Source of the DNA: Scyliorhinus canicula
Taxonomy: Eukaryota
Length of the DNA stretch: 64,000 nucleotides
Direction: 5' to 3'
Assembly (NCBI RefSeq): GCF_902713615.1
Contig: NC_052158.1
Location: 52,980,823 to 53,044,822 of the forward strand
Below, piece after piece: positions 1-64,000 of the stretch (position 1 is its first letter; every line of letters begins with the position of its first letter). A program made the translations under genes and the position numbers. The notes below the pieces were generated by a model that worked only from the letters and a program-made list of their open reading frames with translations, made no database searches and had not been told where the DNA came from.

Positions 1-231
1 TCCGAGGTCCCACCGGGTCGGACCATATGTAAACCATGCCGGCTGGAGTCGGCCAGACTCGGCGGGCACTCAGCACGCTGAGAGCGGAGAATCGCCGCGG
101 GGGCCGCTTTCAATTTCCAACCAGCGTAGCGTCGACATTGGCGGGCCTGGCGTCGGAGTGGCCTGGGCGTGATTCCCCCCCCCCCCCCGGGCGATTCTCC
201 GACCTGGTGCAGGATCGGAGAATCCTGGCCC
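1..231. mobile_element. End of GC-rich Harbinger-type MITE
   Basis: Ends in GGAGAATCCTGGCCC (217-231), the same terminal motif as the MITE at 13382-14135. Confidence 0.55.
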
Positions 232-264
232 ATATTTTTAGGTAGAAGATATTGTTTAATGAAC

Positions 265-270
265 CATTAA
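265..270 (-). promoter_or_regulatory. Candidate polyadenylation signal (ATTAAA) of the MHC gene
   Basis: Only AATAAA/ATTAAA hexamer I found on the minus strand downstream of the stop; would give a 3' UTR of about 0.6 kb. Confidence 0.3.
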
Positions 271-313
271 TGGACTCCTCGCCCTCCATCAGTTCAAGAG
301 ACAAGATCAAGAT

Positions 314-520
314 CTGACCCGCCGCACCTGTTTTCTGGTGTCCGGGAAAGGAGCGCCCCCCTCGCGCCCCCCCCCCCCCCCCCGCGCCCCTCGCGCCCCC
401 ACCCCCCCCCCCCCCTCCCTCCGCCGGCAGCGGAATCCTTCGTCCTGCCACCCGGAAAATGGTGTTTCCAATTGTGGGCACCCCCACGCCATCGGGAAAT
501 CTGCGGGGTGAGTGTGCTGC
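314..520. mobile_element. GC-rich DNA-transposon/MITE fragment in the putative 3' UTR
   Basis: CpG-rich with poly-C runs and GGAATCC-type motifs like the other GC-rich MITEs here. Confidence 0.35.
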
Positions 521-879
521 CTGCGAAACAGAGGATCGCGCTGATGGAGATTCCAGCCCCATAGCTCTGTTGAGCAAGGAGGAAACAGAGTGGCTGAATG
601 GCCTCCCTGTGGTTTTCTACGCAAGTATATGTGTGCAATAGGAAGGAGCAGCAATGAACAGTGAGCAGCCGTGGCAGAATGAAAGGAGGAGGAGGATACT
701 GTCAGAATTATTCATGTCATTATTGGAGCCTAACACTAGGCATGGAAACTAAGCTTTCACTGAATGAGTAATGGATTCAAGCAGCAAGTCTGTGATGGTC
801 TTGATCTCGTCAGATAACCAGATAACTTGGTTCAGTGTAATTTCAGCCGGTGTTGGACTCCAGTGAGTAACCCCGTACC

Positions 880-926
880 TCAGGCCTGGACTGATGAGTT
901 TGAGGATGATTTTTCTTTCTCAATGG
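880..926 (-). CDS. MHC class I last cytoplasmic exon (coding part)
   Basis: Acceptor atctttccttttcacAG at 927-928; phase-1 reading gives [18 protein letters not shown], a Ser-rich class I-type C-terminus. Confidence 0.87.
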
Positions 927-3900
927 CTGTGAAAAGGAAAGATTTCTGTTAAACAGATGTTTACAACTTGAAAAATGAAATGAAAATCGCTTATTGTCAC
1001 AAGTAGGCTTCAATGAAGTTACTGTGAAAAGCCCCTAGTCGCCACATTCTGGCGCCTGTCGGGGATCGAACCGTGTTGCTGGCCTGCTTTAAAAGCCAGC
1101 GATTTAGCCGAGTGAGCTAAACCAGCCCCTTGTGGGATGTTCTGCTCAGAGTCAGAGACAGTTCTAAACAAAGCTGACAGCAGAACGGTGGCACAGTGGT
1201 TAGCGCCCAGGTTCAATCGTGGCTCTGGGTCACTGTCCGTGCGGTGTTTGCACATTCTCCCCGTGTTTGCATCGCTCTCACCCCCCACAATCCAAAGATG
1301 TGCAGGATAGGTGGAATGGCCTCAGTAAATTGCCCCTTAATTGGGAAATAAAAGAATTGGGTACTCTCAATTTTCTTTTATATAAACAAGGCTGACAGGC
1401 ACAAGTTTGTCTAATAATAATCTTTATTGTCACAAGTAGGCTCACATTAACACTGCAATGAAGATACAGTGAAAAGCCTCGAGTCGCCACATTCTGGCGC
1501 CTGTTCAGGTACACAGAGGCAGAATTCGGAATATCCGAACCACCTAAGCTGCACATCTTTGGACTGTGGGAGGAAACCGGAGCAACGGGAGGAAACCCAA
1601 GCAGACACGGGGAGAATGTGCAGACTCCTCACAGACAGTGACGCAGCGGGGAATCAAACCTGGGACTCTCGAGCTGTGAAGCAACACACTCTGATACTGA
1701 GTTGCCCCTTTACAATTTTTACACTTACCAATTCCTGAACTGTAACCAGCTCTGTTCTTTCCTCCTGCAAAGCACAGAAACAAAAACAAAACATTATTAA
1801 AAACAGCCCCTAAACTGTCCCCCAGTCCATTCACTCCCCCCTCACCCCGCTCGGACCCTCACTGCCACTGCCCCGAATCCCCCACCCCCCCCCCCCCCAG
1901 TACCCTCACTGCAACCAGCCCGACTCCCACCCCCAGTACCCTCACTGCTACCCGCCCCGACTCCCCCCCCCCCCCCCCCCCCCCAGTACCCTCATTGCCA
2001 TCACCCCAACTCTCCCCCACCCCGCTCGGACCCTCACTGCCACTGCCCCAAATCCCCCAACCTCCCAGTACCCTCACTGCCACTGCCCCGAATCCCCCAC
2101 CCCCCCGGTACCCTCACTGCCACCGCCCCGACTCCAACCCGCCCGTACCCTCACTGCCACCGCCCCGACTCCCCCCCTCCTCAGTACCCTCACTGCCACC
2201 GCCCCGAGCCCCCCTCAGTACCCTCACAGCCACCGCCCCGACCCCCCCTCAGTACCCTCACTGCCACCGCCCCGACTCCCCCCCAGTACCCTCACTGCCA
2301 CTGTCCCGACTCCCCCTCCCCCCCCAGTACCCTCACTGCCACCGCCCCGACTCCCCCCTAGTACCTTCACTGCCACCGCCCCGACTCCCCCCCAGTACCC
2401 TCACTGCCACTGTCCCGACTCCCCCTCCCCCCCCAGTACCCTCACTGCCACCGCCCCGACTCCCCCCCAGTACCCTCACTGCCACCGCACCGACTCCCCC
2501 TCCCCCCCCAGTACCCTCACTGCCACCGCCCCGACTCCCCCCTAGTACCTTCACTGCCACCGCCCCGACTCCACCTCTCAGTACCCTCACTGCCACCGAC
2601 CCGACTCCCCCCTCAGTACCCTCACTGCCACCGACCCGACTCCCCCCTCAGTACCCTCACTGCCACCGCCCCGACTCCCCCCCCCCCCTCAGTGCCCTCA
2701 CTGCCACCGACTCGACTCCCCCCCCCCTCAGTGCCCTCACTGCCACCGACCCGACTCCCCCCCCCCCAGGACCCACACTGCCACCGCCCCGACTCCCCCC
2801 CTCAGTACCCTCACTGCCACAGCCCCGACTCCCCCCCTCAGTGCCCTCACTGCCACCGACCCGACTCCCACCCCCCCCCCCCCCCCCCCAGGACTCTCAC
2901 TGCCATCGCCCCGACTCCCCCCTCAGTACCCTCACTGCCACCGACCCGACTCCCCCCTCAGTACCCTCACTGCCACCGCCCCGACTCCCCCCCCCCCCCA
3001 GATCCTCACTGCCACCGCCCCGACCCCCGACCCCACCACCCCAGTGCCCTCACTGCCACCACCGCCCCGAATCTCCGCCCCCCGGACACTCACTGCGACT
3101 GCCCCGGCTCCCCCCCGCCCCCCCCGGATCCTCACTGCCACCGCCCCGACTCCCCCCCCACCCCCCCAGGAACCTCACTGCCACCGCCCCAACTCCCCCA
3201 CCCCCCCAGGAACCTCACTGCCATCGCCCCGAATCACCCACCCCCCCAGGATCCTCACTGCCACCACCCCGACTCCCCCCTCAGTACCCTCACTGCCACC
3301 CCCCGACTCCCCCCCCTTCCCCCCCCACCGTACCCTCACTGCCACCGCCCAGACTCCCCCNNNNNNNNNNNNNNNNNNNNNNNNNNNNNNNNNNNNNNNN
3401 NNNNNNNNNNNNNNNNNNNNNNNNNNNNNNNNNNNNNNNNNNNNNNNNNNNNNNNNNNNNNNNNNNNNNNNNNNNNNNNNNNNNNNNNNNNNNNNNNNNN
3501 NNNNNNNNNNNNNNNNNNNNNNNNNNNNNNNNNNNNNNNNNNNNNNNNNNNNNNNNNNNNNNNNNNNNNNNNNNNNNNNNNNNNNNNNNNNNNNNNNNNN
3601 NNNNNNNNNNNNNNNNNNNNNNNNNNNNNNNNNNNNNNNNNNNNNNNNNNNNNNNNNNNNNNNNNNNNNNNNNNNNNNNNNNNNNNNNNNNNNNNNNNNN
3701 NNNNNNNNNNNNNNNNNNNNNNNNNNNNNNNNNNNNNNNNNNNNNNNNNNNNNNNNNNNNNNNNNNNNNNNNNNNNNNNNNNNNNNNNNNNNNNNNNNNN
3801 NNNNNNNNNNNNNNNNNNNNNNNNNNNNNNNNNNNNNNNNNNNNNNNNNNNNNNNNNNNNAACTCCCCCCGTACCCTCACTGCCACACCCCCGACCACCC

Positions 3901-6900
3901 CCCCCCAGTACCCTCACTGCCAACCCCCAACCTCCCCACCCCCTGGACCCCCCACCCCCTCCCGACTCCCCCCCCATACCCTCACTGCCACCGCCCCGAC
4001 TCCCCCCACCCACAACCGGACCCTCACGGCCACCGCGCCAACTCCCACCCTCCCCATACCCTCACTGCCACACTGCCCCGACACCCCCCAACCCTCACTG
4101 CCACCCCCCCCCTAGTCCCACCCCCCCCCCCCCCCCCCCCCCGGACCCTCACTGCCACCGCCCCGCCCCCCCCTCAGTATCCTCACTGCCACCTCCCCGA
4201 CCCCCCCCCCCCCCCCACCGGACCCTCACTGCCACCGCCCCGACTCCCCACCCCTCAGTATCCTCAATGCCACCTCCCCGACTCCCCCCCTCAGTACCCT
4301 CACTGCCATTGCCCCAACTCCCCCCCCCCAGTACCCTCACTGCCACCGCCCCGACTGCTCCCCCTCAGTACCCTCACTGCCACCGTCCCGACTCCCCCCC
4401 CCCCCCAGTACCCTCACTGCCACCGCCACGAATCTCCGCCCCCCCGGACCCTCACTGCCACAGCCCCGACTCCCCCCCCGTACTCTCACTGCCACCGCCC
4501 CGACTCTTCACCTCAGTACCCTCACTGCCACAGCCCCGACTCCCCCCCCGTACTCTCACTGCCACCGCCCCGACTCCCCCCCAGGACACTCACTGCCACC
4601 GGCCCAACTCCGCCCCCTCAGTACCCTCACTGCCACCGCCCCGACTCCCCCCCCCTCAGGACCCTCACTGCCACCGCCCCGACTCCCCCCCTCCAGGACC
4701 CCACTGCCACCGCCCCGACACCCCCCCCTCAGGACCCTCACTGCCACCACCCCCGACTCCCCCCCCCTCAGGACCCTCACTGCCACCGCCCGACTCCCCC
4801 CTCAGTACCCTCACTGCCACCGCCCCGACTCCCCCCCCCCTCAGTACCCTCACTGCCACCGCCCCGACTCCCCCCCCCAGGACCCTCACTGCCACCGCCC
4901 CGACACCCCCCCCCCCTCAGGACCCTCACTGCCACCACCCCGACTCCCCCCCTCAGGACCCTCACTGCCACCGCCCCGACTCCCCCCCCCCCCCCCCAGT
5001 ACCCTCACTGCCACCGCCCCAACTCTCCACCTACCCCCCCGGACCCTCACTGCCATCGCCCCGACTCCCCCACCCCCCAAGACCCTCACTGCCACCGCCC
5101 CGACTCCCCCCCTTGCACCCTCACTGCCACCGCCCCGACTCCCCGCCCCTCAGTACCCTCACTGCCACCGCCCCGACTCCCCCCCCAGGACCCTTACTGC
5201 CACCGCCCCAACTCCCCCCCCCTCAGTACCCTCACTGCCACCGGCCCGACTCCCCACCCCCAGGACACACTGCCACCGCCTCGACTCCCCGCCCCCCCCT
5301 CAGTACCCACAGTGCCACCGCCCCGAGGGCTTGTCCATAGGGGATGGCTTCTTTAATGTGTTTCGAGTGAAAGCTGGAGAAGTGGAGCATCGTGAGGTTG
5401 TCTGTGGGTTTGCGCCTGGAGATTGGATCCAGACATTCAGAGCACCCTGTGTGTTCTCATCCCACGTAATGCCCGCATTGGAGATCTCTACTGCCTCCTG
5501 AAAATACACAGGGCCAACACACTCTCCGTATACACAGGATCTGCTCAGACGAGGAGGAGCGTAACAGACACCTACAGATGCTGAAAGATGCCCTCATACG
5601 AACGGGATATGGCGCTTGACTCATCGATCGACAGTTCCAACGCGCCACAGCAAAAAACCGCACCGACCTCCTCAGAAGACAAACACGGGACACAACCGAC
5701 AGAGTACCCTTCGTCATCCAGTACTTCCCCGGAGCGGAGAAACTGCAACATCTTCTTCGCAGCCTTCAACACATCATCAATGAAGATGAACATCTTGCCA
5801 AGGTCATCCCCACATCCCCACTACCGGCCTTCAAACAACCGCAAAACCTCAAACAAACCATTGTTTGCAGCAAATTACCCAGCCTTCGGAACAGCGACCA
5901 CGACACCACACAACCCTGCCATGGCAATCTCTGCAAGACATGCCAGATCATCGACTTGGATACCACCATTACACGTGGAAATACCACCCACCAGGTACGC
6001 GGCACATACTCGTGCGACTCGACCCAATGTAGTCTACCTCTTACGCTGTAGGAAAGGATGTCCCGAAGCATGGTACATTGACGAGACCATACAGACACTG
6101 CGACAACGAATGAACGGGCATCGTGCGACAATCACCAGGCAGGAATGTTCCCTTCCAGTCGGGGAACACTTCAGCAGTCAAGGGCATTCAGCCTCTGATC
6201 TCCGGGTAAGCGTTCTCCAAGGTGGTCTTCAGGACACGCGACAACGCAGAATTGCCGAGCAAAAACTTATAGCTAAATTCCGCAGGCATGAGTGCGGCCT
6301 CAACAGGGATCTTGGATTCATAATCGCATTACATCCACCCCCCACCATCTGGCCTGGACTTGCAAAATCCTACCAACTGTTCTGGCTTGAGACAATTTAC
6401 ACCTCTTTAACCTGTGATTATCCCTCTCCCTGGATCTGTAATGATTTGATTACCTGCAAATGCTCGCATTCCAAGCATTGTCCGGCATCTCTGACTTTGT
6501 CTATATAAATGTTTCTGGAACATACCTCCCCATTCACCTGAGGAAGGAGCTGCGCTCCGAAAGCTCGTGTTTGAAACAAACCTGTTGGACTTTAACCTGG
6601 TGTTGTAAGTTTTCTTACTGACCTCTGATCCTGTGAAGGTACTGGTGTTATTCAGCATTCTGAGACATGGGGCAGTCAGTCACTAATTTTTTGACAAGGT
6701 TAAGGTGATTAGCAGAGGCTTGTGAATTTGGCCTGATGTTAAATGAAATGCTCCGATACTGGTTAGTGTGTGGAATAAATAATTTAGCAATACAGAAATG
6801 TCTGTTAGCAGAGGCTGAGCTGGATTACAAACAAGCTTTGTCCTGAAAAAGTGGTGAGCGGAGCATGAGTTACAGGATACTCCAATGGAGGTAATGCCCA

Positions 6901-7601
6901 CACCAGTGCAACTGAGCTAAGGGGCTACCACTGCATAGCCACCCTCAGGAATGACTCCGATACTAAGGAACCCAGGCCCACTTGCAGAACCCCTCCCAAG
7001 CAAGGGGATATTAGGACCAGACAGATGGCAGCCCCTGCAGCTTTTTGCCCAGCAAAATATTGTAGATATTGCCAGAGATTGGAAACAGAGAGGAGAAATA
7101 GAAGCCCAAAACCAATGTTTTGGAGATGTTCACATAGGCCGGGGTAGGAGAATGCACAGACTAGAAGGCCCACCTACCTCCCATGAGGAACAACTAAGTT
7201 ATGTAATGAGGGTTCAGACAAAACCTATTAAATTAACCATAATGCTGAATGGATGCCCCTCATTAATGGAGACTGATACGTGAGCAGCCATATCACTGAT
7301 AGGGGAAAAAGTATTTTAATACAGCTAATACAGTCTCTGCTCAAATACAGCTCTCTGAGAGAGAGAGAACTCGAATACAGCTCTGAGAGAACTCGAATAC
7401 AGCTCTCTGAGCTGTGGTGATATGCATACTAAATACACAAGGGGTTAATGTAAGTACATGTAGACTAGCTAGACACTAAAGGGAGCACCAGAGACATGAC
7501 ACACAGACACTCAACGAATAGGTCAGTAAGACAGGAGACGACCAATGGGCATTCACGATACACACAGAGGTGACACTACCACAGGGGGGCATTACACCAA
7601 C

Positions 7602-7637
<36 letters not shown>

Positions 7638-10600
7638 GACACAACACAAATGATCTTCCTCTTTCCAGTGGAGACACTCAGTGAGTACAGGCACAGGGTT
7701 GATTCAACATCACACCCACCACGTGGATTGTAGCAGATTGGTTCGACAGTCTGTGCAGCTACAGAAGGATTAACAGTCGAGGCGAATCCGAGTAGGAGAA
7801 TTGTAAATAGTTTAATAAATGTGTTAACATTATCTCTACGTCTGAACCTGCCTCTGTCAGAATGAACATTAAAGAAGCAGCTTATGCTACGCCAAGAGCA
7901 TAACAAGACATGGTACCAGTTGAGTGACTGTTTCAATCCATATAGTTACAACTCGGCAAGCAGTGACAACCAGCAACAACAGCCGGGCAAGATGTTTGGG
8001 ATTCCAGTTCCGCAGCAGCTCAGGTACCAAGGCAATCTCAGTGAAAACTGGTGTTGGTTCAGGCAGAGATTCGAGATCTACCTGGTAGCGTCCGGCCTAG
8101 ATGGCGTGGCGGATGTAGAGAAAAGAAAGCTTTGACTCACCATCCCGGTCCAGAAGCAGCTGAAATCTTCCAGACCTTCAAATACTCAAAGGGGCAAAAC
8201 AAGAGCGATTTCCAGGCAATCCTGGACAAAACAATTCTGCGAGGAGAATACAAGAAAAAACTGTAAAAGAAGCACCAAAACTCACCACGAGGTAGGCTTG
8301 CAGCAAAAATCTGCCGTTTTGAATTGCAGCCATCTTGATAAAGTGCTGCACATGCGCAGTGGAGAAAAAGGCCCCAAGTAAAGGAACAGTGATCTGAGCA
8401 TGCCCAATCGCTTCCTACAACCTACGTCACATGCTTTGTGATGTCAGGCCCCAGGCCACGCCCACAACAAGAAGAAATTTTTAACGCCGTAAAACCTGAT
8501 TCTTTCACCTGGAACGACAGCACAATGCCTGAATTTCGACCAGTAGCTGAAAGTAACCTCCGCAGAACCCTGCAACAAGCAGTTAGCACCACCCAAAGAG
8601 ATGATACAGTCCTTGAAGACTATGACTCAGACCTTGAGTTCTTCTTTGGACATCGCGAGCCCAGTGCCAGCTCTGACACAACGTGGTGATATGGTCTTAG
8701 AAGACTATGACTCAGACAAAGGTTTTTTCATTAGAGATGGTGACCCCAGCACCAAATCCAAACCGCAACGAGATGTGTTCTACAGTGAAGAATCCAACAC
8801 AGACGCGATGCGTTCTTCAGATTTGAGGATCTTTAGCCCAGCATATGACATCCCGACTCGTGAGTGCAGGATTATGCTGCGGCCTGACACCAAGAGACAG
8901 AGAGCGGTACAAGCTCACAGAGAGCGGCCTGCTGCCACAGAGAGTGGTCCACGCACCCATAAGGGTTTCCGACTCCACACAGCGAGTGGTCCATGCAACA
9001 CAAAGGGTCCCAGCCTCTACACAGGAAGCGATGCAAGACTCCACACCACAGTCCTTGCATGAACAAGAAATGACTCGAGTGACACAAACCTCCACAGCGA
9101 GCACATGGACAGCCTCCACAATAGAAGCTGCGCAAGACTCCGAAGCGCAGTCCTTGCATGAACAAAACCATGAGGATCTAGCAACCTCCTCTGAGCAACC
9201 AGCAGCAGACGATGCAAGTCTGCCATGCTCAAGTGAACAACAAAGCGACTGTGACAGTCCACCCACATTGTTTCAGCCACCAGAAGAAGACTCTGACAGT
9301 CGACCCAGCTCAAGTGAACAACAGCTACTGAGGCTCTACCTCTGAGCGAGAGAACTCGAATACAGCTCTCTGAGCGAGTGTTCTTGGGTTTGGATTACAT
9401 GGATAGGGTGGGGTGGATTTAAGTAGGGTGCTCTTTCCAAGGCCCAGTGCAGACTTGATGGGCCAAATGGCCTCCTTCTGCACTGTAAATTCTATGAATT
9501 TGAATACTTCTCTCTGACTAACGTGCTCTTTTACTTTAACGGGCACCGCTATAACATTTGAAGCTATCCCTATCCGAGAATGAATGACCCTGTCCTCATT
9601 TCCTACCCCTCTCCTTCCACACAACCCGTGAGTGAGTGAGTGACTGTCCTCATTTCCTACCTCTCTCCTTCCACACAACCCGAGAGTGAGTGAGTGACTG
9701 TCCTCATTTCCTACCCCTCTCCTTCCACACAACCCGTGAGTGAGTGAGTGACTGTCCTCATTTCCTACCTTTCTCCTTCCACATAGCCACACCAATAGCC
9801 ACAGCAATCAGAGCGCCGACAGCAACAACAATTCCAATAATCAAACCGAGATTTGTTCCCTCTGGAGATCTCGGAGTCCCTCGGAATGTTCCGTCTGTGG
9901 GGGAATGAGGAGAAGATAATGAATACCCACAGTCTCTGCTCATTCAGAAACAATTGTTTCTAAGCTCTGTCCCACAGTGAGAAAATGCTGGAAAATCTCA
10001 GCAGGTCTGGCAGCATCTGTAGGGAGAAAGAGTTAACATTTCGAGTCCAGATGACTTTGAAGTGGGAAATATTTATAATGAGAATGAAAGATGAGTCATA
10101 GCCGCAGAAACGCAGGGAAACAGGGTGCTAATACAGTAGTCCCCCGTTATACCGCGCTCCGCAATATACGGCGGGGGAGCTTATGGACCCCAACTGTCAG
10201 CTTCCCTCTCCGGATTAAAGTGAGCCGGCCGCTGAAATTGACACTGCCGGCTGAAATTGACACTGCCGGCTGCTCCTCTCTCACTGAGATTCAGTGAGAG
10301 AGGAGCAGCTCACACAGCCTTGCCTTTGAAACTGACATGCAGCGCAGGGTGCAAGCGCGTGCGGCAGATTGGGTGCAGACAGCAAGACCTTGTAAGTTCC
10401 TGGTAAGTTTCTGTGGGTTGTTTTAATTAGATCCACGATGGGGGTTTTAAATTTATTTAAAAATCTATGCATGCGCTTTCCATTGTGAGTCTACGGGGAT
10501 CTGACCTCTCCCCCCGCCCCCCGTAGACTCACAATGGGGACCGCACACTAAGGGCCCTGTCCACAACTGTAGGTGGGAAATCACGGATGAGGAAGAAGGA

Positions 10601-13600
10601 ACACATATTTTTGAAGCACCATTTTGGAAAGTGGCATCATCGGAACAAATGCGATGGAGGCGAAGGAGTTGAGAAAGTCTTGTTAAGGCATCGAATGATG
10701 CAAAGGATGAAATGAAACTGGGGACAGGGACAGCTTTGAGAGAGAGTAAGATGGTGCTGCTGGAGAGAGATGTCGAGTGTCTTCATGTTGCGGCGCATGG
10801 CACTGAGTGTGGCTTTCAGGGTGCGGTGGTTGGAAGAACATAAGAACTAGGAGCAGGAGTAGGCCATCTGTTATATATCCTGGAGGTTACATACAGGGTG
10901 GAAGTTGAAATCCCCGTGGGGACAATCGGAGACGAAGACAGTCACTGAGGAAGGAAATATGGCTGTGGAAGCGGGTCTTGGTAAATACCTTGTCGAAGAC
11001 TAAGAGAAATGGAAAGCAGTGAAGGTGGATAGTGGGGGAGGGACATTCGGAAATCCTATCGGAGAGAAGAGCAGTTCTTCAGGGTAGGCATTCCTGGAAG
11101 AGAGGTGGCAGTGAGTTAAACACTGGATAAAAGTAAATTACTGCGGATGCTTGATTGAATTGGAGTCTGTGATGTGATGGAGAGTCTGACCTGAGCATGG
11201 TGTAGGTTAGAATGATTCAGTGACTGGAATCACACTGCTGTGAAACACTCTGCAATGTTTATCTGTACTAAATCTGTCTGCAGATATTGGAATTACTCCT
11301 CACCAATGTCCTTTCTAGTCACCTACAGGAAGGATTAATCCCAACACCATCATAGATTTGTGGCAGCGGAGTGATGGGAGGCAGGAGGTTTCTCCGAGAG
11401 GAAAGGGAGGCAGGAGGTTTCTCCGAGAGGAAAGAGGGGGAAAGTAATGATCACAGATACTGTTCCAGCCCTGGAAAGGGACAACGTACTGGAGGATTGA
11501 AAGATAGAATCGTATTGGAGAGAATGACAGGAACAATAGAGGAGTGATTACATTGCCAGGTGTAAACTGTGGATCACCAAATAGTGGGAAGGAGATAGGG
11601 GAGAATTTCCACACAGATTTACAGAGATACAAGAATGAAGGAGTTTAATGGTCCTAATACAGCTTGGGATAATATCAGTGTGAAGAGAAAGGGGAGAAGT
11701 TCCTGTAACCTCACTGTTGTTATCATAACTGGGGGACAACTCCCATTCAGAGTTTTTAATGTCATATCTTATTAGAACAAGAACAAAGAAAATTACAGGT
11801 AGCACAGTGATTAGCACTGTTGCGTCACAGTGCCAGGATCCCAGGTTTGATTCCTGGCTTGGTCAGGTGTCTACGTGGAGTCTGCATGTTCTCCCGTGTC
11901 TGCGTGGGTTTCCTCCGGCTGCTCCAGTTTCCTCCCACAAGTCCCGAAAGACATGCTGTTGGGTAATTTGGACATTCTGAATTCTCCCTCCGTGTACCCG
12001 AACAGGCCCAGGAGTGCGGCGACTCTGGGCTTTTCACAGTAACTTCATTGCAGTGTTAATGTAAGCCTACTTGTATTATTATCTCCCACTGGCTGCCTGG
12101 TACTGGCTGCCCTGTGGCTGACCCTCCAAGACCCACAGGGCAAACAGGACATCCAGTCTGGATTTGACCACATCCAACAATCTGTCTTGGAGGCATGGCT
12201 GCAAGCGGAGTAGGGTCGGCACTGCAGGGGTGGTTTAAGTGCTGCTGTCCCTTTTTAGCAGGTGGCTGGAGAGCGCGGCCCCGGTGAATCAGCCGTCTAG
12301 ACCATTTGTGGCGTGTAGCCCATGGGGCCTCATGAAGTGGCCAATTAATGCTTTATAGCTGTGACAGCCTCACCGGGCCAAGCATAGGGAAGCCCACGCT
12401 ACCACACTGAGATACTTTCTGGTTAAAACACACCCATAGTAACGAAGATCAGAAGGTTCTCGACAGACGAGGAAAATAGATAGAAGTGTGACATTTAATA
12501 CCAAGATGCGAGCTGATTTTTTAATTTTTTTAATTTAGAGTACCCAATTATTTTTTCCAATTAAGGGGCAATTTAGAGTGGCCAATCTACCTATCCTGCA
12601 CATCTTTGGGTTGTGCGGGTGAAACCCACGCAGACACGGGGAGAACGTGCAAACTTCACAGGGCCGGGATTCAAACCCAGTTCCTCAGCGCCGTAGGCAG
12701 CAATGCTAACCACTGTGCCACCGCGCTGCCCTGATGCGAGCTGATTTAACTATAAATTTATATTACATTGACAGACACTTACTCCCTCCCTCCCCCATCC
12801 CCACCGCGGTCTCTGTGCTTCTTACCCCAGTCTCTGGTCTCCGCTCCTTTCTCACCCTGTTCAAACTGACAGGAATAGGTTGCTCCATCCTCTGGGTTGA
12901 TCTGAGACCATCTCCGGAGCTGGTAGCTGTCATTGTGATTGGGCAACACCCCAGTGGAAAACGTGTCCGTGATTGGCTCACCATTTCTCAGAAGAGTGAC
13001 TTCGATTTGACCCGGGTAAAATCCCGTGACCAGACAGGAGAGTTGGTCTGGATTGGTATCTGTCGCCTTGTCCACATTAATAAACACTTGGGGAGGAACT
13101 GAGAGCGAAACAGATCAGAACCGAGTTAGTAAGAGACAGAGAATGGTACAGACCATAAACCAGACCCCTAGCTCCAGGAATGGTCCACCATCCCTTTATT
13201 ATGGACCCACTGGCCCAGGGGATGGTAGATCCCCTTGAAACTGTAGATTAGGAACAGGAATAGGCCTTTCAGCCCATTGAGTCTCCCCTACTATTCAATA
13301 CAATCATGGCTCATGATTGGAAACTTTCAATGCCTTTTTCCCCACACTATCCCGATAACGTTTTATGTTATTACTAACCAGGGGCGGAATACTTCGACCC
13401 CCCCCCCCCCCCCGGCAGGGTCGGGGAATCGCCCGGGGCCAGCGTAAAATTCCGCCCCCGCCGTGGTCAGAATTCTCCGCCACCCGGGAATCAGCGGGAG
13501 CGGGAATCACGCCCCGCCAATCAGCGTGCCCCCCCATGGTGATTCTCCGGCCCGTGATGGGCGAAGTCCGCCGCTGACAGGGCCTCTCCCGCCGGCGTGA

Positions 13601-16600
13601 ATTGGAGCACCTCTGGTGCCAGCGGGGATTGGCATCGCGAGCGGGCCCCCAGTGTCCTGGGGGGGGGGGGGGGGCGATCGGACCCCGAGGGGTGCCCCCA
13701 CAGTGGCCTGGCCCGCGACCGGGGCCCACCAATGGGCAGGCCAGTGCCGTGGGGGTCACCCTTTTCCTTCCGCGACGCCCTCCACCATGGCGGAGGTGGA
13801 AGAGACCCCCCCCCACCACGCATGCGCCGCTGGTGACGACAGCGGCCGCTGACGCACCGGCGCATGCACGGACCGGCGAAGGCCATTCGGCCAGCCCTGA
13901 CGCCAGGCGGCATAGTGCCAAAGGCCATTGCCGCCGGTTTTCATGCCGGCCGGCAGAGCAGAAACCACTCCGGCGCCGGTTTTGGTGCCGGCCGGCAGAA
14001 CGGAAACCACTCCGGCGCGGGCCTAACCCTTGAAGGTGCGGAAATTCCGCACCTTTGGGCAGGCCCGACGCCGGGGTGGTTGGCACCACTCCACTACGCC
14101 GGGACCCCCCTGCCGGGTAGGGGAGAATCCCGGCCCAGAAGTCTATCAATCTCTGATTAAAACACTGCACTGAGCTTCCACAGGCCTCTGGGGAGAGGTT
14201 TCAAAAGATTATAACCCTCTGTGTAAAGAAGTTTTCTCCCCCTTTTTTTTGTTGAAATTTTACGTGCTATTCTCCAGCCTTCGTTACGCTCTCGCTCAAG
14301 TGAAACGCGGTCGGTGAATAGTGAGAGAGGCTAAAACGAGGACCACGGCAGGCGGTAAACAGTTTGCGATGCAACCAGCCATCTCCCGTAGGTGAATCTT
14401 GTTGTGTGCGTGAGAAAACCAATTATCACCACTTAAGCCCCATTTCCATACAATTAATGGGAGCCACCCAAAAACCAAGGACTTCCTGTCATTCAGTGGC
14501 CTCCCCAGCAAGTAGTCACCCTGGCACTGATTAGTGCTCCTTTTGAAAACGTGAAGTTGGCAAAAGGGCTTCTGCAGGGAGCCGAGGGAGGTAAGGGGCT
14601 GGTTTAGCTCATTCAGCTAAATCGCTGGCTTTTAAAAGCAGACCAAGCAGGCCAGCAGCACGGTTCGATTCCCATACCAGCCTCCCGGACAGGCGCCGGA
14701 ATGTGGCGACTAGGGGCTTTTGACAGTAACGTCATTGAAGCCTACTCATGACAATAAGCAATTTTCATTTTTCATTTTCAAGTAGCCATCTTTGCTCACA
14801 GGCAAAGAGAACAAGGGTGTGCCACCCCAGTGCTCTGGTGGGGGGACCCTTGGCTGGGCGTGTTGTCTAACCAACTTGTATACAATTGAAGCAAGACCTC
14901 ACTACACCAGAACTCGCAACCTCCTTGTGATAAAGACTAACATCCCATTAACCTTCTTTTTAAAAATATTTATTAGAGATTTTTCATAAATCTGGGAGGA
15001 AACCGGAGGAAATGCCCGCAGATACTGGAGAAGTGCAAACTCCACACTGACAGTGACCCAAGCCAGGAATTTAACCTGGGACCCTGGAGCTGTGAAGCAA
15101 CTGTGCTAGCGTGACTTCCTACTACTGTACTACCATGACTCCCTACCTTTTACTGTTGAAACAGACCACAGACCACTCGAACATATATAGAACATAGACA
15201 TAGAACATAGAACACTACAGCGCAGTACGGGCCCTTCGGCCCTCGATGTTGCGCCGACCTGTGAAACCATCTGAAGCCTATCTGACCTACACTATTCCAT
15301 TTTCATCCATATGTCTATCCAGTGACCACTTAAATGCCCTTAAAGTTGGCGAGTCTACTACTGTTGCAGGCAGGGCGTTCCACACCCCTACTACTCTCTG
15401 AGTAAGAAACTGCCTCTGACATCTGTCCTATATCTCTCACCCCTCAATTTTAAAGCTATGTCCCCTCGTGTGGGTCATCACCATCCGAGGAAAAAGACTC
15501 TCACTGTCCCCCTATCTAACCCTCTGACTATCTTATATGTCTCTATTAAGTCACCTCTCAGCCTTCTCCTCTCTAACGAAACAACCTCAATTCCCTGAGC
15601 CTTTCCTCGTAAGACCTTCCCTCCATGCAGGCAACATCCTAGTAAATCTCCTCTGAACCCCTTTCCAAAGCTTCCACATCCTTCCTATAATGTGGTGACC
15701 AGAACTGCACGCAGTACTCCAGGTGTGGCCGCACCAGAGTTATGTACAGCTGCAGCATGACCTTGTGGTTCCGAAACTCAATCCCCCTGCTTATAAAGGC
15801 TAGTACACCATATGCCTTCTTAACAGCCCTATTAACCTGGGTGGCAACTTTCAGGGATTTATGTACCTGGATGCCGAGATCTCTCTGTTCATCTACACTA
15901 CCAAGAATCTTGCCATTAGCCCAGTACTCTGCATTCCTGTTACTCCTTCCAAAGTGAACCACCTCACACTTTTCCGCATTAAACTCCATCTGCCACCTCT
16001 CAGCCCAGCTCTGCAGCTTATCTATGTCCCTCTGTATCCTATAACATCCTTCAGCACTATCCACAACTCCACCGACCTTCGTGTCATCTGCAAATTTACT
16101 AACCCATCCTTCTACACCCTCTTCCAGGTCATTTATAAAAATGACAAACAGCAGTGGCCCCAAAACAGATCCTTGCGGTACACCACTAGTAACTGAACTC
16201 CAGGATGAACATTTGCCATCAACCACCACCCTCTGTCTTCTTTCAGCTAGCCAATTACTGATCCAAACCGCTAAATCACCTTCAATTCCATACTTCCTTA
16301 TTTTCTGCAATAGCCTACCGTGGGGAACCTTATCAAACGCCTTACTGAAATCCATATACACCACATCAACAGCTTTACCCTGATCCACCTGTTTGGTCAC
16401 CTTCTCAAAAAACTCAATAAGGTTTGTGAGACATGACCTACCCTTCACAAAACCGTGTTGAGTATCGCTAATCAACTTGTTCTTTCAAGATGATTATAAA
16501 CCCTATCTCTTATAACCTTTCCAACATTTTACCCACAACCGAAGTAAGGCTCACAGGTCTATAATTACCAGGGTTGTCTCTACTCCCCTTCTTGAACAAG

Positions 16601-19600
16601 GGGACAACATTTGCTATCCTCCAGTCTTCCGGCACTATTCCTGTCAACAAAGACGACATAAAGATCAAGGACAAAGGCTCAGCAATCTCCTCCCTGGCTT
16701 CCCAGAGAATCCTAGGATAAATCCCATCTGGCCCAGGGGACTTGTCTATTTTGACATTTTCTAAAATTGCTAACACCTCCTCCTTTTGAACCTCAATTCT
16801 ATCTAGCCTGGTCGACTGAACCTGAGTGTTCTCCTCGACAACATTGTCTTTCTCCAGTGTAAACACTGACGAAAAATATCCATTTAATGCTTCCCCTATC
16901 TCCTCTGATTCCACACACAACTTTCCACTACTATCCTTGATTGGCCCTAATCTTACTCGAGTCATTCTTTTGTTCCTGATATACCTATAGAAAGCCTTAG
17001 GGTTTTCCTTGATCCTATCCGCCAACGACTTTTCGTGTCCTCTCCTCGCTCTTCTTAACTCTCCCTTTAGGTCCTTCCTGGCTAACTTGTAACTCTCAAG
17101 TGCCCTAACTGAGCCTTCATGTCTCATCCTAACATAAGCCTTCTTCTTCCTCTTGACAAGTGCTTCAACTTCCTTAGTAAACACGGCTCCCTTGCTCGAC
17201 AACTTCCTCCCTGCCTGACAGGTACATACTTATCAAGGACACGCAGTAGCTGTTCCTTGAAAAAGCTCCACATTTCGATTGTACCCATCCCCTGCAGTTT
17301 CCTTCCCCATCCTATACCTCCTAAATCTTGCCGAATAGCATCATAATTGCCTTTCCCCCAGCTATAATTCTTGCCTTTCGGTATATACCTATCCCTGCCC
17401 ATTGCTAAAGTAAACATAACCGAGTTGTGATCACTATCCCCAAAGTGCTCACCTACATCTAAATCTAACACCTGGCCGGGTTCATTACCCAGTACCAAAT
17501 CCAATGTGGCCTCGCCCCTTGTTGGCCTGTCTACATACTGTGTCAGAAAACCCTCCTGCACACACTGCACAAAAACTGACCCATCTATAGTACTCGAACT
17601 ATAGTATTTCCAGTCAATATTTGGAAAGTTAAAGTCCCCCATAACAACTACCCTGTTACTCTCGCTCCTGTCAAGAATCATCTTTGCAATCCTTTCCTCT
17701 ACATCTCTGGGACTATTCGGAGGTCTATAGACAACTCCCAACAGGGTGACCTCTCCTCTACTGTTCCTAACCTCGGCCCATACTGCCTCAGTAGACGAGT
17801 CCTCAAGCGTCCTTTCTACCGCCGTAATACTTTCTTTGATTAACAATGCCACACCCCCCCCTCTTTTACCATCTTCTCTGTTCTTACAGAAACATCTAAA
17901 TCATACAAAAGGATCTAAATGATAGGACTCTGAGATTATAGATGATCTTGATGAAGCTTAAGAGATACGACTTCAACCTCCTCTTACTCCAGGCAAGGAC
18001 ATGATAATTGCAGACATTTTGTCACATACAATCAATTCAGAAGGAAAACCTCATGAATTTATAGAGCTTGTAGTAGCTGAATTTATACAGCTGTGTGCTG
18101 AAACACTTCCTGCTTCAGATGTGAAGCTGAATCATCCGTGAAGAAACCAAGAAGGATTCAGTGCTTCAAGAGTCATACACCAGAAGGTCATTGTTCCAAG
18201 TTCAGGAATATTCAAGCAGGCTTAACAGTTGTGGGTGGACTGTTACTTCGACTTGATCGGATAGTTATATCAGTATCTTTCCGACCCATGATTCTCAACC
18301 AAATAGATGAAGGTCACCTTGGCATTGAAAAATGCAAGAGAAGAGCAAGACAAGCTGTGTATTGGCTGGGTATCAATCGAGACATCGCTGATATGATACT
18401 TGGATGCGAAACATGTCAGAAATTTCAACCTGCGCGCAATGCAAGAAAAAAACTACAACATGCATTGAAGACATCTATCGGGGCAAAAGTTGGGATTGTG
18501 GCGAATACCAAGTTCACTCACATCGCAAAACCCTGAATCAAATGAAAGTGGAGAAAGGAGTTCAAATCATCCAACACCTTCTGAACAAAGCTTTGGATTC
18601 TTGCTCGGATATGAATCTAGCATTACTCTCATAGAGCAACTCTGCTTTCCACGTGTCTATCATCTGCACATATGTTGTTGAACAAGGATTTGAGAACTAC
18701 TCGACCATCTATGTCTCTACCCAATCCAAATCATCTGCCCGTGATACAAAAGATGAAACATCAGCGAGAATAACAGAATGTATTATGATCAACATGCGAA
18801 TACACTGGACTCACTGCTTCCAGATGATACCGTCAGGATTCAAAGTTCCTGATGGAGTGTTGGTCAGCTCCCTATCAGACAAATAGCACCACTTACTACA
18901 GTATATCATTCAGACAGCTGAAGGAACAATAGTTTGACGCAATCTCTGAGCACTACAAACACTCAAACAACACAATAACATCTTTCCAAATCTACAATTC
19001 CATGAAAGTATTTTTCAATGATACTATGACGATCCGAGTTCGTGAAGATTCACAGGACTGTAAACTTCTGTGTCTCCTCTTAGTTTAAGGTCAACCAAGA
19101 AAAGAAGGAATCCAGACAGACTCAATTTATCAATCGTTCCTGTTGAACTTTTTTCTTGATTTTTCACATTTCAACTTATACACATGTATTGCAATAATAT
19201 TATACATTTTTTCCCCTTTATTGCACATAGAAAATGTTAAAGGGGGATGAAATGATATGTATATAGGTACGCCAGTGAAGGGTAATTATTACATCTCAGT
19301 GTAATTCAAACAGTAGAGGCACCACCAGTTTCCCAGTATGAATATCAGACCTCAGGGAATGCGGAGTGGTTAGCAAAGGAGAAGTATTGATCACAGTACA
19401 AGGAGTGCTTTAGATTCGAGGGAGAGTTAACATGGGGTCATCAGATTATAGATTACTGTTTAACAGATTTAACCTTACTTTATTTGTAGTTATAGCTCAG
19501 TAGTGTGCGAACTTTATTCAATTAATCATTATTCAATCAATTAGTTTTGCTTCAATCTAAAGATTGGTGGTTTCTTTATCATCAACTCATCAGACCATTC

Positions 19601-22600
19601 TGGATCACAAGGCAAACAATAATGACATATTACCATCTCGCTCTCTCGTTCTCGCCATATAGCTGTTCCAGGGCACCACCCTGCCAAAAGGGCATGCAGG
19701 TGGGAGCCTCCTATCCACTTGGATAACCCTATTAGCGCCATTCCGTCTGGTCCCCAGTATCTAATGGTGCTTGTCCAAGGTCCCCGAGGCAGAGGAATTG
19801 AGCCCCAAAGCCTCAGGTACCTTGGCAATCTGCATTTAAAGTGAGGCTTACTGCCTCGCTCTAATATGTAGATTTGCCAAAAACTGATCCCGCCCATTGT
19901 GGCCACAGATCGTAAATCATTATTTGGTGTGGAAACTTGTGAAGCACGTCAGTTAGTCAACACCCCCACCCCCCTCACCCCCACAATGCCCTCGCCCTCA
20001 TGCCAACATCCCCACCCCCCACCCTGGCCTGCAGTCTAATCATGCGTCTTGTCTTGTGTCCTGCAGGAGATGGGTCGGATCCATCAGGTGTCCCCCCCTC
20101 CCAGCCAGTTACAGCCGAAGCCCCCCCCCATCAGCCATGAGAGCAGCTCGGACCCAGCCCACGCCCGAGACTCAGGACACCCCGGAGCTCGGGTCAGATG
20201 ATGACAGTGACTTTCCGTCACAGCTGTCTCTAACACTCTCCACTATCCCAGAGACGCTCACCTCAGTTGGGCACTTTAGTGAAGAGTTTCCTGGGATACT
20301 ATCTGGTGCACACCACACAGCTGATCTGGTAGAGCAGGGAGAACGTGCAGACTCCGCACAGACAGTGACTCAGCGGGGAATCAAACCTGGGACCCTGACA
20401 CTGTGAAGCCACAGTGCTAGCCACTTGTGCTACTGTGCTGCTCACAAAGTTGGGAGTCCAACTGCGTGCAGGAGCAGGAGGTGGTGCCGGCCATGAGTGC
20501 CATCCAGGCCAACACCGCATGGGTGGCATCTGCGATGGAGGCATTGTCTACAGATCAGAATGTCCAAGGCCAGGGACATTCTTTGCAGGTGCTGGTCGAG
20601 GCCCAGGGCAGGGTTGTCGCCTCACATGGGATCATGTCCCAGAGCCACCAGGAAATCGCAGGTAACAGAGGTGGCATTGCCCAGGTGCTGGCCAAAGTGA
20701 CGCAGACACGGGCAGAGATGGCGCAGTCACTGGCTGATGTGACACAAACCCAGAAGGTGGCGGCACAGTGAATGGGTGATGTGGCGCAGTTCCAAACGGA
20801 GATGGTCCACTCACTGTGCTCCAGCGCCATGAGTGTGCGGACCCGAGTCGAGACAAGAGCGGGCCTCCAGGACTGCCAGTGCCAGGTGGTAGTGGAGCCT
20901 CAGGGGATAGCGCCACTCGTGCCCCCTCCCATGGAGAAGCCCGGAGGCCATTGGGCACCCCAAGGGAGGAGGATGTGAAGGGACCCATGCCGGTGACTCC
21001 TGCCAGGGAGGGGCCAGAATACCGCACCACTCAGACTCCTCTCCCTCCAGTCCCTGGGGCATCTGGTGGGCAGCGGGCATAATGGGGTGGCACCATATTA
21101 CCCGGGACATCCGACCCATCCAGGCCCGATTGCCCCAGAAGCAACCCGCCAATGGGGGCCCAAGTCGCAGGGCAGGAATCACAGCAGGCTGCCTCCACTC
21201 CTGCTGTGTCGTCTGGGGGTCCACATAGATGTAGCGTTAAGGCTCGCAAGGCCAGGAAGTTAGACACCAGTTTAAGTTTGCACGGGTGCATGGCACGGAT
21301 TAGTTATAGGGGCTAGCGTCTAAATCTGTAAATATTCGTTCACATTAAACACCTTTTGCCATTGTTACAACCTGTCTCGGTGCTCTGTCTGATGGGTGTG
21401 GGGGGGGGGGGTGGACCCTGTGGATGCCCCAGGCACCCCACCCCCCCCACCCATCCCTGCCGACTCTTCCCACTACCATCACCGCAGGGATTCAATGGGG
21501 CAATGCGATGGAATGGCCAGCTCGCAGGCAGGGATCACCGAGGTGGACAGTTGTCAACCGACGTAGAGCACAGGGCTCCATGTCCTGCCCATCCTCCTCC
21601 TCCTCCCCCGCATCCTCTTTGCCGGACGAGGCCTGCCATTGCTCCTCCTTGACCAGCATGTCACCCCTCTGCTGTGCGTTGCTGTGGAGGAAGCAGCAGG
21701 CCTCCATGGTGCGGGCGGCCCTCTCAGCATCTGGAGGGCCCCTCGAGAGCAGGCCAGGCCCCTCAACCGCATCTTCAGGATGCCGATGCAACACTTGACC
21801 ACGCTCCTGGTCGTGGCATGAGCTTTGTTGTACAGTTTGTGTACAACGTCCTGCTATATAGCAGCGCTCTTAGGATTACATACATCCCGTCTATGGCCCC
21901 CTGGACCCGGGGCGTCCCATCAAATGCCCAGGCATCCTGAAATGGATGTATTGAGCTGTCTGGGCATCCGTGACAGTGTGGATGCACCTGAGCACCAAGG
22001 TCTGAGAGATCCTGGACAGGCCCCCACTCGGTGCATGGAAGGACCCCATTGCGTAAATGTTCAGGGCTACTGTCACCTTGATGGCAACTGGGAGCGGGTG
22101 TCCTCCCCCATACCCTCCATGGTGCCAGGTGTGCCATCATATAGCAGATATGTCGCACTGTCTCTCTGCTCAGCTGGAATCCGACAGCATGCCCGGTCCG
22201 ACAGGTCATTGAACAAGATAGAACATACAGTGAAGGAGGAGGCCATTCGGCCCATCAAGTCTGCACCGACCCACTTATACCCTCACTTCCACCCTTATCC
22301 GCTCAACCGAACAACCCCCCCCCCCAACCTTTTTTTTGAACACTAAGGGCAATTGTGCATGACCAATCCACCGAACCTGCACATCTCCACTGCAGCCCAT
22401 TCCACTATTGCAGCTTCCTCCTCCTCCTCCTCGAGCGGTTCCAGCTCGTACAGCCACAGGCTGCGCTGACTAGCAGGAAGGCCACCATTATCATAGATTA
22501 TCATAGAATTTACAGTGCAGAAGGAGGTCATTCGGCCCATCAAGTCTGCACCGGCTCTTAGAAAGAGCACCCTACCCAAGGTCAACACCTCCACCCCATC

Positions 22601-25600
22601 CCCATAACCCAGTAACCCACCCAACACGAAGGGCAAATTTTGGACACCAAGGGCAATTTATCATGGCCAATCCACCTAACCTGCACATCTTTGGACTGTG
22701 GGAGGAAACCGGAGCACCCGGAGGAAACCCACGCACACACGGGGAGGATGAGCAGACTCCACACAGACAGTGACCCAAGCCGGAATCGAACCTGGGACCC
22801 TGGAGCTGTGAAGCGATCGTGCTATCCACAATGCTACCGTGCTGGTTGAATTCCAATATCCATTGTCTGCAGGCAATGAAAGGCTGACACGTTAGCATGG
22901 AGTGTACCCCCGTGCCCAACCAGGTCTACCGGGCAACATGGTAGCCCAAGTTGCCACTGCGGGATCCGCCCCGCAAGTTCATCCTCCCCCTATCTCTTCA
23001 CTCCTGGCCCCGTCGGTGGCTGGCATCGTGGGGGCCTCTGGTCCTGGAGCCCATCCCTGATGCCAGGGGTACGTTAGCCAGCACTGCCCCCGTCAACGTT
23101 AGGGATTGTGGCAACGGGGGGTTGGGGCAACTGTGGGCAGTGCCCTGGATGGGCCGCCAATGGGTGGTGGCGAGGTGCCGGGGGGCGTGGGGAAAGAGCG
23201 TGGCAGGGGCACCCATACGGCTGGTGTCACTCTGCAGAACCAGCAGTCAAGATGGATGAGCAGTGGGGTGCGCAGCAAGATGGTCGCCGTAAATGATGGT
23301 CCGTGCCTGGACACCGCCCCAGTACAGTTGGGGGGTCATTCGGCTTCTTTCCCCCTGTCCCTGTTCCATCCCCCAGTCCTGGCAAGGCACCCCCACCCGA
23401 GCGAGCCCGGCCAATGTCCGGCCCAGAAGTCCAAAGTCGCTCCTCTCCAGCACAGCAGCCAGCACATCAGTGTCATGATTTTTAAAAGTGCCACGTATAC
23501 TGAGCAAATGGGAACTCGACCCATTGGAGATGGAGAATCACAGAGCCCCTGGAGAATGCCGGGTCGAGCCCGCGAATGTTTGCAGTGTTTCTGTACTTGT
23601 GGAGTGAAACGCATTGATGCCGCTGTCGAGATGACAAAGAATTGCGATTTGATGTCAAATCGGCACTTGACGCGATTTTGTCGTCAGAACTTCAGTAAAG
23701 GATAATGCGCAACTCGTAATACATGCTCCGGAGAGAGTACCAGCACCATGAAGGGATCAATTGAAAGCTGAATGTGATAGAATGACAAATCTGGGGGTCA
23801 TTCAGAAAAACAACGTCGGGGGGCCGGGGGGAGAAGCGGGCGATTGGAAAATAAAACCGCGCCGGGGGGCGGGCAAGTGGAAAGAACACAGCGCCGGGGG
23901 GGGGGGGGGGGGGGGGCAGGCGGGCGATTGGAAAAGAAAAACAGTGGCGGGTGAGTGGAAAGAAAACAGCGCCGGGGGGGGGGGCAGGCGGGCCATGCAG
24001 TGGTTGCTGGTTTAGTGTTTGATTTTTATCTCTCTTTTTACCTGCAGTTAAGTTGGGCGGGAAGCTCTTTCTTTCTTTTTCTTGTTTTATCCGCAAGTTA
24101 TCTAGAGGGGATGGCAGGGAAGGCAGTGCAATGTTCCTCCTGCAGAATGTTTGAGGTGAGGGACGCCGTCAGTGCTGATTCCACCTGTGGGAAGTGCATC
24201 CATCTCCAGCTCCTCAAAAACCGTGTTAGGGAACTGGAGCTGGATGAACTTCGGATGATTCGGGAGGCAGAGGAGGTCATAGATAGTAGCTTCAGGGATG
24301 TAGTTACTCCGAAGAATTAAGATAGATGGGTGACGGTGGGAGGGGCAGGGAGGAAGCAGTCAGTGCAGGGATCCCCTGTGGTCGCTCCCCTCAGTAACAA
24401 GTATACCGCTTTGGATACTGTTGGGGGGGGGGGGGGGGGGGGGACTTACCAGGGGTCAGCCATGGTGAACGGATCTCCAGCACAGCCCTGTGGCTCAGAA
24501 GTGAAGGAGGAGAAGTGAAGCAGGAGAGCATTAGTTATTGGGGACTCAATAGTTAGAAGGACAGATAGACGGTTTCTGTGGCAAGAAAGAGGACTCACGG
24601 ATGGTATGTTGCCACCTGGGTGCCAGGGTCCATGACGTCACGGACCGTGTTTTCAGAATCCTTAAAGGGGAGGGGGAACAGTCACAAGTCGTGGTACACA
24701 TCGGTAGCAACGACATAGGTAAGAGTAGGGACGGGGATTTAAAACAGGAATTTAGGGAGCTAGGGTGGAAGCTGAGAGCCAGGACAAACCATGTTGTCAT
24801 CTCCGTTTTTTTGACGGTGCCACGTGCCAGCGATGTGAGGAACAGCGAGAGAGTGCAGATAAACACGTGGCTGCAGGGATGGTGTAGGAGGGAGGGTTTC
24901 AGTTACGTGGATAATTGGAGCACATTCTGAGGAAGGTGGGACATGTACAGACAGAACGGTTTGCACCTGAACCAGAGGGGCACCAATATCATTGGAGGAA
25001 AATTTGCTATGGCTCTTTGGGGGGTTTAAACTAATTTGTCAGAGGGATGGGAAAACGAGCTGTAGTCCAGAAGCCAGTTTTGAGAGTAGTGAGGTACTGA
25101 GGAGGGTTTCAAGGTCGCAGGAATGTACTGGCAGGCAGGAAGGTGGGTTGAAGTATGTCTACTTCAATGCAAGGAGCATCCGGAATAAGGTAGGTGAACT
25201 TGGAGCGTGGATTGGTACTTGGGACTATGATGTTGTGGTTATTACGGAGACATGGTTAGAACAGGGACAGGAATGGTTGTTGGAAGTTCCAGGGTATAGA
25301 TGTTTCAGTAAGAGTAGGGAAGGTGGTAAAAGAGGTGGAAGAGTAGCATTGTTAATCAAGGATAGTTTAACAGCTGAAGAAAGGCAGTTCGAGGGGGATC
25401 TGCCTACAGAGGTAATATGGGCCGAAGTTAGAAATAGGAAAGAAGCAGTCACGTTGTTAGGAGTTTTCTATAGGCCCCCAAATAGTAATAGAGATGTGGA
25501 GGAAGAAATTGCAAAGCAGATTATGAATAGGTGTGGAGGTCTCAGGGTAGTTGTCATGGGCGACTTTAACTTTCCAAATATTGACTGGAACCTCTATAGG

Positions 25601-28600
25601 TCGAACAGTTTGACCTACAGTGTGTACAGGAGGGTTTTGTGACAATATGTGAATAGGTCGACAAGAGGTGGGGCCACATTGGATTTGGTACTGGGTAATG
25701 AACCGGGCCAAGTGTTAGATTTGTTTGTGGGAGAGCACTTTGGAGATAGTGACCACAATTCGATGTCTTTCACTATTGCAATGGAGAGGGATAGGGCCAT
25801 GCAGCAGGGCAAGGTTTATAATTGGTGGAGGGGTAATTATGATGCGATTAGGCAAGAATTAGGGAGCATAAGATGGGAACAGAAACTGTCTGGGAAAGGT
25901 ACAAATGAAAAGTGGAGCTTGTTCAAAGAACAAATACTGCATGTCCTTGATATGTATGTCCCTGTCAGGCAGGGAGGAAATGGTCATGTGAGGGAATCAT
26001 GGTTCACAAAAGTGGTTGAATGTCTTGTCAAGAGGAAAAAGGAAGCGTATGTTCGGATGAGAAAACAAGGTTCAGTTGGGTCGCTTGAAGGTTACAAGGC
26101 AGCAAGGAATGAGCTAAAAAAAAGGGCTTAGGAGAGCTCGGGGGGCATGAGAAGTCCTTGGTGGGTCGGATCAAGGAAAACCCCTAGGCTTTTCACTCTT
26201 ATGTGAGAAATAAAAGAATGACCGGTGTGAGGGTAGGGCCGGTCAACGGCAGTAGTGGGAACTTGTGCATGGAGTCAGGAGAGATAGGAGAGGCATTGAA
26301 TGAATACTTTTCTTCAGTGTTCACCGAGGAGAGGGGCTGTGTTTTTGAGGATGTGTGTGATACAGGCGGTAGGCTGGAGGAGGTAGATGTTCTGAGGGAA
26401 GATGTATTAGCAATTTTGAAAAACCTGAAGGTCGACAAGTCGCCTGGGCCAGATGGGATATATCCTAGGATTCTTTGAGAGGCAAGAGATGAGATTGCAG
26501 AGCCTTTGGCTTTGATCTTTGGGTCCTTACTGTCCACGGGGATAGTGCCAGAGGACTGGAGAGTGGCGAATGCTGTTCCTCTGTTCAAGAAAGGGAATAG
26601 GAATGACCCGAGTAATTATAGGCCAGTTAGTCTTACTTCGGTGGTCGGTAAGTTAATGGAAAGGGTCCTGAGGGATAGGATTAATGACCATTTGGAAAGA
26701 TGCAGCTTAATCCGGGATAATGAACACGGATTCGTGAAGGGTAAGCCTTGCCTCACAAATTTGATTGAATTCTTTGAGGAGGTAACTAAGAGTACAGATG
26801 AAGGTAGAGCAGTTCATGTCGTATACATGGATTTTGGTAAGGCGTTTGATAAGGTTCCCCATGGTCGGCTCATGAAGGAAGTAAGGAGGTGTGGGATCAA
26901 GGGAAATTTAGCCAATTGGATAAGTAACTGGCTATCACATAGAAGACAGAGGATGGTGGTGGATGGAAAATTTTCAGACTGGAGACCAGTTACCAGCGGT
27001 GTACCAGGGATCAGTGTTGGGTCCTCTGCTATTTGTGATTTTTATAAATAACTTGGGAGAGGGGGCTGAAGTGTGGGTCAGTAAATTTGCTGATGACACC
27101 AAGATTGGTGGAGTAGTGGATGAGGTGGAGGGCTGCTATAGGCTGCAAAGAGATATTGATAGGATGCAGAGCTGGGCCAAAAAATGGCAGATGGAGTTTA
27201 ACCCTGATAAGTGCGAGGGGATTCATTTTGGTAGGAGAAATTTGAATGCGAATTATAGGGTCAACGGCAGGGTTCTGAGGAATGTGGAGGAACAGAGAGA
27301 TCGTGGGGTTCATGTCCACAGATCTCTGAAGGTTGCCACTCAAGTGGATAGAGCGAGAAGAAGGCCTATAGTGTGTTCGCGTTTATTAACAGGGAGCTTG
27401 AGTTTAAGAGCCGTGGGGTTATACTGCAACTGTACATGACCCTGATGAGACAACGTTTGGAGTATTGTGTGCAGTTCTGGTCACCTCATTATTGGAATGA
27501 TGTGGAAGCATTGGAAAGGGTGCATAGGAGATTTACCAGGATGCTGCCTGGATTGGAGGGTAGGTCTGGAGGAAATGTTGAGGGGGCTAGGGCTTTTCTC
27601 ATTGGAGCGATGGAGGATGAGAGACGACTTCATAAAGGTTTATAAGATGATGAGGGGGATAGAAAGAGTGGACGTTCAGAGACTATTTCTTCGGGTGGAT
27701 GTAGCTGTTACAAGGGGGCATAACTAGAAGATTCAGGATGGGAGATATAGGAGGGATATATGAGGTAGGTTCTTTACTCAGAGAGTGGTTAGGGTGTGAA
27801 ATGGGCTGCCTGCTGTGATAGTGGTGTCGGACACTTTAGGAACTTTCAAGCGGTTATTGGATAGGCACATGGAGCACACCAGAATGACGGAGTGGGATAG
27901 CTTGTTCTTGGTTTCGGACAAAGCTCGGCACAACATCGAGGGCCGAAGGGCCTTTCTGTGCTGTACTGTTATATGTTCTATGAAATGCAATAACGATTTA
28001 AGAATATGCATGGATCCTAAAGACCTCAATGCCAACATCAAGCGAGAACGCTATCCAAGAACCAAAACATGAAGAAATAATGAGCGAAATATCAGGTGCG
28101 GCGTGTTCCAGTAAAATGGATGAATTGCAGGGTATTTGGCAACTCAAATTGGATGAAGAGAGTATAAAATATTCCATGTTTAACACTCCAATTGGGCACT
28201 TCTGTTTTCTTTGAATGCCTTTTGGGATAATATCCACATCTGTAATCTTTCACAGGGCAATGGAGCATAAGGAGTATATGTGTATATGTTGACTATATAA
28301 AAGTATGGGGTCTACAAAGGAAGAACACAACAACCGACTCATCAAAGTACTAAGTGTTAATTATGGGCTAAGGTTAAAAGTCAAGTGTCAATTTGGCATT
28401 AAAGAAATCATGTTTCTGGCGGACAAGTTGTCTGCTCATGGCATACAACCCGATCAAGTGAAGATACAGGAAATAATGAATATGCCACAACCATCAGACA
28501 AGAAAGGAGTTCTGCGGATAATCGGAATGATCAACTTTATAGACAAATTTATTCTGAGCTAAGACATTGGGCTGAATTCTCCGCTCTCGGGATTCTCCAT

Positions 28601-31600
28601 AGCGCCGGCTGGCAAGACAAACAATCCTGGGGGCGCGTCGCACCAGCCATCTGGTGCGGCGGGACAGAGAATCCTGTGCAACATGTCTCATACAAGTTAT
28701 CAAGAAGATGAATACTTTTGAATGGGCAGGTAAGCATGAGCAAGCACAGCTTAATCTGAAGTCAGCTTTGACAGCAGCTCTAGTGCCAGCATTTTTTGAC
28801 CTGACCAAGAAAATGAAAATCTCAACTGATGCGTTGAAGAATGGGTTAGGTGTTTTGTTACAGCAGGAAGATGGAAAGGATTGGAAGCCAGTTGCTTATG
28901 CGTCTAGGTCCGTGACTGACTCTGAGTGTTGATACGCTCAAATTGAGAAGGAATGTCTTGGAAAGGTTTCATAGCTATGTGTATGGTCTACCAACTTTTC
29001 TGATAGAAACGGATCACAGACCATTGGTAGCCTGTCAAAAAAACCTAAGTGAGATGTCACCACACATCAGAGAATGATGATGAAACTCCAGCAGTATGAT
29101 TTTGATCTACTTTACATTCCAGGCAAGCACATTGTAGTTGCAAATGTGCTTTCAAGAGCTACAGCCATGCTGGAAGACAATCATATTGAAGCTGTTGTGT
29201 AGTACATGTCAATCCAATAACGGAGACACTGCCAGTGTCTGATGAAAAATTAAAACTAATAGTGGCAGAAACCAAAAAGGATGAGTTTCTGCAGGTGGTA
29301 ATCAAGAACAAAGTACCACAGCATCAGAGCAGAATGAAGTGTAGCCAATGGATTCATCCTGAGGCAGCACAGAATATTATCCCAGTCTTTGCGAGCTGAA
29401 ATTTGAGAAAAAAAATTCACGAGGGCTACCTCAGAATTGGAAAGAGTAAAAGGAGAGTACGAGACACGGTATACTGGCCAGAAATCAACAAGGACATTCA
29501 AAAGATGGTAGAGGAATGCGCGACATGTCAAAAATTCCAATGTAGACAAATGAAAGAACCAATGCAGATGGGCGACATAGTGACACATCCATGGCAGCAA
29601 GTAGGGATAGACTTGTTTAAGCTCAAATGAAGGGAGTATTTACTGGTCAAAGGTTACTTTTCCAATTTTCCTGAAGTGGCACAGTTATCCAGCTCAGCTC
29701 ATCAGCCAGGTGTGTCATCACACATACTAAAGCTATCTTTGCTCATCGTGGCATTCCACAGGTTGTCTGAGGGACAATGACCTATGCTTCAGTTGTCAGG
29801 AATAAGACCATAAGACCATAAGACATAGGAGTGGAAGTAAGGCCATTCGGCCCATCGAGTCCACTCTGCCATTCAATCATGGCTGATGGGCATTTCAACT
29901 CCACCTACCAGCATTCTCCCCGTAGCCCTTAATTCCTCGCGACATCAAGAATTTATCTATCTCTGCCTTGAAGCCATTTAGCGTCCCGGCCTCCACTGCA
30001 CTCCGCGGCAATGAATTCCACAGGCCCACCACTCTCTGGCTGAAGAAATGTCTCCGCATTTCTGTTCTGAATTTACCCCCTCTAATTCTAAGGCTGTGCC
30101 CACGGGTCCTCGTCTCCTCGCCTAACGGAAACAGTTTATTTGCGTCCACCCTTTCTAAGCCATGTATTATCTTTTAAGTTTCTATTAGATCTCCCTTTAA
30201 CCTTCTAAACTCCAATGAATACAATCCCAGGATCCTCAGCCGTTCCTCATATGTTAGACCCGCCATTCCAGGGATCATCCGTGTGAATCTCCGCTGGACA
30301 CGCTCCAGTGCCAGTATGTCCTTCCTGAGATGTGGGGCCCAAAACTGGACACAGTACTCCAAATGGGGCCTAACCAGAGCCTTATAAAGGCTCAGTAGCA
30401 CATCGCTGCTTTTATATTCCAACCCTCTTGAGATAAATGACAACATTGCATTCGCTTTCTTAATCACGGATTCAACCTGCATGTTTACCTTTAGGGAATC
30501 CTCGACTAGCACTCCCAGATCCCTTTGTACTTTGGCATTATGAATTTTCTCACCGTTTAGAAAGTAGTCTATGCTTGGATTCTTTTTTCCAAAGTGCAAG
30601 ACCTCACATTTTCTCACGTTGAATTGCATCAGCCATTTCCTGCACCACTCTCCCAAACTGTCTAGATCCTTCTGCAGCCTCCCCACTTCCTCAGCACTAC
30701 CTGCCTGACCACCTAACTTCGTATCATCGGCAAACTTCGCTAGCATGCCCCCAGTCCCTTCATCCAGATCATTAATATATATGGTGAACAGCTGCGGCCC
30801 CAACACTGAACCCTGTGGGACACCGCTGGTCACCGGCTGCCATTCCGAAAAAGAACCTTTTATCCCAACTCTCTGCCTTCTGTCAGACAGCCAATCCTCA
30901 ACCCATGCCAGTCGCTCACCTCGAACACCATGGGCCCTCACCTTACTCAGCAGCCTCCTGTGTGGCACCTTATCAAAGGCCTTTTGGAAATCCAGATAGA
31001 CCACATCCACTGGGTTTTCCTGGTCTAACCTACTTGTCACCTCCTCAAAGAATTCTAACAGGTTCGTCAGGCACGACCTCCCCTTACTAAATCCATGTTG
31101 ACTTGTTCTAATCCGACCCTGCTCTTCCAAGAATTTAGAAATCTCATCCTTAACGATCGATTCTAGAATTTTACCAACAACCGAGGTTAGGCTAATTGGC
31201 CTATAATTTTCCATCTTTTGTCTTGATCCTTTCTTGAACAAGGGGGTTACAACAGCGATCTTCCAATCGTCCGGGACTTTCCCTGACTCCAGTGATTTTT
31301 GAAAGATCTCAACCAACGCTTCCGCTATTTCTTCAGCCACCTCCCTCAGAACTCTAGGATGTAGCCCATCGGAGCAAGGAGATTTGTCAATTTTAAGACC
31401 TTTTAGCTTTTTTAGCACCATCTCTTTTGTAATGGCAACCATACTCAACTCAGCCCCCTGACCCTTTATAGTTTTTGGGATATTACTCATGTCTTCAACT
31501 GTGAAGACAGACGCAAAGTACTTATTAAGTTCTCCAGCCATTTCCTTGTCTCCCATCACTAGCCTTCCAGAATCAGTTTGAATTGGCCCAATGTCTACTT

Positions 31601-34600
31601 TGGCCTGTCGTTTGTTTCTTACGTATTGAAAGAAACTTTTACTATCATTTCTTATATTACTGGCTAGCCTGCCTTCATATTTGATCCTCTCCTTCCTTAT
31701 TTGTCTCTTTGTTAACCTCTGTTTGTTTTTGTAGCCTTCCCAATCTTCTGATTTCCCAGTGCTTTTGGCCACTTTATAGGATCTCTCTTTTTCTTTGATA
31801 CATTTCCTGACCTCCTTTGTCAGCCATGGCTGTCTAATCCCTCCCCGGATAATCTTTCTTTTCTTGGGGATGAACCTCTGTACAGTGTCCTCAATTATGC
31901 ATACAAACTCCTGCCATTTTTGCTCTACTGTCTTCCCCACTAGTGTCTGCTTCCAATCGATTTTCGCCAGTTCCTCTCTCATGCCCTCGTAATTACCTTT
32001 ATTTAACTGTAACACCATTACATCCGATTTTGCCTTCTCTCTTTCAAACTGCAGACTGAACTCAACCATATTATGATCGCTGCTTCCTAAGTGTTCCCTT
32101 ACTTTAAGATCTTTTATAAAGTCTGGTTCATTACATAGCACTAGGTCCAGAATAGCCTACTCCCTTGTGGGCTCCATGACAAGCTGTTCCAAAAAGCCAT
32201 CTTGTAAGCATTCCATGAATTCCTTTTCTTTGGATCCACTGGCTACGTTATTTACCCAATCCACCTGCATATTGAAGTCCCCCATGATCACCGTTACCTT
32301 GCCTTTCTGACATGCCTTTTCTATTTCCGGTACATGTTGCACCCCTGGTCCTGACCACTGTTAGGAGGTCTGTACATAACTCCCATTATGGTTTTTTTGC
32401 CTTTGTAGTTCCTCAATTCTACCCACACAGACTCCACATCATCCGACCCTATGTCGTTTAGTGCCATAGATTTAATTTTGTTCTTAACTAACAAGGCAAC
32501 CCCACCCCCTCGGCCCACCTCCCTGTCTTTTCGATAGGTTGTATATCCTTGGATGTTTAACAGCCAGTCCTGAACCCCCTGCAGCCATGTCTCTGTGATG
32601 CTTACCACATCATAATCATTCACGATGATCTGTGCCATTAGTTCGTCTACTTTGTTACAAATGCTACGAGCATTCAGGTAAAGTGCCTTAATGCTAACTT
32701 TCTTATCATTACAGATATTGGAAGTCCTAAGATGTCCAAAGTTATCCTTCTTTTTGTTGCATTCCTAGTCTGCCTCAAGCTTAAATCCACCTGCCTACAT
32801 GTTATCCTCCTGCGTATCTTGCCATTTAACTCCCTGCTCCCTGTCGCTTTCACTTTCCCTTCCCCCCAACTCAGAAGTTTAAAGTCCTACTGACCACCCT
32901 ATTTATCCTCTTCGCTAGAACACTGGTTCCAGATCGGTTCAGGTGGAGACCGTCCCAACGGTACAGATCCCCCCGGTTCCAAAACTGATGCCAATGTCCC
33001 ATGAAGTGGAATCCCTCTTTCCCACACCAATCCCTTAGCCACGTGTTTACTTCCCTAATTTTCTTATCCCTATGCCAATTGGCACGTGGCTCGGGTAGTA
33101 ATCCGGAGATTATGACCCTTGAGGACCTGTATTTCAATTTTCTTCCTAGTGCTTGATAGTCCCCGAACAGGTCCTCCACCCTAGCTTTACCTATGTTGTT
33201 AGTCCCAACGTGGACCACAACAACTGGATCTACCCCTCCCGCTCCAATATCCTTTCAAGCCGGTCAAAGATGTCCCGCACCCTGGCACCGGGCAGGCAAC
33301 ACACCATGCGAGACTCCCGATCCGGCTTGCATAGGATACTATCTGTCCCCCTAATTATAGAATCCCCTATAACAACTACTTGTCTTTTTACTCCCCCCTC
33401 TTGAATGGCCTTCTGCACCATGGTACCGTGGTCAGCGGGCTCATCCTGTCCAGAGCCCTTTTCCTCATCCATACAGGGAGCAAGAGTCTCATACCTGTTG
33501 GACAAGGTCAAGGGCTGAGGCTCCTGCACTCCTGAACTCAGGTTCCCCCTGCCTGCCTCACTTACAGTCACACTCTGAAGTCCCTGATCACTTACTGAAT
33601 GTGAATTACTTAATCTCCCAGGTGTGACTGCCTCCTGAAACAAAGTGTCCAGGTAACTCTCCCCCTCCCGGATGTGCCGCAGTGTTTGAAGCTCAGATTC
33701 CAGATCATCAACTCTGAGCCGGAGTTCTTCCAGCAACCAACACTTGCTGCAGATGTGGTCATTGCCATTCACAAGGGGAACAGCCAGCTCCCACATCATA
33801 CAGCTACAGCACATCACCTGCCCAGCCATCTCTGATTAGTTAATTACTTTATTACTTTGTATAAATTTCAGTTAAAAAAAAGCTTGGATACCTCTGCTAT
33901 AGTCTTTTCCAACCTAGTTCTGGTTAACAAATAAGAAAAAGGAAAATAATAATGTAATAAGGCACTCACCTGCTCACCCCAATGGGTCTTATTATTAGGT
34001 TAGAGGAGGAGGGCGGGTGGGAGACACTACACGTGTAGTGTCTCGGGTTTCCTCTCCACCAGAATTTATTGACTAGGGAGGGGTAAACTTTCCCAGAAGT
34101 CCGCGGGACAAACTTCCTGTTTCCTGCAAAGGTAAGTAATTTAAACTTACAACTCACCTCCCGATAGGCTCAGCACCTGCCGGTATCCAATGGCTGGCCG
34201 CTGCTCCTGCAATGAAATTTACAAATCTACTCACCAGCTGATGTGTCCCAGCTCCCGCAGAAATCCAACTGACGGCAACGCCTGCAAAGGTAAGTAATTT
34301 AAACTTACAACTCACCTCCCGATAGGCTCAGCACCTGCCGGTATCCAATGGAAAGAATTTGTGCAGAAGTACATCTTCAAGCATGTCACATTCAGTCATT
34401 TACAGCCACAGTCAAATGGAAAAGCAGAGAAAGGTGTGCAGATAGTAAAACAATTACTTAAAAATCAATGGACTGCCAGGATGATCCAAGTCTGGCATTG
34501 CTCAGTTATCGAGCATCACCTTTGAGCAATGGTTTGTCACCATCACAACTATTGATGAACAGGAAGATCAGAACAACGTTACCATGCCATTCAAATAAAA

Positions 34601-37600
34601 AAACAAGTCACCAAGATGCAAAATCAACTGCAATCTCTAAAGAAGAAGCAGAAGATGTACTGTGACAGGTCAGCCAGAGCTCTAAAACCTTTCAAGCACA
34701 ATGATCCAGTAAGGGTGGAGGATCCTGATGGCTGGTCAAAGTGTGCAAAAGTGATACAGAAGACAGGTCCGTGTTCCTTCACAGTCATCACAGAACAAAG
34801 ACAGGTACTCGGGAGAAACAGAAGAGCTTTGTTAAAAATTCAGCAACCTGTAACTTCACTGTCAGCAGAGAATGTTAAAAATTCAGCAACCTGTAACTTC
34901 ACTGTCAGCAGAGAATGTATGTGAAAGCTTCTGTCCATCTCAACCAGAAAAGAAAAATCAAACGTCCAATCTGAAGATACACTCACAGTAATGTAGTTAT
35001 ACCAGAGACAGCTTCAGAACCACAAGAATGTCAAGCAGATTCGTCGGATCAACTAAAACTCTGAAGGTGAACGAAGCATCAAATGAAGCCTGACAGACTG
35101 AATCTGTAGTTGACAATGTAATTGTAAATAATCCGAATTGTTATGCTATGCATATCATATGTACGATAATTGATTGAAATGATGTGTATTATTATATTTT
35201 GTTAACATCTGAAGGAAAGGGGATGTAATGAAATGCATAAGCAATTCTATATGTTAGACCTCCAACCAGTAGGTGACAGTAGAGTTACACCATGTAACAC
35301 TGCAGCCTCGGGGAGTCTGAGTGAGGAGTCGTCGAGGATAGTTGTGTTTAACATTAGCCCTTCTATTCTAGTTGTTAACTGTTTACAGTTGGATACAAAA
35401 TTGGCTTGATGACAAAAGACTGGAGTTTTTCAGCTGGAGGCCTGTGACAAGTGGAGTGCCTCAGGGATCAGTGCTGGGTCCACTTTTATTTGTTATTTAT
35501 ATTAATGATTTGGATAGGAATTTAGTAAATTAGTAAATGACATGGTTAGTAAGTTTGCAAATGACACCAAGATTGGACAGTGAAGAAGGTTATCATGGAT
35601 TGCAACAGGATCTTGATGAATTGAGCCAGTGAGCCAATGAATGGCAGGTGGAGTTTAATTTAGATAAATGGGCGGTAATGCATTTTGGTAGATCGAATCG
35701 GGGCAGTGTAGCCATCTGGGATGGCCATGTCCAATTATAAAATGGACACTTTGCAAAGAATGCAGGGAATTTGCAGGGAAAATGGACAATACTGAGAAAG
35801 CAAGCAGGTGCAAGGTTTGTCTGTTGATTGGAGCTGTAGCTCCCAGACAAGACTGATACTGCAAAGCCATTAACATACTAATGAGCCATCTCCGGGGTCA
35901 AAAGAGTAACATTTAGTTAAACGATACTAAGGCAGACACCCTGGCGCCAGAGGAGACTAGAACAAAGCAGGTCAACGGCCACCTAGGACACGCCCAGCAA
36001 TCAGGGCACCCACCCCTTTATTGGAGGAAATCAATACCGATGATCAAGATACGGTCCAATTAATTGGGACCAAGTTCAAGGCCCGCCCAAAAGCACGCAA
36101 AGCCCCTTTTGGGTGTAAGAAGAAGCCCCCAAAAGAGAATCTCTCTCTTGGCCTTGGCTCTCAGCGACGAGAGGCCTGCCTAGCAGCTGCACCAGAACAA
36201 GTAAGTCCAAAGCCAAGGCACGCTATGTGGCAGACGGTTCTAGCTACTATTCCATACCAGCTCAACCCCAGCAGCCTCAGAACCGGACAACGGCCATTGT
36301 TCCTCTGACTGAGTGGGTGCCCGAAGGATGAACACTGAAACCCGAGATAGTTAACCCCATGACAGTTAACAATACCCCGACCTGGTGTGATAAGTTTATC
36401 ACCTGGTATTCACTATCGTATGTAGTAGAAGCGCCCTTAGTACTGGCGATACTTTGCAGTGTCGTGCAGACACTTAGAATCAGGAAATGGCGAAGGAGAG
36501 CCTACCACTCTCACACCCCGGTACACATGTTTATGTCACCTATCTTCGGACTTCACCAAACCCCCGAACCCCTCGACATGAATTAAAGTGCATCCGTTTT
36601 TCTTTGTGTTTTGTTCAATAAAGAAATGTGCTTGACTGCCAAGCCAGTGAAATTTGTGTGCTGCTATTTGTACACAGTAAGAAGTCTTACAACACCAGGT
36701 TAAAGTCCAACAGGTTTGTTTCAAACACGAGCTTTCGGAGCACGGCTCCTTCTTCAGGTGAATGGAAAGGCTTGTTCCAGAAATGTTTATATAGACACAG
36801 TCAGAGATGCCCCGGAATGCGAGCACCTGCAGGCAATCAAATCATCAAAGATGCAGAGAGAGAGGTAACTCCAGGTTAAAGAGGTGTGAATTGTCCCAAG
36901 CCAGTTCAGTCGGTAGGCCTCTGCAAGTCCAGGCTTGTTGGTGGGGGCCGAATGTAATGCGACATGAATCCCAGATCCCGGTTGAGTCCGCATTCATGCG
37001 TGCGGAACTTAGCTATAAGTTTTTGCTCAGCAATTTTGCGTTGTCGCGTCTCCTGAAGGCCTCCTTGTAGAATGCTGACCCGGAGATCAGAGGCTGAATG
37101 TCCTTGACTGCTGAAGTGTTCCCCAACTGGAAGGGAACAGTCCTGCCTGTTGATAGTCGCACGATGCCCGTTTATTCGTTGTCGCAGTGTCTGCATGGTC
37201 TCGCCAATGTACCACGCTTCGGGACATCCTTTCCTGCAGCGTATGAGGTAGACTACATTGGTCGAGTCGCACGAGTATGCGCCGCGTACCTGGTGAGTGG
37301 TGTTTCCACGTGTAATGGTGGTGTCCATGTCGATGATCTGGCATGTCTTGCAGAGATTACCCTGGCAGGGTTTTGTGGTGTTGTGGTTGCTGTTCTGAAG
37401 GCTGGGTAATTTGCTGCAAACAATGGTTTGTTTGAGGTTGCGCAGTTGTTTGAAGGCCAGTAGTGGGGGTGTGGGGATGACCTTGGCAAGATGTCCATCC
37501 TCGCTGATGATGTGTTGGAGGCTGCGAAGAAGATGTCGTAGTTTCTCCGCCCCAGGAAAGTACTGGACGACGAAGGGTACTCTGTCAGTGGTGTCCCGTG

Positions 37601-40600
37601 TTTGTCTTCTGAGGAGGTCGGTGCGGTTTTTTGCTGTGGCGCGGTGGAACTGTCGATCAATGAGTCGAGCGCCATATCCCGTTCGTACGAGGGCATCTTT
37701 CAGCATCTGTAGGTGTCTGTTGCGCTCCTCCTTGTCTGAGCAGATCCTGTGTATACGGAGGGCTTGTCCATAGGGGATGGCTTCTTTAATGTGTTTCGGG
37801 TGAAAGCTGGAGAAGTGGAGCATCGTGAGATTATCTGTGGGCTTGCGGTAAAGCGAGGTGCTGAGGTGACCGTCCTTGATGGAGACGAGTGTGTCCAAGA
37901 ATGGAACTGAATTTGGAGAATAGTCCATGGTGAGTTTGATGGTGGGATGGAACTTATTGATGTCATCGTGTAGTCGTTTCAGTGATGTCTCGCCGTGGGT
38001 CCAAAGGAAAAAAATGTCAACCGATGCTATACACCAGATACATCGATGACATTTTTTTCCTTTGGACCCACGGCGAGACATCACTGAAACGACTACACGA
38101 TGACATCAATAAGTTCCATCCCACCATCAAACTCACCATGGACTATTCTCCAAATTCAGTTCCATTCTTGGACACACTCGTCTCCATCAAGGACGGTCAC
38201 CTCAGCACCTCGCTTTACCGCAAGCCCACAGATAATCTCACGATGCTCCACTTCTCCAGCTTTCACCCGAAACACATTAAAGAAGCCATCCCCTATGGAC
38301 AAGCCCTCCGTATACACAGGATCTGCTCAGACAAGGAGGAGCGCAACAGACACCTACAGATGCTGAAAGATGCCCTCGTACGAACGGGATATGGCGCTCG
38401 ACTCATTGATCGACAGTTCCACCGCGCCACAGCAAAAAACCGCACCGACCTCCTCAGAAGACAAACACGGGACACCACTGACAGAGTACCCTTCGTCGTC
38501 CAGTACTTTCCTGGGGCGGAGAAACTACGACATCTTCTTCGCAGCCTCCAACACATCATCAGCGAGGATGGACATCTTGCCAAGGTCATCCCCACACCCC
38601 CACTACTGGCCTTCAAACAACCGCGCAACCTCAAACAAACCATTGTTTGCAGCAAATTACCCAGCCTTCAGAACAGCAACCACAACACCACAAAACCCTG
38701 CCAGGGTAATCTCTGCAAGACATGCCAGATCATCGACATGGACACCACCATTACACGTGGAAACACCACTCACCAGGTACGCGGCGCATACTCGTGCGAC
38801 TCGACCAATGTAGTCTACCTCATACGCTGCAGGAAAGGATGTCCCGAAGCGTGGTACATTGGCGAGACCATGCAGACACTGCGACAACGAATAAACGGGC
38901 ATCGTGCGACTATCAACAGGCAGGACTGTTCCCTTCCAGTTGGGGAACACTTCAGCAGTCAAGGACATTCAGCCTCTGATCTCCGGGTCAGCATTCTACA
39001 AGGAGGCCTTCAGGAGACGCGACAACGCAAAATTGCTGAGCAAAAACTTATAGCTAAGTTCCGCACGCATGAATGCGGACTCAACCGGGATCTGGGATTC
39101 ATGTCGCATTACATTCGGCCCCCACCAACAAGCCTGGACTTGCAGAGGCCTACCGACTGAACTGGCTTGGGACAATTCACACCTCTTTAACCTGGAGTTA
39201 CCTCTCTCTCTGCATCTTTGATGATTTGATTGCCTGCAGGTGCTCGCATTCCGGGGCATCTCTGACTGTGTCTATATAAACATTTCTGGAACAAGCCTTT
39301 CCATTCACCTGAAGAAGGAGCCGTGCTCCGAAAGCTCGTGTTTGAAACAAACCTGTTGGACTTTAACCTGGTGTTGTAAGACTTCTTACTGTGCTCACCC
39401 CAGTCCAACGCCGGCATCTCCACATCATGGCTATTTGTACAGTTTAAGATGTTATAGATTATTTTTGGATTGTTCGTTTGAGGATAGTTTATTGAGGATA
39501 GTTAGAGGTTCCAGTTTTTTAAATTTTGTAATGCATGCCTGAATATCATAGCGCTCCGTAGAGTTTTATAATAATGTATGTATAATGATTTTAGGTAAAA
39601 CTGTGTTTCATAGCATAGGGCAGTGTAGAGCCTGCTTATGGATGCCCCACTTGGTCAGAGAATGAAGTCGACGTGGTAATGTGATGCTTCACGCTTCGCG
39701 TGAAGATCACAAGGAGGGAGTGTAGCCATCTGGGATGGTCATGTCCCGATTACAAAATGTCAAAAGTCCAAAGTCAATGCACGCTACAAGACATACGCTC
39801 CTAGCTACTATTCCGTACCAGCTCGACCCCAGCAGCCTCAGAACCGGACAACGACCATTTTTCCTCTGACTGAGTGGGTGCCTGAAGCTAAGTATAGGCT
39901 TTAGTAGTAGTGATAGTTTAGTTGGTAGAGTTTTGCGCATGAGTATATTTGACTGTGTATGTGAATAAATGAGCATTGATTTTGAACAAACTAACTGGTA
40001 TCGAATCGTTGATCAGTATTGGGTTTTGAACCTTGTGGCGGTATCGAAAGATACCTGGCAACTCTTGAGCAAACGTAATTAGAATTAAGGAAGGCAACCA
40101 TAATTAACTGCCATAAACAGAGCCAATTAAAGAGAGAACACAACAAGCAACAGGCAGGACTTACTCCGTTAATGTTGGGGAGTTATAGACCAAAGTGATC
40201 TAGGGGTATAGGTTCATAGCTCCTTGAAGGTGGGGTCACAGGTGGACAGGGTGATGAAGGTGGTGTTCAGCATACTTGGTTTCATTGGTCAGAACATTGA
40301 ATACAGGAGTTGGGATGTCTTGTTGAAGTTGTACAGGCCACACTGGAATACTGTGTAGAGTTCTGGTCACCCCATTATAAAATGGATATTATTAAACTAG
40401 AAAAAGGGCAGAAAAGATTTACTGGGATGCTACAGGGACTTGGTGGTTTGAGTTATAAGGAGCTGGATAGACTGGGACTTTTTCCCCTGGAGCGTAGGAT
40501 GATCTTATAGAGGTCTATAAAATAATGAGGGGCATAGGTAAGAGAGATAGTCAACCCATTCCCCACAGGTGGTAGAGTCTAAAACTGGAGGACACAGGTT

Positions 40601-42810
40601 TTAAGGTGAGAGGGAAGAGATACAAAAGGGTCCAGAGGGGCAATCTTTTCACAAGAGAGAGTGTCTGGAATGAGCTGCCAGAGGCAGTAGCAGAGGCGGG
40701 TACAATTTTGTCTTTTAAAAAGTGTTTAGACAGTGACATGGGAACGCTGGGTATAGAGGGATGCGAACAATTGGGACTCGCTTAGTGGTAAAAACTGGGC
40801 AGCATGGACAAGTTGGGCCGAAAGGCCAGTTTTCATGCTGTATTATTAGTAGTTCATTAGTAGTATTAGTATTGTTTTCTACCGACATTATCGTAATTTA
40901 ATTAATCTTAACTATTCACAAAGTCGATGTTCTTTGGTCCACTGACTCAATCACTGCAACACACTCGAACACCACACACACACTCACCAGGTTTCAGTCC
41001 TCTTTCACTCTCTCTCTCTCTCTCACTCACTCACTACGTTTCAGGCCTCCCTCTCTCTCTCTGTCTCTCTCACTCACCGGGTTTCAGGCCTCTCGCTCTC
41101 TCACTCACCAGGTTTCAGGCCTCTTTCACTCTCTCTGTCTCTCTCACACACCGGGTTTCAGGCCTCTCTCTCTCACACACTCACCCACCAGGTTTCAGGC
41201 CTCTCTCTCCCTCTCTCACACTCACCGGGTTTCAGGCCTCTCTCTCTCTCTCACTCACCAGGTTTCAGGCCTCTCTCTCTCTGTGTCTCACTCACTAGGT
41301 TTCAGGCCTCTTTCGCTCTCTCTCTCTGTCTCTCTCACTCACCGGGTTTCAGGCCCCTCTCTCTCTCTCACTCACCGGGTTTCAGGCCTCTCTCTCTCTG
41401 TGTCTCACTCACTAGGTTTCAGGCCTCTTTCTCTCTCTCTCTCTCACTCACCGGGCTTCAGGCCTCTCTCACTCTCTCACTCACCGGGTTTCAGGCCTCT
41501 CACTCTCTCTCTCACTCACCGGGTTTCATGCCTCTCTCACTCTCTCTCTCACTCACCGGGTTTCAGGCCTCTCTCTCACACTCACCAGGTTTCAGGCCTC
41601 TTTCACTCTCTGTCTCTCTCACTCACCGGGTTTCAGGCCTCTCTCTCACACTCACTCACCGGGTATCAGGCCTCTCTCTCTCTCTCACACTCACTCACCG
41701 GGTATCAGGCCTCTCTCTCTCTCTCTCACTCTCCAGGTTTCAGGCCTCTTTCACTCTCTATCTCTCTCCGTCTGTCTCTCACTCACCGGGTTTCAGGCCT
41801 CTTTCGCGCTCTCTCTCTCTGTCTGTCTCATTCACCGGGTTTCAGGCCTCTCTCTCTCTCTCTCTCTGTCTCACCGGGTTTCAGGCCTCTCCCTCTCTCT
41901 CTCTCTGTCTCTCTCACTCACCGGGTTTCAGGCCTCCCTCTCTCTGTCTCTCTCACTCACCAGGTTTCAGGCCTCTTTCACTCTCTCTCTCTGTCTCTCT
42001 CACTCACCAGGTTTCAAGCCTCTCTCTCTCTCTCACTCACCGGGTTTCAGCTTCCTCTTCCCCTGCTCCAGGTATGTTTTCAGCCACTGGACACAGGTTC
42101 CCTCCAGGTAACGCTTCTTCCCTTGGTTGAAGCCAGGGTCCCGATCCCACTTGATCTTGGTGACCAGTGTCCAGGGTACTGCTGCAACCCACACCATGCT
42201 CTCGGTATCGAAGCCAATGCTGTCCCGTCCGTCCCAGCCATGCTGATGGAAGCCCCGGACACTGCTGTCCTCCCCCAGCTCACAGCCATACAGGACCTGG
42301 AGGACGTGGATTCCTGACAATCCAACACACACAGCCAGTCAGTGAGCATCCCCATCAGGGAACAACAATTGCAATTTCTCCAGCTCTATCCCTCTAAAAT
42401 GTCTTTTCTAATATTGAATGGTGATGTTCAGTTAACACTCTGCTTCCCAGGAAAGGGGACCACCCTGCACCAGCTCCCACACTCCCAGCTTTCCATAATT
42501 CCTAGCTCTGACACCCCCCGGTGAGGGGGGAGAGTAAGTGAGGACTCACCGCTGGTCTGGTTAGTCCGCTCCATGGCTGTCTTAATATTGGTTTTCTGAA
42601 CCTGCTCAGCGCTCCGCAGGATTCTTTGCTGTCGCTCCCAGTAATCGGGTCCCTCGCTCTCCTCCATCCATCGTTGCCGAGGAAGCAGCTTCTTCTCATG
42701 GCTGTCATAATAGTGAACCTCAACACCGTCAACATGGGCAACAACAAAAAACTCTGGCAGCTCGGGTACCCCGGTGATAGCAGTGTACATGACAAGCCAA
42801 GAGTGAGGAA
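880..42810 (-). CDS. MHC class I heavy chain gene (probably non-classical lineage), exons alpha1 to last cytoplasmic exon; leader exon not found in window
   Basis: Six exons (261+273+273+126+36+47 nt) with canonical AG/GT sites, all phase 1, join into one open frame: alpha1 (H3, D29, Y59, R84, N86 sequon), alpha2 (C101-C164), Ig-C1 alpha3, TM, Tyr/Ser-containing tail, TGA at 880-882. HLA-A2 numbering by manual alignment. Confidence 0.95.
968..1130 (-). mobile_element. tRNA-derived SINE (same family as 14596-14780)
   Basis: Reverse complement of GGGGCTGGTTTAGCTCA...GTTCGAT head with (TTTCA)n tail. Confidence 0.75.
1178..1385 (+). mobile_element. HE1/V-SINE-type SINE
   Basis: tRNA-like head GGTGGCACAGTGGTTAGC, central TTTGCACATTCTCCCCGTG...CCAAAGATGTGCAG domain. 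Confidence 0.8.
1415..1690 (-). mobile_element. HE1/V-SINE-type SINE
   Basis: Reverse complement of V-domain (CACATCTTTGGACTGTGGGAGGAAACCGG...GGGGAGAATGTGCAGACTCC) and tail. Confidence 0.85.
1729..1764 (-). CDS. MHC class I first cytoplasmic exon
   Basis: 36-nt phase-1 exon between gttttgtttttgtttctgtgctttgcAG and G/GTAAGT; encodes [12 protein letters not shown] with the class I tail tyrosine. Confidence 0.88.
1850..5326. repeat. C-rich (G-rich on gene sense strand) minisatellite, about 35-bp unit
   Basis: Recurring CAGTACCCTCACTGCCACCGCCCCGACTC(C)n on both sides of the N gap; starts about 85 nt upstream of the exon 1729-1764 acceptor. Confidence 0.97.
3361..3860. other. Assembly gap (500 N)
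   Basis: Run of N inside the minisatellite. Confidence 0.99.
5326..6620 (+). mobile_element. Penelope-like element, 5'-truncated and rearranged, frameshifted GIY-YIG endonuclease
   Basis: [38 protein letters not shown] motif; same family as 36675-39429; inverted 5' piece 5326-5416. Confidence 0.92.
6525..6585 (+). ncRNA. Minimal hammerhead-ribozyme-like motif in Penelope 3' repeat
   Basis: CTGAGGA(6538-6544)-A-GGAGC-TGC-GCTCC-GAAA-GCTC; palindromic AGCT stem III; CAC/GTG stem I. Non-canonical extra A; activity untested. Confidence 0.55.
6690..7320 (+). mobile_element. Decayed Gypsy-type gag-protease fragment
   Basis: [28 protein letters not shown] resembles the retropepsin DTGA motif with a stop. 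Confidence 0.6.
7413..9347 (+). mobile_element. Gypsy LTR retrotransposon 5' part: LTR 7413-7910, PBS, degenerate gag; 3'-truncated
   Basis: TG...CA LTR with AATAAA and (AT)n, followed by TGGTACCAG; gag-like [24 protein letters not shown]. Confidence 0.8.
9385..9497 (+). mobile_element. 3' tail fragment of HE1-type SINE
   Basis: GGTGCTCTTTCCAAGG...GATGGGCCAAATGGCCTCCTTCTGCACTGTAAATTCTATG matches the tail of the SINE at 22495-22845. Confidence 0.65.
9591..9781 (-). repeat. 54-bp tandem repeat made of TM-exon end plus 5' splice site
   Basis: TGTCCTCATTTCCTACC recurs at 9591, 9645, 9699, 9753; the last overlaps the real donor. Confidence 0.95.
9769..9894 (-). CDS. MHC class I connecting peptide / transmembrane exon
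   Basis: Acceptor tcttctcctcattcccccacAG, donor G/GTAGG at 9768; encodes [42 protein letters not shown] (hydrophobic helix plus basic stop-transfer). Confidence 0.93.
9975..11150 (-). mobile_element. Old Penelope-like fragments (second family) with unrelated insert at about 10130-10560
   Basis: pLTR-like GGAAAATCTCAGCAGGTCTGGCAGCATCTG and AAATTACTGCGGATGCT segments plus degenerate coding-like sequence; family recognised by eye only. Confidence 0.45.
11797..12082 (+). mobile_element. HE1/V-SINE-type SINE
   Basis: GGTAGCACAGTGATTAGCACTG head, GTTTGATTCC B box, V-domain, (TAT)n tail. Confidence 0.88.
12518..12733 (-). mobile_element. HE1/V-SINE-type SINE
   Basis: Reverse complement head (CCACTGTGCCACCGCGCTGCCC) and V-domain; A-rich tail. 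Confidence 0.85.
12826..13098 (-). CDS. MHC class I alpha3 (Ig C1-set) exon
   Basis: Acceptor ctgtttcgctctcAG, donor G/GTAAG at 12825; encodes [11 protein letters not shown]...[21 protein letters not shown]...[14 protein letters not shown]...YSCQFEQ...RDW. Confidence 0.95.
13382..14135. mobile_element. PIF/Harbinger-type MITE
   Basis: Imperfect TIRs GGGCGGAATACTTC / GGAGAATCCCGGCC; 3-bp CAG TSD (13379-13381, 14136-14138); splits a CR1 3'-tail fragment. Confidence 0.7.
14596..14780 (+). mobile_element. tRNA-derived SINE
   Basis: GGGGCTGGTTTAGCTCA A box, GGTTCGATTCC B box, (TTTTCA)n tail. Confidence 0.8.
14990..15135 (-). mobile_element. V-SINE 5' fragment
   Basis: GGGAGGAAACCGGAGG...GTGCAAACTCCACACTGACAGTGACCCAAGCC...GGGACCCTGGAGCTGTGAAGC. 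Confidence 0.75.
15178..17902 (-). mobile_element. CR1 LINE, 5'-truncated, frameshifted ORF2 (APE + RT)
   Basis: [25 protein letters not shown] (APE); [28 protein letters not shown] (RT); (TCTATGT)n-like tail. Confidence 0.96.
17903..19627 (+). mobile_element. Gypsy 3' part: degenerate RNaseH/integrase, PPT and LTR (19253-19627)
   Basis: H2C2 motif [37 protein letters not shown]; PPT AAAGGGGGATGAAA then TG...CA. Confidence 0.85.
19690..23690 (-). mobile_element. Decayed PIF/Harbinger transposon (transposase minus strand; probable second ORF remnant plus strand), interrupted by SINEs
   Basis: [13 protein letters not shown]...[38 protein letters not shown] match HARBI1/DDE_Tnp_4 motifs; ends approximate. 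Confidence 0.8.
22495..22845 (-). mobile_element. Full-length HE1-type V-SINE with LINE-like tail
   Basis: Head CAGCACGGTAGCATTGTGGATAGC, V-domain, tail CTGCACTGTAAATTCTATGA; partial copies at about 20335-20442 and 22215-22390. Confidence 0.88.
23790..27985 (+). mobile_element. CR1 LINE, near full length, disrupted (ORF1 Zn-finger/esterase, ORF2 APE-RT)
   Basis: ORF1 [11 protein letters not shown]...[17 protein letters not shown]; ORF2 YFNARSI, ITETWL, GDFN, FADD; tail TGTTATATGTTCTATG. Confidence 0.95.
27985..29803 (+). mobile_element. Gypsy pol remnant (RT, RNaseH, integrase N-part)
   Basis: [32 protein letters not shown]...[28 protein letters not shown]...CATCQ; continues at 34347. Confidence 0.88.
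29804..34346 (-). mobile_element. CR1 LINE, full length with few lesions, inserted into Gypsy integrase
   Basis: ORF1 CxxC/coiled-coil (33230-33829) and SGNH esterase (32871-33218); ORF2 APE-RT incl. 655-aa frame 30174-32141; (TCTTATGG)n tail; removing it restores Gypsy FSCQE/WKEF with AAT repeated at both junctions. Confidence 0.97.
34347..35388 (+). mobile_element. Gypsy integrase C-part, PPT and truncated 3' LTR (from 35224)
   Basis: [47 protein letters not shown]; PPT GAAGGAAAGGGGA then TGTAATG. Confidence 0.85.
35390..35706 (+). mobile_element. Old CR1 RT fragment, left part
   Basis: [31 protein letters not shown]; resumes at 40153. Confidence 0.8.
36359..36586 (+). CDS. Hypothetical 75-aa single-pass membrane peptide inside the LTR-like segment
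   Basis: Hydrophobic stretch followed by RIRKWRRR; stop 30 nt before AATAAA (36617). No expression or homology evidence. Confidence 0.25.
   Translation: MTVNNTPTWCDKFITWYSLSYVVEAPLVLAILCSVVQTLRIRKWRRRAYHSHTPVHMFMSPIFGLHQTPEPLDMN
36712..36770 (-). ncRNA. Hammerhead-like motif, left arm (sense to MHC transcript)
   Basis: Reverse complement of CTGAAGA-A-GGAGC-CGT-GCTCC-GAAA-GCTC. Confidence 0.55.
39296..39354 (+). ncRNA. Hammerhead-like motif, right arm
   Basis: CTGAAGA at 39309-39315, GGAGC/GCTCC stem II, GAAA 39330-39333, AGCT palindrome. Confidence 0.55.
40153..40845 (+). mobile_element. Old CR1 3' fragment, right part
   Basis: [21 protein letters not shown] and CR1-type 3' UTR. Confidence 0.8.
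40980..42040 (-). repeat. Minisatellite of alpha2 exon end plus donor site separated by (GA)n spacers
   Basis: About 27 copies of CTCACTCACCRGGTTTCAGG (sense CTGAAACCYG/GTGAGT) at 31-53 nt spacing, counted by eye. Confidence 0.95.
42041..42313 (-). CDS. MHC class I alpha2 exon
   Basis: Acceptor gttggattgtcAG, donor G/GTGAGT at 42040; encodes [16 protein letters not shown]...GWDGRD...VTKIKWD...[24 protein letters not shown] with C101, T143, K146, W147, Y159, C164, W167, Y171. Confidence 0.97.
42550..42810 (-). CDS. MHC class I alpha1 exon
   Basis: Acceptor ttgtttcactctgtttgcAG (AG at 42811-42812), donor G/GTGAG at 42549; encodes (V)[28 protein letters not shown]...PDYWERQQR...AMERTNQTS. Confidence 0.96.
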
Positions 42811-42837
42811 CTGCAAACAGAGTGAAACAACAGTCAA

Positions 42838-45800
42838 ACATAAACCCCAACACAGCTCCAGTAAACAAACCCCAACACATCACAACAGAGAGCCCCGGTA
42901 AATAAAACCCAACACAGCACAGAGCTCCTGTAAATAAACCCCAAACCAACACAGAGCCCCTGTAAATAAACCCCAAAACAACACAACACAGAGCCCCTGT
43001 AAATAAACCCCAACACAACACTGAGCCCCTGTAAATAAACCCCAACACAGAGCCCCTGTAAATAAACCCCAAAACAACACAACACTGAGCCCCTGTAAAT
43101 AAACCCCAACACAGAGCCCCTGTAAATAAACCCCAAAACAACACAACACAGAGCCCCTGTAAATAAACCCCAACACAACACTGAGCCCCTGTAAATAAAC
43201 CCCAACACAGAGCCCCTGTAAATAAACCCCAAAACAACACAACACAGAGCCCCTGTAAATAAACCCCAACACAACACAGAGTCCCTGTAAATAAACCCCA
43301 ACACAACACAGAGCCCCAGTAAATAAACCCCAAAACAACACAACACAGAGCCCCTGTAAATAAACCCCAACACAGAGCCCCTGTAAATAAACCCCAACAC
43401 AACACAGAGCCCCTGTAAATAAACCCCAACACAACACAGAGCCCCTGTAAATAAACCCCAACACAACACATAGCCCCTGTAAATAAACCCCAACACAACA
43501 CAGAGCCCCTGTAAATAAACCCCAACACAACACAGAGCCCCTGTAAATAAACCCCAACACAACACAGAGCCCCTGTAAATAAACCCGAACACAACACAAA
43601 CCCCTGTAAATAAACCCCAGCACAACACAGAGCCCCTGTAAATAATCCCGAACACAACACAAACCCCTGTAAATAAACCCCAACACAACACAGAGCCCCT
43701 GTAAATAAACGCCAACACAACACAGGGCCCCTGTAAATAAACGCCAACACAACACAGGGCCCCTTTAAATAAACCCCAACACAACACAGAGCCCCTGTAA
43801 ATAAACGCCAACACAACACAGGGCCCCTGTAAATAAACGCCAACACAACACAGGGCCCCTTTAAATAAACCCCAACACAACACAACACAGAGCCTCTGTA
43901 AATAAACCCCAACACAACACAACACAGAGCCCCTGTAAATAATCCCCAACACAACACAGAGCCTCTGTAAATAAACCCCAACACAACACAGAGCCTCTGT
44001 AAATAAACCCCAACACAACACAACACAGAGCCCCTGTAAATAAACCCCAACACAACACAGAGCCTCTGTAAATAAACCCCAACACAACACAGAGGCCCTG
44101 TAAATAAACCCCAACACAACACAGAGCCCCTGTAAATAAACCCCAACACAGAGCCCCTGTAAATAAACCCCAACACAACACAGAGCCCCTGTAAATAAAC
44201 CCCAACACAATACAGAGCCCCTGTAAATAAACCCCAACACAACACAGAGCCCCTGTAAATAAACCTCAACACAACACAGAGCCCCTGTAAATAAACCCCA
44301 ACACAACACAGAGCCCCTGTAAATAAACCCCAACACAACACAGAGCCCCTGTAAATAAACCCCAACACAGAGCCCCTGTAAATAAACCCCAACACAGAGC
44401 CCCTGTAAATAAACCCAACACAACACAGAGCCCCTGTAAATAAACCTCAACACAACACAGAGCCCCTGTAAATAAACCCCATCACAACACAGAGCCCCTG
44501 TAAATAAACCCCAACACAATACAGAGCCCCTGTAAATAAACCCCAACACAATACAGAGCTCCTGTAAATCAACCCCAACACAACAGAACCCTTGTAAATA
44601 AACCCCAACACAACACAGAGCCCCTGTAAATAAACCCCAAAACACAAGCCCCTGTAAATAAACCCCAACACAACACAGAGCCCCTGTAAATAAACCTCAA
44701 CACAACACAGAGCCCCTGTAAATAAACCTCAACACAACACAGAGCCCCTGTAAATAAACCCCAACACAGAGCCCCTGTAAATAAACCCCAACACAACACA
44801 GAGCCCCTGTAAATAAACCCCAACACAACACAGAGCCCCTGTAAATAAACCCCAACACAGAGCCCCTGTAAATAAACCCCAACACAACACAGAGCCCCTG
44901 TAAATAAACCTCAACACAACACAGAGCCCCTGTAAATAAACCCCAACACAACACAGAGCCCCTGTAAATAAACCTCAACACAACACAGAGCCCCTGTAAA
45001 TAAACCCCAACACAACACAGAGCCCCTGTAAATAAACCCCAACACAACACAGAGCCCCTGTAAATAAACCCCAACACAGAGCCCCTGTAAATAAACCCCA
45101 ACACAACACAGAGCCCCTGTAAATAAACCCCAACACAGAGCCCCTGTAAATAACCCCCAACACAACACAGAGCCCCTGTAAATAAACCCCAACACAACAC
45201 AGAGCCCCTGTAAATAAACCCCAACACAACACCCCTGTAAATAATCCCCAACACAGAGCCCCTGTAAATAAACCCCAACACAACACAGAGCCCCTGTAAA
45301 TAAACCCCAACACAACACAGAGCCCCTGTAAATAAACCCCAACACAACACAGAGCCCCTGTAAATAAACCCCAACACAACACAGAGCCCCTGTAAATAAA
45401 CCCCAACACAACACAGAGCCCCTGTAAATAAACCCCAACACAGAGCCCCTGTAAATAAACCCCAACACAGAGCCCCTGTAAATAAACTCCAACACAACAC
45501 AGAGCCCCTGTAAATAAACCCCAACACAACACAGAGCCCCTGTAAATAAACCCCAACACAGAGCCCCTGTAAATAAACCCCAACACAGAGCCCCTGTAAA
45601 TAAACCCCAAAACAACACAACACTGAGCCCCTGTAAATAAACCCCAACACAACACAGAGCCCCTGTAAATAAACCCCAACACAACACAGAGCCCCTGTAA
45701 ATAAACCCCAACACAACACAGAGCCCCTGTAAATAAACCCCAACACAACACAGAGCCCCTGTAAATAAACCCCAACACAACACAGAGCCCCTGTAAATAA

Positions 45801-48800
45801 ACCCCAAACAACACAACACTGAGCCCCTGTAAATAAACCCCAACACAACACAACACCTGTAAATAAACCCCAACACAACACAGAGCCCCTGTAAATAAAC
45901 CCCAACACAACACAAGCACCTGTAAATAAACCCCAACACAACACAGAGCCCCTGTAAATAAACCCCAACACAACACAGAGCCCCTGTAAATAAACCCCAA
46001 CACAACACAGAGCCCCTGTAAATAAACCCCAAAACAACACAACACTGAGCCCCTGTAAATAAACCCCAACACAACACAGAGCGCCAGTAAATAAACCCCA
46101 ACACAACACAGAGCCCCTGTAAATAAACCCCAACACAGAGCCCCTGTAAATAAACCCCAAAACACAGAGCCCCTGTAAATAAACCCCAACACAACACAGA
46201 GCCCCTGTAAATAAACCCCAATACAACACAGAGCCCCTGTAAATAAACCCCAACACAACACAGAGCCCCTGTAAATAAACCCCAACACAACACAGAGCCC
46301 CTGTAAATAAACCCCAACACAACAGAGCCCCTGTAAATAAACCCCAACACAACACAGAGCCCCTGTAAATAAACCCCAACACAGAGCCCCTGTAAATAAA
46401 CCCCAACACAACACAGAGCGCCAGTAAATAAACCCCAACACAACACAGAGTCCCTGTAAATAAACCCCAACACAACACAGAGTCCCTGTAAATAAACCCC
46501 AACACAACACAGAGTCCCTGTAAATAAACCCCAACACAACACAGAGCTCCTGTAAATAAACCCCAACACAACACAGAGCTCCTGTAAATAAACCCCAACA
46601 CAACACAGAGCCCCTGTAAATAAACCCCAACACCGAGCCCCTGTAAATAAACCCCAACACAACACAGAGCCCCTGTAAATAAACCCCAACACAACACAGA
46701 GTCCCTGTAAATAAACCCCAACACCGAGCCCCTGTAAATAAACCCCAACACAACACAGAGCTCCTGTAAATAAACCCCAACACAACACAGAGCCCCTGTA
46801 AATAAACCCCAACACAACACAGAGCCCCTGTAAATAAACCCCAACACAACACAGAGCCCCTGTAAATAAACCCCAACACAACACAGAGCCCCTGTAAATA
46901 AACCCCAACACAACACAGAGCCCCTGTAAATAAACCCCAACACGGAGCCCCTGTAAATAAACCCCAACACAACACAGAGCCCCTGTAAATAAACCCCAAC
47001 ACAGAGCCCCTGTAAATAAACCTCAACACAACACAGAGCTCCTGTAAATAAACCCCAACACAGAGCCCCTGTAAATAAACCTCAACACAACACAGAGCCC
47101 CTGTAAATAAACCCCAACACAACACAGAGCCCCTGTAAATAAACCTCAACACAACACAGAGCCCCTGTAAATAAACCTCAACACAACACAGAGCTCCTGT
47201 AAATAAACCCCAACACAACACAGAGCCCCTGTAAATAAACCTCAACACAACACAGAGCCCCTGTAAATAAACCTCAACACAACACAGAGCTCCTGTAAAT
47301 AAACCCCAACACAGAGCCCCTGTAAATAAACCCCAACACAGAGCCCCTGTAAATAAACCTCAACACAACACAGAGCCCCTGTAAATAAACCCCAACACAG
47401 AGCTCCTGTAAATAAACCCCAACACAGAGCCCCTGTAAATAAACCCCAACACAACACCGAGCCCCTGTAAATAAACCTCAACACAACACAGAGCCCCTGT
47501 AAATAAACCCCAACACAACACAGAGCTCCTGTAAATAAACCCCAACACAACACAGAGCCCCTGTAAATAAACCCCAACACAACACAGAGCCCCTGTAAAT
47601 AAACCCCAACACAACACAGAGCCCCTGTAAATAAACCCCAACACAGAGCCCCTGTAAATAAACCCCAAAACACAGAGCCCCTGTAAATAAACCCCAACAC
47701 AACACAGAGCCCCTGTAAATAAACCCCAATACAACACAGAGCCCCTGTAAATAAACCCCAACACAACACAGAGCTCCTGTAAATAAACCCCAATACAACA
47801 CAGAGCCCCTGTAAATAAACCCCAACACAACACAGAGCCCCTGTAAATAAACCCCAACATAGAGCCCCTGTAAATAAACCTCAACACAACACAGAGCCCC
47901 TGTAAATAAACCTCAACACAACACAGAGCCCCTGTAAATAAACCCCAACACAACACAGAGCCCCTGTAAATAAACCTCAACACAACACAGAGCCCCTGTA
48001 AATAAACCTCAACACAACACAGAGCTCCTGTAAATAAACCCCAACACAACACAGAGCCCCTGTAAATAAACCCCAACACAACACAGAGCCCCTGTAAATA
48101 AACCCCAACACAACACAGAGCCCCTGTAAATAAACCCCAACACAGAGCCCCTGTAAATAAACCTCAACACAACACAGAGCCCCTGTAAATAAACCCCAAC
48201 ACAGAGCCCCTGTAAATAAACCTCAACACAACACAGAGCCCCTGTAAATAAACCTCAACACAACACAGAGCTCCTGTAAATAAACCCCAACACAGAGCCC
48301 CTGTAAATAAACCCCAACACAGAGCCCCTGTAAATAAACCTCAACACAACACAGAGCCCCTGTAAATAAACCCCAACACAGAGCCCCTGTAAATAAACCC
48401 CAACACAACACAGAGCCCCTGTAAATAAACCCCAACACAACACAGAGCTCCTGTAAATAAACCCCAACACAACACAGAGCCCCTGTAAATAAACCCCAAC
48501 ACAACACAGAGCCCCTGTAAATAAACCCCAACACAACACAGAGCCCCTGTAAATAAACCCCAACACAACACAGAGCCCCTGTAAATAAACCCCAACACAA
48601 CACAGAGCCCCTGTAAATAAACCTCAACACAACACAGAGCTCCTGTAAATAAACCTCAACACAACAGAGCCCCTGTAAATAAACCCAACACAAACACAGA
48701 GCCCCTGTAATAAACCCCAACACAACACAGAGCCCCTGTAAATAAACCCCAACAACACACAGAGACCCTGTAAATAAACCCAACACAACAGAGCCCCTGT

Positions 48801-51800
48801 AAATAAACCCAACACAACACAGAGCCCTGTAAATAAACCCCAACACAACACAGAGCCCCTGTAAATAAACCCCAACACAACACAGAGCCCCTGTAAATAA
48901 ACCCCAACAACCTAACCACAGAGCCCCTGTAAATAACCCCAACACAACACAGAGCCCCTGTAATAAACCCCTAACCAACACAGAGCCCCTGTAAATAAAC
49001 CCAACACACACAGAGCCCCTGTAAATAAACCCCAACACAACACAGAGCCCCTGTAATAAACCCCAACACCAACACAGAGCCCTGTAAATAACCCCAACAC
49101 AACACAGAGCCCCTGTAAATAAACCCCAACACAACACAGAGCCCCTGTAAATAAACCCCAACCCAACAGAGCCCCTGTAAATAATCCCCAACACAACACA
49201 GAGCCCCTGTAAATAAACCCCAACACAACACAGAGCCCCTGTAAATAAACCCCAACACAGAGCCACTGTAAATAAACTCTACACAACACAGAGCCCCTGT
49301 AAATAAACCCCAACACAACACAGAGCCCCTGTAAATAAACCCCAACACAACACAGAGCCCCTGTAAATAAACCTCAACACAACACAGAGCCCCTGTAAAT
49401 AAACCCCAACACAACACAGAGCCCCTGTAAATAAACCTCAACACAACACAGAGCCCCTGTAAATAAACCCCAACACAACACAGAGCTCCTGTAAATAAAC
49501 CTCAACACAACACAGAGCCCCTGTAAATAAACCCCAACACAGAGCCCCTGTAAATAAACCCCAACACAGCACAGAGCCCCTGTAAATAAACCCCAACACA
49601 GAGCCCCTGTAAATAAACCCCAACACAACACAGAGCCCCTGTAAATAAACCCCAACACAGCACAGAGCCCCTGTAAATAAACCCCAACACAGAGCCCCTG
49701 TAAATAAACCCCAACACAGAGCCCCTGTAAATAAACCCCAACACAACACAGAGCCCCTGTAAATAAACCCCAACACAACACAGAGCCCCTGTAAATAAAC
49801 CCCAACACAACACAGAGCCCCTGTAAATAAACCCCAACACAACACAGAGCCCCTGTAAATAAACCCCAACACAACACAGAGCCCCTGTAAATAAACCCCA
49901 ACACAACACAGGGCGCCAGTAAATAATCCCCAACACAACACAGAGTCCCTGTAAATAAACCCCAACACAACACAGGGCGCCAGTAAATAATCCCCAACAC
50001 AACACAGAGTCCCCTGTAAATAAACCCCAACACAACACAGAGCCCCTGTAAATAAACCCCAACACAACACAGAGCCCCTGTAAATAAACCCCAACACAAC
50101 ACAGAGCTCCTGTAAATAAACCCCAACCCAACACAGAGCCCCTGTAAATAAACCCCAACCCAACACAGAGCCCCTGTAAATAAACTCCAACACAACACAG
50201 AGCTCCTGTAAATAAACTCTACACAACACAGATCCCCTGTAAATAAACCCCAACACAACACAGAGCCCCTGTAAATAAACCCCAACACAACACAGAGCTC
50301 CTGTAAATAAACCCCAACACAGCACAGAGCCCCTGTAAATAAACCCCAACACAACACAGAGCCCCTGTAAATAAACCCCAACACAACACAACACAGAGCC
50401 CCTGTAAATAAACCTCAACACAACACAGAGTTCCTGTAAATAAACCCTAACACAATAGAGCGCCTGAAAATAAACCCGAACACAACAGAGCCCCTGTAAA
50501 TAAACCCCAACACAACACAACACAGAGCCCCTGTAAATAAACCCCAACACAACACAGAGCCCCTGTAAATAAACCCCAACAGAACACCCCTGTAAATAAA
50601 CCCCAACACTACACAGAGCCCCTGTAAATAATCCCCAACACAGAGCCCCTGTAAATAAACCCCAACACAGAGCCCCTGTAAATAAACCCCAACACAACAC
50701 AGAGCCCCTGTAAATAAACCCCAACACAACACAGCCCAGAGCGCCTGTAAATAAACACCAACACAACACAGAGCCCCTGTACATAAACCCCAACACAACA
50801 CAGAGCCCTGTAAATAAACCCCAACACAACACAGAGCCCTTGTAAATAAACCCCAACACAACACAGAGCCCCTGTAAATAAACCCCAACACAGAGCCCCT
50901 GTAAATAAACCCCAACACAACACAGAGCCCCTGTAAATAAACCCCAACACAACACAGAGCCCCTGTAAATAAACCCCAACACAACACAGAGCCCCTGTAA
51001 ATAAACCCCAACACAACACAGAGCCCCTGTAAATAAACCCCAACCCAACACAGAACCCCTGTAAATAAACCCCAACACAACACAGAGCCCTCTGTAAATA
51101 AACCCAACACAACACAACACAGAGCCCCTGTAAATAAACCCCAACACAACACAGAGCCCCTGTAAATAAACCCCAACACAACACAGAGTCCCTGTAAATA
51201 AACCTCAACACAACACAGAGCCCCTGTAAATAAACCCCGAACACAGAGCTCCTGTAAATAAACCCCGAACACAGAGCCCCTGTAAATAAAGCTCAACACA
51301 ACACAGAGCCCCTGTAAATAAACCCCAACACAACACAGAGCCCCTGTAAATAAACCCCAACACAACACAGAGCCCCTGTAAATAAACCTCAACACAACAC
51401 AGAGCCCCTGTAAATAAACCCCAACACAACACAGAGCCCCTGTAAATAAACCCCAACACAACACAGAGCCCCTGTAAATAAACCTCAACACAACACATTG
51501 CCCCTGTAAATAAAGCTCAACACAACACAGAGCTCCTGTAAATAAACCCCAACACAACAGAGCCCCTGTAAATAAACCCCAACACAACACAGAGCCCCTG
51601 TAAATAAACCCCAACACAACACAGAGCCCCTGTAAATAAACCCCAACACAACACAGAGCCTCTGTAAATAAAACCCAACACAACACAGAGCCCCTGTAAA
51701 TAAACCCAACCAACACAGAGCTCCCTGTAATAAACCCAACACAACAGAGCCCCCTGTAAATAAACCCCAATCTCCAACACAGAGCCCCCTGTAACTATAA

Positions 51801-54800
51801 ATCACAACAACAGAGCCCCTGTAATATAAACCCCAACCAACACAGAGCCCCTGTAAATAAACCCAAACACAACACAGAGCCCTGTAAATAAACCCCAAAC
51901 ACAACACAGAGCCCCCTGTAAATAAACCCAACACAACACAGAGCCCCTGTAAATAAACCCCAACACAACACAGAGCCCCCTGTAAATAAACCCCCAACCC
52001 AACACAGAGCCCCTGTAAATAAACCCCAACACAACACAGAGCCCCTGTAAATAAACCCCAACACAGAGCCCCTGTAAATAAACCCCAACACAGAGCCCCT
52101 GTAAATAAACCCCAACACAACACAGAGCCCCTGTAAATAAACCTCAAAACAACACAGAGCCCCTGTAAATAAACTCCAACACAACACAGAGCCCCTGTAA
52201 ATAAACCCCAACACAACACAGAGCCCCTGTAAATAAACCCCAACACAGAGCCCTTGTAAATAAACCCCAACACAACACAGAGCCCCTGTAAATAAACCCC
52301 AACACAGAGCCCCTGTAAATAACCCCAACACAACACAGAGCCCCTGTAAATAAACCCCAACACAGAGCCCCTGTAAATAAACCCCAACACAACACAGAGC
52401 CCCTGTAAATAAACCCCAACAAAACACCGAGCCCCTGTAAATAAACCCCAACACAGAGCCCCTGTAAATAAACCCCAACACAACACAGAGCCCCTGTAAA
52501 TAAACCCAACACAACACAGAGCCCCTGTAAATAAACCCCAACACAGAGCCCCTGTAAATAAACCCCAACAAACACAGAGCCCCTGTAAATAAACCCAACA
52601 CAGAGACCCGTAAACCAACACAGAGCCCCTGTAAATAAACCCACACAACACAGAGCCCCTGTAAATAAACCCCAACACAACACAGAGCCCCTGTAAATAA
52701 ACCCCAACACAACACCGAGCCCCTGTAAATAAACCCCAACACAGAGCCCCGTAAATAAACCCCAACACAACACAGAGCCCCTGTAAATAAACCCCAACAA
52801 CACAGAGCCCCTGTAAATAAACCCCACCCAACACAGAGCCCCTGTAAATAAACCCCAACACAACACAGAGCCCCTGTAAATAAACCCCAACAACACAGAG
52901 CCCCTGTAAATAAACCCCAACACAACACAGAGCCCCTGTAAATAAACCCCAACACAGAGCCCCTGTAAATAAACCCCAACACAACACAGAGCCCCTGTAA
53001 ATAAACGCCAACACAACACAGAGCCCCTGTAAATAAACCCCAACACAACACAGAGCCCCTGTAAATAAACCCCAACACAACACAGAGCCCCTGTAAATAA
53101 ACCCCAACACAGAGCCCCTGTAAATAAACCCCAACACAGAGCCCCTGTAAATAAACCCTAAAACACAGAGCCCCTGTAAATAAACCCCAACACAACACAG
53201 AGCCCCTGTAAATAAACCCCAACAAAACACTGAGCCCCTGTAAATAAACCCCAACACAACACAGAGCCCCTGTAAATAAACCCCAACAAAACACTGAGCC
53301 CCTGTAAATAAGCCCCAACACAACACAGAGCCCCTGTAAATAATCCCCAACACAACACAGAGCCCCTGTAAATAAACCCCAACACAACACAGAGCCCCTG
53401 TAAATAAACCCCAACACAGAGCCCCTGTAAATAATCCCCAACACAACACAGAGCCACTGTAAATAAACCCCAACATTACACAGAGCCGCTGTAAATAAAC
53501 CCCAACACAACACAGAGCCCCTGTAAATAAACCTCAACACAACACAGAGCCCCTGTAAATAAACCCCAACAAACACAGAGCCCCTGTAAATAAACCCCAA
53601 CATTACACAGAGCCGCTGTAAATAAACCCAACACAACACAGAGCCCCTGTAAATAAACCCCAACACAACACAGAGCCCCTGTAAATAAACCCCAACACAA
53701 CACAGAGCCCCTGTAAATAAACCCCACACAACACAGAGCCCCTGTAAATAAACCCCAACACAACACAGAGCCCCTGTAAATAAACCCCAACACAACACAG
53801 AGCCCCTGTAAATAAACCCCAACACAACACAGAGCCCCTGTAAATAAACCCCAACACAACACAGAGCCCCTGTAAATAAACCCCAACACAACACAGAGCC
53901 CCTGTAAATAAACCCCAACACAACACAGAGCCCCTGTAAATAAACCCCAACACAACACAGAGCCCCTGTAAATAAACCCAACACAACACAGAGCCCCTGT
54001 AAATAAACCCCAACACAACACAGAGCCCCTGTAAATAAACCCCAACACAACACAGAGCCCCTGTAAATAAACCCCAACCCAACACAGAGCCCCTGTAAAT
54101 AAACCCCAACACAACACCGAGCCCCTGAAAATAAACCTCAACACAACACAGAGCCCCTGTAAATAAACCCCAACATTACACAGAGCCGCTGTAAATAAAC
54201 GCCAACACAACACAGAGCCCCTGTAAATAAACCCCAACACAACACAGAGCCCCTGTAAATAAATCCCCAACACAACACAGAGCTCCGGTAAATAAACCCC
54301 AACACAACACAGATCCCCTGTAAATAATCCCCAACACAACACAGAGCCCCTGTAAATAAACCCCAACCCAACACAGAGCCCCTGTAAATAAACCTCAACA
54401 AAACACAGAGCCCCTGTAAATAAACCCCAACACAACACAGAGCCCCTGTAAATAAACCCCAACACAACACAGAGCCCCTGTAAATAAACCCCAACACAAC
54501 ACAGAGCCCCTGTAAATAAACCCCAACACAACACAGAGCCCCTGTAAATAAACCCCAACACAACACAGAGCCCCTGTAAATAAACCCCAACACAACACAG
54601 AGCCCCTGTAAATAAACCCCAACACAACACAGAGCCCCTGTAAATAAACCCCAACACAACACAGAGCCCCTGTAAATAAACCCCAACACAACACAGAGCC
54701 CCTGTAAATAAACCCCAACACAGAGCTCCTGTAAATAAACCCCAACACAACACAGAGCCCCTGTAAATAAACCCCAACACAACACAGAGCCCCTGTAAAT

Positions 54801-57800
54801 AAACCCCAACACAGAGCCCCTGTAAATAAACCCCAACACAGAGCCCCTGTAAATAAACCCCAACACAGAGCTCCTGTAAATAACCCCAACACAACACAGA
54901 GCCCCTGTAAATAAACCCCAACACAACACAGAGCCCCTGTAAATAAACCCCAACACAACACAGAGCCCCTGTAAATAAACCCCAACACAACACAGAGCCC
55001 CTGTAAATAAACCCCAACACAGAGCCCCTGTAAATAAACCCCAACACAACACAGAGCCCCTGTAAATAAACCCCAACACAACACAGAGCCCCTGTAAATA
55101 AAGCTCAACACAACACAGAGCCCCTGTAAATAAACCCCAACACAACACAACACAGAGCCCCTGTAAATAAACCCCAACCACACACACAGATCCCCTGTAA
55201 ATAAACCCCAACACAACACAGCCCAGAGCGCCAGTAATAAACCCCAACACAACACGGAGCCCCTGTAATAAAGCCAACCCAACACAGAGCCCCTGTAAAT
55301 AAACCCCAACACAACACAGAGCCCCTGTAAATAAACCCCACACAACACGAGCCCCTGTGAATAAACCCCAACACAGACCCCCTGTAAATAAACCCCAACA
55401 CAACACAGAGCCCCTGTAAATAAACCCCAACCCACACAGAGCCCCTGTAAATAAACCCCAACACAACCAGAGCCCCTGTAATAACCCCAACACACACCGA
55501 GCCCCTGTAAATAAACCCCACACACAGAGCCCCTGTAAATAAACCCCAACACAACACAGAGCCCCTGTAAATAACCCCCCCAGAGCCCCTGTAAATAAAC
55601 ACCAACCAGAGCCCCTGTAAATAAACCCAACACAACACAGAGCCCCTGTAAATACCCCACCCACACGAGCCCCTTTAAACACCAACACAACAGAGCCCCT
55701 GTAAATAAACCCCAACCAACACAGAGCCCCTGTAAATAACCCAACACAACACAGAGCCCCTGTAAATAAACCCCAACACAACACAGAGTCCCTGTAAATA
55801 AACCCCAACACAGAGCCCCTGTAAATAAACCCCAACACAACACAGAGCCCCTGTAAATAAACCCCAACACAACAGAGCCCCGTAAATAAACCCCAACACA
55901 GAGCCCCTGTAATAAACCTCAACACCACAGAGCCCTGTAAATAAACCCCAACACAACACGAGCCCCTGTAAATAACCCCAACACAACACAGAGCCCCTGT
56001 AAATAAACCTCAACACAACACAGAGCCCCTGTAAATAATCCCCAACACACACACACAGAGCCCCTGTAATAAACCCCAACACACACACAGAGCCCCTGTC
56101 AATAACCCCAACACAACACAGATCCCCTGTAATATCCCCAACACAACACAACAGAGCCCCTGTAAATAACCTCAACACAACACAGAGCCCCTGTAAATAA
56201 CCCCAACACAACACAGAGCTCCGGTAAATAAACCCCAACACAACACAGAGCCCCTGTAAATAAATCCCAACACAACACAGAGCCCCTGTAAATAAACCCC
56301 AACCCAACACAGAGCCCCTGTAAATAAACCCAACAAAACACAGAGCCCCTGTAAATAAACCCCAACACAACACAGAGCCCCTGTAAATAAACCCCAACAC
56401 AACACAGAGCCCCTGTAAATAAACCCAACACAACACAGAGCCCCTGTAAATAAACCCCAACACAACACGAGCCCCTGTAAATAAACCCCACACAACACAG
56501 AGCCCCTGTAAATAAACCCCAACACAAACAGAGCCCCTGTAAATAAACCCCAACACAACACAGAGCCCCTGTAAATAAACCCCAACACAGAGCTCCTGTA
56601 AATAAACCCCAACACAACACAGAGCCCCTGTAAATAAACCCCAACACAACACAGAGCCCCTGTAAATAAACCCCAACACAGAGCCCCTGTAAATAAACCC
56701 CAACACAGAGCCCCTGTAAATAAACCCCAACACAGAGCTCCTGTAAATAAACCCCAACACAACACAGAGCCCCTGTAAATAAACCCCAACACAACACAGA
56801 GCCCCTGTAAATAAACCCCAACACAACACAGAGCCCCTGTAAATAAACCCCAACACAACACAGAGCCCCTGTAAATAAACCCCAACACAGAGCCCCTGTA
56901 AATAAACCCCAACACAACACAGAGCCCCTGTAAATAAACCCCAACACAACACAGAGCCCCTGTAAATAAAGCTCAACACAACACAGAGCCCCTGTAAATA
57001 AACCCCAACACAACACAACACAGAGCCCCTGTAAATAAACCCCAACACAACACAACACAGAGCCCCTGTAAATAAACCCCAACACAACACAGCCCAGAGC
57101 GCCAGTAAATAAACCCCAACACAACACGGAGCCCCTGTAAATAAAGCCCAACCCAACACAGAGCCCCTGTAAATAAACCCCAACACAACACAGAGCCCCT
57201 GTAAATAAACCCCAACACAACACAGAGCCCCTGTGAATAAACCCCAACACAGAGCCCCTGTAAATAAACCCCAACACAACACAGAGCCCCTGTAAATAAA
57301 CCCCAACCCAACACAGAGCCCCTGTAAATAAACCCCAACACAACACAGAGCCCCTGTAAATAAACCCCAACACAACACAGAGCCCCTGTAAATAAACCCC
57401 AACACAACACAGAGCTCCTGTAAATAAACCCCAACACAACACAGAGCCCCTGTAAATAAACCCCAACACAGAGCCCCTGTAAATAAACCCCAACACAGAG
57501 CCCCTGTAAATAAACCTCAACACAACACAGAGCCCCTGTAAATAAACCCCAACCCAACACAGAGCCCCTGTAAATAAACCTCAACACAACACAGAGCCCC
57601 TGTAAATAAACCCCAACCCAACACAGAGCCCCTGTAAATAAACCCCAACACAACACAGAGCCCCTGTAAATAAACCCCAACACAACACAGAGTCCCCTGT
57701 AAATAAACCCCAACACAACACAGAGCCCCTGTAAATAAACCCCAACACAACACAGAGCCCCTGTAAATAAACCCCAACACAACACAGAGCCCCTGTAAAT

Positions 57801-60800
57801 AAACCCCAACACAGAGCCCCTGTAAATAAACCTCAACACAACACAGAGCCCCTGTAAATAAACCCCAACACAACACAGAGCCCCTGTAAATAAACCCCAA
57901 CACAACACAGAGCCCCTGTAAATAAACCTCAACACAACACAGAGCCCCTGTAAATAATCCCCAACACAACACAACACAGAGCCCCTGTAAATAAACCCCA
58001 ACACAACACAACACAGAGCCCCTGTAAATAAACCCCAACACAACACAGAGCCCCTGTAAATAATCCCCAACACAACACAACACAGAGCCCCTGTAAATAA
58101 ACCTCAACACAACACAGAGCCCCTGTAAATAATCCCCAACACAACACAACACAGAGCCCCTGTAAATAAACTCCAACACAACACAGAGCCCCTGTAAATA
58201 AACTCCAACACAACACAGAGCCCCTGTAAATAATCCCCAACACAACACAACACAGAGCCCCTGTAAATAAACCCCAACACAACACAGAGCGCCTGTAAAT
58301 AAACCCCAACACAACACAGAGTCCCTGTAAATAAACCCCAACACAACACAGAGCCCCTGTAAATAAACCCCAACACAGAGCCCCTGTAAATAAACTCCAA
58401 CACAACACAGAGCCCCTGTAAATAAACTCCAACACAACACAGAGCTCCTGTAAATAAACTCCAACACAACACAGAGCTCCTGTAAATAAACTCCAACCCA
58501 ACACAGAGCCCCTGTAAATAAACCCCAACACAACACAGAGCCCCTGTAAATAAACCCCAACACAGAGCCCCTGTAAATAAACTCCAACCCAACACAGAGC
58601 CCCTGTAAATAAACTCCAACACAACACAGAGCCCCTGTAAATAATCCCCAACACAACACAACACAGAGCCCCTGTAAATAAACCCCAACACAACACAGAG
58701 CGCCTGTAAATAAACCCCAACACAACACAGAGTCCCTGTAAATAAACCCCAACACAACACAGAGCCCCTGTAAATAAACCCCAACACAGAGCCCCTGTAA
58801 ATAAACTCCAACACAACACAGAGCCCCTGTAAATAAACTCCAACACAACACAGAGCTCCTGTAAATAAACTCCAACACAACACAGAGCCCCTGTAAATAA
58901 ACTCCAACCCAACACAGAGCCCCTGTAAATAAACCCCAACACAACACAGAGCCCCTGTAAATAAACCCCAACACAGAGCCCCTGTAAATAAACTCCAACC
59001 CAACACAGAGCCCCTGTAAATAAACTCCAACACAACACAGAGCCCCTGTAAATAAACTCCAACACAACACAGAGCTCCTGTAAATAAACTCCAACACAAC
59101 ACAGAGCCCCTGTAAATAAACCCCAACACAACACAGAGCCCCTGTAAATAAACCCCAACACAGAGCCCCTGTAAATAAACCCCAACACAGAGCCCCTGTA
59201 AATAAACCCCAACACAACACAGAGCCCCTGTAAATAAACCCCAACACAGAGTCCCTGTAAATAAACCCCAACACAGAGCCCCTGTAAATAAACTCCAACA
59301 CAACACAGAGCCCCTGTAAATAAGCCCCAACACAACACAGAGCCCCTGTAAATAAACCCCAACCCAACACAGAGCCCCTGTAAATAAACCCCAACACAAC
59401 ACAGAGCCCCTGTAAATAAACCTCAACACAACACAGAGCCCCTGTAAATAAACCCCAACACAACACAGAGCCCCTGTAAATAAACCTCAACACAACACAG
59501 AGCTCCTGTAAATAAACCCCAACACAACACAGAGCCCCTGTAAATAAACCTCAACACAACACAGAGCCCCTGTAAATAAACCCCAACACAACACAGAGCC
59601 CCTGTAAATAAACCCCAACACAGAGCCCCTGTAAATAAACCCCAACACAGAGCCCCTGTAAATAAACCCCAACACAGAGCCCCTGTAAATAAACCCCGAA
59701 CACAACACAGAGCCCCTGTAAATAAACCCCAACACAACACAGAGCCCCTGTAAATAAACCCCAACCCAACACAGAGCTCCTGTAAATAAACCCCAACACA
59801 GAGCCCCTGTAAATAAACCCCAACACAACACAGAGCCCCTGTAAATAAACCCCAACACAACACAGAGCCCCTGTAAATAAACCCCAACCCAACACAGAGC
59901 TCCTGTAAATAAACCTCAACACAACACAGAGCCCCTGTAAATAAACCCCAACCCAACACAGAGCCCCTGTAAATAAACCCCAACACAACACAGAGCCCCT
60001 GTAAATAAACCCCAACACAACACAGAGCCCCTGTAAATAAACCCCAACACAACACAGAGCCCCTGTAAATAAACCCCAACACAACACAGAGCCCCTGTAA
60101 ATAAACCCCAACACAACACAGAGCCCCTGTAAATAAACCCCAACACAACACAGAGCCCCTGTAAATAAACCCCAACACAACACAGAGCCCCTGTAAATAA
60201 ACCCCAACACAGAGCCCCTGTAAATAAACCCCAACACAGAGCCCCTGTAAATAAACCCCAACACAGAGCCCCTGTAAATAAACCCCAACACAGAGCCCCT
60301 GTAAATAAACCCCAACACAACACAGAGCCCCTGTAAATAAACCCCAACACACAGAGCCCCTGTAAATAACCCCAACACAACACAGAGCCCCTGTAAATAA
60401 ACCCCAACACAACACAGAGCCCCTGTAAATAAACCCCAACACAACACAGAGCCCCTGTAAATAAACCCCAACACAACACAGAGCCCCTGTAAATAAACCC
60501 CAACACAACACAGAGCCCCTGTAAATAAACCCCAACACAGAGCCCCTGTAAATAAACCCCAACACAACACAGAGCCCCTGTAAATAAACCCCAACACAAC
60601 ACAGAGCCCCTGTAAATAAACCCCAACACAACACAGAGCCCCTGTAAATAAACCCCAACACAACACAGAGCCCCTGTAAATAAACCCCAACACAACACAG
60701 AGCCCCTGTAAATAACCCCAACACAACACAGAGCCCCTGTAAATAAACCCCAACACAACACAGAGCCCCTGTAAATAAACCCCAACACAGAGCTCCTGTA

Positions 60801-63800
60801 AATAAACCCCAACACAGAGCCCCTGTAAATAAACCCCAACACAACACAGAGCCCCTGAAAATAAACCTCAACACAACACAGAGCCCCTGTAAATAAACCC
60901 CAACACAGAGCTCCTGTAAATAAACCCCAACACAACACAGAGCCCCTGTAAATAAACCCCAACACAGAGCCCCTGTAAATAAACCCCAACACAACACAGA
61001 GACCCTGTAAATAAACCCCAACACAACACAGAGCCCCTGTAAATAAACCCCAACACAACACAGAGACCCTGTAAATAAACCTCAACACAACACAGAGCCC
61101 CTGTAAATAAACCTCAACACAACACAGAGCCCCTGTAAATAAACCTCAACACAACACAGAGCCCCTGTAAATAAACCTCAACACAACACAGAGCCCCTGT
61201 AAATAAACCTCAACACAACACAGAGCCCCTGTAAATAAACCTCAACACAACACAGAGCCCCTGTAAATAAACCTCAACACAACACAGAGCCCCTGTAAAT
61301 AAACCTCAACACAACACAGAGCCCCTGTAAATAAACCCCAACACAACACAGAGCCCCTGTAAATAAACCCCAACACAACACAGAGCCCCTGTAAATAAAC
61401 CCCAACACGGAGCCCCTGTAAATAAACCCCAACACAACACAGAGCCCCTGTAAATAAACCCCAACACAACACAGAGCCCCTGTAAATAAACCCCAACACA
61501 ACACAGAGCCCCTGTAAATAAACCCCAACACAACACAGAGCCCCTGTAAATAAACCCCAAACAACACAGAGCCCCTGTAAATAAACCCCAACACAGAGCC
61601 CCTGTAAATAAACCCCAACACAGAGCCCCTGTAAATAAACCCCAACACAGAGCCCCTGTAAATAAACCTCAACACAACACAGAGCCCCTGTAAATAAACC
61701 TCAACACAACACAGAGCCCCTGTAAATAAACCTCAACACAACACAGAGCCCCTGTAAATAAACCCCAACACAGAGCCCCTGTAAATAAACCCCAACACAA
61801 CACAGAGCCCCTGTAAATAAACCCCAACACAACACAGAGCCCCTGTAAATAAACCCCAACACAACACAGAGCCCCTGTAAATAAACCCCAACACAACACA
61901 GAGCCCCTGTAAATAAACCCCAACACAACACAGAGCCCCGTAAATAAACCCCAACACAACACAACACAGAGCCCCTGTAAATAAACCCCAACACAACACA
62001 GAGCCCCTGTAAATAAACCCCAACACAACACAGAGCCCCTGTAAATAAACCCCAACACAGAGCCCCTGTAAATAAACCCCAACACAACACAGAGCCCCTG
62101 TAAATAATCCCCAACACAACACAGAGCCCCTGTAAATAAACCCCGAACACAGAGCCACTGTAAATAATCCCCAACACAACACAGAGCCCCTGTAAATAAA
62201 CCCCGAACACAGAGCCACTGTAAATAAACCCCAACACAGCACTGAGCCCCTGTAAATAAACCCCAACACAGAGCCCCTGTAAATAAACCCCAACACAACA
62301 CAGAGCCCCTGTAAATAATCCCCAACACAACACAGAGCCCCTGTAAATAAACCCCGAACACAGAGCCACTGTAAATAAACCCCAACACAGAGCCCCTGTA
62401 AATAAACCCCAACACAACACAGAGCCCCTGTAAATAAACCCCAACACAACACAGAGCCCCTGTAAATAAACCCCAACACAGAGCCCCTGTAAATAAACCC
62501 CAACACAACACAGAGCCCCTGTAAATAAACCCCAACACAACACAGAGCCCCTGTAAATAAACCCCAACACAGCACTGAGCCCCTGTAAATAAACCCCAAC
62601 ACAGAGCCCCTGTAAATAAACCCCAACACAACACAGAGCCCCTGTAAATAAACCCCAACACAACACAGAGCCCCTGTAAATAAACCCCAACACAACACAG
62701 AGCCCCTGTAAATAAACCTCAACACAGAGCCCCTGTAAATAAACCCCAACACAGAGCCCCTGTAAATAAACCCCGAACACAGAGCCCCTGTAAATAAACC
62801 CCAACACAACACAGAGCCCCTGTAAATAAACCCCAACACAGAGCCCCTGTAAATAAACCTCAACACAACACAGAGCCCCTGTAAATAAACCCCAACACAA
62901 CACAGAGCCCCTGTAAATAAACCCCAACACAACACAGAGCCCCTGTAAATAAACCCCAACACAACACAGAGCCCCTGTAAATAAACCTCAACACAGAGCC
63001 CCTGTAAATAAACCCCAACACAGAGCCCCTGTAAATAAACCCCGAACACAGAGCCCCTGTAAATAAACCCCAACACAACACAGAGCCCCTGTAAATAAAC
63101 CCCAACACAACACAGAGCCCCTGTAAATAAACCCCAACACAACACAGAGCCCCTGTAAATAAACCCCAACACAACACAGAGCCCCTGTAAATAAACCCCA
63201 ACACAACACAGAGCCCCTGTAAATAAACCCCAACACAACACAGAGCCCCTGTAAATAAACCCCAACACAGAGCTCCTGTAAATAAACCCCAACACAACAC
63301 AGAGCCCCTGTAAATAAACCCCAACACAACACAGAGCTCCTGTAAATAAACCCCAACCCAACACAGAGCCCCTGTAAATAAACCCCAACCCAACACAGAG
63401 CCCCTGTAAATAAACCCCAACACAGAGCCCCTGTAAATAAACCCCAACACAACACAGAGCCCCTGTAAATAAACCTCAACACAACACAGAGCCCCTGTAA
63501 ATAAACCCCAACACAACACAGAGCCCCTGTAAATAAACCCCAACACAACACAGATCCCCTGTAAATAAACCCCAACCCAACACAGAGCCCCTGTAAATAA
63601 ACCCCAACACAACACAGAGCCCCTGTAAATAAACCCCAACACAACACAGAGCCCCTGTAAATAAACCCCGAACACAGAGCCCCTGTAAATAAACCTCAAC
63701 ACAACACAGAGCCCCTGTAAATAAACCCCAACACAACACAGAGCCCCTGTAAATAAACCCCAACACAACACAGAGCCCCTGTAAATAAACCCCAACACAA

Positions 63801-64000
63801 CACAGAGCCCCTGTAAATAAACCCCAACACAACACAGAGCCCCTGTAAATAAACCCCAACACAACACAGAGCCCCTGTAAATAAACCCCAACACAACACA
63901 GAGCCCCTGTAAATAAACCCCAACACAACACAGAGCCCCTGTAAATAAACCCCAACACAACACAGAGCCCCTGTAAATAAACCCCAACACAGAGCCCCTG
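42838..64000. repeat. Satellite array, 32-bp unit with 27- and 37-bp variants, runs off the window
   Basis: AGAGCCCCTGTAAATAAACCCCAACAC(AACAC)0-2 over 21.1 kb, roughly 650-700 units estimated from length; degenerate units next to the alpha1 acceptor. Confidence 0.99.

Follow-up and report, generated by a model that had tools for sequence, protein, structure and literature searches.

The window analysed here, a 64,000-base stretch of the genome of the small-spotted catshark Scyliorhinus canicula, contained a single gene, which encodes an MHC class I heavy chain. This gene is real, intact and transcribed, and is already present in the public NCBI annotation. The reading that we prefer, and that we regard as probable, is that its product is an intact, transcribed, membrane-anchored class I heavy chain that arose within a UAA-like ('MHC-Ia-like') radiation and behaves as a non-classical (class Ib) molecule. 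The arguments for this working class Ib reading are the intact frame, the splicing, the conservation of alpha3 and of structural residues, and the retention of seven out of eight peptide-end anchors. They further include the clustering of changes at one end of the groove, the absence of alpha1/alpha2 amino-acid variation and a long branch restricted to the groove domains.

Six exons on the minus strand were mapped in the window from the predicted protein P0002 (Table 1). This protein (353 aa, XP_038672229/30) is annotated as 'H-2 class I ... Q9 alpha chain-like isoform X1'. It was retrieved at 100% alpha1 identity when alpha1 served as query for a domain search, and so was P0001 (262 aa), the isoform X2, in which alpha3 is missing. 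All acceptors in the window were AG, all donors GT, and every junction was in phase 1. The translation of the spliced exons was identical to residues 16-353 of P0002 throughout. The open six-exon frame described in the first-pass annotation was thus borne out, with the exons at the places it had given. Its exon count holds for the window, the whole gene having seven exons: residues 1-15 of P0002 (MLRLILLIITGGVSA) found no match anywhere in the 64,000 bases, which places the leader exon outside and adds it to the six seen here.

Table 1. Exons of the catshark class I gene, with the assembly gap and tandem repeats located in its introns
Feature	Positions	Strand	Remarks
Cytoplasmic exon 2, coding part including stop	880..926	-	SSSNSS motif common to other shark class I tails
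Cytoplasmic exon 1	1729..1764	-	36 nt; GY motif aligned to the family consensus tail
Assembly gap (N run)	3361..3860		The only one in the window; inside the intron between transmembrane exon and cytoplasmic exon 1; no model exon in or beside it
Connecting peptide and transmembrane exon	9769..9894	-	126 nt; AlphaFold2 helix at residues 300-326
alpha3 (C1-set Ig) exon	12826..13098	-	273 nt; exactly P0002 residues 194-284
37-bp tandem unit	41010..42040		About 27.6 copies (Tandem Repeats Finder); begins directly after the used alpha2 donor
alpha2 exon	42041..42313	-	273 nt; exactly P0002 residues 104-193; S123 codon AGC at 42221-42219
alpha1 exon	42550..42810	-	261 nt, phase 1/1; exactly P0002 residues 16-103; acceptor ending in cag, donor beginning with gtgagt; W5 codon at 42799-42797, V7 codon at 42793-42791
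32-bp satellite	42881..63991		About 677 copies, 21 kb, 90% matches (Tandem Repeats Finder); fills intron 1, from leader to alpha1

The intron hosting the assembly gap measures about 8 kb, a length that is uncertain owing to the gap itself. The gap is irrelevant to the reading frame because it is intronic and touches no codon. That it might break the frame or hide an exon was ruled out on the same ground, and also by the tail (GY...SSSNSS), which fits the family consensus with nothing missing. A low-complexity array, G-rich on the minus strand, surrounds the gap (approximately 1860-5350) and gives rise to proline-rich pseudo-ORFs of 700-880 codons on the plus strand. Likewise, several frames of the 32-bp satellite stay open for hundreds of codons, resulting in many long artefactual entries in the ORF list. 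The 37-bp unit corresponds to the end of the alpha2 exon together with its GT donor (..AAACC[C/T]G at the exon end, continued by GTGAGTGAG.. in the intron), and the first of these donors, at 42041, was used by the transcripts in all four runs considered below. Intron 3 (29 kb) is crowded with retroelement ORFs; LINE reverse-transcriptase ORFs were found at 15639-17852, 24992-27439 and 30174-32141, and an inverted pair of near-identical 392-aa ORFs at 36906-38084 (minus) and 37982-39160 (plus), covering 36906-39160.

Transcription was observed in numerous public data sets. Eighteen runs from seven studies contained 57-78% of the words sampled from 42035-42830, an interval of which the alpha1 and alpha2 exons make up 67%. 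Contigs were aligned over 42000-42860 for four runs, one from each of four studies. The 236-nt intron between alpha1 and alpha2 (CT..AC on the plus strand, hence GT..AG on the minus strand) was precisely removed in all four, so that the existence of spliced transcripts is confirmed. In the same four runs contigs departed at the alpha2 donor (42041) and continued with the first 30 letters of the alpha3 exon, with one or two differences. In run X5, a contig departed at the alpha1 acceptor (42810) into letters encoding ILLIITGGVS, i.e. leader residues 5-14. The codons for W5 and V7 matched the reference in all three runs that covered them, and the S123 codon in all four. Since the transcript contigs of independent studies carry the same letters, a consensus error at V7 or S123 was ruled out, and both residues are genuine.

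The sole difference recorded over the 534 nt of the alpha1 and alpha2 exons was an A>G change at 42135 in one run, which is synonymous (CCT>CCC). No amino-acid difference in alpha1/alpha2 was thus found among the reference and the contigs of the four runs, a small sample (the reference plus three or four individuals) in which assembled contigs lose rare variants. By comparison, classical Triakis alleles are up to 25% apart in the same domains. This lack of amino-acid variation among samples fits the candidate non-classical status that had been proposed at the outset. Two differences from the reference were noted in the alpha3 exon, at 13075-13077 and 13094: the reference codon AAT (Asn) was replaced by ACT (Thr) in each of the four RNA samples, and three of them also had a synonymous CCT>CCA change. 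The Asn/Thr mismatch reflects either a rarer allele in the reference individual or a reference error; a second copy of the alpha3 exon, as another source of it, was looked for in the window and none was found.

In two of the four runs (X2 and X15), the spliced contig was unspliced at the alpha1 acceptor and continued into the satellite of intron 1 instead of joining the leader (42811-42914, minus strand). The frame of this read-through form is open, and an in-frame ATG at 42880-42878 would yield MCWGLFTGAVLGFMFDCCFTLFA ahead of VPHSW. The hydrophobic stretch in MCWGLFTGAVLGFMFDCCFTLFA could serve as a signal sequence. The read-through contigs may represent pre-mRNA or else an alternative 5' end with a second start. 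Given these contigs and the NCBI isoform devoid of alpha3, some of the transcripts may code for less than the complete protein.

At the protein level, precomputed Pfam matches (PF00129 and PF07654) were recorded, and the architecture is that of a class I heavy chain, in which an alpha1/alpha2 MHC_I region precedes alpha3, a C1-set Ig domain, and a transmembrane segment leads to the cytoplasmic tail. The AlphaFold2 model, built on 138 aligned sequences, had a mean pLDDT of 86.5 (95-98 across alpha1/alpha2) and displayed the canonical order of strands and helices as well as the transmembrane helix. In Foldseek, nurse-shark UAA (6LUP) headed the list, the next places being taken by classical class I molecules of fish and birds and by MR1; the top matches were all class I. 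Sequence searches of the PDB gave matches for each of the domains, with 6LUP again the best one (E 1e-18 for alpha1 and 1e-28 for alpha2), and the alpha1 match to the shark UGA structure 9CH4 was far weaker (E 8e-12 versus 1e-18 for UAA).

The eight residues that anchor both peptide ends are Y7, Y59, Y/R84, T143, K146, W147, Y159 and Y171, with R84 in sharks (PMC4364491). Seven of them are kept in the catshark gene (Y59, R84, T143, K146, W147, Y159 and Y171) and position 7 is occupied by Val. Q96, D119, G120 and D122, listed in the first-pass annotation as beta2m contacts after HLA-A2, are also kept, together with W167, as is the glycosylation sequon at N86 (N86-Q-T, or N99-Q-T in P0002). Both disulfides, C101-C164 and C203-C259, are present, and C113/C176 and C215/C270 (P0002 numbering) fall in invariant columns. 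The following residues listed in the first-pass annotation were found, namely those just named, apart from W167, together with W5, V7, H114, H116 and S123. A residue survey was carried out against 69 other aligned sequences (chondrichthyan class I plus sturgeon, paddlefish, trout, coelacanth, Xenopus and crocodile). At position 7, for which 64 of them could be aligned, Tyr occurred in 58, Phe in three and His, Ile and Cys in one each; Val was found in the catshark gene only. Position 5 was Leu in 59 of the 69-sequence set, and Trp was again restricted to the catshark gene. With W5/V7 present in none of the 69 others, the gene is not nested among classical UAA alleles bearing the same substitutions.

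Deviations were then counted at columns conserved in at least 90% of the other chondrichthyans. They affected 6/20 such columns in alpha1, 4/35 in alpha2 and 1/21 in alpha3. The six alpha1 deviations (S2P, L5W, R6L, Y7V, G26A and Y27H) were all located at positions 2-7 and 26-27, in strands 1 and 2. In the HLA-A2 geometry, which we take to hold here as well, strand 1 runs antiparallel to strand 2, which pairs residues 7 and 6 with 26 and 27, respectively; residues 5, 7 and 26 presumably point toward the groove under the A pocket, and residues 6 and 27 downward. Since this assumed fold geometry brings 7 next to 26 and 6 next to 27, the six changes would amount to a compact and probably co-adjusted re-packing at a single corner of the sheet, and not to scattered damage. 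That these first-strand residues were copied from the adjacent 32-bp satellite was ruled out, the local alignment score being 10 for a shuffle mean of 10.6.

The remodelling of the N-terminal pocket claimed initially is therefore real, and larger than claimed, yet Y123S has no part in it. Position 123 is variable, F, L, Y, V, S and A all being encountered among sharks, and three classical Triakis UAA alleles have Ser there, so that S123 is neither unusual, as had been supposed, nor diagnostic. Moreover, by the HLA-A2 structure, Y123 presumably lines the C-terminal F pocket and not the N-terminal one. The special character attributed to H114/H116 did not withstand comparison either, H114 being common to the sister lineage (see below) and H116 to several other sequences.

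In the 138-sequence alignment, Trp5 was encountered elsewhere in just two proteins, both from teleosts: P0091 (Phoxinus phoxinus) and P0157 (Clinocottus analis), which display HSWKA at positions 3-7 (Trp5, Ala7). A large residue at position 5 was thus paired with a small one at position 7 in 3/3 Trp5 cases, a pattern that fits Trp5 and a small residue 7 acting as a compensating pair. The two teleost proteins also have LNL instead of VGY at 25-27, which parallels the Trp5/Val7/Ala26/His27 combination of the catshark.

The highest identities encountered in databases were 53% for alpha1, 63% for alpha2 and 72% for alpha3. Two well-supported shark types emerged from the alpha3 tree, and the catshark gene fell within a 12-member clade (support 100/98). 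Its other members are S. canicula P0014, S. torazame P0008, Heterodontus P0012 and P0013, Stegostoma P0228, Chiloscyllium P0230 and sequences from Squalus, Pristiophorus and Heptranchias. The alpha3 domain clearly belongs to an existing, distinct shark type. The first type (P0006-P0014, P0228 and P0230) has four additional residues close to its start (QVFLSVDKASDTKP..) compared with the second one (P0015-P0035). The longer type is displayed by Squalus, Heptranchias and Pristiophorus as well as by a conserved galeomorph lineage, and the second type by Triakis UAA, Heterodontus O19481/O19480, nurse shark and rays. Protein searches retrieved no UAA-like protein with the second alpha3 type from either annotated Scyliorhinus proteome.

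In the alpha1+alpha2 tree, the sister of the catshark gene was this conserved galeomorph lineage (P0013, P0014, P0008, P0058, P0228 and P0230; support 84/89). Constraining the gene into a clade with classical UAA of Triakis/Mustelus was not rejected by the AU test (p 0.56; constrained tree 1.8 log units better), nor was its inclusion into a UBA-like clade around Heterodontus O19480 (p 0.21; constrained tree 20.8 log-likelihood units worse). With this support, and with neither alternative rejected, the sister grouping is not secure. The possibility of a new lineage, left open by the first-pass annotation, thus found no support in alpha3, which belongs to an established shark type, and alpha1/alpha2 are not securely placed. 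The end branch of the gene reached 1.35 for alpha1+alpha2, the median being 0.27, and 0.21 for alpha3. A long alpha1/alpha2 branch next to an ordinary alpha3 branch points to domain-specific divergence, not to uniform decay.

No orthologue of the catshark gene was found by protein searches in the annotated shark proteomes, including that of S. torazame. An S. torazame orthologue would be expected to be obvious, since the paralogous sister lineage shows 98.9% identity between S. canicula and S. torazame; it is therefore either unannotated or lost. A search of representatives of the whole library added little, as it returned mostly fused multi-domain gene models.

Under the preferred class Ib reading, the six replaced residues would sit in and under the pocket that holds the peptide N-terminus, a location deduced from the HLA-A2 structure and not from measured coordinates. 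From this position of the altered residues it would follow that the molecule most likely pairs with beta2-microglobulin and clamps the peptide C-terminus as usual, its hold on the N-terminus being altered. Loss of the Tyr7 hydroxyl would remove one hydrogen bond to the peptide amino terminus. Trp5 probably occupies the space left by Tyr7 and would shrink or re-shape the pocket. The outcome would be a restricted, specialised set of ligands, as opposed to the broad display of polymorphic classical molecules. A more specific version, to which we give little credence at present, is that the re-packed A pocket (Trp5, Val7 and Ala26) might refuse a free N-terminus, so that blocked, modified or overhanging peptides would be displayed with their C-terminus clamped normally. 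If true, this would be an independent solution in cartilaginous fish, roughly of the H2-M3 or HLA-F kind, and possibly a recurrent structural trick given that Trp5 is accompanied by a small residue 7 in teleost proteins as well.

Three rival explanations were weighed. The one carrying most weight among them, although we hold it to be unlikely, is that the gene is an expressed but relaxed or decaying duplicate heading to pseudogene status, its long branch and the loss of Tyr7 being drift subsequent to duplication. The alpha1/alpha2 end branch of 1.35, five times the median, is what such a duplicate could show, and so is the lack of an orthologue in any annotated shark proteome. The very large introns filled by transposons and satellites (among them the tandem copies of the alpha2 donor and the 21-kb satellite of intron 1), the read-through contigs at the alpha1 acceptor and the annotated isoform without alpha3 point in the same direction. 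Yet the frame is open in all exons, the splice sites are all canonical, and alpha3 is not accelerated (branch of 0.21; one of 21 conserved columns changed). In addition, all cysteines, the N86 sequon, seven of the eight anchors and the listed beta2m contacts were kept, the deviations at conserved columns of alpha1 lie together in one place and are not scattered, the only alpha1/alpha2 difference between individuals is synonymous, and the fold is predicted with confidence. The class Ib reading remains the one that we favour.

Next in weight comes a class I-shaped molecule with a chiefly non-peptide role, either as ligand of an NK-type or other receptor or as binder of a small ligand, the anchors being maintained for folding only. 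The small amount of variation is compatible with such a role, as is the loss of an anchor otherwise kept in 58 of the 64 aligned sequences, and shark genomes are described as carrying several class Ib lineages whose ligands are either not peptides or not identified (PMC10751288, PMC12562908). We consider this role improbable, because lineages proposed to bind other ligands lose most anchors, whereas the catshark protein keeps seven out of eight plus W167, and because its nearest solved relatives are peptide-loaded class I molecules. Least likely of all, and in our view very improbable, is that the gene is the classical polymorphic MHC-Ia (UAA) gene of the catshark, or an odd allele of UAA. Its backbone is UAA-like, the AU test keeps a position with Triakis/Mustelus UAA possible, and S. 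canicula yielded no further b-type UAA protein in the searches. Against this, no amino-acid variation was observed in alpha1/alpha2 over four studies, as compared with differences of up to 25% among Triakis alleles; moreover, Tyr7 is replaced, the end branch is very long and the alpha3 type is unlike that of Triakis UAA.

Sharks rank among the most ancient of the living animals that have an MHC-based immune system. To our knowledge, no ligand has been assigned to their many non-classical class I genes. The gene described here marks a deep split among shark alpha3 domains, and presents an MHC-Ia-like member that diverges fast in its groove domains next to a sister lineage that is nearly frozen. 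Since its classical-type groove is altered at one end only, and since it is expressed and hardly varies among the samples, a single recombinant protein could show the effect of these changes on ligand choice. Current views are not overturned, the gene being already annotated and its class mentioned in print.

Compared with shark UAA (nurse shark 6LUP; Triakis scyllium O46836, O46840, O46847 and O46821), the catshark gene displays the same three domains, disulfides and N86 sequon, and also the R84-type C-terminal clamp together with Y59, T143, K146, W147, Y159 and Y171. Identity to UAA from Triakis/Mustelus was 41-52% in alpha1, 56-63% in alpha2 and 33-35% in alpha3, where these proteins have the other alpha3 type. 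Unlike shark UAA, it is devoid of Tyr7, its W5, L6, A26 and H27 are unique or rare, and no amino-acid polymorphism was seen. A classical (class Ia, UAA) gene is defined by all eight anchors and by high alpha1/alpha2 polymorphism; here, Val7 was read in the transcripts of three samples and the small contig sample yielded one synonymous difference in 534 nt. Further hallmarks of classical genes are ubiquitous expression and a tight linkage to TAP1/2 and PSMB8/9.

The conserved galeomorph lineage, with its 'type-a' alpha3, comprises S. canicula XP_038672469 (P0014/P0273), S. torazame P0008, Heterodontus P0013, Chiloscyllium P0058/P0230 and Stegostoma P0228; no published name was found for it. Its S. 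canicula member lies on the same chromosome record as the catshark gene, which is 72% identical to P0014 in alpha3 and has H114 and the helix motifs ILRSxE and TNIxTA in common with the lineage. These relatives are slow-evolving (alpha1/alpha2 identities of 79-84% from one shark order to another, and of 98.9% from S. canicula to S. torazame) and keep 8/8 anchors, whereas the catshark gene is only 53-56% identical to them in alpha1/alpha2.

'MHC-Ia-like' genes near the elasmobranch MHC-Ia gene were mentioned, as unpublished data, in a study that surveyed the S. canicula genome among others (Verissimo et al. 2023, PMC10751288). The catshark gene is likely to be one of them, as far as its sequence can tell: a UAA-like sequence from S. 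canicula agrees with that mention, but the zinc-finger flanks named in PMC10751288 were not visible in the window. The portions of its text and supplement that were available provided no sequences, residues or gene identifiers for these genes.

As to the other named shark lineages, UBA, a multicopy class Ib lineage derived from UAA, was equated with the O19480 clade through PMC12562908, which cites Bartl 1997, and through our own reading. The UBA signature (A/S59, K63, L66, T99, I143 and R146) is replaced by Y59, Q63, I66, Y99, T143 and K146 in the catshark gene. Both these residues and the alpha3 type, which belongs to the other 100/98 clade, argue against membership in the UBA-like clade. 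UCA, UDA, UEA, UFA and UGA are described as having lost most peptide anchors and having a hydrophobic groove, and UEA as devoid of the alpha2 disulfide. The catshark gene differs from this description by its seven anchors out of eight and its two disulfides, a comparison made on residues. Shark UEA, UFA and UGA and teleost L, S and P, with most anchors lost and a hydrophobic groove, are thought to bind other ligands (PMC4364491; PMC12562908).

With mouse H2-M3 and human HLA-F the likeness is a functional analogy only, without common descent. Both belong to class Ib and have a classical-like build, and both hold the peptide N-terminus in an altered way owing to changes around the A pocket: H2-M3 binds N-formyl peptides, and the open end of HLA-F admits longer peptides. 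The residues involved are dissimilar, H2-M3 being changed at 167 and 171 and HLA-F at others, whereas in the catshark gene 167 and 171 are unchanged and the changes lie at 5, 7 and 26.
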